In this document: positions 1 through 36,957 of the stretch, in pieces
How positions within the stretch are numbered: the stretch's first letter is position 1
Layout of the letters: each line of letters opens with the position of its first letter
Origin: Candidatus Hadarchaeum sp.
GTDB lineage: Archaea; Hadarchaeota; Hadarchaeia; Hadarchaeales; Hadarchaeaceae
Length of the DNA stretch: 36,957 bases
Assembly: GCF_038871235.1 (NCBI RefSeq)
Contig: NZ_JAVZIN010000012.1
Coordinates: 1 to 36,957 of the forward strand
Direction of reading: 5' to 3'
Program-made: the position numbers and the translations under genes
Notes under the pieces: model-generated
The model's database searches: none
Told to the model about the DNA's origin: nothing
The model's input: only the letters and a program-made list of their open reading frames with translations

Positions 1-363
1 GCCTTAAAAGTTTTTTTGGTTAGCGATTTTACGTGATTTAAACGGGCTGATATCTATTATAAAAAGTCTAAAAAACTTTTATTTTTTAATTTAGGGCAAA
101 TATAACATTTTTTATTGATATTACAGCAATATAAAAGTTAATTATTTGTACAATTGGTAAATTTGCGGAAATTAAGTATTAATTAGGTCCTCAACTTCAG
201 GTAGTTTGATAGCGCTTCTGCTGATCGATTGTGTCTTCGGCATATTTAGTCGACAAAATCATATAATCGCGAGAAGTGAAATAATCCCAAACCGCGAACC
301 GAGTGCGGTGATGTGGGCAGGCTCCATATAATTTGGGTTGCTCAAACGGAAACCCGATTAAGA

Positions 364-1593
364 CTAGATTTTAATTATTTTTTTCTTTGAAGTACTCGCG
401 GCGATAATTTTTCCATTTTTTATTACATACAATCGAACGGGCTGAAAACGAAATGCATCTTTGATGTTATCCGCGTCAATAATCACGATATCTGCTGTTT
501 TGCCCGCCTGCAAACCATAATCCTGATATCTCATGGCTTTGGCCCCGTTCAAGGTGATCATGTCGTAAACTTTCTCCAACTCGGCAGGTGTACCCAGTTG
601 TGCCACGTGCGCCATGAGGAACCCCACCTCAAGCTGATCCATCTTCCCAAACGGATAATATGGATCGTTGACATCATCCTGCGCGGTGGCAACGTTGACG
701 CCTGCTTCTAAGAATTCTTTGACTCTAGTTATTCCTCGCCGGATGAGCCCAACGTCCCTCCTTCCATTTAACATGAGGCTGATGTGGGGGTTTGAAACTA
801 TCGTCATCTCAGCATCTCTCACCATTTGAATGACCCTAGCAGCGTGGCTGTTATCGTAGGCTGCCAAGGCCCCCGCGTGGCTTGCTGACACTCTTCCGAA
901 ATATTTTTTTTTTATCGCTTTATAGGCAAAATATTCGAGCGTCCTCGAGGTTGGGTCATCGGTATCATCAACCAGCATATGAATGTCCGCGCCAAACCTT
1001 TTGGCGATGTCAAACACGATATCAACATGCCTTTTTTGATCATCTCCAAACTCAATCCAAGGAATACCTCCAACAACGTCTGCCCCCAGCTCCATCGCTT
1101 GATAAAGTAGATCCTCTGTGCCTTCATCTTTGAGTATCCCCTCTTGAGGAAAAGCAACCACCTGCAAATCAACATGGTTGGCTCGTTCCTTCTTAATTTC
1201 CAGCAAGGCCTTAACTGGATTTAGTCCGCCTATAGTATCGACATCCGCAAAGGCCCTAATCCTCGTGCATCCGTATACCACGGCAAGATCGACCACTTGA
1301 TTGGCTCTTTTTTTAATCTCCTGAACAGTGTATCTTTTCTTGTATTCCCAAGTTCTTCTTATCCCCCCTTCACAGGTATCGACATTACCGCCAACAGCGT
1401 CTCCAATTAATGACTTATCGAGGTGGACATGTAGATTCACAAACGCAGGAGTCGTCAAACGTTCGTCAACATTAATTTCCTTATCCGATCTTTTTTTTAT
1501 TTTTCCAGATATCTCAACAATCTTTCCGTCTTTTATGCCGATGTCCCTTACCTCGCCACTTCTCAACTTAGCTTTTCTCAGGATAAGATCCAG
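364..1593 (-). CDS. Cytosine/creatinine deaminase-like amidohydrolase (CodA family, divergent active site)
   Basis: HVHLDK metal motif, LQVVAFPQEG, ASHA, QDD, YYPFG. ORF track starts at 1614; a GGGGTGA Shine-Dalgarno at 1605-1599 favours a CTG start at 1593 (MDLILRKAKL) or a nearby codon. Confidence 0.85.
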   Translation of the reverse strand: MDLILRKAKLRSGEVRDIGIKDGKIVEISGKIKKRSDKEINVDERLTTPAFVNLHVHLDKSLIGDAVGGNVDTCEGGIRRTWEYKKRYTVQEIKKRANQVVDLAVVYGCTRIRAFADVDTIGGLNPVKALLEIKKERANHVDLQVVAFPQEGILKDEGTEDLLYQAMELGADVVGGIPWIEFGDDQKRHVDIVFDIAKRFGADIHMLVDDTDDPTSRTLEYFAYKAIKKKYFGRVSASHAGALAAYDNSHAARVIQMVRDAEMTIVSNPHISLMLNGRRDVGLIRRGITRVKEFLEAGVNVATAQDDVNDPYYPFGKMDQLEVGFLMAHVAQLGTPAELEKVYDMITLNGAKAMRYQDYGLQAGKTADIVIIDADNIKDAFRFQPVRLYVIKNGKIIAASTSKKKIIKI

Positions 1594-1844
1594 TGACTTC
1601 ACCCCAAAAGACAAACAAGCTACTATCAGTATGATGGTAATAAAATATTTTGTTTGGACGTGTTGTTGTATTTAAAAACCTAATTTTAAGCCCTCAAGAT
1701 GTCATGAAAATAGTCAAAGTTTTCTCACCTACTTAAAATTTTCTCAATATCTTCATAAAAATCGAGATTAACTCAAGAAAATAGAACAATCAAGAGCTAA
1801 AACTTATAAGAGCTGCACATACCATCTCTTATGGAGGTCAAAAA

Positions 1845-2672
1845 ATGGTTGACAGGTTGCTTGAGTTGTTCGAAGAAAAAAGGGTGAAGATGTACGACCT
1901 ATCCCAGCCTCTTGGAATTCACACGCCATTTTGGCCCTACTACCCACCTTTTGAGGTAAAATACTTCAAACGTAAACCAGAACACGGTGTGAACGCTCAA
2001 TACATTCAAAGTTCACTACACATCGGCACACATCTCGACGCGCCAAGGCATTTCCTCACCGGAGGTAAGACCATCGACCAGCTGCCACTCGAGTGGCTTT
2101 GTGGACCCGGAGTTGTGGTTGACCTTACCGACGAAATGGACGACTTAGCCATTTACACCCCAGAGATGATCGAGAAGCGAGTGGATGTACATGAGGGAGA
2201 TATTCTCATCCTCCACACTGGATGGGAGAAATATGCTTGGTGCGGATCCCAGCCAGATGAAGAACGCTACATCCACTTACACCCTGGAGCCGACAGACGG
2301 ATGGTCGACTGGCTAATCAAAAAGAAAATTCACGTCTGGGGTATGGACTGTGTCTCCACCGACCACCCGATGAATCTCCCGATAGGACGATTCCTCGGAA
2401 AAGGCACTTTCGGCCAATGTGAAAGGGTCCGCGCGCTAGCTGAAAAGAAGTTCGGAGGCAAGGAAGCCGTTGACAAGCTCTTCCCGCAAGAGGACTATCA
2501 GCTGACCCACAACAAACTGTTCCCACATGACTGCATCCACCTAGAGAACCTCGGCGGTCAGATCAGTGCCCCAGAGATCCAAAACAAGAGGCTTGTGATC
2601 AGCTGCTTCCCGTGGCTATTCGAAGGCGGTGAATCGGCTTGGTGCCGGGTCGTTGCCTTTCTCTCCGAGTAA
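1845..2672 (+). CDS. Cyclase family / kynurenine formamidase-like metal-dependent hydrolase
   Basis: Signature HIGTHLDAPRHF (HxGTHxDxPxH), GDILILHTGW, C-terminal HLENL; GGAGG RBS before ATG. Confidence 0.9.
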   Translation: MVDRLLELFEEKRVKMYDLSQPLGIHTPFWPYYPPFEVKYFKRKPEHGVNAQYIQSSLHIGTHLDAPRHFLTGGKTIDQLPLEWLCGPGVVVDLTDEMDDLAIYTPEMIEKRVDVHEGDILILHTGWEKYAWCGSQPDEERYIHLHPGADRRMVDWLIKKKIHVWGMDCVSTDHPMNLPIGRFLGKGTFGQCERVRALAEKKFGGKEAVDKLFPQEDYQLTHNKLFPHDCIHLENLGGQISAPEIQNKRLVISCFPWLFEGGESAWCRVVAFLSE

Positions 2673-2708
2673 AAGCCCCGCAAAAATAACGCGGGGTATT
2701 TATTTTTT
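2672..2708. terminator. Hairpin between convergent genes, probable bidirectional terminator
   Basis: CCCCGC (2676-2681) / GCGGGG (2691-2696) stem, A-run on the left and T-rich run on the right, between two stop codons. Confidence 0.6.
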
Positions 2709-3180
2709 AATCTTGACTTCTTTTCGCCGCATCCAATATCGCATCAATAATTTGTCTGTAACCCGTACATCTACAGAGCAGGCCGCCGATGGCCTCCTTC
2801 ACCTCTTCCTCGCTTGGATTCGGATTACGCCTAAGAAACGCTTCTGCGGTTAAAATAAAGGCCGGTGTACAAAAACCGCACTGTACGGCTCCATGCTCAA
2901 CAAAGGCGCGTTGGACGCGCGATAGTTTCTCTCCGCGCGCGATACCCTCGATGGTAGTTATTTCCTTTCCGTCAGCTTCGACTGCCAGCACCAAACAAGA
3001 TTTCATCGGCACTCCATTCACCAGCACCGTGCAGAGCCCGCAATCACCACGCTCACATGCCTGCTTGGTGCCCGTTAAACCGAGATCTTCCCGGAGCAAT
3101 TGAAGAAGAGTCCGATTGGCTTCGATTTCAACGCTATATGACTCGCCATTTACTTTTAGTGAAATACAGTGCTTCACCAT
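2707..3180 (-). CDS. Xanthine dehydrogenase family 2x[2Fe-2S] small subunit (CoxS/XdhC-like)
   Basis: GTKQACERGDCGLCTV..SC and QCGFCTP...LCRCTGY cysteine motifs. Confidence 0.95.
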   Translation of the reverse strand: MVKHCISLKVNGESYSVEIEANRTLLQLLREDLGLTGTKQACERGDCGLCTVLVNGVPMKSCLVLAVEADGKEITTIEGIARGEKLSRVQRAFVEHGAVQCGFCTPAFILTAEAFLRRNPNPSEEEVKEAIGGLLCRCTGYRQIIDAILDAAKRSQD

Positions 3181-4034
3181 CAGCCCACTCCCCAGAGTTG
3201 CCTAAGAACTCTTTTAGTAAGCACTTCAGCCATGTGCACCCGATATTCTTTGCTGGCCCTAACGTCTGAGATGGGTGAAATCTTTCCGGCGACGATCGAT
3301 GCAGCTTTGTTTATTTGCTCCGCCAATGTGCCACCTTTCCAGAAAACTTCCTCTACTTCAGGAATGAGAAGCGGCGTGGGCGCAACCGAGGACAGAGCGA
3401 TACGCACCATCTTTTGATCGGGATTAACCAGTCCGGCGACCCCAACCACTGCCAGATCCTCGCCTCGTGTGCGACCCCACTTGAGATAACAGCTCATGGA
3501 TCCTTCCGGAGGATTAGGTACCCGTACGGCCTTAACTAGGTCACCGGGTCTGAGCGAAGTGCGCTTGACTCCAACAAAAAAGTCCTTGACAGGGATAACG
3601 CGTTCCCCAGCGCTATTCGCGACCTCAACCTCGGCACCGTGAACCAGCAGCGCTGGTGCGGTATCGGAGGCTGGAGAAGCGTTACAGATGTTTCCGACGA
3701 GTGTGGCGCGGTTCCTCAGTATCGGATCCCCCAAGGACCTCGAGGCATCCCAAAGTGCCCCAAATCGTTCCTTGACAACATTGGATTCAACCAACTGATT
3801 CAGGACAACGGCCGCCCCAATTCTGAGCCCATTTTCCCCATGAGATATCTCGCGCAACTCCCCAATGCCCTTAACGTCGATTAAATACCTTGGCCTGATT
3901 GCCCTGTCCCTCATCAGAACTAAAAGATCTGTCCCACCAGCGAGTACCCTTGCTTCACCATCGTGCTCGGCAAGCATACCAACTGCTTCCTGAACCGTTT
4001 TGGGTTTGAGATAATCAAATTTGGGCAGCGGCAA
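3180..4034 (-). CDS. Xanthine dehydrogenase family FAD-binding medium subunit (CoxM/XdhB-like)
   Basis: LAGGTDL, RNRATLVGNICNASPASD, DVRASKEYR; TTG start after GAGGTGA; no [4Fe-4S] insertion evident. Confidence 0.95.
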   Translation of the reverse strand: MPLPKFDYLKPKTVQEAVGMLAEHDGEARVLAGGTDLLVLMRDRAIRPRYLIDVKGIGELREISHGENGLRIGAAVVLNQLVESNVVKERFGALWDASRSLGDPILRNRATLVGNICNASPASDTAPALLVHGAEVEVANSAGERVIPVKDFFVGVKRTSLRPGDLVKAVRVPNPPEGSMSCYLKWGRTRGEDLAVVGVAGLVNPDQKMVRIALSSVAPTPLLIPEVEEVFWKGGTLAEQINKAASIVAGKISPISDVRASKEYRVHMAEVLTKRVLRQLWGVG

Positions 4035-4035
4035 C

Positions 4036-6366
4036 TCACTTCACCTCAGACTTTTTAAGCGCCTTCCACACTTTCTCCTTGGTCATCGGAAGTTCATAGA
4101 TATCAACTCCTGTGGCATTGTAAATCGCGTTGGCTATCGCGGGCTGCAGGGATATGGTCGGATGCTCGCCTATCCCCCTCGCCCCATAGGGACCATTACT
4201 TTGAGGATTTTCAATCATGATTGGCACAAACTCATCCGGAATGTCAGGTGCTCGCGGTATCTTGTAGTCGGTGAGGTTATTGTTCAGCAGAGCCCCCTTT
4301 TCATCGAATATATAGTCCTCGAATAGCGCCTGTCCTAGCGCCTGAACGACTCCTCCACATATCTGACCTTTAAGAAGTAATGGATTCAGAGCTTTCCCAA
4401 GGTCCAATGCGGTGGCTACCTTGAGTACCCTCACTTCACCGGTTTCGGGATCAACCTCAACCTCAACTCCCTGTGCCCCGAAGGTCCACACAAGCGCCGG
4501 CAACCCTTGTCCAGTCTCCGGATCCAAGTTTGTCAATCCCTCAGCGGTGTAATATCCATAACCAACTATCGGGCCCCGAATACCCCTGCCGTCGGGCAGC
4601 ACGCCGCAAGTCGCAACCGCAGCAAGCGTCAAGCCCCTCTCAGGCTCCCTTCCTACGAAAACCCGGCCATCGGCTATCTCCAGCGAATCCTCTGGCATCC
4701 CGAGCAACTGCGCGGCCGTGGCTTTTACTTGGCGTTTTAGGTCCTTTAATGCCTGCAAAACTGCATTGCCATCCATAAAAGTACCGCGACTTGCCACCGT
4801 CTGCCACGAGTAAGGGGAATAATCCGTTTCCCGCTTGCTGACGACTTTGATCCTGTCCACCGGCATCTGAAGTTCTTCCGCCGCCATCTGAACAAAAACC
4901 GTCGGGGTGCCTTGCCCCATTTCAATCAATCCAATCGAAAGAGTAACCGTCCCGTCTTCGTTTAGCTTGGCGATTGCGGAAGACGAAGCAAAGGACGGCA
5001 TCGCCGGAGCTTTCCAGAGCGCCGCAATTCCCTTTCCTCGCAGTTTTCCGTTTATCTGTCTTGGCTCCTTTCTTCCCCAACCTATTGCCTCGGCAACTGC
5101 TTTTATGCATTGATCGACCCGCCCGGCATCGTCTCGAAGTTTTTCACCGGAAGCAGTAATACGTCCAGGCAAAGCGGCATTCTTAAGACGAAATTCTACT
5201 GGGTCCATCCCAATCTTACGGGCCACCATATCCATCTGACGTTCAATGGCCCACAGTAGCTCTGGACAGCCAAACCCACGATAAGCGGTTCCATAGGGAT
5301 GATTTGTGTAGACGGTATAACTATCACACTTCACATTGGGAACTTCATAAGGGCCGGTGCAAGAATAGCCAGCGGCGCGCCCAATGTTTACGGCGTAGTC
5401 AGCATAGGCCCCAGTATCCCAGATATACTCGATCTCTTCGGCCGTTATCTTACCGTCCCGCTTGACACCGGTTTTTATGCGAGCATACATTCCCTGACGA
5501 ACAGCCACGGTGCGGAATTGCTCCTCGCGGCTCATCACCAACTTTACGGGTCTCCCTCCCGCTTTTCGAGAAAGCAGCACAACTAGAGGCTCCCAGTGAA
5601 GCCCAGCCTTTCCACCAAATCCTCCTCCAACATAGGGCACATGCACATTAATTTTGTGGATGGGCACACCTAGGCCAACGCTTAGCAGATGTCGAACGGC
5701 AAAAGGGGACTGGGCGCTTGTCCAGACATTTATCTGCCCGTTGGGAAGCCACTGCCCGATCGAGGTGTGGGTCTCCATCTGCACGTGGTGAACTTGGGGT
5801 TGGTAGAATTCATTTTCGACGATAAAGTCAGCCTCAGCAAAACCTCTTTCCACATCTCCTTTACGGAGCTTGAAATGGCTAGCGATGTTGGTGTGAGGTT
5901 TAGGAAAAATATATGGGGCGTGTTTGTACTCATGAAGATTTTCATGCACCAGAGGGGCACCTTCTTTCATCGCCTCACGCTGATCAAAAACAGCGGGCAG
6001 CTCCTCATACCGTACTTTTATCAACTCTAAAGCCTCTTCGGCTATCTCCTCGGTATCGGCGGCTACGGCGGCTACGGGCTCTCCGACGTGTCTGACCTTA
6101 TCAACGGCCAAGACCGTCTTGTCGCTCAGGTAAATACCAAAATGATACTTGGCTTCACTACCGGTAATTACGGCTCGAACGCCCGGTAAATTTTCAACCC
6201 CTGAAATATCGATTCCAACTATTCTAGCATGTGCATGTGGGCTCTTCAAAATTTTAGCGTGAAGCATCCCTGGCAAACGTATGTCTCCTGTGTATACTGC
6301 TGAACCAGCAACCTTTTCAACCGCATCAACACGCTCAACATCACGACCCAAATAGGAGTACTTCAT
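4036..6366 (-). CDS. Xanthine dehydrogenase family molybdopterin-binding large subunit
   Basis: GGGFGGK, AYRGFG, EMGQG, VASRGT, GQICGG, GARGIGE (catalytic Glu). The form I CODH motif AYRCSFR is absent. Confidence 0.95.
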   Translation of the reverse strand: MKYSYLGRDVERVDAVEKVAGSAVYTGDIRLPGMLHAKILKSPHAHARIVGIDISGVENLPGVRAVITGSEAKYHFGIYLSDKTVLAVDKVRHVGEPVAAVAADTEEIAEEALELIKVRYEELPAVFDQREAMKEGAPLVHENLHEYKHAPYIFPKPHTNIASHFKLRKGDVERGFAEADFIVENEFYQPQVHHVQMETHTSIGQWLPNGQINVWTSAQSPFAVRHLLSVGLGVPIHKINVHVPYVGGGFGGKAGLHWEPLVVLLSRKAGGRPVKLVMSREEQFRTVAVRQGMYARIKTGVKRDGKITAEEIEYIWDTGAYADYAVNIGRAAGYSCTGPYEVPNVKCDSYTVYTNHPYGTAYRGFGCPELLWAIERQMDMVARKIGMDPVEFRLKNAALPGRITASGEKLRDDAGRVDQCIKAVAEAIGWGRKEPRQINGKLRGKGIAALWKAPAMPSFASSSAIAKLNEDGTVTLSIGLIEMGQGTPTVFVQMAAEELQMPVDRIKVVSKRETDYSPYSWQTVASRGTFMDGNAVLQALKDLKRQVKATAAQLLGMPEDSLEIADGRVFVGREPERGLTLAAVATCGVLPDGRGIRGPIVGYGYYTAEGLTNLDPETGQGLPALVWTFGAQGVEVEVDPETGEVRVLKVATALDLGKALNPLLLKGQICGGVVQALGQALFEDYIFDEKGALLNNNLTDYKIPRAPDIPDEFVPIMIENPQSNGPYGARGIGEHPTISLQPAIANAIYNATGVDIYELPMTKEKVWKALKKSEVK

Positions 6367-6403
6367 GTACTCACAAACAATATCAAAAAAATAACTTAAA
6401 AAG

Positions 6404-6643
6404 TTATCTAAGGCCCCCGCCTACCAGTGGAACGAGCACTATTTCGTCTCCGTCCTTAACGGGACTGTTTTCATCCACAGGCGTCCCGTTTAAATATATC
6501 AAAGCAATGGAAGCCGGGTGGTACTTCAACGCCTCGAAAACATCAATCACTCTCATCCCTTCCCTGAAATCAAGCTCCGTCCACCCGCTTGCCGCGGCGA
6601 GCTGTACACGTATTACCAAACTAACCCCATAAATATCTAACAT
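6404..6643 (-). CDS. MoaD/ThiS/SAMP ubiquitin-like sulfur carrier with C-terminal extension
   Basis: LNG...VKDGDEIVLVPLVGGG beta-grasp C-terminus followed by LR; immediately upstream of the Mo-enzyme genes. Start uncertain. Confidence 0.8.
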   Translation of the reverse strand: MLDIYGVSLVIRVQLAAASGWTELDFREGMRVIDVFEALKYHPASIALIYLNGTPVDENSPVKDGDEIVLVPLVGGGLR

Positions 6644-6764
6644 TCTTTATTTATTCAATTGATTTTTATTGGTAAGGAGGGTTTAACCTAACACAATTTA
6701 AAGCGCTTTGAAAAGAGTCCGGAACATAAGCTCAGCGATGATTTTAAGCAACTTCAGCCGAAAG

Positions 6765-8555
6765 ATGAAGCGTATGTTTGGTGGACATTTTAAGGTCCAA
6801 AGAAGCCTCGTTAACGTGGCCATGGGTCGAGAAAAAGCGGATCTCGTGATCAGTGGTGGCAAAATAATAAATGTCCACAGCCGTGAGATACACAAATCCG
6901 ATATCGCCATTAAGTCCGGCCGAATAGCCCTCGTGGGAGATGCTGACCACACCGTGGGTAGAGAAACCAAGGTAATTGACGCAGGAGGATTTTACTTGGC
7001 TCCAGGACTTATCGACACGCACATCCATATTGAAGCGAGTATGCTTACCCCCACTCAATTCGCTAGGGCCTGTTTGCCCCGGGGAGTCACCGCGGTCCTG
7101 TGGGAACCTCTGTGGACGGCGAATGTTCTGGGGAAGAGAGGGGTAAAATTCTTCTTGGACGAAGGAAACAGAACCCCCCTAAAACTTTTTGCGACAGCGT
7201 CGTCAGGAGTTCCACCTGCACCTAAGGTTATGATAACAGCTGCCACAGAATTCAAAATGAGTGATATCAGACAATTGCTTAAATGGGAAAAAATAGTGGG
7301 GCTGGGAGAAGTAGTATTTTTCGCGGAAGTGACAAAGGGGGATCCAAAAACGTTGGAGAAGATACGGGCATCATTAGTTGAAGGGAAAATCGTTGACGGA
7401 AGCGCACCGGAATTTAAAGGAAAAGAACTAAACGCATACGCTGCCGCAGGAGTGCAGTCTGACCACGAAGCGATCACCTTAGATGAAGCAATTGAAAGGC
7501 TCAGGTTGGGGATGCGCTTGGTTATCAGGGAGGGCTCGAGCATGCGTAACCTATCAGAACTCATTAAGATTATTACTCAAAGAGGTCTTGATCCGCGCCA
7601 CTGTTGTTTTTGTGTAGATGATAAGGACATCAGAGAAATTTTCAAAGAAGGATTGATTGACCATATGGTCAGACGTTCGATAAAAGCAGGAATAGACCCG
7701 GTGACCGCGGTACAGATCGCGACGCTTAACGCTGCAGAATACATAGGGATAGACCGGGATATAGGGAGTATTGCCCCGGGCAGGATCGCCGACATTCTTT
7801 TCGTTGACGACCTAAGCAAATTTTCCATCAAAAAAGTCATGGTAAATGGAAAAATAATAGCCAGGGATGGAAAAATGCTCATAAGGTTGTCTCAAATCAA
7901 TTATCCCAAATGGATCCTGAAAACCATCAGGGTTGCTAGGAAGATCACCCCTGCCGATTTCGCCGTCAGAACCAGAAGGAGGGGAAAAGTGAAAGTTCGG
8001 GTGATAAAGGTATTCGCCGATCAGATTATTACTGACCAGATAATCGAAACGCTTCTGGCACAAAATGGAGTTATCCGACCCGACCCGTCCAAAGACATCC
8101 TTAAAATAGCAATGATCGAAAGATTCGGTAAAACAAAACCAAACATAGGGAAGGGATTTGTGAAGGGGTTCGGCTTTAAAGAAGGGGCCATAGCAACTAG
8201 CGTAGCACCTGACGTACATCACCTGATAGCGGTTGGCAATAAGGACGCTGACATGGCCACCGCCATAAACAGGTTGATTGAAATTCAAGGAGGAATAGTT
8301 GTCTGCAGGGATAAAAGGGTGCTTGGCGAGCTGCCACTGCCTGTAGGAGGCATCGTCTCACCGGAACCTTATGAGAAGATTTTAAGTGATCTGGAAAAAA
8401 TCCATGAGGCAATCAGGGAAATTGGCTGTAAGCTTCCATCTCCTTTTATGACACTAGCGTTCTCAGGTTGCCCGACACTCACTCGGCTCAAGATCTCAGA
8501 TAAAGGGCTGATTGATACCGTCAACCGTAAAATTGTACCAGTTGAAGTGGGATGA
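6765..8555 (+). CDS. Adenine deaminase (AdeC)-family amidohydrolase, divergent active site
   Basis: APGLIDTHIHIEASML, GLGE, SDHE, IREGS, CVDD, LPLPVGG, PFMTLAF. Start probably ATG 6765 or 6774 after the TTTTAAG box at 6742-6748 (ORF track starts at 6708). Confidence 0.88.
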   Translation: MKRMFGGHFKVQRSLVNVAMGREKADLVISGGKIINVHSREIHKSDIAIKSGRIALVGDADHTVGRETKVIDAGGFYLAPGLIDTHIHIEASMLTPTQFARACLPRGVTAVLWEPLWTANVLGKRGVKFFLDEGNRTPLKLFATASSGVPPAPKVMITAATEFKMSDIRQLLKWEKIVGLGEVVFFAEVTKGDPKTLEKIRASLVEGKIVDGSAPEFKGKELNAYAAAGVQSDHEAITLDEAIERLRLGMRLVIREGSSMRNLSELIKIITQRGLDPRHCCFCVDDKDIREIFKEGLIDHMVRRSIKAGIDPVTAVQIATLNAAEYIGIDRDIGSIAPGRIADILFVDDLSKFSIKKVMVNGKIIARDGKMLIRLSQINYPKWILKTIRVARKITPADFAVRTRRRGKVKVRVIKVFADQIITDQIIETLLAQNGVIRPDPSKDILKIAMIERFGKTKPNIGKGFVKGFGFKEGAIATSVAPDVHHLIAVGNKDADMATAINRLIEIQGGIVVCRDKRVLGELPLPVGGIVSPEPYEKILSDLEKIHEAIREIGCKLPSPFMTLAFSGCPTLTRLKISDKGLIDTVNRKIVPVEVG

Positions 8556-8775
8556 TTATTAAGCCGATCCAAGCATTCATCTCATTGCGATCAATCTCAA
8601 CATCCCGACACTTGCCTTAAAACCACTGAATTTTGGGGTTCCGCAGAGGATTTTGCCCACACCTAGACTGACGGCAGCTCAATTTTCAGCGAGTGTTGAG
8701 ACCGACACGTACTTTAAAATATATATCCGCCTTGAGTGAATTCTGGTGTTGAAACAATATCGGTGATGTGACAAC

Positions 8776-10080
8776 ATGGAAAATAAATTTAGAATAGAAA
8801 AGATTGTGGCTAGAGAAATTTTAGACTGCCGAGGTGACCCGACCGTTGAAGTGGACATCCTGACCAAAGGAGGTTCACTAGGAAGGGCTGACGTCCCTGT
8901 AGGAAGATCCACCGGAAAATATGAAGCATTCGAGCTCAGGGACGGAGGGAAAAGATATCGCGGAAGGGGGGTCTTAAAAGCTATAAAAAACATCAATGCG
9001 GTCATTGGCCCAAAGTTGATTGGAATGGATGTTACCAGGCAAAGGGAAATAGATGAACTATTGCTCAAACTTGATGGCACCAAGGACAAATCGAGACTGG
9101 GAGCCAACGCGATAGTGGGTGTCTCCTTAGCCGCTGCGAAGGCTGCCGCGCAAAGCCTAGGAATGCCCTTATATCAATACATTGGAGGACCAAACGCCCG
9201 GATCCTACCGGTCCCTTTCCTGAACCTCATAAACGGGGGCAAACTCGCTGCAACCGAACTCGATTTCCAAGAACACATCGTAGTGCCAACGGGTGCCAAG
9301 ACTTTTTCGGAGGCGATCAGGATGGGCACCGAGGTTTATCACGAACTCGGGAGGATATTGGAGAAGAAGTGGGGAAGGCACTCATTGAATGTCGCCGACG
9401 AAGGCGGTTATACCCCTCCAGGCATGAACGACGTCAGGCAGGCTTTCGATGAGGAATTAAGGGCAATAGAAGAACTCGGCTACACGGATAAGTTTGCGCT
9501 CGCCTTAGATGTCGCCGCAAGTCACCTCTATGACAGGAAGGGGGGAGTTTACTTGATAAAGGGGAAAAAGATGACTAGGGAGGATTTAATTGATTTTTAC
9601 AAGGAACTGGTAAAAACATACCCTGTTGCGTCCATCGAGGATCCCTTGGAGCAAAACGACTTTGATGGCTTTGCGGAACTGACCAAGGAGCTGGGAATTC
9701 AAATAGTAGGAGATGATCTCTTTGTGACCAACGCGGAGCGACTGGGGAAGGGGATAGAATGCGGGGCCGCAAATGCTCTACTCTGGAAGGTAAACCAAGT
9801 AGGAACGCTAACTGAGGCTTTGGATGTGGCTAAGCTTGCCTTTGATAATGGCTACGGTGTCCAAGTCTCCGAGCGATCCGGGCAGACCGAGGACACGTGG
9901 CTGGCGGATATGGCGGTCGCTTTGAACTGCGGGCAGATAAAAACCGGCGCTCCGTGCAGAAGCGAGAGAACTGCCCAATATAACCAGCTGCTTAGAATAG
10001 AGGAGGAACTTGGCGCATCCGCAAAATACGCGGGTAAGAACTTCAGACGCGCGCGATTAAAAATTAAACAACAACAATAA
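8776..10080 (+). CDS. Enolase-family protein (divergent paralog)
   Basis: AREILDCRGDPTVEV, STGKYEAFELRD, DEGG, LDVAAS, IEDP, VGDDLFVTN, KVNQVGT, QIKTGAPCRSER; two conserved His positions substituted (see findings). Confidence 0.92.
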   Translation: MENKFRIEKIVAREILDCRGDPTVEVDILTKGGSLGRADVPVGRSTGKYEAFELRDGGKRYRGRGVLKAIKNINAVIGPKLIGMDVTRQREIDELLLKLDGTKDKSRLGANAIVGVSLAAAKAAAQSLGMPLYQYIGGPNARILPVPFLNLINGGKLAATELDFQEHIVVPTGAKTFSEAIRMGTEVYHELGRILEKKWGRHSLNVADEGGYTPPGMNDVRQAFDEELRAIEELGYTDKFALALDVAASHLYDRKGGVYLIKGKKMTREDLIDFYKELVKTYPVASIEDPLEQNDFDGFAELTKELGIQIVGDDLFVTNAERLGKGIECGAANALLWKVNQVGTLTEALDVAKLAFDNGYGVQVSERSGQTEDTWLADMAVALNCGQIKTGAPCRSERTAQYNQLLRIEEELGASAKYAGKNFRRARLKIKQQQ

Positions 10081-11431
10081 CGATGAGGTCCATCACGTTC
10101 GTCCCGGTAGGCCCAGTTATAATAGCATCTTTTAATCTTTTCATCAGCTTGCCCGTGTTGTGCCTCCTTATCTCCACCGACACGTCCATGCCCAGCTCCC
10201 TTGCTCTCTCGACGGAATATCCGTCCGCCATGCCTCCGGCAACTTCTGTTAGTCCGTCCGTTCCATCCGTATTTACCGCTGCGATTGCTATTCTCCTGTT
10301 CCCAGCTATTTTTGTGGAAAAAGCGGCGGCTAATTCTTGATTTCGCCCGCCCTCGCCTGCCTTGCCCTCGATAGTAACGGTCGTCTCCCCGCCAGCTATA
10401 AGGACACATGGAGGATTAAGGGGCCTTCCATACTTCTCCACCTCTTTTGCTATGCCTGCCAAGACGAAACCGACATCCTTGCTCTCTCCTTCCAAGACCG
10501 TGGAGAGAATCTGGGAATTTAATCCTATTTCCTCCGCCCTTTCCTTAGCGGCTTCGCATGCAGTTTTGATATCCGCCAATAGAAAATTATGAAATTTAAC
10601 CTCCTTGAAGCTCTCAGGCTTGGGTGTTTCCATCTTAAGATCCGACCTTTTAAGGTGGTCCCTTACCGAGGTAGGGACCTTATCCCACAATCCATACTTT
10701 CTCAAAACGTGGATGGCATCGTCAAATGTAGATGTATCCGGCACCGTCGGGCCCCACGGCAAACCAGCTACCTCATCCACCACGATTAAGTTTATGATCT
10801 CGGCCGGATGAGCTCGCAAAGCAAGCCTTCCTCCCTTTATTGCAGAAATGTGGTTCCGGACGGCATTTATTTCATCTATCGTGGCCCCGCTCCTGAGAAG
10901 CAATTCCGTGGTTCTCGCTTTGTCCTCCAAACTTACGCCCTCAACTGGCAAGGGCATCAAAGCAGAGCAACCCCCAGCCACACAGAAGAAAACCAGATCG
11001 TTTTTCTCCCTGCTCTTTAAAGCGTCCCAAATCTCCTTTGCGCCTTTCCAACCCGCCCGATCGGGTACAGGGTGTCTGGATCTTAGGACTCTGATTCTGC
11101 CTAACCTGCTTTCTCTCTCATTTTTTATCCTTTTTTCTATTATGATTCCCTCTTTGATCCTCATCCCAAGCACATCATTTAATGCCTTGGCTATGTGCAG
11201 AGTCCCCTTTCCGGCACCCATCACAAAGATATCTCCAACTTTTGAAAGATCGTAACTCAAATCGCCCACGAATAGCTTCCCACCGTGGACACGAACCAGC
11301 TTTTTCACTATATTATAGCTATCCAATTTTTTCAGGGCATGCTCGACTATGTCTAGGGCTATTTTCCTACCTTTTTTGTTTCCATGGGAAAGTAACTGTT
11401 TTCTATTTTTTACCAGCATGGCACCAATCAT
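10064..11431 (-). CDS. Glycerate 2-kinase (GckA/TtuD, MOFRL domain) family protein, divergent
   Basis: GAGKG, HPVPD, GGCSAL, SGATIDEINAVRNHISAIKGGRLA, GGETTV, GGRNQE, TDGTDG, TGPTGTNVMD. Overlaps the enolase 3' end by 17 bp. Confidence 0.9.
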   Translation of the reverse strand: MIGAMLVKNRKQLLSHGNKKGRKIALDIVEHALKKLDSYNIVKKLVRVHGGKLFVGDLSYDLSKVGDIFVMGAGKGTLHIAKALNDVLGMRIKEGIIIEKRIKNERESRLGRIRVLRSRHPVPDRAGWKGAKEIWDALKSREKNDLVFFCVAGGCSALMPLPVEGVSLEDKARTTELLLRSGATIDEINAVRNHISAIKGGRLALRAHPAEIINLIVVDEVAGLPWGPTVPDTSTFDDAIHVLRKYGLWDKVPTSVRDHLKRSDLKMETPKPESFKEVKFHNFLLADIKTACEAAKERAEEIGLNSQILSTVLEGESKDVGFVLAGIAKEVEKYGRPLNPPCVLIAGGETTVTIEGKAGEGGRNQELAAAFSTKIAGNRRIAIAAVNTDGTDGLTEVAGGMADGYSVERARELGMDVSVEIRRHNTGKLMKRLKDAIITGPTGTNVMDLIVIVVV

Positions 11432-11567
11432 CTGTTAATCCCAGGATTATTTACGATTACTGAGGTTCAGCCTTTTCAAATTGAGTTTGAGAAAAATTAA
11501 CAATTTACAGCCATGCTAAAATCAACAATTAAAAATAGAGAAACATTAGTTAAACAGGAGGTTCACA

Positions 11568-12959
11568 TTGGATTTGGTTATTAAAAATTGTAAAATAGCT
11601 TCTTCCCGGGGTTTGTGGGAATGCGGGCTTGGCATAGACGATGGTAAGATAGTATCAATTTCCAAGGACCACCTCCTGCCCGCCGCCGATAGGGTAATAA
11701 ATTGCAATGGAAGGATAATCCTCCCTGGTGGAATCGATTTTCACGTGCATTTCCAAGACCCGGGATACACGTACAGAGAGGACTGGAAAACAGGGACGGG
11801 ATCAGCGGCCGCTGGTGGTACGACATTGGTCGTCGACCACGGCAACACCAATCCACCATCGACCACTCCGAAAAATTTAATGCGGATAATTAAAACCGCT
11901 GAAAGAAAGGCGATCGTCGACTTTGGTATCAATGGCGCTGTCACGTCAAAGAACTTAAACCATCTGCCAAAACTAGCCGCCAAGGGTGTAATGGCATTTG
12001 GCGAAATTTATATGGCCGAGTCTGTTCCTGAGCTTGAGAGGGTTGAAGACGGTATCCTGCTCGAAGCCTTTAAAATAATTGGCAAAATGGGATGCATCGC
12101 CGGCGTACATGCGGAAAACTGGGAAATTGTTTCCCACTTTACACAAAAACTCAAGCAAGCCAAAAGAAAAGATCCCCTCGCCCACTGTGAATCTAGGCCG
12201 GATATTGCAGAGGCAGAGGCCATATCTAGAGCGCTACTCTTTGGACGAGAGACTGGCGTTCGCCTCCATATTTTCCACCTAAGCACCGGACTCGGGACTA
12301 ATATTTTGCGGCAAGCGAGGTCCCTCGGGCAGGATGTAAGCGCCGAAGTTCTTCCTCAGCATCTCCTTTTCAGACAAGCAGATATGAAGAAACTAGGACC
12401 TTACCTGAAATGCAACCCGCCCATAAGAAGCGAAGCAAATAGAGTTGCTCTGTGGGAAGGATTGAAAACTGGTGTGATAGAGATGGTTTCGAGTGACCAT
12501 TGGCCAATGCCACTCTCCGAGGTTGAAGCCGGGTGGGAGGATATTTGGAAAGCAGGTTCAGGAATAGCTGGTGTCGAGACAAGATTACCGCTCCTACTGA
12601 CCTACGGGGTGAAAAAAAATTTAATTTCAATGGAAAAATTTGTCAGGATAACTTCCGAGAACCCGGCCCGCAAGCTGGGCCTTTACCCAAGGAAGGGATC
12701 AATAAGTATAGGAGCAGATGCTGATTTGACTATTGTCGACATGAAGAAAAAAGTTAAAATAAAGATAGATAACTTGCGCACGAAGGCGGGTTACACGCCC
12801 TTCGAAAATTGGACTGTTGTCGGTATACCATGGTTAACGTTGGTGCGTGGTGAAATCGTGTTTGAGGAAGGGGAAATCGTGGCTAAACCGGGGCATGGTA
12901 GGTACATTCAACGTGACTACGGAAAGAAGGAGGAACATGGTGCCAGCAAAAAAATCTGA
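11568..12959 (+). CDS. Cyclic amidohydrolase (dihydroorotase/allantoinase/dihydropyrimidinase superfamily)
   Basis: LPGGIDFHVH, AAAGGTT, VHAEN, HIFHLST, KCNPPIR, SSDH, NPARKLGLYPRKG, GADAD; TTG start after GGAGG. Confidence 0.9.
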   Translation: MDLVIKNCKIASSRGLWECGLGIDDGKIVSISKDHLLPAADRVINCNGRIILPGGIDFHVHFQDPGYTYREDWKTGTGSAAAGGTTLVVDHGNTNPPSTTPKNLMRIIKTAERKAIVDFGINGAVTSKNLNHLPKLAAKGVMAFGEIYMAESVPELERVEDGILLEAFKIIGKMGCIAGVHAENWEIVSHFTQKLKQAKRKDPLAHCESRPDIAEAEAISRALLFGRETGVRLHIFHLSTGLGTNILRQARSLGQDVSAEVLPQHLLFRQADMKKLGPYLKCNPPIRSEANRVALWEGLKTGVIEMVSSDHWPMPLSEVEAGWEDIWKAGSGIAGVETRLPLLLTYGVKKNLISMEKFVRITSENPARKLGLYPRKGSISIGADADLTIVDMKKKVKIKIDNLRTKAGYTPFENWTVVGIPWLTLVRGEIVFEEGEIVAKPGHGRYIQRDYGKKEEHGASKKI

Positions 12960-13647
12960 GTTCGAAAAACTGCTCAGACTCATGAGCCGACAGGGTACCA
13001 TCCGTCACTTTAAACCAGATCCAGTTCCGGACAAACTCATAGAGAAAATACTTGAGGCCGCTAGGTGGGCCCCCTCAGGCGCCAACACACAGCCATGGGA
13101 CTTCATCGTGGTGAAGGACCCGAGAGCAAGGGAGAAAATCGCTCAAATTTTCGTTGAGACCTACGAGCGGGCTAAAAAATTGGACAGGAGATTCCCCTTC
13201 TACAGCGGTGAGGTGTTACGGAAGAGGCTCACCGAACCACCCATTCTCATCGTGGTTTGTGCCGACACGCGATTCACGAGTGCTTATCCCAATACCATCT
13301 ATAGGGAAGAGATTCTAGATGTCAGCATGGGGGCGGCCATTCAAAACATGACCTTGGCGGCAAGTGCTCTCGGGTTGGGGCTTGGCTGGGGTACCGCAAA
13401 CTTCCCCTTGACCAGAAAGAGGCTCAGGCAACTGTTAGGAGTCCCATCGTACATCAAGATAATGGAGGTTCTTCAGCTCGGCTTCCCAGTCAAGCGGGTC
13501 CCGCCGCGTTTCAGACGACCCATAAGTGAATTCACGCACCACAATAGGTTCGATGTCTCAAAGATCAGGAGCGAGGAGGAGATCGAAAACTTGCTGAGGA
13601 CAAGGAAAGTCCCTGACATCTATTCAGGCACTAAATTGCCGAAGTGA
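12937..13647 (+). CDS. Nitroreductase family flavoprotein
   Basis: IRHFKPDPV, ARWAPSGANTQPWDFIVV, AIQNMTLAASALGLG; true start ATG 12937 after GGAGG (ORF track extends to 12847). Confidence 0.9.
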   Translation: MVPAKKSEFEKLLRLMSRQGTIRHFKPDPVPDKLIEKILEAARWAPSGANTQPWDFIVVKDPRAREKIAQIFVETYERAKKLDRRFPFYSGEVLRKRLTEPPILIVVCADTRFTSAYPNTIYREEILDVSMGAAIQNMTLAASALGLGLGWGTANFPLTRKRLRQLLGVPSYIKIMEVLQLGFPVKRVPPRFRRPISEFTHHNRFDVSKIRSEEEIENLLRTRKVPDIYSGTKLPK

Positions 13648-13651
13648 TAAG

Positions 13652-14872
13652 ATGAGGGACCCAATTAATGTAAAAAAAGTTGATCTCTCGGTGAAATTTT
13701 GTGGGCTTGAATTTGAAAACCCGTTTATCCTCTCATCGGGGCCGCCAACGAGTAATGCTGAGAAAATAGGGCGAGCCTTTGAAGCTGGCTGGGCCGGCGC
13801 CGTCACGAAAGTTTTGGGTTCAAAACCGCGGCCGGACCCCCATCCACGGATAGCAGGCCTACATTACGGGGGGAAGTTAATTGCGATTGAAAATATAGAA
13901 TCGGTAATTTATCCCTTAAAGGAATGGTTACCCAAGATCACTGAACTCAAGAAAAAATATCCGGAAAAGATCTTGATACCAAACCTCATGGGTGGAGCAG
14001 ACCCGGAGATCTGGCAAGGAATGATCAAAGACGTCCAAGAAGCAGGAGCGGATATGATCGAGCTCAACTTATCCTGCCCGCTGACGGATGAAGTCTGGGC
14101 TGTTGGAGCAATATTGGGCCAGAACCCCGACCTAACGCGCGAGGCCACGAGGTTGGCCAAGGAGGTCGCGACCGTTCCGATAATGGTAAAGCTCACTCCA
14201 AATGTGACAGATATAACTTTAATAGCAAAAGCGGCAGAGCGTGGAGGAGCTGACGCCATCTCAGCTATTAACACCGTTCAGGGGCTCATAGGAATAGACC
14301 TTGAAAACATGGAGCCACTACCTTCCGTGAGAGGGATATCCTCGTTCGGCGGAATCTCAGGACCAGCAATCAAGCCCATCTCCCTCAGATGCGTGGCGCA
14401 AATAGCAAAGACAACAAAGCTACCTATTTCAGGGATCGGCGGCATCTCTAAATGGGAAGATGCGGTTGAGTTTTTCATGGTGGGCGCCTCCACCGTTCAG
14501 CTCTGTACCTCTGTGATGCTGCGTGGAAATAGGATGATAAACGAGCTCAAAGATGGTGTTTCCTCCTATCTTTATAAAAAGGGATTCGGATCCGTAAAGG
14601 AAATCGTGGGGTGCATCCTGTCCAAGCTAAAGAGCCAAGAAAATCTGGACTATTCTTATTGGGTGCTTCCAGCAGTTGATGCAGCCAGATGTACCAAATG
14701 TGAATTGTGCCGGGTTGCATGCCAAGACGCGGGTTATGCCGCCATTAAAATCGAGGGTGATCTGCCTAAGATTGATGAAGAAAAATGCAATGCCTGCGGC
14801 CTCTGTATCCAAGTTTGCCCACATGGAGCTTTACTCTTAAAACCGAGTTTGTCGAATAAATCCAACAAATAA
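13652..14872 (+). CDS. preA: Dihydropyrimidine dehydrogenase PreA-like subunit (FMN barrel + 2x[4Fe-4S]); C-terminus altered by IS insertion
   Basis: NPFILSSGPPT, GWAGAVTK, NIE, ELNLSCP (catalytic Cys), KLTPNVTDI, AINT, GGISGPAIKP, CxxCxxCxxxC twice. Confidence 0.85.
   Translation: MRDPINVKKVDLSVKFCGLEFENPFILSSGPPTSNAEKIGRAFEAGWAGAVTKVLGSKPRPDPHPRIAGLHYGGKLIAIENIESVIYPLKEWLPKITELKKKYPEKILIPNLMGGADPEIWQGMIKDVQEAGADMIELNLSCPLTDEVWAVGAILGQNPDLTREATRLAKEVATVPIMVKLTPNVTDITLIAKAAERGGADAISAINTVQGLIGIDLENMEPLPSVRGISSFGGISGPAIKPISLRCVAQIAKTTKLPISGIGGISKWEDAVEFFMVGASTVQLCTSVMLRGNRMINELKDGVSSYLYKKGFGSVKEIVGCILSKLKSQENLDYSYWVLPAVDAARCTKCELCRVACQDAGYAAIKIEGDLPKIDEEKCNACGLCIQVCPHGALLLKPSLSNKSNK
14836..14844 (+). 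repeat. Target site duplication, left copy (CTTAAAACC)
   Basis: Identical to 15878-15886 and directly abutting the IR. Confidence 0.95.
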
Positions 14873-15772
14873 AAAATAACCCATCTCCTTCATCGCTCGG
14901 ACGCGCACCAGAGTGCGCAGGTTGTGCGCCACGGCCATAAGCAGAACGCTGACTGCCCTCGTGGCCGGCAACTTGCACCTGATCATGGCACCGTACCGGT
15001 TCGCTATGCCGCCGAAGACAGCCTCGGCGATGCCCCGCTGGCGGTACAGCTTGAGGTTGCGCCTGAACTCCTTGAACTTCTTTTGGTTGACCCAACGGTC
15101 CATCCCTATGGCGCGGGGTTTGATCACCGGCTTGAAGCCATGGTGAGCCGCAATCTCGACGTTGCGCCTCGAGTCGTATCCTCTGTCCGCGAGCAATGGC
15201 TCGCCTCCACCTTTGAAGCCATCAAGCAAACGGCCGAGCTGTGCGCAGTCGGCGACGTTGCCTGCTGTCACCTTCGCCGACACAATCGCTAATGCACCCG
15301 CCTGCGGGGAATATCCCACCAGCGCATGCAGCTTCAGGAATGCGCGGCTCCAAGACTTTTTGAGCACCCTTTTGCGCCTCGACAGGCACGTCGTCGAGAT
15401 GCCGGTCGAGTCTATCATGTAGATACCGCACCTCGCCAGCCTGTTTATCTCCCTGAAGAGCAACAGAAGAAGCAGCTTCAGGTAGGGCGCTCGCAGGCGC
15501 TTCAGCGCCCAGCCGACCGTGGAGTGATCGATGGTCTTAGACGTGATGAGGGGCATCTGCCCCTCGACATCGCGGTAAGTGTAGTCAAAATATCGAGCCG
15601 TGGCACAGATCGCGGCGTGCCGCCGCGCCGAAAACTTGGGTCGACGGCCCCGCTTGGAGCGCTCCCAAGGAGGCGGCAGCCTCCTCACGAGCTTATCGGC
15701 AAGGCTAAATATTCTCTCGACTGAATCGAGTTTGGAGCTGTGTCGAGCAGCCCAATATCCGGGGCAAACCAT
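14837..15772 (-). CDS. DDE transposase (IS5/IS4-like)
   Basis: IDSTG, KLH, LADRGYDS, YRQRGIAEAVF (YREK-like) motifs; AGGAGGT RBS 8 nt upstream of ATG. Confidence 0.92.
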   Translation of the reverse strand: MVCPGYWAARHSSKLDSVERIFSLADKLVRRLPPPWERSKRGRRPKFSARRHAAICATARYFDYTYRDVEGQMPLITSKTIDHSTVGWALKRLRAPYLKLLLLLLFREINRLARCGIYMIDSTGISTTCLSRRKRVLKKSWSRAFLKLHALVGYSPQAGALAIVSAKVTAGNVADCAQLGRLLDGFKGGGEPLLADRGYDSRRNVEIAAHHGFKPVIKPRAIGMDRWVNQKKFKEFRRNLKLYRQRGIAEAVFGGIANRYGAMIRCKLPATRAVSVLLMAVAHNLRTLVRVRAMKEMGYFLFVGFIRQTRF

Positions 15773-15877
15773 ATGGATGTACCTCCTATTGGTTCACCCT
15801 AAGCTACTCGGCGCAGCCTCCGCAACAATAGGAGTATTGCCGTCGGCAATTAAAAATTAGAATTATTCGACAAACTC
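14845..15877 (-). mobile_element. Complete insertion sequence, IS5-like (DDE_Tnp_1), 1033 bp
   Basis: Perfect 15-bp terminal IRs GAGTTTGTCGAATAA (14845-14859) / TTATTCGACAAACTC (15863-15877); 9-bp direct repeat CTTAAAACC at 14836-14844 and 15878-15886; visibly more GC-rich than the flanks. Confidence 0.95.
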
Positions 15878-15886
15878 CTTAAAACC
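15878..15886 (+). repeat. Target site duplication, right copy (CTTAAAACC)
   Basis: Identical to 14836-14844 and directly abutting the IR. Confidence 0.95.
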
Positions 15887-16039
15887 AAAAAATTATTGAG
15901 CCGCCAAGAAGTTTAACTTCAGCGGACTTCTTGCCAAAAGATTTAAAAATTTTTCTGACTGTGATAGTTTGCCAAGCTCTGAAAAGAACTGCTATCGTGA
16001 CAAAATAAAAATAACTACCCAATCGACCAAGCAAAGATT

Positions 16040-16072
16040 TTCGGTGCCCGCAGTTGTTAAAGCGGCACCGAA
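16040..16072. other. GC-rich stem-loop in AT-rich intergenic DNA
   Basis: TTCGGTGCC(C)GC-AGTTGTTAAA-GCGGCACCGAA; 11-bp stem with one bulge. Function unknown. Confidence 0.55.
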
Positions 16073-16100
16073 GAAGAAAACCTTTAATTTTTCAATCATC

Positions 16101-16108
16101 TTTAAATT
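16101..16108 (+). promoter_or_regulatory. Probable TATA box of the tRNA gene
   Basis: TTTAAATT about 20-28 nt upstream of the mature tRNA 5' end. Confidence 0.5.
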
Positions 16109-16128
16109 TAGACGCAAATACTGATGTT

Positions 16129-16240
16129 GGGCCCGTGGCTCAGTCTGGCAGTCGGTTTTCCGGCCAAAAGCAATCGGCTCTTAACAGTCGATTGGGAGCT
16201 AACCGATCGGTCGAGGGTTCGAATCCCTCCGGGCCCGCCA
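16129..16240 (+). tRNA. tRNA-Lys(CTT) with two introns (22/23 D-arm, 16152-16168; 37/38, 16184-16201), CCA encoded
   Basis: Acceptor GGGCCCG/CGGGCCC + G-CCA; D-stem GCTC/GAGC after removing 17 nt; anticodon stem ATCGG/CCGAT with CT-CTT-AA loop after removing 18 nt; T-arm GAGGG-TTCGAAT-CCCTC. Confidence 0.92.
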
Positions 16241-16335
16241 TAAATTCAAATTGCCGAGGTTATTTCCGGACAACAAGCTATCCTGCGATCGATTAATTTT
16301 ACGGGTTTCTTTCAACCGATTCAAGCAACAGCGCC

Positions 16336-17394
16336 TTACTCCATCTTAACTAAACCCGCCGCCGCCTTTCTGAGCCTATTCATAATCGCAAGCCCGATAC
16401 CCTCGGGCTCTACCCCCTCAGCCAGAATAACGTCCATGTTTTCTAAGTCAAATTCCCGGAGGGTTTTGAAGAGCCCCTTGGCGATGGTCCTAAGATTCTT
16501 GCGTTCCCCAACCACCTTCACTAATGCCGACCCATATTCACCAGCCGTCTCTGCCGTTGCCATAATGCCCACTCTTTTTCCCAACTGCTCGTAACTTTCC
16601 TTAAGCTCTTTAATCTTATCGACAACATTCCGAGGCGAACCTTCGACCAACACCAACTCCGCTTTCGGAGCATAATGTCTGTACTTCATGCCGGGCGCTT
16701 TTGCTATGGCAGCTTCCGCCGGCATTTCTGCCTTCGCAATCGGATGAACTTCGACCCGGCCCAGTATCTGCCTCAGTTCCCCAACGGTTATTGGACCCGG
16801 CCTCAGCACTACTGGTGGATCAACTGTCACGTCGAGAACGGTGGACTCAACACCATAACCCACCTCGCCACCGTCGATTACAACCTCTATTTTGTTGAAA
16901 AAATCATCCAACACATGCTTGGCAGAAGTTGGACTCGGCTTGCCCGCGAGATTTGCGCTTGGAGCGGCCACGGGCACGTCCGCCTCTTTTATCAGAGCTT
17001 GAGCGATGGGGTGACTGGGCATTCTTACCGCCACCGTAGCTAAACCGGCTGTGGTAACGGCAGGTACAAGCTCTGATTTCGGCAAGAGCAACGTTAACGG
17101 GCCTGGCCAAAAAATATCGATGAGCCTTTCCGCGATGTCTGGAACCCTTTCAGCTAAAACGTTCACATCATCCTTGTTAGCAATATGAACGATGAGCGGG
17201 TTGTCCGTAGGTCTGTTCTTTACTTGAAAAATCCTCAAAACCGCAGCCTCGTCAAGCGCGTTCGCTCCCAACCCATACACCGTTTCGGTTGGAAAAGCGA
17301 CCAAGCCTCCCTCCCGAAGAAAACGTGCTGCTACCCAAACGTCATTTAAATCCGGCTTCTCTGGGTCTATTTTCAACACGAGAGTCATGACCAA
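16336..17394 (-). CDS. sua5: Threonylcarbamoyl-AMP synthase Sua5 (YrdC + SUA5 domains)
   Basis: VAFPTETVYGLGA, KNRPTDNPLIVH, FWPGPLT, AAPSAN, APGMKYRHYAP, AIMNRLRKAA. Confidence 0.96.
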   Translation of the reverse strand: MVMTLVLKIDPEKPDLNDVWVAARFLREGGLVAFPTETVYGLGANALDEAAVLRIFQVKNRPTDNPLIVHIANKDDVNVLAERVPDIAERLIDIFWPGPLTLLLPKSELVPAVTTAGLATVAVRMPSHPIAQALIKEADVPVAAPSANLAGKPSPTSAKHVLDDFFNKIEVVIDGGEVGYGVESTVLDVTVDPPVVLRPGPITVGELRQILGRVEVHPIAKAEMPAEAAIAKAPGMKYRHYAPKAELVLVEGSPRNVVDKIKELKESYEQLGKRVGIMATAETAGEYGSALVKVVGERKNLRTIAKGLFKTLREFDLENMDVILAEGVEPEGIGLAIMNRLRKAAAGLVKME

Positions 17395-17538
17395 TTAACC
17401 ACCGCACCGTTATCCATTGATATCATGTGCTCAGGATTTGTATGTTTAACGGCACATCAAAAAGTCAGGATGAAAATATTGAAACTCAACCGCTTAATCC
17501 TCGGAGCACTGCGCCGGTTAAACCCAACGGACTCCAGC

Positions 17539-17696
17539 TTACTTCTCTTCCTACTTTTCCTCATTGCCCTTAACGCCCTTAGCCAGACCCTTCCCGACTC
17601 CTTTGACCGTCACCCGGCCTTTCTTCACTCACTTGCTCTAGTTCTCGTCCGTTTTCTCAGCGGTTTCTTTGGCCTTGCCCTTTTCTCCTCAGCCAT
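17539..17696 (-). pseudogene. Degraded small Lys/Gly-rich protein gene
   Basis: ATG GCT GAG GAG AAA, then after a frameshift GKAKETAEKTDEN*SK*VKKGRVTVKGVGKGLAKGVKGNEEK*; resembles from memory short archaeal (AEKTGE..GKGVKKG..VKG.GKG) proteins. Confidence 0.4.
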
Positions 17697-17732
17697 AAGG
17701 TTCACTTTAAAACAAGTTTTGACGCTAAACCT

Positions 17733-18965
17733 CTAAAGAACTCCTGTCTTTTCAACGCCAATCAGCTTGGTAGCCCCAAGCGCCTCCTCAATCAGCTTAA
17801 GTTGGCGCACGGTGAACCTTCTGGGATTCAACGGTACGATGAGGTTCGAAGAATGACTGAAGCAAATCTTTCCCAGTTCATGTACAAAATCAAGCATGTG
17901 CCTAAAACCGTTTTCCACCATCAATTCATAGAAACAATCTAAGAGGACTACCGACCTGCCCCGGACAAAGTTCAGTCGGTTTTCGACGAACTCCTTCAAG
18001 CGATTCAACTCCTTCGGAGGCATCACGATCTCTCCGGGAATCCGATGTGAAGAAATGAATATTATCGGAGTTCGAAGCAGACCGTATTTTTCCATCTGTT
18101 TAGGCTCGCGGGAAGTAATCCAGAATCCGGGGACGCCGTGAGTAATCTGGTCCAAAAATATCTCTACCCGCTCGTGAGGCCGATAACTTATTATCAGATA
18201 GCATCGCCCTCTCGCGAGCCTGTATCGATATCGTGAGGAGAGACTGGCCTCGGGAAGTGGCAAAAGAAACCGAGATACCGAGGGCAACGGCATAAAACCG
18301 CGGCGAACCACGGCGCTTCCTATCGATATCTCCACCGCTATTAACTCAACTGCTGACAAGGTAGGAATCTCGAGACCAAGAGCCACAATCAGGAAGTCCC
18401 CGAGGAATAGAATGCTAAGTGCAAATATGCAACCAAGCAGCGTATTCCTAAGATACTTGCGATAGAACCCGATCTGCATCCGCCGAAAAACTCTAAAGAG
18501 ATGAATTACCGAAATGACCAAGACCACCGCCACGAAGAGATAGAGAAATAGATAGGCCGGTTTCAGTTCGTAATCATAGCCCAAATAATACAGCGCCGTC
18601 TCACCAATTAGGTTGTCCGTAACTAGGAGGACTATGAAGACCCCACCTATTCCAAACAGCACCAACCAAAAGCGATTATCATTCAACAAGGAAGGGTTGG
18701 TAGTAGCGTGAATCAGGGTGACGAAACGGAAAAAGAGCGGGGCAACAAAGATCACGCCAATGGTTTCGACTTGGCTCCAAAAATCAGGTGAGGGCAAGTT
18801 AAAGTAGATGCGTCTCATGAACTCGCCCAGCATCCACAGAAAAGCGCAGGCGAGCACGAGCAGGAAAATGACGTTTATTCTTTTCCTCGGTCCCCTCAGG
18901 GTGAAAAAAGCCAAGAACAGCGTTAGAAAAAGACCAACAAGAGAAAGCAGCGCATAAAAGTTCAT
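17733..18965 (-). CDS. HisKA_7TM-like membrane sensor fused to DUF835 domain
   Basis: About seven hydrophobic helices, then GRCYLI..GFWITSREP..IIFISS..VVLLDCFYELMVENGF. ATG 18965 follows GGAGGAGTGA. Confidence 0.75.
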   Translation of the reverse strand: MNFYALLSLVGLFLTLFLAFFTLRGPRKRINVIFLLVLACAFLWMLGEFMRRIYFNLPSPDFWSQVETIGVIFVAPLFFRFVTLIHATTNPSLLNDNRFWLVLFGIGGVFIVLLVTDNLIGETALYYLGYDYELKPAYLFLYLFVAVVLVISVIHLFRVFRRMQIGFYRKYLRNTLLGCIFALSILFLGDFLIVALGLEIPTLSAVELIAVEISIGSAVVRRGFMPLPSVSRFLLPLPEASLSSRYRYRLARGRCYLIISYRPHERVEIFLDQITHGVPGFWITSREPKQMEKYGLLRTPIIFISSHRIPGEIVMPPKELNRLKEFVENRLNFVRGRSVVLLDCFYELMVENGFRHMLDFVHELGKICFSHSSNLIVPLNPRRFTVRQLKLIEEALGATKLIGVEKTGVL

Positions 18966-19081
18966 TTCACTCCTCCTACCACTATCTACTGTCAAAGACG
19001 TAAAAGCTCTTCTTGAAACACCTCAAAGCAAACTCTCTACAGAAACTTAAGCCGCTATTTACGAGCCGCTAAAAAGTGAAT

Positions 19082-20161
19082 TCAGGTACGGCACCATTCC
19101 AAGACGTCTTGGAAGAGTTCCTCTCCACTGCACTCAGTTAAACTGAACTCGTTACCCCTCTCCCGGTAGCGCTCGGCCACCAGTTCGGGGTCGGCCTGTT
19201 CGGGAACAAACTTCGATAGCTCCTGAATCGACAACGGCATGGAAATCAGTCCGGTCTTGTAATGCATGCTATAAGGGGCCCTGACGTCGCCCATTGGTTT
19301 GATTATTGAGGCGTCTAGCAAAACCTTACTAACCCGTTCCTCCTTCTTTGCCGTCTCCGAAGTCGTCAGCCCGGGCAACTTCTCGGCAACGCGCGACTCC
19401 ACGAACCTGACGATGTCCGCATAAAAGCTAAAGTGGTTGCGTTCTCTCCTCTCGCTCCTGAGCTGCTTCGGCTTGTAATCTTGAGGTAGCTCATGGGACC
19501 TGAACTGCGCCCAGATCTGGAAGCCGCGCGAACCAGAGAACTTCAGTGCTGGCTTGACTCCATACCCCATTAACACTTCATAAGCAACCCGAACCACTTT
19601 CTTGGTATCCTCGGGAGAAACCTCCTTGCCGGCATCAAAATCGATGACCAGCCAGTCGGGGCGATCGCTACCAATCCGGTGCAGGTAGGGAATGAAATCG
19701 ACCCCGTGAACGTCAAGCCATTTCTCAATATCTCTCCAGCTCTTGATCATGATGTATTTTGGTCCCAACTTTCGCTGCAGCCAAGCTCTGCCCGTGAAAA
19801 GTCGGAAAACCGAGACCCATCGGTCACGGCAAAATTCAAGTATGGCATCCGCCACCTGTGGATAATAACGTTTGGCCCGGTAGACCTTCAGATAATCTTG
19901 ATTCAGCTCCGCTCTAATCTGGCGCCACCTCTTCTCAAAATATTCCCTGCCTTGATCGGAAATCGAATACTCGCCGGCTTTCTCCACCAAGAGCCCCTCC
20001 TTCACCAAGGAATCCAAGAGCTGCTTGGTCTCATCCTCCGAAAACTTCCGGCCAGCGTCACGACTTATCTTCTCCTGAATGTGGGCAAGGTCAACAAATC
20101 TCCCTGCCCTCTTTATCGCCAAGGACATCAGGGCATGGTCCTTAGGGGTTGCCCGTGACAA
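19082..20161 (-). CDS. Winged-helix + LigD-Pol/Prim-Pol (archaeo-eukaryotic primase superfamily) protein
   Basis: N-terminal wHTH-like LVKEGLL..YSISDQGREYF; AEP motifs RPDWLVIDFD, KFSGSRGFQI, VLLD, RAPYS. Confidence 0.8.
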   Translation of the reverse strand: MSRATPKDHALMSLAIKRAGRFVDLAHIQEKISRDAGRKFSEDETKQLLDSLVKEGLLVEKAGEYSISDQGREYFEKRWRQIRAELNQDYLKVYRAKRYYPQVADAILEFCRDRWVSVFRLFTGRAWLQRKLGPKYIMIKSWRDIEKWLDVHGVDFIPYLHRIGSDRPDWLVIDFDAGKEVSPEDTKKVVRVAYEVLMGYGVKPALKFSGSRGFQIWAQFRSHELPQDYKPKQLRSERRERNHFSFYADIVRFVESRVAEKLPGLTTSETAKKEERVSKVLLDASIIKPMGDVRAPYSMHYKTGLISMPLSIQELSKFVPEQADPELVAERYRERGNEFSLTECSGEELFQDVLEWCRT

Positions 20162-20176
20162 CTTCCCACCAGAAGG

Positions 20177-20347
20177 TCAAGTTCCGGTTATCTCGTTCAA
20201 CTTCTCGCCCAGCTTCTTCTCTGCGCAGCTCCAGCAGACAAAGGTGGCCTTTGCCTCGCCTGGCTTGACCAGCTTAACATAGGCCGAATCGTAACTCATT
20301 ATCTGGATCGACTTGCCGCAGAGCTTGCACCTTGGCCCTTTCACCAT
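20177..20347 (-). CDS. Small zinc-finger protein (56 aa), absent from ORF track
   Basis: MVKGPRCKLCGKSIQIMSYDSAYVKLVKPGEAKATFVCWSCAEKKLGEKLNEITGT*; two CxxC pairs, GGTGGAG RBS, ends 15 bp before the Prim-Pol start. Confidence 0.8.
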   Translation of the reverse strand: MVKGPRCKLCGKSIQIMSYDSAYVKLVKPGEAKATFVCWSCAEKKLGEKLNEITGT

Positions 20348-20501
20348 GGTCTCCACCTAAACCTTTTGACGTTTAAAATATAAACTGTTTCAAATAAGAG
20401 CCTTTACTAAACCATCTTCTTAACCTTCACTCTGAGTTCCTAGTTCATCGAAAAAAATGGAGTGATTTTTTACTTTGAAAAAGATAAATGAAAATGATGG
20501 A

Positions 20502-21167
20502 ATGCTACCACTCCTGACCCCGCCAAAAGTTGATCTAGAGGAACTCATCAGGATCCAAAAAAAGATCGCTGAAATGGTCATCAAAAGGGATAGCTTCAGC
20601 AAGCTCGACACCATCGCTGGCTGTGATGTTTCTTTCACTAGAGGAGAATGGGCCTGTGCCGCCTGCGTGGTCCTAGATTACCATGACCTCAACATCGTTA
20701 AACAGAGAACTAGACAAGTAAGGCTAAAGTTTCCCTACCTGCCCACCTTTCTCGCTTTCAGAGAGCTGGAGGCAATGCTAAAGGTGCTACATGGTATTGA
20801 AACCGATGTTTACATGGTGGGAGCCCACGGAATCGCCCACCCCAGAAGAGCCGGGCTTGCCAGCCACCTTGGTGTGCTACTAGACCGCCCGACTCTTGGT
20901 GTGGCAAAATCAAAGCTCTGCGGCGAGGCTGAGGAACCAGGCGAAAAAAAAGGCAATTTTTCCCCGCTAAAGGACAACGGGGAAACGATCGGTGCGGTGG
21001 TTAGAACAAGAGAGGGGGGCAGGCCCGTCTACGTTAGCGTGGGTCACAAGATCTCGCTATCGTCGGCCATCAGGATTACATTGGAGACAACCAGGGATCA
21101 CCGCCTTCCAGAGCCGCTGAGGCTCGCTCACACCATCGCAACCAAATCCATGCAGGATAGATTATAG
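20502..21167 (+). CDS. nfi: Endonuclease V family protein (second catalytic Asp replaced)
   Basis: AGCDVSF, PYLPTFLAFRE, HGIAHPRRAGLASHLG, GVAKS, PVYVSVGH, RLPEPLRLAH. Start ATG 20502 or TTG 20475. Confidence 0.9.
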   Translation: MLPLLTPPKVDLEELIRIQKKIAEMVIKRDSFSKLDTIAGCDVSFTRGEWACAACVVLDYHDLNIVKQRTRQVRLKFPYLPTFLAFRELEAMLKVLHGIETDVYMVGAHGIAHPRRAGLASHLGVLLDRPTLGVAKSKLCGEAEEPGEKKGNFSPLKDNGETIGAVVRTREGGRPVYVSVGHKISLSSAIRITLETTRDHRLPEPLRLAHTIATKSMQDRL

Positions 21168-21234
21168 CGGCCAGACTGAACTTGTTCGGTTGGAATACAG
21201 AAGATCCTAGCACCTAGTCGGACTTAAAACGAAA

Positions 21235-21443
21235 TTGTCCGGAGGGGTTGTCAGAAAAATCAACGAAAATCTGGAGATGGTCGGCAGCGTTAACACATGT
21301 AATTTTGAGGGAAAGCCAAAGGTCTGTCTCCACACCGCCGGCGGTAATGAAAGGAATTCTCGGGCCACCTGGTGGAGGAAGTTGTCACCGTTTTCTGCGA
21401 AATCACAATTCAGGTCTTCGACAACTTAAAGAAAAATGAATAA
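21235..21443 (+). pseudogene. Frameshifted remnant of a PPC/DUF296 domain gene
   Basis: One frame reads ENLEMVGSV..EGKPKVCLHTAGG; another frame from 21363 reads GHLVEEVVTVFCEITIQVFDNLKKNE*, matching the DUF296 C-terminal (E..S..G..HLH..GGHL.E..V...EI) pattern. Confidence 0.6.
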
Positions 21444-21500
21444 AAACCTGTTAAATTATAATGTACTTAACCCTCATGTGCTCGAACCATAGGTGACTCT

Positions 21501-22334
21501 ATGAAATTCGGCCTCTCTGGGCTGCTCTTTCCCCACCTTGACATGGAAGAAGTCATCTCCAGCATTGGCAAGCTTGGCGCCGACCATGCTGAGCTGATCT
21601 TCGACCTGCCCAACTTTACGCCGGAATTCAACCTGAATAAGCTACCCAAGCTCAGAAAGCTGGTCAATTCCTACGGGTTGGCCATCTCCATCCATGGACC
21701 GATCTGGGATCTCAACCCGACTAGCTGGCACGCTACCGTTAGAGATCTGGCACTAAAATACCTGAAAAAAAGCATCGATGTCTGCAACGCCTTGGGCGGT
21801 GAAATTATCGTAATACACCCGGGCAGATGCCCATTTCCCCACGAGGAGAGGTTCCTCTTACCAGCCCAAGAACGCTTCCTGAACTTTATCCAAAGTTCCC
21901 TAAAATACGCTCGAAACCGGGGCGTAAAACTAACTCTGGAGAACTTCCCCATGAACACCGAATTCCCCTACTCATCACCACAGGAAATGCTAACGCTGGT
22001 TAAAGAGCTTGATGATCTGAAGATAACATTTGATGTGGGGCACGCCTTTTTGAACAAGACCTGGCAAAAGCTCTGCTCTCCGGAGAAAAAAATTGCCGAG
22101 GAGATAAAGATGGTCGGAGAATACATCACTAACATCCACTTTCACGACAACCGGGGAGAGCGAGATGACCATCTGCCACCGGGGAAGGGCATAATTAATT
22201 TCACCCCTATCCTCAAGACCCTCAGAAAAATCAACTACAATGGCTGGGTTACCGTAGAACTACATAAAACCGAAGACCCCATAGAGACGGGTAGGATCGG
22301 GCTCGAGAAAACAAGAGAACTATTTAGGAGGTAA
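21501..22334 (+). CDS. Sugar phosphate isomerase/epimerase, xylose-isomerase-like TIM barrel (AP endonuclease 2 family)
   Basis: SIHGP, VIHPG, LEN, FDVGHA, HFHDN, DDHLPPGKGIINF, VE metal-binding pattern. Confidence 0.85.
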   Translation: MKFGLSGLLFPHLDMEEVISSIGKLGADHAELIFDLPNFTPEFNLNKLPKLRKLVNSYGLAISIHGPIWDLNPTSWHATVRDLALKYLKKSIDVCNALGGEIIVIHPGRCPFPHEERFLLPAQERFLNFIQSSLKYARNRGVKLTLENFPMNTEFPYSSPQEMLTLVKELDDLKITFDVGHAFLNKTWQKLCSPEKKIAEEIKMVGEYITNIHFHDNRGERDDHLPPGKGIINFTPILKTLRKINYNGWVTVELHKTEDPIETGRIGLEKTRELFRR

Positions 22335-23913
22335 ACTCCGCCACAATCGTGGCAAATATCGGGCCTCTGATGTCGATCCTCTTGTTGTTAGAAGTTATGT
22401 AGCGCTGTGCTGCCCCATCCAGCTCAAGGTTGACATCACTCAAAGATTTCGCCGCTCGAACGCGAATTTTCACCTCCCTATCTCCCCGCTGCGCTGCCCG
22501 CTCAATTTCATGCGCTGCTAGAGCTGCAAAAGCATCCATATAGGAGATCCCTGTAGCTCTGCCCCGGCTGCGGACAGTGTTCAAGAACTCGTCCTTCTCC
22601 CAGCCTTTAGGCGGCACCCCGATCACGTTGCCATCGTAAACATAAATTTCATTGAAACCGGCCGGGCCGATCAGCTTCGTGTTGCTCTCGGGCTCCACGA
22701 CCTTAACGACAACCCGTCTGCCTGCAATCTCACCTTCACAGGCCCTGAACTCGCAGGGGCTAGGCTCATCAGCGTGCTCCCGGGCCGTCCTCACTATTGC
22801 CTCGGCTATTCTCCTGCCGGCCTCGGTGCTGGGCTCACGCTGGAACCTTATCGCGGCCGCCAGCTCCTCGTCAGAAAACTTCACCTCACGGTAGAGGTAG
22901 GGGAAAACCAACGCGCGGATGTCCGTCTCGCCCGTCCTGATCATCAGCACCCGCTCCAGCCCGATTCCCAAGTTAAACACAGGATAAGCGATATCATAGC
23001 GGCTCAGCGAAACGGGGCTGTAAAAGCCGGCATCGCCGACCTCAAGGTACTCCCCGGTTTTAGGATGCCTGACAAAGACCTCTGACTCCGTTTGTGGGGC
23101 ATAGTATTTAGAAGTGGTAGTTTTTCTAACCAGCCTGACCTCATCAAAACCCAGCTTCGAAAAAATTTTCCGGGTCACCTCTTCCCCGTCCTCCAAGCTC
23201 ATCCTCTCCGCCATGATGACCATCGATGCGGTCCAAGACTCATAGAGGTGGCTTTCATCCAGTCGCTGCTCCCTCCGGAACTTGGGACCGATGGAGAAAA
23301 GCTGCAGCGGCAGCGGCTCCCAGCGCTGAAGTTCACGAAGGGCACCAAACCAAGCTGCCGTGGTATGGGACCTCAGGGTTAAATCCATCGGGACTGGTCT
23401 GAGCTCCCTGAACTCAGGAAAAAGCGAGAGAATGGCTGTGGCCTGCTCCTCCTTTACTCCCAGCTCCTGAACCATCACTTCAACCATTTCATCCGCGTCA
23501 ATCTCGCCCTTTTTGTAGCGTCTGAAAATCCCCTGAAGCTGCTTGGGGCTGTCGAACCCTGGGACAATCTTTTCTATCTCCAGAAGCTTTTTTCGGCTGA
23601 TTCCAATATCCGGCCTCTCTAGCCCGGCTAGGAAAAAGATCCGGTCGAGGATGACGGCGGCCTCAGGACCATACTGGGCCTGCACCTCCTTCTTATCCAC
23701 CAAGATAGGGAGAACGACCTCAGTAAATCCAAGGTCAAGAAAAACCCTTCTGACCTCGGCAATTAGCTCTTGTAACGGGTGGGGTCGGGACTTGTTCTGA
23801 AGTGAAAAAAACCTGCCCTTTTTTTCAATCAGCTCCCCGCTCTCCAGCCAAGCTTTCTCATAATCCTTTTCGGCCTTGACCCTGATCTCCCGGACGTCAA
23901 ACCTCAAGTTCAA
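22324..23913 (-). CDS. sepS: O-phosphoseryl-tRNA(Cys) synthetase
   Basis: QYGPEAAVILDRIFFLAGLERPDIG, LTLRSHTTAAWF, FRREQRLD, SKYYAP, FNLGIGLERV, IDIRGPIF. Start TTG 23913 or 23907. Confidence 0.95.
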   Translation of the reverse strand: MNLRFDVREIRVKAEKDYEKAWLESGELIEKKGRFFSLQNKSRPHPLQELIAEVRRVFLDLGFTEVVLPILVDKKEVQAQYGPEAAVILDRIFFLAGLERPDIGISRKKLLEIEKIVPGFDSPKQLQGIFRRYKKGEIDADEMVEVMVQELGVKEEQATAILSLFPEFRELRPVPMDLTLRSHTTAAWFGALRELQRWEPLPLQLFSIGPKFRREQRLDESHLYESWTASMVIMAERMSLEDGEEVTRKIFSKLGFDEVRLVRKTTTSKYYAPQTESEVFVRHPKTGEYLEVGDAGFYSPVSLSRYDIAYPVFNLGIGLERVLMIRTGETDIRALVFPYLYREVKFSDEELAAAIRFQREPSTEAGRRIAEAIVRTAREHADEPSPCEFRACEGEIAGRRVVVKVVEPESNTKLIGPAGFNEIYVYDGNVIGVPPKGWEKDEFLNTVRSRGRATGISYMDAFAALAAHEIERAAQRGDREVKIRVRAAKSLSDVNLELDGAAQRYITSNNKRIDIRGPIFATIVAEFTS

Positions 23914-24512
23914 CCGCCCCTCTTCTCCAAAGCCCGCTCCAAACGCTGCTGCCTCAAGGCTATGGTTAAATCACCTCGGGTTCTCTCCAGCACCTGTCTG
24001 ACCATGTCCTGCCTCCTCTTCATCCCTGGCAGAACAGCGTCCGCATAATCGAACTCCATCAGAAACTCAAAAATTCTCTCCATCAGCTTTAGCATCGTCT
24101 CGGCGTGGTCTATTTCGTTAGCTCGAATCAAATCCAAAACGTGCCGCCGCAACTCACCCACCGCATCGGCCAGCGCTGCCAAATATGGCTTGTAAGGGAT
24201 ACCGATTTCGCCAACCTCAACCAGTTTCTTTTCCATTATTGCCCCTCTGACGATCTCCGCCTCACCATATTCCTGCTGGGCCGAGAGCACAATTCCCGAT
24301 TCGGCCAGCTCCGGAGCATCCGCGGTCAGTTTCGCCAGCGAGTTCAGACCCTCCCTCGCCTCGGCGATGAACCCATCAGCCGACCGCTGGTCGCCCCTAT
24401 GGATGGCCGCTATCGCCTTGGCTGAAGCCCTTATCGTCTGTCGCGAAGCTTCCAGCGCCTGCTCCCTCAGCTCGGCCTGATGGTCAAAATAGGCCCTCAT
24501 CCGTTCCAACAA
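23910..24512 (-). CDS. Translin/Trax (C3PO) family RNase
   Basis: REQALEASR, QQEYGEA, YLAALADAVGELRR, KRRQDMVR. Confidence 0.88.
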   Translation of the reverse strand: MLERMRAYFDHQAELREQALEASRQTIRASAKAIAAIHRGDQRSADGFIAEAREGLNSLAKLTADAPELAESGIVLSAQQEYGEAEIVRGAIMEKKLVEVGEIGIPYKPYLAALADAVGELRRHVLDLIRANEIDHAETMLKLMERIFEFLMEFDYADAVLPGMKRRQDMVRQVLERTRGDLTIALRQQRLERALEKRGG

Positions 24513-24572
24513 GTTTACGCCTCCTTCAATAACTAAATGTTTGAACTATTCAAGGCTTGTGGCTATCGCCAG

Positions 24573-25493
24573 CTATCTTCTGCTCAAGAGAACAACACGA
24601 CTGAGCTCCGCCTCGTCTAAAACCTTATAACCGCTGCCTGCTGCAACCGCGCGGGCAAAATCGACTATCTCAGAGTGAAGAGGCATGTTCCCCAGGCCCA
24701 GCCTGCTCCGGGAAAAACCCACGCACATGTAGGCCTTAACTTCGACAAAGTCAGCGTCTGCCCGCGCAATTATTTTCGCGTATGACTGTGGGTCCCTGAA
24801 ATTCAGGCCCTTCGCCAGCGTCAGCCGAATAACCCTACGACAGCTGAAAGATGATAAAAGCTCCAAGCTCCGCATGAGCCGCTCCCAGCCATCGCTCAAG
24901 GCTGGACGGCAGACTGCCCTATAAACGTCTGGATCCGGTGCCACCAATGAAATGTAGAGCTGGGTCGGTTCCATCATCTTCTCCAAGATCTCAGGATGTT
25001 GCCCGTTACTCACAAAAAAACTGGTCATCCTTCGTCTTTGACACTCCTCAATCAAGTTGTTGATCTTGGGGTAAAGCGTCGGCTCTCCGGCAAGCGAGAT
25101 TGCACAGTGGTTGGGATGTAACGCCTCGCTGAACTTTTTTTTATCCACCTCAGGATTGCCCCCAAACCCGCTGATCAGGAGACGTTGAGCGGCGATGGCT
25201 CCATCCAGAATTTCCGCGGGTTCATCGGCCTCTCCTTCCCACCTCGAGCTGGTGATCTCAGTGTTGCGCCAGCAGAAGATGCACCTGTGGTCACAGAAGG
25301 GAAGACCCGGCGCCAGCTGTAGGCAGCGGTGGCTCTGGATACCGTAAAATCTCTGCTTGTAACAGGACCCGCGATTGAGCAGGCTTTTCCTAGTCCAATG
25401 GCAGACCTTCACGGCGCTGTGGCGGCTTCTGCCCAAAAAGCGATAACCTGCCTTCTCCAGCTCTACCATCCAATCAGCTGGCATGGACATCAT
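24573..25493 (-). CDS. taw1: 4-demethylwyosine synthase TYW1/Taw1 (radical SAM)
   Basis: HSAVKVCHWT, CYKQRFYGIQSHRC, CDHRCIFCWR, AISLAGEPTLYP, FVEVKAYM, SRVVLL. Confidence 0.95.
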   Translation of the reverse strand: MMSMPADWMVELEKAGYRFLGRSRHSAVKVCHWTRKSLLNRGSCYKQRFYGIQSHRCLQLAPGLPFCDHRCIFCWRNTEITSSRWEGEADEPAEILDGAIAAQRLLISGFGGNPEVDKKKFSEALHPNHCAISLAGEPTLYPKINNLIEECQRRRMTSFFVSNGQHPEILEKMMEPTQLYISLVAPDPDVYRAVCRPALSDGWERLMRSLELLSSFSCRRVIRLTLAKGLNFRDPQSYAKIIARADADFVEVKAYMCVGFSRSRLGLGNMPLHSEIVDFARAVAAGSGYKVLDEAELSRVVLLSRR

Positions 25494-25494
25494 G

Positions 25495-26478
25495 TCACCC
25501 AGCCTTGAACAATCTCCTTTGGAGCATCTTGACTATCTGTTTTTTTACTTCTTCAAACGAGCCTTTACCGCTAACGCTGGCAGCTCCCGCGTGGCCGCCA
25601 CCGCTACCGTTAAACTGCTTTCCCAGTTCCTCCATCATTTCTCCAAGGTGTATCCCGGTCTCCTTGAGAAACTCGGGACTTGCTCGGCCACTTACCCTGA
25701 ACTCACCCTTCTCCTCCGACCCGACGAAGGCCACATCTGCACCAATTCTCACCAACATTCCCGCAGCATCACCCTCAAATGAGCCCAGATCAGAAAAAAC
25801 TATCAAGCGGCCGTTTATGCGCTGCAGCTCGGAGCGGCCGGCGGCCTTCAGCATGGCCACCCTTCTGGAGAGGTCATCAGGAGGCTTGAGTAGTTCGAGT
25901 GCCCGGTTGTAATCCGCGCCAGCCTTCAAAAGCCCTTCAACCACCGTGAAAGTCTCAGGACTGGCAAACCTGAAATGACCGGTGTCGCTGATGACCCCAA
26001 CCAGAAGTAGTGTGGCCTGCTCTGGCGTCAGCTTCAACCCCATCTCGACCAAAATCCGATAGATGAGTTCCGACTCTGAAGTAATATCCTCACGAACGTA
26101 ATAGAACTTCGCCAGTTGCCTCATCTCCTCAACTGGTCTATGATGATCTATAACCGCGAAAGCGATACCAGAGTCCCTCAGCTTCTTACCAAATTCACCC
26201 AAATGTCCAAAGCTCGAGGTGTCGACGAAAATGGCGAGGTCAAAATCCAGCTCTGGATTCACCTCAACCTTACGATTAAAGCTGTTCAGTACAACCTCGG
26301 AAATTGCAGCGAGATCGTCAGCTGTTGCGGCCTTGACCTGCGCCCCAAGCGATGACATCACCTCGGCCAAGACCACGGCGCTGGCAACCGCGTCTGGATC
26401 GGCATTACGGTGGCAGAGAATGACGATTCGCTGCCCACTTCTGACAGCTTGGGTTAAAAAGTCTGCCACATCTTTCAT
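25495..26478 (-). CDS. DHH/DHHA1 family phosphoesterase (NrnA/RecJ-like)
   Basis: HRNADPDA, VDTS, IDHH, SDTGHF, GGGHAGAA. Confidence 0.92.
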   Translation of the reverse strand: MKDVADFLTQAVRSGQRIVILCHRNADPDAVASAVVLAEVMSSLGAQVKAATADDLAAISEVVLNSFNRKVEVNPELDFDLAIFVDTSSFGHLGEFGKKLRDSGIAFAVIDHHRPVEEMRQLAKFYYVREDITSESELIYRILVEMGLKLTPEQATLLLVGVISDTGHFRFASPETFTVVEGLLKAGADYNRALELLKPPDDLSRRVAMLKAAGRSELQRINGRLIVFSDLGSFEGDAAGMLVRIGADVAFVGSEEKGEFRVSGRASPEFLKETGIHLGEMMEELGKQFNGSGGGHAGAASVSGKGSFEEVKKQIVKMLQRRLFKAG

Positions 26479-26487
26479 CTGGCCCGC

Positions 26488-26853
26488 CTAGCTCGCCAAA
26501 CCTTCCGATCCCTGTCCCTTTAGCGCCTCGTCAATCTTGCTCTGCATTTCCCTCAGGCGCTGGATGGCCCGTTCACTTTGACGCTCCAAGGTCTTAATCC
26601 TCAGATCCAGTGTTTCCTTCTGCTCGGCGAGACTCTTTTGGAGCTCAACCTTGCTGGCCTTCACCAGTATCGTTCCCAAGCTCTTGTAGACCACAGCGTC
26701 GTCCGGCAGTTTGACCAACTCCTCGTGCGCCCTCTCAGTCTCGCGAAGCAAGAGTTCAAGCTGCTGTCGCTGGCTCATCAGTATCTGCGCCTGCTGCTGC
26801 GCCTGCTGAAACTGGGCCAGCTGATGCCTTAGCTGAGGCGAAAGTTTATCCAT
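26488..26853 (-). CDS. pfdB: Prefoldin beta subunit
   Basis: MDKLSPQLRHQLAQFQQAQQQ, VYKSLGTILVK, coiled coil; ATG 26853 after GGAGG. Confidence 0.95.
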   Translation of the reverse strand: MDKLSPQLRHQLAQFQQAQQQAQILMSQRQQLELLLRETERAHEELVKLPDDAVVYKSLGTILVKASKVELQKSLAEQKETLDLRIKTLERQSERAIQRLREMQSKIDEALKGQGSEGLAS

Positions 26854-27121
26854 TGCGCTTCCTCCTTGGCTCCAACATGTCGCGCGCAACAATCGCCCAT
26901 CTTATGAACGAGTTGAGCGCTGCACGTAGGGCCGCTGTGTCTTCTGCCTCTACCTGTAAAAATAAAGCGTTTTCCCTTCGAAATACCTTCGCCTGACATC
27001 TAGAAGTGGCTGGCAATTCCTCCTCTGGGGCAAGAGCCTGCTTCACCACCTCAGCTTCGCGAACACTTTCAAATTCAATCCTCACTAGGGCGCTGGACTT
27101 CTCAGCTCGAACCACCCACAT
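26846..27121 (-). CDS. pcc1: KEOPS complex subunit Pcc1
   Basis: ALAPE, AEDTAALRAALNSFIRW; syntenic between brix and pfdB. Confidence 0.9.
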   Translation of the reverse strand: MWVVRAEKSSALVRIEFESVREAEVVKQALAPEEELPATSRCQAKVFRRENALFLQVEAEDTAALRAALNSFIRWAIVARDMLEPRRKRNG

Positions 27122-27644
27122 CACCCAACCGCTTAAACAGGGGACCAAAAGAACTCACCAACAACACAGGACCCACATCCTCAGCATCGGGCATGACCCC
27201 AAATTTTATTTTCAGACCATCCTTTGAGGTTATAAGAATAATCGGGCCTGACTCCGGCGTTCTCTCAACGCGGTCGATGCCCAGAATTTTCCCCAGCCAA
27301 CGGGCAAATTCTAAAGAGGATGCATCCTCCGCATAGATTCTTATTTTGCCCAAACGACCAAACTTGGTCTTTACCCGGCTAACCGTCACCCCGGCCAGCC
27401 TTATCGTGGCATCCATCCATCGCCATGTCTCCCTTACTTCTATAAAGCGGATTTCTCCTGGCTTGTCCAGTAAACTGCTGATGATCATGACCCGGTCATG
27501 ACCACGTTGCTTGGCCAGAAAGACTATCTTCTCAATCGTCTTTACGCCGCGAGGGATATACTCACTGCCGGGAAGAAACCGGGCCAACTCCCTGCCGAGG
27601 ACCCTAGCCAGATGACAAGGCCGCCTCGATGTGGTCAGCAGCAT
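27102..27644 (-). CDS. Brix/Imp4 domain ribosome biogenesis protein
   Basis: MLLTTSRRP..RG.K..PGEIRF N-terminus; superoperon position. Confidence 0.85.
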   Translation of the reverse strand: MLLTTSRRPCHLARVLGRELARFLPGSEYIPRGVKTIEKIVFLAKQRGHDRVMIISSLLDKPGEIRFIEVRETWRWMDATIRLAGVTVSRVKTKFGRLGKIRIYAEDASSLEFARWLGKILGIDRVERTPESGPIILITSKDGLKIKFGVMPDAEDVGPVLLVSSFGPLFKRLGDVGGSS

Positions 27645-27687
27645 GGCCCCCCCTAATTATCTCTGAGCTAGCTAAAATAGGGGTAAC

Positions 27688-27819
27688 TCATCTCGCCTTT
27701 ATCTTGCGGACAATATCCCGGCGCGGTTTGTAAAGGATCTTCGAACCACAGTAAGGACAACGCGGCCGGTTTTCCGGAAGTTTCTCCACCATTCTGCCGC
27801 ATTCACCACATCGATACAT
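27688..27819 (-). CDS. rpoP: DNA-directed RNA polymerase subunit P (Rpo12), absent from ORF track
   Basis: MYRCGECGRMVEKLPENRPRCPYCGSKILYKPRRDIVRKIKAR*; TAATG overlap with rpl37ae. Confidence 0.95.
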   Translation of the reverse strand: MYRCGECGRMVEKLPENRPRCPYCGSKILYKPRRDIVRKIKAR

Positions 27820-28079
27820 TACGCCCCCTCCTTTGACGGTGCCCTCTCAACCGTGGTCGCCATGACTGTGGGTGCGTAGGCGCCTCCAGCAAATTTGGCC
27901 CCACAGCGGCGACACTGCCAGATGGAAGAGCCGGTTCTTCTGACCTTCATCGCCCCACAGCTAGGACACTTGTACACCTGTTTCAGCTTCTTCTCAACTT
28001 CAACCACGAGCTTTCTTACCTTGGTACCGTAGCGGGGACCGAACCTGCCAGCGGAACCTATTTTTTTAGTCCGAGGCAT
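27819..28079 (-). CDS. rpl37ae: 50S ribosomal protein L37ae (eL43)
   Basis: GSAGRFGPRYG, CPSC, IWQCRRC, FAGGAY. Confidence 0.97.
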   Translation of the reverse strand: MPRTKKIGSAGRFGPRYGTKVRKLVVEVEKKLKQVYKCPSCGAMKVRRTGSSIWQCRRCGAKFAGGAYAPTVMATTVERAPSKEGA

Positions 28080-28083
28080 GCGC

Positions 28084-28848
28084 TCACCTCAGCTTCTCCC
28101 TAAGCTCCCTCGCTTTGGAGCTAGCCAAGTCATAAGCCTGTTCAAGCTCCTCGCGGGTAAAATACCCCTTACCGCCCTTTTGCATGGAACAGATGCTACC
28201 ATCTTCTATGGTGGTTATCGTCAGTCTAGCATCCATGACTCTCTCCTCGTCCAAGCAAGGGTCGACCACCAGTCTGCCATCGATCTTGGCAACCGTCACC
28301 GCCACCGGCAACTTAGAGAGGGGGAACTCCGACAGCCTCCAGTCCTCATCCTTCGGCGGCTTCACATCGGTTAGGGCGGCGATTGAGGCGAGGGCCGCTG
28401 CGTCGATGAGTCCACCATCGTGATCTAAAACATCAATATCGATAAAGACCGACCAGACATCTTCGCCCGGCTTTATCCCTAGCTTTTCCAAGTCAATGGC
28501 CTCTGATTCTCTAATGCCGCGGTCGACCACCCGCGCCAGCTCGATGGCCTCAACACGCGGTGGGCCGGGCTCAAAGGTGGGAGAGGCCAGCGGTAGCAGT
28601 TCCGCGTTCACGATTAAAACTCCGCTCTCAGGGGTGTCCGGGAAGGGCTCCGCATGCATCAATTTGACGCCGACGAGGACCTGGGTCTTGCCCAGCTTCA
28701 CCTTCGCCGATCCATTGGCTGTTTTTATCAGGCCTTTTTCCACCACGACCTCCCTGAGCTGGTCCAAGGCACGGCCGTCCACGCGCTTACCCTGTTTCAC
28801 CAAGTCAATTATATAGTCCCTCTTGACGCAGGAAATTATTTCATCCAT
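28084..28848 (-). CDS. rrp42: Exosome complex component Rrp42
   Basis: RVDGR, ANGSAKVKLG, FEPGPP, ELARVVDRGIRES, LDHDG, MQKGG. Confidence 0.96.
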   Translation of the reverse strand: MDEIISCVKRDYIIDLVKQGKRVDGRALDQLREVVVEKGLIKTANGSAKVKLGKTQVLVGVKLMHAEPFPDTPESGVLIVNAELLPLASPTFEPGPPRVEAIELARVVDRGIRESEAIDLEKLGIKPGEDVWSVFIDIDVLDHDGGLIDAAALASIAALTDVKPPKDEDWRLSEFPLSKLPVAVTVAKIDGRLVVDPCLDEERVMDARLTITTIEDGSICSMQKGGKGYFTREELEQAYDLASSKARELREKLR

Positions 28849-28850
28849 GG

Positions 28851-29573
28851 CTACTCACTCTCCTTAATAGCATACTTCTCCTTTAGTGCCTGCCGTTGCA
28901 CCTCATAGATCTTCTCACAGCCCTTGAAGGCTAAGTCCAGAGCCTGCTTAAACTCCTCCTTGGTGAAATGTCCATCCATCTGTAGAAGAGTTATCACTCT
29001 CTTTCTTGGAATAATCGCCACCGGCATGTCCGTGGTCCCAAACTGGTCCTCTTCCTTCATAAGGTCAAGAACAATGGTGTCATCAATTTTGCCCACCGCC
29101 ACCGATGAAACCAAATCTCTCATTGGTACTCCAGCATCGGCTAGCGCCACCGCAGCCGCGTTGATTCCGGCCGTTCTTGTCCCAGCATCCGCCTGCAGCA
29201 CTTCGATAAAGACATCGATCACCGATCTTGGATAAAGCTCCAAAAAAAGCACAGGCTCCAGTGCCTCCTGAGTGACCTTTGAGATCTCCATTGATCTTCT
29301 ATCCGGTCCCGGCTTCTTTCGGTCCTCGACCGAGAACGGTGCCATGCTGTACCGGCAGCGCAACACTGCCGAGTCTGGCTGCTGGTCGTGCCTCGGATGC
29401 ATTTCTCGAGGTCCATACACGGCAGCAAACACTTTATTATTTCCGAGTTCGACATAGGCTGAACCGTCGGCCCGCTCAAGAACTCCTGCTTTTATCTTCA
29501 GCGGCCTGAGCTCATCAGGTGCTCGGCCGTCTAGCCTTCTTCCATCAATCAACAATTTTTCCGGTTTTTCCAT
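28851..29573 (-). CDS. rrp41: Exosome complex exonuclease Rrp41
   Basis: [41 protein letters not shown]. Confidence 0.97.
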
Positions 29574-30269
29574 TCAAATTCCTCCTGCTTTTTCCTTTTC
29601 AAGCATGAGGGCCACCCGATCAGTAAGACCGGAGGTATGCGCCTCGCGCTCGATCATGAGTATGGCCTCCACGGCCAAGTTAACCATCTCAGGGTCATCT
29701 CCCCAGATTATTATCCTCCCGTTCTGGCCCACGGCAAGGGTACAGCCAGTCTTGGATTCTATAACTTTAAGCATGGATCCCTTACGACCCAGCACCCGCG
29801 GTATCTTTGCCGGCGATATCTCCACCAGCTTGCCACCCTTAATCTTACCCATGCCTCGCCCCGGAGTTTCCAGCAATACCCTCATATACTCATCGACTTC
29901 TTTGACTGAAGCAAGCACCACATCACCGATACCGAGGAACTTGCTTATATCCTCCTTGTTAAGGTCCACCTTTCGATGTACTAGCTCGGAAACAAAAAGA
30001 TTGGCCGTATATGGTGAGTTAATATCTAGGATCCAGCCTGAGGGGTGATTGTCGATGACCACGCCGATGACGAGATCGCCGACATGTGGTATGTAGCGAC
30101 CCTGAAGAGGTATCACCCTGACCCTGTCACCCTTAACATCGGCCAGCCCCACTACTGCGGAGTAGATTTTGCTGCCCTCACGGTAGGAACCCTCAAGGTG
30201 CCTGTAATCTCCTTCCGCAATCAGCTGCCCGGGAACCACTATCTCCCTGTTCTGAACGTGAATCATCAC
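29574..30269 (-). CDS. rrp4: Exosome RNA-binding protein Rrp4 (S1 + KH)
   Basis: VVPGQ, YIPHVGDLVIG, PRVLGRKGSM, GQNGRI, EAHTSGLTDR. Confidence 0.96.
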   Translation of the reverse strand: MMIHVQNREIVVPGQLIAEGDYRHLEGSYREGSKIYSAVVGLADVKGDRVRVIPLQGRYIPHVGDLVIGVVIDNHPSGWILDINSPYTANLFVSELVHRKVDLNKEDISKFLGIGDVVLASVKEVDEYMRVLLETPGRGMGKIKGGKLVEISPAKIPRVLGRKGSMLKVIESKTGCTLAVGQNGRIIIWGDDPEMVNLAVEAILMIEREAHTSGLTDRVALMLEKEKAGGI

Positions 30270-30958
30270 AACACCTTTGTTTCGGCCTCTCCCCTAGTCA
30301 GGTCGTTGAGCCTGTCGAAAAATTCTCCCTGCACCCCTGCAGGTATTTCCACAACCACGGCCCATGAGCCATCATTGAGCCACTGTTCCTGCTTCACCAC
30401 CCCGAACTCCCTCACCGTTCGTTGAACCCGGCCCACATAACTGGCTGGTATTTTTACCGCTATCCTCTTGCTTTCAAACTTCAGCGGCAGGATTGGAACC
30501 AGTGCCTTAACTATCTTAGGAATCTGCTCCTCGGCGCTCTTGTACTCATCTATTTGAACCTTGGCCTCGTTGATTGCCGTTTCAATCCTAGCTGGGGGGT
30601 GTGGCAGCCCAGTCTGTGGATTGACCGCACGTCTGGAGATTATGGCCACCACCTGTTTCAGCCTCTGTTCTCGCATCCGTCGCCTTTGCTCCGTGGTGAT
30701 CTGAACTTCGCCCTTTTTTACGATCTGCTCGGCAACCTTGTAGACATCGGTGGTCCCAAAAACTTTCCGGATCATCTCCTCAGATGCCACGTCGCCTTTT
30801 TTTGAGTCCTTGAAGATCTTATCGCTGGCCAGCAGGCTACGCATGTCCACGCTACCGCCTGTCCTCAAGCTAAGCGCCAGCTCGGGATCTACGAGCACCT
30901 CAAAGGTCGTCCCATGACTGGACAACCTAGCTACAACAGCGTCCTCTAACTTGACCAT
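30266..30958 (-). CDS. Ribosome maturation protein SBDS/Sdo1
   Basis: FEVLVDP, GEVQITTEQRR, NPQTGLPHPPARIE. Confidence 0.96.
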   Translation of the reverse strand: MVKLEDAVVARLSSHGTTFEVLVDPELALSLRTGGSVDMRSLLASDKIFKDSKKGDVASEEMIRKVFGTTDVYKVAEQIVKKGEVQITTEQRRRMREQRLKQVVAIISRRAVNPQTGLPHPPARIETAINEAKVQIDEYKSAEEQIPKIVKALVPILPLKFESKRIAVKIPASYVGRVQRTVREFGVVKQEQWLNDGSWAVVVEIPAGVQGEFFDRLNDLTRGEAETKVL

Positions 30959-30964
30959 GGTCCG

Positions 30965-31717
30965 CTACTCCTTCGCGGACTTGGTCTGCGGCTTAGGGCC
31001 CAACTTCCTTATGTACTTGGCTATTTCCTCATTGCTCAGCTTCTCAAAACGCCCTGTCTTTACCGGTATAATTGCCATCTCCACGTTCTCCTCGGTAAAC
31101 TCACCCTCAACAACCAGCCGAAGTGCTTCCAAAGCGAGGAGAATGGCATCTTCAAGAGAAAGCTTCTCGTCATAATTCTTCTCAAAGAAATCGGTCACTG
31201 TCTGGGCTCCGCCCCCAATGGCCTGACACTTGTACGCCGCCACAACTCCGCTAGGGTCCGTCTCAAAGAGACGGGGTTTCTTGTCATCAACGCCGGCAAT
31301 GAGAAGTCTAGCACCAAATGGTCTGACGCCGCCGTGCTGAGTGTAGAGCTGCTTGGTATCCCCGATGCGTTTAGCCAATGATTCTACGCTTATCGCCTCG
31401 TCATAACGCAAACGGTTGATCTGGGCCTCTATGCGCGCGTGATCGATCAATACGCGAGCATCTGCAATCAAACCCGATGCTGCAGCCCCGATATGCTCGT
31501 CCACTTGAAAAATTTTCTCGATCGAAGTTTCTTCCACCAGTTTGCTCCGAACCCTTTTTTCCGCAGCCAGAACCACGCCTTCATTTACCTTGATTCCCAG
31601 AGCCGTCAGCCCGCGCTTGACGGCCTCCTGGGCATATTGGACCTGGAAGAGTTTACCATCTGGGCTGAAGACAGTTATCGCCCTGTCATAACCTGCTCCA
31701 GGTGGTACAAACGCCAT
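30965..31717 (-). CDS. psmA: Proteasome alpha subunit
   Basis: GYDRAITVFSPDGKLFQVQYA, SGLIADARVL, GGVRPFG, ETDPSG. Start ATG 31717 or slightly upstream. Confidence 0.97.
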   Translation of the reverse strand: MAFVPPGAGYDRAITVFSPDGKLFQVQYAQEAVKRGLTALGIKVNEGVVLAAEKRVRSKLVEETSIEKIFQVDEHIGAAASGLIADARVLIDHARIEAQINRLRYDEAISVESLAKRIGDTKQLYTQHGGVRPFGARLLIAGVDDKKPRLFETDPSGVVAAYKCQAIGGGAQTVTDFFEKNYDEKLSLEDAILLALEALRLVVEGEFTEENVEMAIIPVKTGRFEKLSNEEIAKYIRKLGPKPQTKSAKE

Positions 31718-31783
31718 GCGCATCAACCTTTCTTAAACCAGTGACTATGATTCAATAACTGTAAGATATAGACATATTTAACA

Positions 31784-32092
31784 TTAGCGGCAGCTCCCAG
31801 CAACGCCCCCTTCGCCCTCAGGCCCAAAAAATTTTCTTTTGGCAGCCCTCATCGTACCAGAAACTCCGATAATCTTCATTGGAACTCCTCTCTCAGCTAT
31901 CTTTTCTCTGAGCTCATCTAAGAGTCGATGAGAACAGAAAAGAATGCCCTTTCCCAAATTTTCATCGTAAATAACTGTTCTGATCTCCCTGTGGTCTGCT
32001 TGCAACTCCTCGCAAAGCCAAGCTAGTGTTTGTCTGATATTCAGGTTTCCATCGACAATCTCAAACACCACATATCTTCGCCTAAGCCTCAT
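31784..32092 (-). CDS. rnp2: RNase P protein Pop5/Rpp14-like (short, divergent)
   Basis: RRRYVVFEI, GILFCSH, GVSGTMRAAKRKF; directly upstream of psmA. Confidence 0.75.
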   Translation of the reverse strand: MRLRRRYVVFEIVDGNLNIRQTLAWLCEELQADHREIRTVIYDENLGKGILFCSHRLLDELREKIAERGVPMKIIGVSGTMRAAKRKFFGPEGEGGVAGSCR

Positions 32093-32541
32093 GATCTCTC
32101 ACCGGCTGCAAGAAAATCCACCACCTTCGCCACAGCCACGTCACGTTTGGCGGGAAATGATATTACCTTGAGCTTCACATGAATTGACTCACCCAGCTCG
32201 GTGAGGACCAGCCTGCCCTCGCTCGCACACTGTTTGTCAAACCTAAGATAAAGAAAACATGAGTCATCCATTCTTTCTTCAACCGCTTTTCGGAGATCTG
32301 AGAAAGTAGCCTCATCCATCTTCATTCGAATGGTCTGCCAAAGATCCTTGAGTTCCTTTCTCTGGTTAATTCTAGCCTCAAAAACTATGATAGGATTTCC
32401 GTGATGTCCAGTCAGGTGTGACCTGCGTACGCCCACAGATGAAGGTAAAAAACTTCTTAGTAATTCCAGAACCTTCTGCTCGTCCTCGGTGGCATGCGCA
32501 TGTAAGCTTATTACCGCGCTGCTAAAGGGAAACTTCATCAA
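32089..32541 (-). CDS. DUF54 / COG1325 exosome-associated RNA-binding protein
   Basis: HATEDEQKV, GHHGNPI, LYLRFDKQ. Confidence 0.88.
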   Translation of the reverse strand: MMKFPFSSAVISLHAHATEDEQKVLELLRSFLPSSVGVRRSHLTGHHGNPIIVFEARINQRKELKDLWQTIRMKMDEATFSDLRKAVEERMDDSCFLYLRFDKQCASEGRLVLTELGESIHVKLKVISFPAKRDVAVAKVVDFLAAGERS

Positions 32542-32542
32542 C

Positions 32543-33082
32543 TCACTTTATTCTCTTCCGGGCTCTGACGCTCGGCCTCATGCGCTCCGCTCCCTTGCCC
32601 TTCCTAGTCAGCCCGCGGGACTTTTTTCCCGCGTGCGTCAGGCCCCGGTAGACTCGCCCCCGATGTTCCCCAGCCGCTATCCAGCTCAGCTGGGGGTCGC
32701 TTTTGATTGCAGGATGATGGGGATCAATCATGATGACCTCATAGTACTTATGGGTGCCATTCTCCGCAACCTTGTAGGAGTTGAGAACCTCTAGGTTGGG
32801 GTATTTTCTCGCTGCCCTTTCCTCGGCAATAAGCTGAAGGTTTTTCTTGGGAACTATCTTCAAAACGCCCATACGCTTCGGTCTTCTGCCGCGCGAAGGC
32901 CTCTCCTTTCTCCTGCCTCCTCTCCTGACTCTAACCCTGACCACGATGACGCCCTGCTTGGCCTTGTAGCCCAGCGATCTGGCCCGTTTTGGATTGGTGG
33001 GGCCATCTATGCGCTGGATGGCCGGAGCCCTGCGCCACTCTGATAGGTGGCTTCTTAATAATCCTGCTTGTTCTGTCGCCAA
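32543..33082 (-). CDS. rpl15e: 50S ribosomal protein L15e
   Basis: [37 protein letters not shown]; TTG start. Confidence 0.97.
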
Positions 33083-33098
33083 ACTAACACCACCAAAG

Positions 33099-34007
33099 TT
33101 ATGCTATTGCTTCCTTTATCTTCTCCGATATAAGGATGGCTGCTTCCTTCTGGGCCTCATGTGTAGATGCTCCAATGTGAGGCGTCAGGATCACGTTGGA
33201 TAGCTTCAATAATGGGCTATCAACCGGTGGCTCGCGAGAAAACACGTCAAGGCAGGCCCCGGCAATTTTTCCGCCCGTGAGAGCCTCGATCAAAGCGTTC
33301 TCATCGACTATTTCCCCTCGGGAAGTGTTAATTAAAACAGCGGTTGATTTCATCAGTCCAAGTTCCCTTCTTCCGATCAGGTGCCTAGTCTCCGGTGTCA
33401 GCGGTAAGTGGATGGTCAAGTAATCCGCCTGTTTGAGAACCGTGTCCAAGTCGGTATATTCACAAGCAGTCTTGGCAATAAATTCCGGATAGACCACGCA
33501 GTCCTGAGCAACTATCTTCATCCCAAAGGCAACGGCAAGACTACCAACGCGCTGCCCGATCTTGCCAGTCCCAATTATGCCCAGAGTCTTTCCACGCAAC
33601 TCCGTGCCCATCAGCTCGGATTTCAGCCACTTCCCCTGCTTCATGCTAGAGTCAGCCTGCGGCAAGCGCCTAGCCCAAGAGAGCATTAAACCGATTACCA
33701 GCTCTGCCACTGCTTCGGTTGGTGCCTCGGGGGTGTTAAGAACTTTTATCCCTCTGGCCTTCGCCGCCTCAACATCGATGTTGTCAACGCCAGCCCCGGC
33801 GCGGCCTATTATGCGGAGCTTCTTTCCGGCCTCGATAACCTCCTTTGTCACCTTGGTCGCACTACGGACAACCAGCACCTCATAATTTTTGATGCGTTCA
33901 AGTAGTTCTGGAGGTTTCAACCCAATCGCAAGGTCGACGTTGGCAACTTCCTTAAGTCGCCTGATACCTTCTTCGTCTATCTTATCAGTAATCAGTATAT
34001 TCACCAT
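33099..34007 (-). CDS. D-isomer 2-hydroxyacid dehydrogenase, short D-3-phosphoglycerate dehydrogenase-like
   Basis: [51 protein letters not shown]; no ACT domain. Confidence 0.85.
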
Positions 34008-34207
34008 TTTACCACACCATCATAATTAAACTCGCCTAATTTATAGCCGTTCCAGATAAATATTTTTTTTAATCACTTAAACATAGGATGCCAAAAAAGT
34101 ATTTTTTTCAAGCCACTATTTTCCCTATCTTGACGGTTAAGCACAGGCTTTGAAAGGCCGAAATTTCAAATATTAAGCCTCAAAAATCAGGGCACGAGAA
34201 TCCAAAA

Positions 34208-35410
34208 TCAGCGCCCCCGGCTGGAAACTATCTTGATAATGTCGCCGTCCTTAAGCTGGTAGTCCTCACCAAGCCTACGTTTCGTCCTAGCGTCGATCGC
34301 ATAGAGAAAGGCCTCGCCTAACTCAGTATGGATGGTGTAAGCGAACTCCCTCGCGGTGGTTCCCCTGCGAACAAGAAAAGCATCGGGGAGTATATTGCCA
34401 TTTTTGTCTGTTAGCTTGTGCTCATCATCTACCGGGTAAACTACAATCAGCTTTAGCAGCTCGTAAATTGCCTTGTCGACCACCTGCTGCACGCCGGTCG
34501 AGCCGAATTTTTTCAGCAACACCGAGATCTTTTCCAACGCCATCTTTTGTTGTTCGTTCAGCAGTTCCGGCTTTAACAACTTGAACTCAGCATCTCCCGG
34601 ATGGTATTCAATTATGCCTCTTTCCGCCGCACGCCTCAGGATTAACTCGGCTTCTGAGCAGGTCGGCACGACAATGTAGCCGCGCTTCTTCAAACGCTCG
34701 ATGTTGGCCTCCGCGGTTGGAACATCAGATTTGTTGGCCGCGATCATTATGGGCTTACTAACCTTCCGCAACTCTGCCACAAATCTAAGCAGATCATCAG
34801 CTGTCCATCTTTCGGGGTCGAACTGATCCACGGCCGCCTGTTTGAAAGCCTCAGAAACATGGTTGGATTTCACTCCCAAACCGCTAAGGCGATTGGTTAT
34901 CTCTTTTACCAAATCCAGCTTCTCGTACTTGGCTCGGCGCGCAAACTTGGGCCAGTCCTTAGAAAGCAGACCCCTAATCCACATGGCAATCTCAACTTCA
35001 AGAAAATCGATGTCCTTCAAAGGATCATGGGTGCTAGGGGGGCATGGTCTTCCCTCACCGTCGGTCCCCCCAGAAGCATCTATTATGTGGATCAAAGCTG
35101 CCGCCATGCGCAGATTGTCTAGAAATCTGTTCCCCAGCCCCCTCCCCATGTGTGCGCCTTCGACCAAGCCGGCCACGTCGATGATCCTCACCGGTACGTG
35201 GCGAATACCGTTAATGCACTTGGAATTCTGCGGATTGCAGACCACGTTGAACTCCCGGCAGGGACATTTGCTGCGAACGTAGGTTACCCCGACATTAGCA
35301 TCGATCGTGGTGAATGGATATCCGGCCACTGGAGCGTTGGCCAGTGTCACCGCATTGAAAAAAGTCGTCTTGCCCGTGTTGGGCTTGCCGACTAGTCCCA
35401 GCTCAAGCAC
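34208..35410 (-). CDS. ychF: YchF/OLA1-like Obg-family NTPase with TGS domain
   Basis: GKPNTGKTT, YPFTTI, DVAGL, ANKSD, CPC..C..C insert, IHTELG TGS domain. Confidence 0.93.
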   Translation of the reverse strand: MLELGLVGKPNTGKTTFFNAVTLANAPVAGYPFTTIDANVGVTYVRSKCPCREFNVVCNPQNSKCINGIRHVPVRIIDVAGLVEGAHMGRGLGNRFLDNLRMAAALIHIIDASGGTDGEGRPCPPSTHDPLKDIDFLEVEIAMWIRGLLSKDWPKFARRAKYEKLDLVKEITNRLSGLGVKSNHVSEAFKQAAVDQFDPERWTADDLLRFVAELRKVSKPIMIAANKSDVPTAEANIERLKKRGYIVVPTCSEAELILRRAAERGIIEYHPGDAEFKLLKPELLNEQQKMALEKISVLLKKFGSTGVQQVVDKAIYELLKLIVVYPVDDEHKLTDKNGNILPDAFLVRRGTTAREFAYTIHTELGEAFLYAIDARTKRRLGEDYQLKDGDIIKIVSSRGR

Positions 35411-35412
35411 GA

Positions 35413-35754
35413 TTAACCCTTCGCAACACGCTCGTAGTATCCCGGCTCCTTGTGGCTGCCAAAGCTGTCCAGCCCCTGTTCAACCAACTGCCTCCGGAGC
35501 CTCTTGGCGTAATCCTCGTTGATCTCCTTTCTGACCTCAAGATAGTTTATTATTTCCAAGGCTTGCTCCTCCGTCGAACACCTGCGGATAAAATCAACCG
35601 CGGTTGGTATGTAACCTTGACCCAGACCAGCTGCCCTTTCCCCTTCATCAATCGTACTTCTAACAGCGTTTATCCTAATGCTGCCCTTGCCTCCCATTTC
35701 TCTAGCCAAGTTCGGATATTTTTTCCTAAATTCCTCTTCTGAATACTCGCCCAT
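35413..35754 (-). CDS. DUF2095 family protein
   Basis: FRKKYPNLARE, GYIPTAVDFIRRC..EQALEIINYL, SFGSHKEPGYY. Confidence 0.8.
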   Translation of the reverse strand: MGEYSEEEFRKKYPNLAREMGGKGSIRINAVRSTIDEGERAAGLGQGYIPTAVDFIRRCSTEEQALEIINYLEVRKEINEDYAKRLRRQLVEQGLDSFGSHKEPGYYERVAKG

Positions 35755-35755
35755 T

Positions 35756-36957
35756 TCACCACCCGGTCTTTCTGGGCCACCTATGTTTCTTGATAATCGG
35801 CTCGGCTATTACTAGTGTGTTTGGCTGAACGTCTTCATAGACAACCGCACCTGGGCCGACCGCGGCGTTCGGGCCTATCTTGACTCCAGGGTTTATCATG
35901 GAATTAACTCCTGTCTTAACATCGTCTCCGATCACGGTCCCGAGCTTCTTTCTCCCCGTGTTGATGATTCTTCCGCTGACTTTCATCTTGACCGCGCTTT
36001 CATCAAGCCGCAGATTAGCGATAGTGGTACCAGCACCCAAGTTACATCTACTGCCGATGATGCTGTCCCCGACATAGGAAAGATGGGCCACGTTGGTGTG
36101 GTCCATGATGATGCTATTCTTTATCTCCACCCCGTTGCCAATTCTAACGTGATCACCAACGCTGGTAGAGGGACGGATGAAGCAATTGGGGCCGATGTCG
36201 CAGTTCTTACCAATGTAAGTAGGTCCTTCGATGTAGGACCCGGATCTTATCCTTGTCCCCTCACCCACATAGACGTTCGATTCAATATAAACGCCGTGCT
36301 CAATTTTCCCGTGGATTTCACCCTTTAGGTCCCGGAGGAAGTATTCATTAGCCACCAACAAATCCCAAGGCCTTCCGATGTCGGCCCATAACTCCAGAGG
36401 TGATGTAAAGACCTCCCCTCCTTCGTCTATCATTATCTGAATCGAAGTGGTAATCTCATACTCTCCGCGTTTAGATTTTTTCGTCCTCCTTATGGCGTCA
36501 AATATCCTAGAGTCAAAGATGTATATTCCAGCGTTGGCCAACCTGCTCTTCACGCGCTTGGGCTTCTCGACGATTTCGGTTACCTTATTTTCCTTCACAA
36601 AAACAATACCAAACTGGGCTGGATCCTCAACCTCAATGGTTCCCATAAGGCAGGAAAAGTTTTTTCTACTGCTCAGCTCATGATACCGAGCAATAAACAC
36701 GTTTAGAGATTCTTGGTCAACCAGCGTGTCTCCATTCATAACCATAAAACGCTCCCCGCTCACAAAATCCTCGGCCAGCGAAACGGCATTGGCGGTCCCA
36801 AGCAGTTCCTTCTGGTGCAGGTACTCCACACGAACGCCGAAGCTTGAGCCGTCACCATATCGCTCCATTATCTGGTCCTTGCCGAAGCCAACGACCATCG
36901 CAATCCTGCTCACTCCTGCGTTGCGGAGAAGCGATACCACGTGATCCAGAGCGGGCT
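35756..36957 (-). CDS. Bifunctional sugar-1-phosphate nucleotidyltransferase/acetyltransferase (GlmU-like), 5' end outside window
   Basis: LGTANA, NGD, EKP, NAGIY, RGEYEIT, WADIGRPWDLL, hexapeptide repeats, HLSYVGDS. The N-terminal LAAG motif lies off-window. Confidence 0.9.
   Translation of the reverse strand, partial: PALDHVVSLLRNAGVSRIAMVVGFGKDQIMERYGDGSSFGVRVEYLHQKELLGTANAVSLAEDFVSGERFMVMNGDTLVDQESLNVFIARYHELSSRKNFSCLMGTIEVEDPAQFGIVFVKENKVTEIVEKPKRVKSRLANAGIYIFDSRIFDAIRRTKKSKRGEYEITTSIQIMIDEGGEVFTSPLELWADIGRPWDLLVANEYFLRDLKGEIHGKIEHGVYIESNVYVGEGTRIRSGSYIEGPTYIGKNCDIGPNCFIRPSTSVGDHVRIGNGVEIKNSIIMDHTNVAHLSYVGDSIIGSRCNLGAGTTIANLRLDESAVKMKVSGRIINTGRKKLGTVIGDDVKTGVNSMINPGVKIGPNAAVGPGAVVYEDVQPNTLVIAEPIIKKHRWPRKTGW

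Follow-up and report, generated by a model that had tools for sequence, protein, structure and literature searches.

A probable mosaic of independently inherited N-heterocycle enzyme modules in a Hadarchaeota genome

The bacterial gene clusters described by Li et al. combine an XDH homologue with a YgfK or PydA-like UacX reductase, SsnA, and HyuA. Here we examine a 14.5 kb locus (positions 364-14872) in a Hadarchaeota genome; the window analyzed, the whole stretch of DNA, has 36,957 nucleotides. The locus probably brings together five or more modules that were inherited independently, in a genuine arrangement specific to this lineage; each is most likely a short route acting on N-heterocyclic or derived substrates.

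Genes and genomic setting

The source genome (G000; 1,205,095 bases, 94.75% complete) is a 1.2-Mb hot-spring Hadarchaeota genome rich in paralogues of the families found in the window: five XDH-type large subunits, five DHOase/hydantoinase-type genes, seven DHO_dh/PreA-type genes, eight SsnA-like amidohydrolases (157-388 bits), and two genes each of the ade, CodA, and cyclase types. A preliminary description had named families of N-heterocycle and nucleobase catabolism across the locus (Table 1), encoded by full-length ORFs; we find those families there, agree on their general role, and see every ORF intact. Values of dN/dS for dht, preA, ntr, xdhL, and xdhM (0.06-0.12; housekeeping sua5, 0.07-0.14) indicate purifying selection. 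The genes alternate in strand and make up at least six transcription units, not one operon. Elsewhere the window encodes housekeeping proteins, among them Sua5, SepRS, TYW1, and endonuclease V.

Table 1. Features of the locus, its bounding insertion, and a related gene group on contig C5
Feature	Position	Strand	Family evidence or remark
cdaL, CodA-like amidohydrolase	364..1614	-	Pfam Amidohydro_3, 2.9e-38
Cyclase-family (KynB / isatin-hydrolase-like) metallohydrolase	1845..2672	+	PF04199, 2.7e-38
xdhS, 2x[2Fe-2S] small subunit	2707..3180	-	Fer2_2 and Fer2 domains
xdhM, FAD subunit	3180..4034	-	FAD_binding_5 and CO_deh_flav_C domains
xdhL, Moco subunit	4036..6366	-	Ald_Xan_dh_C, MoCoBD_1, and MoCoBD_2 domains
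ThiS/MoaD-like beta-grasp ORF, 79 aa, ending ...GGGLR	6404..6643	-	Directly upstream of xdhL
ade2, adenine-deaminase-family variant	6708..8555	+	TIGR01178, 542.4 (cut-off 472.5)
eno2, LE-type enolase	8776..10080	+	TIGR01060, 559.1 (cut-off 300)
gck, MOFRL/DUF4147 kinase (class II glycerate 2-kinase family)	10064..11431	-	DUF4147 and MOFRL domains
dht, hydantoinase/DHOase-like cyclic amidohydrolase, GE-type	11568..12959	+	Top solved relative L-hydantoinase 1gkr, 351.9 bits
ntr, nitroreductase-family (BluB-like)	12937..13647	+	PF00881, 1.6e-32
preA, stand-alone PreA/PydAc-like FMN reductase	13652..14872	+	PRK08318, 445.9 (cut-off 335); DHO_dh and Fer4 domains
IS5-family insertion	14836..15877		Bounds the cluster; transposase ORF 14837-15772 (- strand), DDE_Tnp_1 domain, IS5 family
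C5 triad: dht paralogue, SsnA-like amidohydrolase, PreA paralogue	G000:C5:33.3-37.4 kb		Conserved; adjoins the maturation genes for XdhC and MocA

The insertion at the edge of the cluster shows inverted ends and a 9-bp duplication, and has replaced the final three codons of preA. Contigs of runs X4 and X5 lack this IS5 copy, joining 14835 directly to 15878 and skipping 1042 bases.

Residue variants and partners of the individual modules

The subunits of the XDH operon score below the cut-offs of the named families: xdhL against XdhA_XDHase (592.6 bits, cut-off 780) and 4-HBCR alpha (585.5, cut-off 994.55), xdhM against XdhB (205.9, cut-off 310), while xdhS reaches no NCBIfam equivalog, the top one being the glyceraldehyde dehydrogenase gamma subunit (198.1 bits, cut-off 290). 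The nearest solved structure for xdhL is the alpha subunit of 4-hydroxybenzoyl-CoA reductase (1rm6, 400 bits). Its clade takes in Hadarchaeota, Asgard archaea, MAGs labelled Thermococci, and some bacteria; the motifs are GGKA, a retained Arg, RGFG, and GIGE, and the clade differs from the bovine enzyme in having no xanthine-binding Glu at the E802 column. The preliminary description gave this enzyme its own MoaD. A small beta-grasp ORF does lie upstream of xdhL, but the label is weak, with scores of 36.7 bits for ThiS NF006231 (cut-off 80) and 23.6 for moaD_arch (cut-off 49.5). By tblastn, a ThiS-like ORF precedes xdhL in 3 of 12 Hadarchaeota loci with upstream flank, and five Asgard loci have a ThiS-family ORF at the same place (PF02597 1.9e-6, tested in L030).

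The cyclase falls short of arylformamidase TIGR03035 (58.4, cut-off 223) and retains the HxGTHxDxPxH motif when aligned to 4co9. Orthologues of xdhL (72-92% identity) occur in 11 of the 40 related genomes, as do those of the cyclase (74-95%), which lies 0-8 kb downstream of xdhS in six of nine Hadarchaeota loci with at least 1 kb of flank. Around xdhL in 13 Hadarchaeota loci, tblastn finds only xdhLMS, the cyclase, and sometimes the ThiS-like ORF, apart from three exceptions that are distant paralogues (34-43% identity): preA-like (L021), ntr-like (L019, L031), and cdaL-like (L038). A tie between the XDH operon and genes of the window other than the cyclase, as had been proposed, is not seen elsewhere in Hadarchaeota, where xdhL is flanked by genes for XdhC, MocA, TFX, and topoisomerase IB, all of which in G000 are on contig C5.

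The CodA-like protein scores 350.9 bits against PRK07572, under the cut-off of 438. Aligned to CodA (3o7u/1k6w), it retains the HxH motif, Q156, H246, and D313/D314, but its motif H-x-L-x-D-D replaces the H214-x-D-E217 of E. coli CodA, so that the H214 column is occupied by Leu and that of E217 by Asp. All of its 120 best database homologues share the Leu; the His two positions before it is seen in 114 of them, and the Asp in 115. The variant is present in Moorella and Deltaproteobacteria. Among the 40 relatives, cdaL reaches 45-53% identity at best, in six. In G020 (locus L038) a cdaL-like gene adjoins xdhL and in G018 one lies on the xdhL contig, which hints at a wider link between XDH and CodA-like modules.

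Alignment of ade2 to 3nqb shows the HxH motif, bridging Glu, D-H-E, and Asp retained, with Ser at the His column of "vcgHa", WEPLW for DPHE, and APDVHH for SHDSHN; as judged from these columns, the protein lacks one His of the binuclear site as well as the third-metal site. At the "vcgHa" column, 130 of 150 family representatives have His and five have Ser. The sole orthologue among the 40 relatives (G013, 72% identity) carries identical changes and neighbours an ABC ATPase and a Bmp/PnrA-type binding protein; the G000 paralogue on contig C2 keeps the His.

In dht, every NCBIfam equivalog scores under its cut-off. Compared with 1gkr, the HxH motif, both further His residues, and Asp are retained, and Gly stands at the column of the carbamylated Lys (Gly-Glu replacing Lys). 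The motif FGEIYM is common to the orthologues of G001, G006, and G011, F-G-E is found in the 22 top-ranked of 120 database homologues (53-100% identity), and the four G000 paralogues read F-K. In the reductase preA, the catalytic Cys of DPD is retained, as are the Asn and Lys residues that bind substrate and both C-terminal [4Fe-4S] motifs. Its orthologues (82-95% identity) occur only in the same three of the 40 relatives, always with dht beside them; dht plus preA at 82% identity or more is found in 3 of 40, and one of the three, G011, has no XDH-family match. G006 and G001 share the collinear order dht-ntr-preA-sua5, with no window genes upstream. The dht-preA operon is itself mosaic, because dht is nearest to G011 (94%) and preA to G001 (95%). 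The nitroreductase, whose listed ORF begins at 12847 and whose likelier start is the ATG at 12937, scores 100.1 against BluB (cut-off 150). It had been taken for a partner of PreA, yet only one of the three orthologous loci, that of G006, has it intact; G011 carries a frameshifted copy and in G001 the gene is deleted, and it is thus dispensable in relatives.

The strongest new piece is a single enolase clade that lacks both active-site histidines, tied to a MOFRL kinase neighbour. Aligned to the M. jannaschii enolase 2pa6, eno2 has Leu and Glu at these two positions, as does its G038 orthologue; among 120 homologues the Leu is found in 118 and the Glu in 119, and the LE-type enolases form one clade (SH-aLRT 100). 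The kinase scores 237.3 against GlyK_Thmprot (cut-off 550) and 340.6 bits against PH0495 (1x3l). Only one of the 40 relatives, G038, has both genes, there also adjacent; the pair is found in Bathyarchaeia and Aigarchaeota-type contigs as well. The kinase lies beside an LE-type enolase in 12 of 19 metagenome loci (the seven without it have an upstream flank of 470 bp or less) and beside a canonical enolase in none of 61. In L075, L077, and L078 an M20 amidohydrolase gene separates kinase and enolase, and L069 has one close by.

The preliminary description counted six enzymes with altered residues; we see changes at catalytic or metal-binding positions in five (cdaL, ade2, dht, eno2, xdhL); preA and the cyclase keep canonical motifs. 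The substitutions are not private to this genome, being carried by orthologues and whole subfamilies, and each variant subfamily occurs in lineages without the other modules. The odd residues mark established subfamilies and are maintained by purifying selection; they were not coordinated within the cluster.

Competing readings of the juxtaposition

The preliminary description proposed a single dedicated, undescribed pathway for a non-canonical base, for example a C5-oxygenated pyrimidine or a purine-derived intermediate. The base would be deaminated and hydroxylated or reduced, its ring would be opened and its amide bonds hydrolysed to yield a C3 acid, and kinase and enolase would turn this acid into PEP, the active-site changes having co-evolved. 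Compatible families within 14.5 kb, intact ORFs under purifying selection, and the M20 amidohydrolase, which would suit a de-carbamoylation or de-acylation feeding the kinase, speak for it, as does the failure to find canonical end enzymes in the genome (YgeX at most 22.9 bits against 274, Gcl 394.3 against 711.2, YgeY 139.1 against 321.5). We nevertheless consider it improbable; a flow from base to PEP may still exist in this one genome. Conserved co-occurrence had been set beforehand as the test, and the full set occurs in none of the 40 relatives (all of the order Hadarchaeales, many genomes incomplete); only sub-modules recur, with unrelated distributions. Within about 8 kb around the 19 LE-type enolase loci, tblastn finds no dht, preA, XDH, ade, or cdaL homologue. 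The variant residues are older than the cluster and turn up where its other members are lacking, relatives show ntr in decay, and the locus has six or more transcription units and an IS at its edge. That the genes are housekeeping ones adjacent by chance (adenine salvage, glycolytic enolase, PyrC, PyrD, a generic aldehyde oxidoreductase) is highly improbable. Three NCBIfam equivalogs do name window genes this way (ade, eno, and PreA, all above cut-off), and other parts of the window encode housekeeping proteins. However, a canonical enolase is encoded separately (on contig C4 in G000, and in all 40 relatives, thus in 41 of 41 genomes) and eno2 in two; separate dht-type and PyrD-type paralogues in the genome have canonical residues; the window copies are patchy and altered; and the kinase-enolase and dht-preA neighbourships recur elsewhere. 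The separate enolase, the kinase-enolase linkage, and the canonical-residue paralogues largely refute this reading.

It is also unlikely that XDH and the cyclase are the entry to an archaeal reductive purine (urate / 2,8-dioxopurine) pathway, with the C5 triad reducing and opening the ring and the other window genes accessory. The published bacterial clusters combine enzymes of these kinds, and the best SsnA-like match of the genome (G000:C5:35000-36316, 387.9 bits) lies between dht and preA paralogues, with XdhC and MocA within 1 kb; these two flank this same XDH in other Hadarchaeota (L018, L020, L022). In 17 of 41 genomes a single contig has dht and preA as a divergent pair, 1.6-2.8 kb apart (the gap gene was examined in G000). 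Against this, the SsnA match falls short of its family cut-off (455.5), as do the YgeX and YgeY matches of theirs, the carbamate kinase lies amid arginine-type genes (OTC, class-III aminotransferase, amino-acid kinase), G011, G014, and G021 carry the dht/preA pair but no XDH-family match, and the triad is absent from the fetched xdhL flanks of L020, L022, and L026.

A mosaic remains our preferred reading, with sub-modules that recur and differ in distribution: xdhLMS with the cyclase, dht with preA, MOFRL kinase with enolase, and the adenine-deaminase variant. Each module is most likely its own single-step or two-step route, substrates and order of steps being taken from family chemistry alone. 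The ThiS-like ORF, xdhLMS, and the convergent cyclase would carry out ring hydroxylation and then amide hydrolysis; the CodA-like protein and the adenine-deaminase variant, as separate modules, hydrolytic deamination; the MOFRL kinase would phosphorylate a 2-hydroxy acid, from which the LE-type enolase would form an enol phosphate by beta-elimination; and dht-(ntr)-preA would reduce and then open a ring, the stand-alone reductase presumably taking electrons from ferredoxin. The closest relative, G001 (xdhL 92%, preA 95%), is 71% complete and fragmented, and therefore an arrangement conserved at genus level may exist.

Comparison with described pathways

Four of the five modules are nucleobase-type and lie within 14.5 kb; modules recruited to form a functioning catabolic island would give the same picture. 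Missing synteny in other genera does not disprove cooperation of the enzymes in G000. Parts of the window are similar to both the reductive urate pathway and the ferredoxin-type reductive pyrimidine pathway, but no gene in G000 reaches the cut-offs of the marker enzymes SsnA, YgeX, and YgeY. The likeness is to the PydAc/PydB and UacX/HyuA pairs in the case of the dht-preA module, where reduction would likewise be followed by ring opening.

Gene layout and distribution among relatives

The stretch 364-14872 of the window is probably a mosaic of independently conserved modules drawn from atypical enzyme subfamilies. All genes named in the preliminary description are found, and found intact, between positions 364 and 14872 (table), on alternating strands and therefore in at least six transcription units. 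The kinase gene gck and the enolase gene eno2 are convergent, with a 17-base overlap, and the likeliest start codon of the nitroreductase gene ntr is the ATG at 12937. The host genome (G000) comprises 1,205,095 bases in 16 contigs at 94.75% completeness, the window being contig C12, and the public sequencing runs that contain the stretch are labelled hot springs metagenome. A contig of run X3 (record 13) bridges the thiS/ade junction, and contigs of run X2 bridge enolase/kinase (record 5) and kinase/dht (record 6); the latter count as weak independent support because X2 and the possible source run share one study. GC and GC3 of every cluster gene deviate by less than 1.5 SD from the ORFs of the genome (the lowest is cdaL, z -1.4), a base composition that neither favours recent transfer nor argues against it.

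Features of the window, with positions on the forward strand of the contig
Feature	Position	Strand	Remarks
cdaL (CodA-like)	364-1614	-	
cyclase (PF04199)	1845-2672	+	
xdhS, xdhM, xdhL and 79-aa ThiS/MoaD-like ORF	2707-6643	-	
ade2 (adenine-deaminase family)	6708-8555	+	
eno2 (enolase)	8776-10080	+	
gck (MOFRL kinase)	10064-11431	-	
dht-ntr-preA	11568-14872	+	
IS5-family element	14836-15877		1042 bp; inverted ends, 9-bp target duplication
tRNA match	16129-16237	+	109 nt; Rfam, 44.5 bits
DUF835 / 7TM-sensor protein	17733-18995		downstream of sua5
LigD primase-polymerase domain and winged helix protein	19082-20161		downstream of sua5

The IS5 element sits at the extreme 3' end of preA, where the last three PreA residues are replaced by eight others, and is missing from contigs of runs X4 and X5. 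The Rfam tRNA match is probably intron-bearing; ARAGORN calls no tRNA in 1-18000, this match included. A depth spike marks the same region in all four sequencing runs compared. SepRS is also encoded in the window.

Each window protein was searched in 40 relatives, of which 7 share the genus, a further 17 the family and 16 the order; relatives matched through the xdhL and dht proteins carry the titles Hadarchaeota, Hadesarchaea or Candidatus Hadarchaeum. The synteny tables leave out tblastn rows that span less than 30-40% of the query, and since many of the 40 genomes are incomplete, a missing gene is to be read as "not found" and not as "absent". Orthologues of xdhL (at least 72% identity) and of the cyclase (at least 74%) each occur in 11 of the 40, best matches to cdaL at 45-53% identity in six, and dht and preA (at least 82%) in three, G001, G006 and G011. 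The ade variant has a single orthologue, in G013 (72% identity), and the window-type enolase also has one, in G038 (64%), adjoining the only relative of gck at 50% identity or more. Only G001 combines xdhL with dht/preA and only G013 combines xdhL with the ade variant, while G011, which has dht-preA, gives no XDH-family match at all. The full gene set is found in none of the 40 relatives, and the discordance among module distributions hangs on no single genome.

The preliminary description had read the cluster as a candidate undescribed nucleobase/N-heterocycle pathway with coordinated active-site rewiring, carrying a non-canonical base by way of a C3 acid to PEP. The co-occurrence test that it proposed itself gives this no support, with the set in 0 of 40 relatives, and a single pathway is improbable and would have to be a recent recruitment specific to this genome. 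The altered residues hold up in five enzymes (cdaL, ade, dht, the enolase and xdhL), with columns read from printed alignments of each enzyme to its best solved relative. They prove to be subfamily-wide and so not private to this genome; coordinated they are not, since each occurs without the other modules. The unusual residues are old, selected traits of their subfamilies. Measured against relatives, dN/dS is 0.06-0.12 for dht, preA, ntr, xdhL and xdhM, and 0.07-0.14 for sua5.

The kinase-enolase pair

The best-supported unusual piece of the window is the pair formed by gck and the Leu/Glu enolase. Compared with the M. jannaschii enolase 2pa6, eno2 keeps the Mg ligands (D/E/D), the catalytic Lys and Glu, and the motifs K-x-N-Q, D-E-G-G and I-K-T-G, and its TIGR01060 score of 559.1 exceeds the cut-off of 300. 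Neither of the two active-site His is present: Leu and Glu stand in their places across the clade, at columns that we take to be H159 and H373 of the yeast enzyme, and in addition a mobile-loop Ala is Arg and the Glu after the second site is Gln. The G038 orthologue carries the same changes. Among the 120 best database homologues, 118 have the Leu and 119 the Glu, those with names being phosphopyruvate hydratases of Bathyarchaeia or Nitrososphaerota/Aigarchaeota. The Leu/Glu enolases form one clade (SH-aLRT 100) in a treekit quick tree of 83 rows, in which two long branches, L060 and L059, are unreliable. Because a separate ordinary enolase is encoded in both G000 and G038, the Leu/Glu type is the housekeeping enzyme in neither genome.

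The ordinary enolase of the host, L060 (G000:C4:29803-31080), is the family-wide Hadarchaeales form; it keeps both His, is highly divergent (42-46% identity to eno2) and has the longest branch of the tree. A "1 TGA" flag raised the possibility that this gene is broken, which we reject: the reading frame runs uninterrupted for 425 aa, and the flag reflects read-through past the stop.

A metagenome scan with eno2 gives 80 loci, 19 of the Leu/Glu type and 61 of the ordinary type. A MOFRL kinase (48-59% identity) is the immediate upstream neighbour in 12 of the 19 and in none of the 61. The other seven Leu/Glu loci have upstream flanks of at most 470 bases, and one of them, L079, has part of a kinase gene at the end of its contig, too short to pass the coverage filter of the synteny tables. 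Two of the loci, L069 and L071, look like one sequence filed twice, so that the independent kinase-enolase count is 11. An ordinary enolase lies about 1.5 kb away in three Leu/Glu loci (two if L069/L071 is counted once), an M20 hydrolase separates kinase and enolase in three, and a GlcD/GlcF-like pair follows them in two. Homologues of dht, preA, XDH, ade and cdaL are found by tblastn within about 8 kb of none of the 19. The kinase itself has the DUF4147 and MOFRL domains, with equivalog scores of 237.3 and 157.8 against cut-offs of 550 and 670.

A bolder reading, which we hold to be improbable, joins these pieces into a new two-step route, made up of LE-type enolase (the Leu/Glu form) and MOFRL kinase, within an archaeal N-heterocycle fermentation ending in PEP. 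On that reading the enolase would not convert 2-phosphoglycerate to PEP; the kinase would act on another 2-hydroxy C3 acid, such as isoserine or some other compound released when ureides or hydantoins are cleaved, and the elimination catalysed next by the enolase would release a group other than water. The pair would have been recruited beside a Lys-less hydantoinase, a stand-alone PreA/PydAc-like ring reductase and a non-xanthine molybdenum hydroxylase. If it were true, the Hadarchaeota, with several paralogues per module in 1.2 Mb, would be specialist N-heterocycle fermenters. The parts most worth bench testing are the Lys-less hydantoinase/PreA pair and the kinase/Leu-Glu-enolase pair; since the His-less enolase has a conserved kinase partner, its function is directly testable.

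Other atypical subfamilies and their neighbourhoods

The best solved relative of the hydantoinase-like protein dht is the L-hydantoinase of Arthrobacter aurescens (1gkr; 351.9 bits over the full length), with HxH, His, His and Asp kept. Against both this enzyme and the D-hydantoinase 4tqt, the column of the carbamylated Lys holds Gly followed by Glu, and the other four ligands are kept; the Glu may bridge the metals. The substitution for the bridging Lys sets a dht clade (which includes Hadarchaeum, Aigarchaeota-labelled and MSBL1-labelled members) apart from 1gkr and other cyclic amidohydrolases. Gly-Glu is present in all three dht orthologues and in none of the four G000 paralogues. Among 120 database homologues the first 22 read F-G-E (53-100% identity; Hadarchaeum, Aigarchaeota or MSBL1 where named), and the next 18 rows examined read F-K.

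Alignment of preA to pig dihydropyrimidine dehydrogenase (DPD; 1gt8) shows all DPD columns checked to be kept, presumably with the roles of catalytic Cys and of pyrimidine-binding Asn and Lys, together with both [4Fe-4S] cluster motifs. The order dht-ntr-preA-sua5 is collinear in G006, recurs without ntr in G001, and is represented by dht-preA in G011; no other window genes lie upstream of dht-preA at these three loci. Of these three relatives, only G006 has an intact nitroreductase gene; in G011 the gene is broken across three frames, and in G001 it is deleted. Identity of dht is 94% to G011 (another genus) and 83% to G001, and that of preA is 85% to G011 and 95% to G001. The dht-preA operon is thus itself mosaic, each gene being closest to a different relative, and the discordant identities (to G011:C45 and G001:C70) suggest recombination or transfer among Hadarchaeota.

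The cdaL product keeps the HxH, Gln, second His and Asp-Asp of E. coli CodA, with Leu at the H214 column and Asp at the E217 column. Lacking the H214/E217 pair, it also scores below the cytosine deaminase cut-offs (PRK07572, 350.9 against 438; PRK09230, 303.9 against 483). The same pattern occurs in all 120 top homologues, including those of Moorella, Deltaproteobacteria and Solirubrobacteraceae. Plain loss of a metal ligand was considered; 114 of the 120 homologues share a His two positions upstream, and to judge from this column the ligand may equally well have shifted.

The second deaminase-family protein, ade2, scores above the adenine deaminase equivalog cut-off (TIGR01178, 542.4 against 472.5), and compared with 3nqb it has Ser at one His column and replacements of the two pairs (H-E and H-D) that form the third metal site, where we rely on assumed ligand and third-metal roles for these columns. 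It thus has neither the full binuclear ligand set nor the third-metal site of 3nqb. The Ser and both replaced pairs are shared with the G013 orthologue, which adjoins genes for an ABC ATPase and a Bmp/PnrA-type binding protein. Among 150 cluster representatives this column is Ser in 5 and His in 130.

The large XDH-type subunit xdhL reads GGKA, as do all 11 clade members aligned, where xanthine enzymes read GGKE; Arg, RGFG and GIGE are kept. Ala therefore occupies the column of the xanthine-specific substrate-binding Glu, presumably bovine E802. The clade keeps GIGE, with the catalytic Glu near the C-terminus, and N-I-x-R-A-A-G, whose Arg we take, on motif grounds and not from an alignment to the bovine enzyme, to be the R880 column. 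The FAD subunit xdhM has 284 aa, presumably too short for the extra Fe-S loop of the 4-hydroxybenzoyl-CoA reductase (4-HBCR) beta subunit. The residue after RGFG is Cys in the window and G001, Tyr in G004, and His in 6 other Hadarchaeota orthologues and in the aligned Hadarchaeota, Asgard, Thermococci-labelled and bacterial members of the clade. The ThiS/MoaD-like ORF scores under its family cut-offs and ends ...VGGGLR, two residues past the Gly run, and the cyclase has its N-terminal metal motif intact.

Comparison of 34 genome-contig loci around xdhL relatives, 13 of them from Hadarchaeota, finds xdhL-xdhM-xdhS alone common to all 13. A cyclase lies 0-8 kb downstream in six of the nine Hadarchaeota loci with at least 1 kb of flank, and a ThiS-like ORF lies upstream of xdhL in three of the 12 with flank. 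In Asgard loci (xdhL 49-53% identical) the gene again has a ThiS-family ORF upstream of it, but 2-oxoacid:ferredoxin oxidoreductase genes as neighbours, and no cyclase is found. Flanks of the Hadarchaeota loci match genes on another contig of the host, C5 (XdhC, a MobA-like nucleotidyltransferase, a TFX regulator and a eukaryote-type topoisomerase IB), and the G000 operon has therefore left its usual maturation-gene neighbourhood. In other Hadarchaeota the window-type XDH operon lies amid homologues of the C5 XdhC, MocA and TopoIB genes. In one bacterial MAG an AllH-like gene (L029:12337-13242; oxamate carbamoyltransferase subunit family) directly follows a same-clade xdhL of 56% identity, a possible purine/allantoin link for the clade outside archaea.

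The host archaeon invests heavily in enzymes of such families. G000 encodes five XDH-type large subunits, five dht-type and seven DHO_dh/PreA-type genes, two each of ade-type, CodA-type and cyclase genes, and eight SsnA-like amidohydrolases (157-388 bits, none over the cut-off). The locus G000:C5:33334-46500 (L061) holds, in order, a dht paralogue, the best TIGR03314 SsnA-like gene, a preA paralogue, XdhC, MobA-like and TFX genes, and continues with an SSB-like gene, the eukaryote-type topoisomerase IB, a nitroreductase and MoeA. In 17 of 41 genomes a divergent dht/preA pair, 1.6-2.8 kb apart, lies on one contig, the gap gene being identified in G000 only. G000:C6:49000-74000 (L062) carries four SsnA-like amidohydrolases, a cyclase paralogue, a molybdopterin (bis-PGD type) oxidoreductase with a ferredoxin subunit, DUF2284, a dht paralogue, an aldehyde:ferredoxin oxidoreductase with ferredoxin, a preA paralogue and a Bmp/PnrA-type binding protein. 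At 13.5-16 kb of C6 an M20 hydrolase gene adjoins another preA paralogue.

Significance and comparison with known systems

Hadarchaeota are uncultured archaea of the subsurface and hot springs. A sizeable part of this very small genome consists of XDH-type hydroxylases, PreA/PydAc-type ring reductases and many amidohydrolases, and should such enzymes prove to use nucleobases or other N-heterocycles, these archaea could draw on bases from necromass as a main substrate. They have been described as sugar and amino-acid heterotrophs or CO oxidisers (PMC10811742), and one preprint reads coxM and coxS of a Hadarchaeota MAG as CO-oxidation genes and mentions nucleoside uptake genes; some "cox" annotations may be heterocycle hydroxylases. 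Three conserved subfamilies go against textbook active-site rules: an enolase without either active-site His, a hydantoinase without the carbamylated Lys, and an adenine-deaminase relative without one metal ligand. In the literature searched, supplementary tables excluded, no report links Hadarchaeota or Hadesarchaea to xanthine dehydrogenase or dihydropyrimidine enzymes.

Among published systems, the resemblance is closest to the reductive urate (2,8-dioxopurine) clusters known from E. coli, C. difficile and C. sporogenes (Li et al. 10.1101/2025.05.19.654654; Liu et al. 10.1101/2025.04.24.650524), which comprise an XDH homologue, YgfK or the PydA-like UacX, SsnA, HyuA, YgeY, YgeW/YqeA or UacY, and YgeX (Li et al.). 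The network is described for bacteria, and the text consulted makes no mention of an archaeal version; supplementary tables of the two preprints may list archaeal homologues. The window shares with these clusters an anaerobic setting, an XDH homologue with FAD subunit, an FMN/Fe-S PydA-type reductase without FAD domain (UacX-like), and cyclic and other amidohydrolases, whereas its genes are not one conserved cluster. XDH-family domains are present and reach no XDH equivalog cut-off; preA has the YgfK/UacX make-up (PF01180, two 4Fe-4S motifs, no FAD domain). The urate-cluster marker SsnA (TIGR03314) is not found in the window, where the sole match is 20.3 bits at the ade N-terminus, and genome-wide the best score is 387.9 bits (C5:35000-36316) against a cut-off of 455.5. 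As a HyuA-type D-hydantoinase dht falls short in score (TIGR02033, 338.5 against 393.25) and in the Gly at its carbamylated-Lys column. Best G000 scores for YgeX diaminopropionate (DAP) ammonia-lyase (TIGR01747, 22.9 bits against 274) and the YgeY M20 hydrolase (TIGR03526, 139.1 against 321.5) are likewise below cut-off, and glyoxylate carboligase is matched in G000 by nothing but a generic TPP enzyme (394.3 bits against 711.2). A carbamate kinase over its cut-off lies at C3:24031-24984 beside OTC-type, class-III aminotransferase and amino-acid-kinase genes, an arginine-type setting. With the canonical end enzymes not found and the carbamate kinase among arginine-type genes, neither an allantoin-glyoxylate-glycerate nor a DAP-pyruvate route is assignable.

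The ferredoxin-dependent reductive pyrimidine pathway combines PydAc with PydB and PydC (Wang et al. 2020, PMC7332683). Like its reductase, preA joins a catalytic FMN domain, with the Cys, Asn and Lys of DPD, to two 4Fe-4S motifs (PRK08318, 445.9 against 335), has no FAD/NAD(P)H domain or PreT neighbour, and is paired with a cyclic amidohydrolase; the only PF14691 (GltD/PreT-type) protein of G000 (C6:92388-92720) lies far from every preA-type gene. The architecture of preA, as predicted from its domains, fits PydAc/UacX. Unlike PydB, dht is closest to L-hydantoinase, has the clade-conserved Gly-Glu in place of the carbamylated Lys and scores under the cut-offs, and unlike the PydAc pathway the dht-ntr-preA operon has an inserted nitroreductase gene, dispensable in relatives. 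Beta-ureidopropionase is not found in the window, and M20 genes lie elsewhere, at C6:13572-14780 and C16:6766-7989. Since the marker enzymes searched for are not found or stay below cut-off, the window modules are best described as new variants of familiar module types and as members of neither pathway.

The three XDH subunits share the Moco/FAD/2x[2Fe-2S] architecture of the XDH/4-HBCR family and differ from it in reaching no equivalog cut-off and in a link, confined to Hadarchaeota, to a cyclase-family hydrolase. For the kinase-enolase pair, the literature searched (enolase with glycerate 2-kinase, MOFRL, Bathyarchaeota and Bathyarchaeia) holds no description of such a gene pair, and where MOFRL and enolase are met together, enolase is a coupling enzyme only. 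The nearest known system is the lower non-phosphorylative Entner-Doudoroff branch, with its class II (MOFRL) glycerate 2-kinase and enolase. The gck product belongs to the same kinase family (PH0495, 340.6 bits), and the pair shares the chemical logic of the branch, from 2-hydroxy acid to 2-phospho ester to enol phosphate (Kehrer et al. 2007, PMC2063504). The pair departs from that branch in that gck falls under both cut-offs for archaeal class II glycerate 2-kinases, and in that eno2 falls in a clade of its own type, with Leu and Glu for the two active-site His, alongside a canonical enolase in the same genome.

Follow-up and report, generated by a model that had tools for sequence, protein, structure and literature searches.

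The stretch of DNA analysed here (the window; 36,957 nt from Candidatus Hadarchaeum sp., a hot-spring archaeon) encodes an enolase paralog, P0001, in which both active-site histidines are replaced and which converges on a gene for a MOFRL-family kinase. We give a probability of roughly 55% to the reading that the two genes form a neofunctionalised module, a kinase plus an enolase-type lyase, acting on a 3-substituted 2-hydroxy acid. Table 1 lists the genes around the pair and the altered codons. The enolase reading frame is intact and open throughout in translation. Its product matches Enolase_N (187.6 bits) and Enolase_C (374 bits) with an additional weak match to MR_MLE_C, and no methylaspartate-lyase domain was found in the same Pfam scan (E≤0.001). 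It scores 559 bits against TIGR01060, the full-length enolase family model (cut-off 300), a score that is not discriminating because the model also passes paralogs without Glu211 and Glu168 at 316–341 bits. P0001 shares 59% identity with the canonical enolase (EC 4.2.1.11) of M. jannaschii (MJ0232, PDB 2pa6; phmmer E 1.4e-165). An AF2 model of the kind called for by the first-pass annotation (pLDDT 92.7) reaches TM 0.96 to 2pa6, and this predicted structure confirms the two-domain enolase fold. The sequencing runs listed as containing the sequence are DNA only, all of hot-spring metagenomes from three studies, one of them perhaps the source of the sequence itself, with no RNA dataset among them.

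Table 1. Genes and altered codons in the region of the enolase/kinase pair (positions in the window).
Feature	Position	Strand	Remarks
Amidohydrolase	364-1614	-	window-specific context
Cyclase-family gene	1845-2672	+	window-specific context
Three-subunit xanthine-dehydrogenase-like Mo enzyme	2707-6366	-	window-specific context
Adenine deaminase	6708-8555	+	window-specific context
Variant enolase paralog P0001	8776-10080	+	434 aa; full enolase fold and catalytic core (predicted); signature R44/L157/E366/Q370
Arg44 codon AGA (yeast Ala38)	8905-8907	+	lid loop 1, beside the Mg-binding Ser
Leu157 codon CTC (yeast His159)	9244-9246	+	loop 2
Glu366 codon GAG (yeast His373)	9871-9873	+	right after barrel strand 361-365 of the AF2 model
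Gln370 codon CAG (yeast Glu376)	9883-9885	+	site table, MAFFT alignment
Partner kinase, DUF4147 and MOFRL, class II glycerate-2-kinase-like	10064-11431	-	convergent with the enolase, 17-nt overlap
Cyclic amidohydrolase (dihydroorotase/allantoinase/dihydropyrimidinase-like)	11568-12959	+	window-specific context
Nitroreductase-family gene	12847-13647	+	window-specific context
PreA-like dihydropyrimidine dehydrogenase subunit	13652-14872	+	window-specific context
IS5-family DDE transposase	14837-15772	-	edge of catabolic island

The yeast residue numbers used here (His159, His373, Glu376, Ala38 and so on) are the presumed equivalents of the P0001 sites. The phmmer alignment with 2pa6 is gap-free at the three altered motifs, where P0001 reads inggkLaateld for inggkHagndld, vsErsgQted for vsHrsgEted and vpVgRstg for vpSgAstg. 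The loop-2 histidine of enolases is Leu157 in P0001, and the histidine at the end of barrel strand 7 is Glu366. Together with Glu376→Gln and Ala38→Arg these make up four signature changes, beyond which six more positions discriminate the variant enolases from canonical ones. In the MAFFT site table S39, Q167, E168, E211, D246, E295, D320, K345, R374, S375 and K396 are all kept. In P0001 numbering this places the Mg ligands at D245, E288, D314 and S45 (common to 31/31 variants, 29/29 for Ser39) and the base, acid and phosphate residues at K338, E209, E166, K389 and R367-S368, all of which are present. The first-pass annotation had claimed the loss of both histidines, the placement of the Leu157 and Glu366 codons and the survival of the Mg ligands, lysine base, acid glutamate, Arg-Ser pair and Lys396, and on each of these points the alignments bear it out. 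Its description of the pocket as more acidic captures only half of the change; E376Q and A38R restore charge, and H159L turns one side more hydrophobic. The Glu376→Gln change could be seen in the motif it gave but was not flagged there.

Single mutants of yeast enolase at His159 or His373 reportedly lose most of their activity. In M. tuberculosis enolase the equivalent of His159 is described, in the available text of PMC10619443, as touching 2-phosphoglycerate at its phosphate as well as at its 3-hydroxyl, and as a proposed driver of loop closure. Judged from sequence, P0001 has an intact catalytic core and a pocket that is remodelled where it surrounds C3 and the phosphate. The open-access papers searched yielded no report of natural His159/His373 enolase variants, and nothing on this clade was found there among papers on enolase paralogs, Bathyarchaeota or glycerate kinase.

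P0001 is a paralog, as first annotated, and not the sole enolase that would have refuted that annotation, since a canonical His/His enolase adjoining ribosomal protein S2 (rpS2) is present on contig 4 of the same genome (L002, 1078-2355). At least one further Enolase_C gene occurs in 29 of the 31 variant-bearing genomes examined. The signature is fixed among close relatives: Leu159 and Glu373 occur in all 121 proteins of a set made up of P0001 plus its top 120 relatives in the database (70–84% identity), Gln376 in 119, and Arg or Lys at position 38 in all (119 Arg, 2 Lys). The clade bearing Leu and Glu belongs mostly to Bathyarchaeia and relatives among the 121 proteins checked. In a separate set the signature sets 31/31 variants apart from 14/14 canonical controls, with Leu against His at position 159 in every sequence, Gln against Glu/Asp at position 376, and Arg or Lys at position 38 in the 29 variants covering the region against Ala in 13 of the 14 controls. 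Since the remaining control, a canonical His/His enolase (L112), carries Lys38, the change at this position is by itself no sign of a new substrate. SERSG-type enolases, whose phylogeny the first-pass annotation had proposed to examine, fall into one monophyletic clade (29/29 sequences, SH-like support 0.874).

Being fixed among the 121 proteins, the signature reflects neither chance nor decay. We regard it as very improbable that P0001 is a non-catalytic copy, whether a moonlighting structural protein or an incipient pseudogene. An in-frame TAA in one variant (L008) and a kinase split into three pieces in another locus (L109) would fit decay, but the P0001 frame is intact, its AF2 model is confident, and the metal and acid/base residues are conserved in all 31 variant sequences, down to about 60% identity. 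Thermoadaptation was likewise rejected as the cause of the substitutions; both histidines are present in the canonical enolases of hyperthermophiles, for example in MJ0232.

The partner kinase is the only MOFRL gene in this genome. It carries both the DUF4147 and MOFRL Pfam domains and matches the PDB entry PH0495 ('hypothetical protein', which we take to be a glycerate 2-kinase) at 340 bits, and it falls far below the cut-offs of two NCBIfam equivalog models (237 against 550 and 158 against 670). The first-pass annotation had also pointed to the neighbourhoods of SERSG-type enolases, and there the association recurs: a MOFRL kinase lies inside 23 of 30 variant loci and in none of 13 canonical enolase loci (Fisher p 4.6e-6 from a table of 23/30 against 0/12, in which related genomes are counted and are not independent). 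Five of the seven variant loci without the kinase end at a contig edge beside the enolase. The 21 linked kinases group in a clade of their own, and the 20 housekeeping MOFRL kinases compared with them, among which are second copies from the same genomes, fall outside it. By profile matches, at least two MOFRL copies are found in 21 of 27 variant-bearing Bathyarchaeia genomes against 23 of 374 others, an excess showing that kinase and enolase were duplicated together. Linked and housekeeping kinases share 94 invariant positions and differ at three clade-specific ones (K100, H424 and M447). Two of these three are also found in PH0495, leaving Asn447→Met, in the conserved TNVxD motif, as the only distinctive change, which is no more than a hint about the substrate.

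Since the variant enolase is nearly always found beside its own glycerate-kinase-like gene, the pair probably converts a glycerate-like acid to phosphoenolpyruvate (PEP), the two genes forming a module in which the enolase acts second. In the first step the kinase would transfer phosphate from ATP to the 2-hydroxyl group of a 3-substituted 2-hydroxy acid resembling glycerate. The retained residues suggest that in the second step the 2-phospho acid would be held on two Mg2+ ions by Asp245, Glu288, Asp314 and Ser45, that Lys338 would abstract the C2 proton, and that the C3 substituent would depart from a pocket lined by Glu166 and Glu209 together with two newcomers, Glu366 and Leu157. This would yield PEP or an analogue substituted at C3. 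All four signature changes fall in precisely that part of the site where ordinary enolase binds the phosphate and 3-hydroxyl groups of 2-phosphoglycerate, from which we infer a change of substrate; the conserved remodelled state and the dedicated kinase travelling with it favour the same reading. Going by these sequence features, the substrate is most likely something other than plain D-2-phosphoglycerate. Candidates are a 3-amino acid (2-phospho-isoserine, with loss of NH3), a 3-ureido acid and a C4 acid such as 2-phospho-2,3-dihydroxybutanoate. The added Glu366 speaks against an anionic leaving group (sulfonate, phosphate). LarA/D-lactate-dehydrogenase-like genes were seen among the neighbours. 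2-Phospholactate, considered for its link to F420 and for these genes, is an unlikely substrate, because it has no C3 leaving group while Glu211 and Glu168 are strictly conserved.

Against a changed substrate it must be said that every residue carrying out 2-phosphoglycerate chemistry is present in a protein so close to a true enolase, and that the kinase is likewise close to PH0495 and to the housekeeping clade. The pair could instead serve a dedicated branch from D-glycerate through 2-phosphoglycerate to PEP, supplied from glyoxylate, hydroxypyruvate or the breakdown of purines, in which the substitutions compensate for one another and tune kinetics, pH or metal preference. Arg38 might, for example, stand in for His159 at the phosphate, and Glu373/Gln376 for the His373/Glu376 pair. 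We consider this a serious alternative, though on balance not the probable one. The full catalytic set and the high TIGR01060 score are consistent with it, as are glyoxylate/hydroxypyruvate-reductase-like D-2-hydroxyacid dehydrogenases in 5/30 variant loci and GlcD/GlcF-like genes in 2/30. It would also agree with the two or three of 31 genomes in which no other enolase was found, namely two with no second Enolase_C gene (G480 and G347) and one with only a divergent one (G169), any of which may be incomplete. A precedent exists in the non-phosphorylative Entner-Doudoroff branch of Thermoproteus tenax, where, according to the available text of PMC2063504, a class II (MOFRL) glycerate 2-kinase making 2-phosphoglycerate from D-glycerate is followed by enolase. 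The two families and their order, 2-O-phosphorylation and then enolase-type elimination to PEP, are the same as proposed here, and this was the only paper found among the open-access papers searched to treat enolase and MOFRL together. However, the T. tenax kinase, as described there, feeds the housekeeping enolase, whereas here both genes are extra, co-duplicated and adjacent copies with signatures of their own. Ordinary enolase duty offers no evident reason for an extra kinase and enolase where the same genomes hold housekeeping copies, and in none of the 13 control loci does a housekeeping MOFRL kinase adjoin the canonical enolase. It is also at odds with the conservation of the histidines in a sample of unrelated enolases, of which 74/74 have His159 and 70/74 show the His373 motif (the other four being unmatched by the regular expression).

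Further evidence against ordinary duty comes from a parallel group of divergent enolase-like paralogs, which retain Lys345 and the Mg ligands but no longer have Glu211, Glu168, His159 and His373, and which adjoin MOFRL-like kinases in 9 of 12 loci. One such pair is in L146 (3759-5024 with 5081-6493). Being without Glu211 and Glu168, these pairs clearly cannot, to judge by their residues, be enolases.

Within the module reading, the most specific proposal, that of the first-pass annotation, is that the kinase phosphorylates isoserine, formed when 5-hydroxyuracil or a similar N-heterocycle is broken down reductively, and that the variant enolase expels NH3 to give PEP. We think this sub-case improbable. 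From the site table, Glu366 would be a third glutamate near the C3 substituent, beside Glu166 and Glu209, a setting that would be favourable to an ammonium group, and 3-methylaspartate ammonia-lyase, an enolase-superfamily enzyme that loses a beta-amino group by Mg-stabilised enolate chemistry, carries out the ammonia elimination that would be needed. That enzyme falls in another subgroup, in contrast to the Enolase_N/Enolase_C architecture of P0001, with MR_MLE_C as a weak match only. The one motif change of the kinase, Asn→Met, adds no acid and so lends no support to an ammonium substituent, and among the enolase changes are gains of Leu and Ala, hydrophobic residues rather than additional acids. 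Genes of nitrogen-compound catabolism are abundant around the variants, with class-III aminotransferases in 6/30 loci, M20 deacylases in 4/30, carbamate kinase and OTC-like genes in 2/30 and a creatininase-family gene also among the neighbours; the aminotransferase, however, could take the amine off isoserine without a lyase. The cyclic amidohydrolase, PreA-like, xanthine-dehydrogenase (XDH)-like and adenine deaminase genes in the window would fit the isoserine route, but the pyrimidine-reduction genes lie beside the pair in this window only. The dihydropyrimidinase-like, nitroreductase, PreA-like, XDH and adenine deaminase genes are found in 0/29 other variant loci, and the amidohydrolase at 364-1614 and the cyclase-family gene are likewise not seen in them. 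The genes between 364 and 8555 are uncertain members of the enolase/kinase module.

The neighbourhoods of variant pairs hold the same enzyme families as the reductive (2,8-dioxopurine) urate pathway, whose genes XdhD, YgfK, SsnA, HyuA, YgeW, YqeA, YgeY and YgeX are described in two preprints (bioRxiv 10.1101/2025.05.19.654654, 10.1101/2025.04.24.650524). The likeness is at the level of enzyme family. It is seen in the window as XDH-like, amidohydrolase and hydantoinase-like genes and elsewhere as OTC-like genes with carbamate kinase (L003 and L105), a PLP enzyme (L003) and M20 hydrolases (L006, L008, L090 and L096). In the available portions of these preprints the pathway ends with cleavage of 2,3-diaminopropionate to pyruvate by YgeX and no kinase or enolase step is mentioned, which argues against the isoserine route. 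Among the open-access papers searched none was found that brings isoserine together with enolase, and nothing relevant was found on isoserine kinase or degradation.

To our knowledge, enolase is usually regarded as a single-function subgroup of its superfamily. We tentatively suggest, as a doubtful but wider possibility, that this subgroup is not isofunctional and that Bathyarchaeia and neighbouring archaea carry several families of paired MOFRL kinase and enolase-like lyase. Each would phosphorylate a different 3-substituted 2-hydroxy acid on its 2-hydroxyl before expelling the 3-substituent, and from the resulting PEP or PEP analogue the phosphate could be recovered as ATP. The pair in the window would belong to the family nearest true enolase, and would either remove a group other than hydroxyl, such as ammonia in the case of 2-phospho-isoserine, or use a C4 analogue. 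Proteins of these enolase-like families are currently annotated as phosphopyruvate hydratase. Since the curated 'eno' equivalog passes both the variant clade and the paralogs without the acids, reconstructions of metabolism in Bathyarchaeia and their relatives that rely on counts of 'enolase' genes are likely to misassign several genes per genome. If our reading is correct, a clade with both histidines replaced and a co-inherited kinase would be a counter-example inside the enolase subgroup, and would point to an unrecognised kinase/lyase route from unusual hydroxy acids to PEP in uncultured, mostly anaerobic archaea.

By every sequence measure P0001, the window's variant enolase, is a full-length member of its family: the reading frame is uninterrupted (434 aa), with 187.6 and 374 bits against the Pfam domains Enolase_N and Enolase_C and 559 bits against the NCBIfam model TIGR01060 (cut-off 300). 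Its closest solved relative is the M. jannaschii enolase 2pa6 (E 1.4e-165), no solved structure being nearer to it than the canonical enolases, and an AlphaFold2 model made from a 38-sequence alignment (mean pLDDT 92.7) gives TM 0.96 to 2pa6 at 59% identity. The three altered motifs described in the first-pass annotation are present, the alignment to 2pa6 being gapless at each: His becomes Leu in loop 2, His and Glu become Glu and Gln in the SxRSGxTED motif, and Ser/Ala become Val/Arg in loop 1. The codons that it had placed at the two lost histidines are exact. The residues it had called intact (Mg ligands, lysine base, glutamate acid, Arg-Ser pair and Lys396) are all kept in a site table, as are Ser39, Gln167, Glu168, Glu211, Lys345 and Arg374-Ser375; enolase sites carry yeast numbering.

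Features of the window and of related loci
Feature	Sequence	Coordinates	Strand	Remark
Apparent catabolic island	window	364-15772		
Variant enolase P0001	window	8776-10080	+	
Arg44 codon	window	8905-8907	+	loop-1 change, yeast position 38
Leu157 codon (CTC)	window	9244-9246	+	yeast His159
Glu366 codon (GAG)	window	9871-9873	+	yeast His373
Gln370 codon	window	9883-9885	+	yeast position 376
Partner MOFRL kinase	window	10064-11431	-	
PreA-like gene set	window	11568-14872		
IS5 transposase	window	14837-15772		island boundary; overlaps 3' end of PreA-like gene
O-phosphoseryl-tRNA synthetase-like gene	window	22324-23913		SepRS_C domain
Exosome/SBDS/proteasome-alpha superoperon	window	28084-31726		
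D-2-hydroxyacid dehydrogenase	window	33099-34007		additional gene of this type
Variant enolase	L008	7278-8546		in-frame TAA near 5' end
Variant enolase	L094	9013-10296		
Second paralog	L094	10340-11587		in tandem; Leu38, Leu159, Glu373, Glu376, Asp211
Split MOFRL kinase	L094	11674-13024		after second paralog
Kinase beside variant enolase	L109	8063-9448		three fragments
Canonical enolase	L112	9698-10936		Lys38, His169
Divergent enolase-like gene + kinase	L146	3759-5024 + 5081-6493		
Divergent enolase-like gene + kinase	L150	3360-4967 + 4992-6266		

Among P0001 and its best 120 matches in a 5.8-billion-protein collection (70–84% identical; the named ones stem from MAGs of Bathyarchaeia/Bathyarchaeota, Nitrososphaerota or Aigarchaeota and carry the label phosphopyruvate hydratase or enolase), positions 159 and 373 are Leu and Glu in 121/121, position 376 is Gln in 119 and position 38 is always basic (Arg 119, Lys 2). 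When an independent set of 31 variant sequences from genomes was compared with canonical enolases of the same class, ten P0001 positions (44, 114, 157, 159, 204, 240, 366, 370, 375 and 376) had no residue in common and the catalytic and metal residues were invariant throughout the variants; the distinctive-looking Trp343 and His169 are not clade-specific. Position 38 is not strictly diagnostic, since Lys38 occurs in a canonical His159/His373 enolase from Bathyarchaeia (L112) found after that comparison. Its two canonical histidines coexist with a basic residue 38, and the protein may represent an intermediate state. A pattern scan of 74 unrelated enolases returned His159 in all 74 and the His373 pattern in 70. 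The phylogeny suggested by the first-pass annotation places the variant enolases in a single conserved clade (29/29, SH-like support 0.874), whose sister is the second Leu159/Glu373 paralog of L094; both stand beside canonical Bathyarchaeia enolases. The internal stop in the 'Methanomicrobia' MAG locus L008 and the fragmented kinase of L109 may be pseudogenes or assembly errors.

A separate canonical enolase, for which a search had been advised, lies on contig 4 of the same genome (1.2 Mb, 16 contigs, 94.75% complete, two Enolase_C genes), so P0001 is a paralog; the other copy has the motifs PSGAS, GGKHA and SHRSGET and is directly followed by a ribosomal protein S2 gene. Enolases were found in 64 of 65 genomes of the organism's class, almost all of this contig-4 type (about 250 bits). 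Of five far higher-scoring matches, the four outside the window were retrieved, and one (G048) is variant and three are canonical; none of seven other genomes of the genus carries the variant. P0001 clusters with L003, a 76% identical relative belonging to another class, in a clade made up mostly of Bathyarchaeia, a placement that, with the bounding IS5 transposase, is consistent with lateral acquisition. Further Enolase_C genes are present in 29 of the 31 variant-bearing genomes checked. In three MAGs of unstated completeness the variant is the sole such gene found (G480, G347) or the second is of a divergent type (G169). The His/His state was confirmed in the second copies fetched (contig 4, L008 and L117).

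In enolases the hydroxyl that leaves is surrounded by His373, Glu168 and Glu211, and mutating either His159 or His373 alone badly impairs the enzyme. For the M. tuberculosis enzyme, passages of one report describe the His159 equivalent as contacting the phosphate and 3-hydroxyl of 2-PG and propose it as the driver of loop closure (PMC10619443). The retained residues, read with these histidine roles, suggest that the variant would still be equipped for Mg-stabilised C2 deprotonation and β-elimination, with a rebuilt C3-substituent pocket, and that its lid would gain Arg44. The pocket would be hydrophobic on one side (Leu157, Ala159) and more anionic on the other (Glu366, held by Gln370), so that the more acidic leaving-group pocket proposed earlier stands for the Glu366 side and not for its opposite. 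The same substitutions could instead compensate one another in a specialised but ordinary enolase, a strong rival to which we give less than even odds.

The gene convergent with P0001, the only MOFRL gene in its genome, encodes a DUF4147+MOFRL protein resembling class II glycerate 2-kinases. It scores 340 bits against 1x3l (PH0495, titled 'hypothetical protein', which we take to be a glycerate 2-kinase) and well under the cut-offs of the NCBIfam equivalog models. Its homologs occur at 23 of 30 variant loci and at 0 of 13 loci of canonical enolases from that class, counts that are not independent because close relatives are included (e.g. L099/L100, L005/L006/L093). Five of the seven variant loci without the kinase end at a contig edge beside the enolase; at L106 and L108 it is absent from about 9 kb on either side. 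MOFRL matches, which are not exact copy numbers, occur in 289 of 401 sampled Bathyarchaeia genomes, mostly singly, and two or more were found in 21/27 variant-bearing genomes against 23/374 others. The 21 kinases adjoining variant enolases form one clade, and the 20 'housekeeping' MOFRL kinases, of which eight are from variant-bearing genomes, fall outside it. It follows that the two genes arose by joint duplication and have been linked ever since.

Some Bathyarchaeia genomes have 6–8 Enolase_C and 6–7 MOFRL matches. Divergent enolase-like genes from 12 fetched loci are 42–46% identical to P0001, and at nine (among L145–L153) a MOFRL-like kinase is immediately adjacent. They retain Asp246/Glu295/Asp320, Ser39 and Lys345; Gln167-Glu168 is replaced by Pro-Ser, Arg374-Ser375 by Ser-Arg and Lys396 by Arg, Glu211 is variable, and His159 and His373 are lost. 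One of these families counts at least 1361 proteins in the database (E≤1e-80); in the best 120 of them the Mg ligands, Lys345 and the Pro-Ser and Ser-Arg replacements are found in 120/120 and Arg396 in 119, and the named members are called enolase or phosphopyruvate hydratase. TIGR01060 passes the L145–L154 proteins without Glu211/Glu168 (316–341 bits, above the cut-off), so automatic annotation can be expected to call them phosphopyruvate hydratase. Kinase position 447 varies with the family, being Asn/Thr in the housekeeping kinases, Met in the variant partners and mostly Gln/Arg in the divergent pairs, with Gly or Asn in two of eight (L150 and L151).

Because the pocket is rebuilt, the kinase was duplicated along with the enolase and other families likewise pair a kinase with an enolase-like protein, we read the kinase and variant enolase as a putative two-step module for a glycerate analogue, with a probability of roughly 0.55. 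In the window the pair sits with amidohydrolase, cyclase-family, three-subunit XDH-like, adenine deaminase and ring-opening genes in what looks like a nitrogen-heterocycle catabolic island. The last group comprises a PreA-like dihydropyrimidine dehydrogenase subunit, which scores above the NCBIfam cut-off, together with a nitroreductase/BluB-like flavoprotein and a cyclic amidohydrolase. These may form an unusual set for opening N-heterocycles reductively; no PreT-like partner lies near the PreA-like gene. As called, ORF 12847-13647 shares 113 nt with ORF 11568-12959 and therefore probably starts further downstream. The synthetase-like gene and superoperon are housekeeping archaeal genes. DNA near-identical to positions 8600-11500 was found only in hot-spring metagenome runs, from three studies, one possibly the source.

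The genes that surround the pair in the window (XDH-like subunits, adenine deaminase, cyclic amidohydrolase, nitroreductase, PreA-like, amidohydrolase, cyclase) recur at no other variant locus of the 29 compared (blastp E<1e-15, coverage ≥50%). Across the 30 variant and 12 canonical loci we counted class-III aminotransferases (6 against 0), D-2-hydroxyacid dehydrogenases of glyoxylate/hydroxypyruvate-reductase type (5 against 0), LarA-family 2-hydroxyacid racemases (4 against 1), CoA-acylating methylmalonate-semialdehyde dehydrogenases (3 against 0), F420-dependent LLM oxidoreductases (3 against 1), M20 deacylases (4 against 2), GlcD/GlcF-like genes (2, against 0 GlcD-like and 5 GlcF-like), OTC-like genes (2 against 3) and carbamate kinase (2 of the variant loci). 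The recurrent neighbours belong to small hydroxy and amino acid catabolism and single out no one substrate. A 2-phospho-isoserine ammonia-lyase fed by pyrimidine breakdown, as first proposed, would be one form of the module; the Glu366 change and the nitrogen-rich gene contexts would allow it, but the hydrophobic changes in kinase and enolase do not favour it and its pyrimidine context is confined to this window, and we consider it unlikely. The variant neighbourhoods share gene families with the recently described reductive urate pathway, for which the abstracts give diaminopropionate and YgeX as the end and no kinase or enolase step (10.1101/2025.05.19.654654, 10.1101/2025.04.24.650524). The open-access literature searched contained no publication on the variant clade, which is relevant both to the enzymology of the enolase superfamily and to archaeal metabolic reconstruction.
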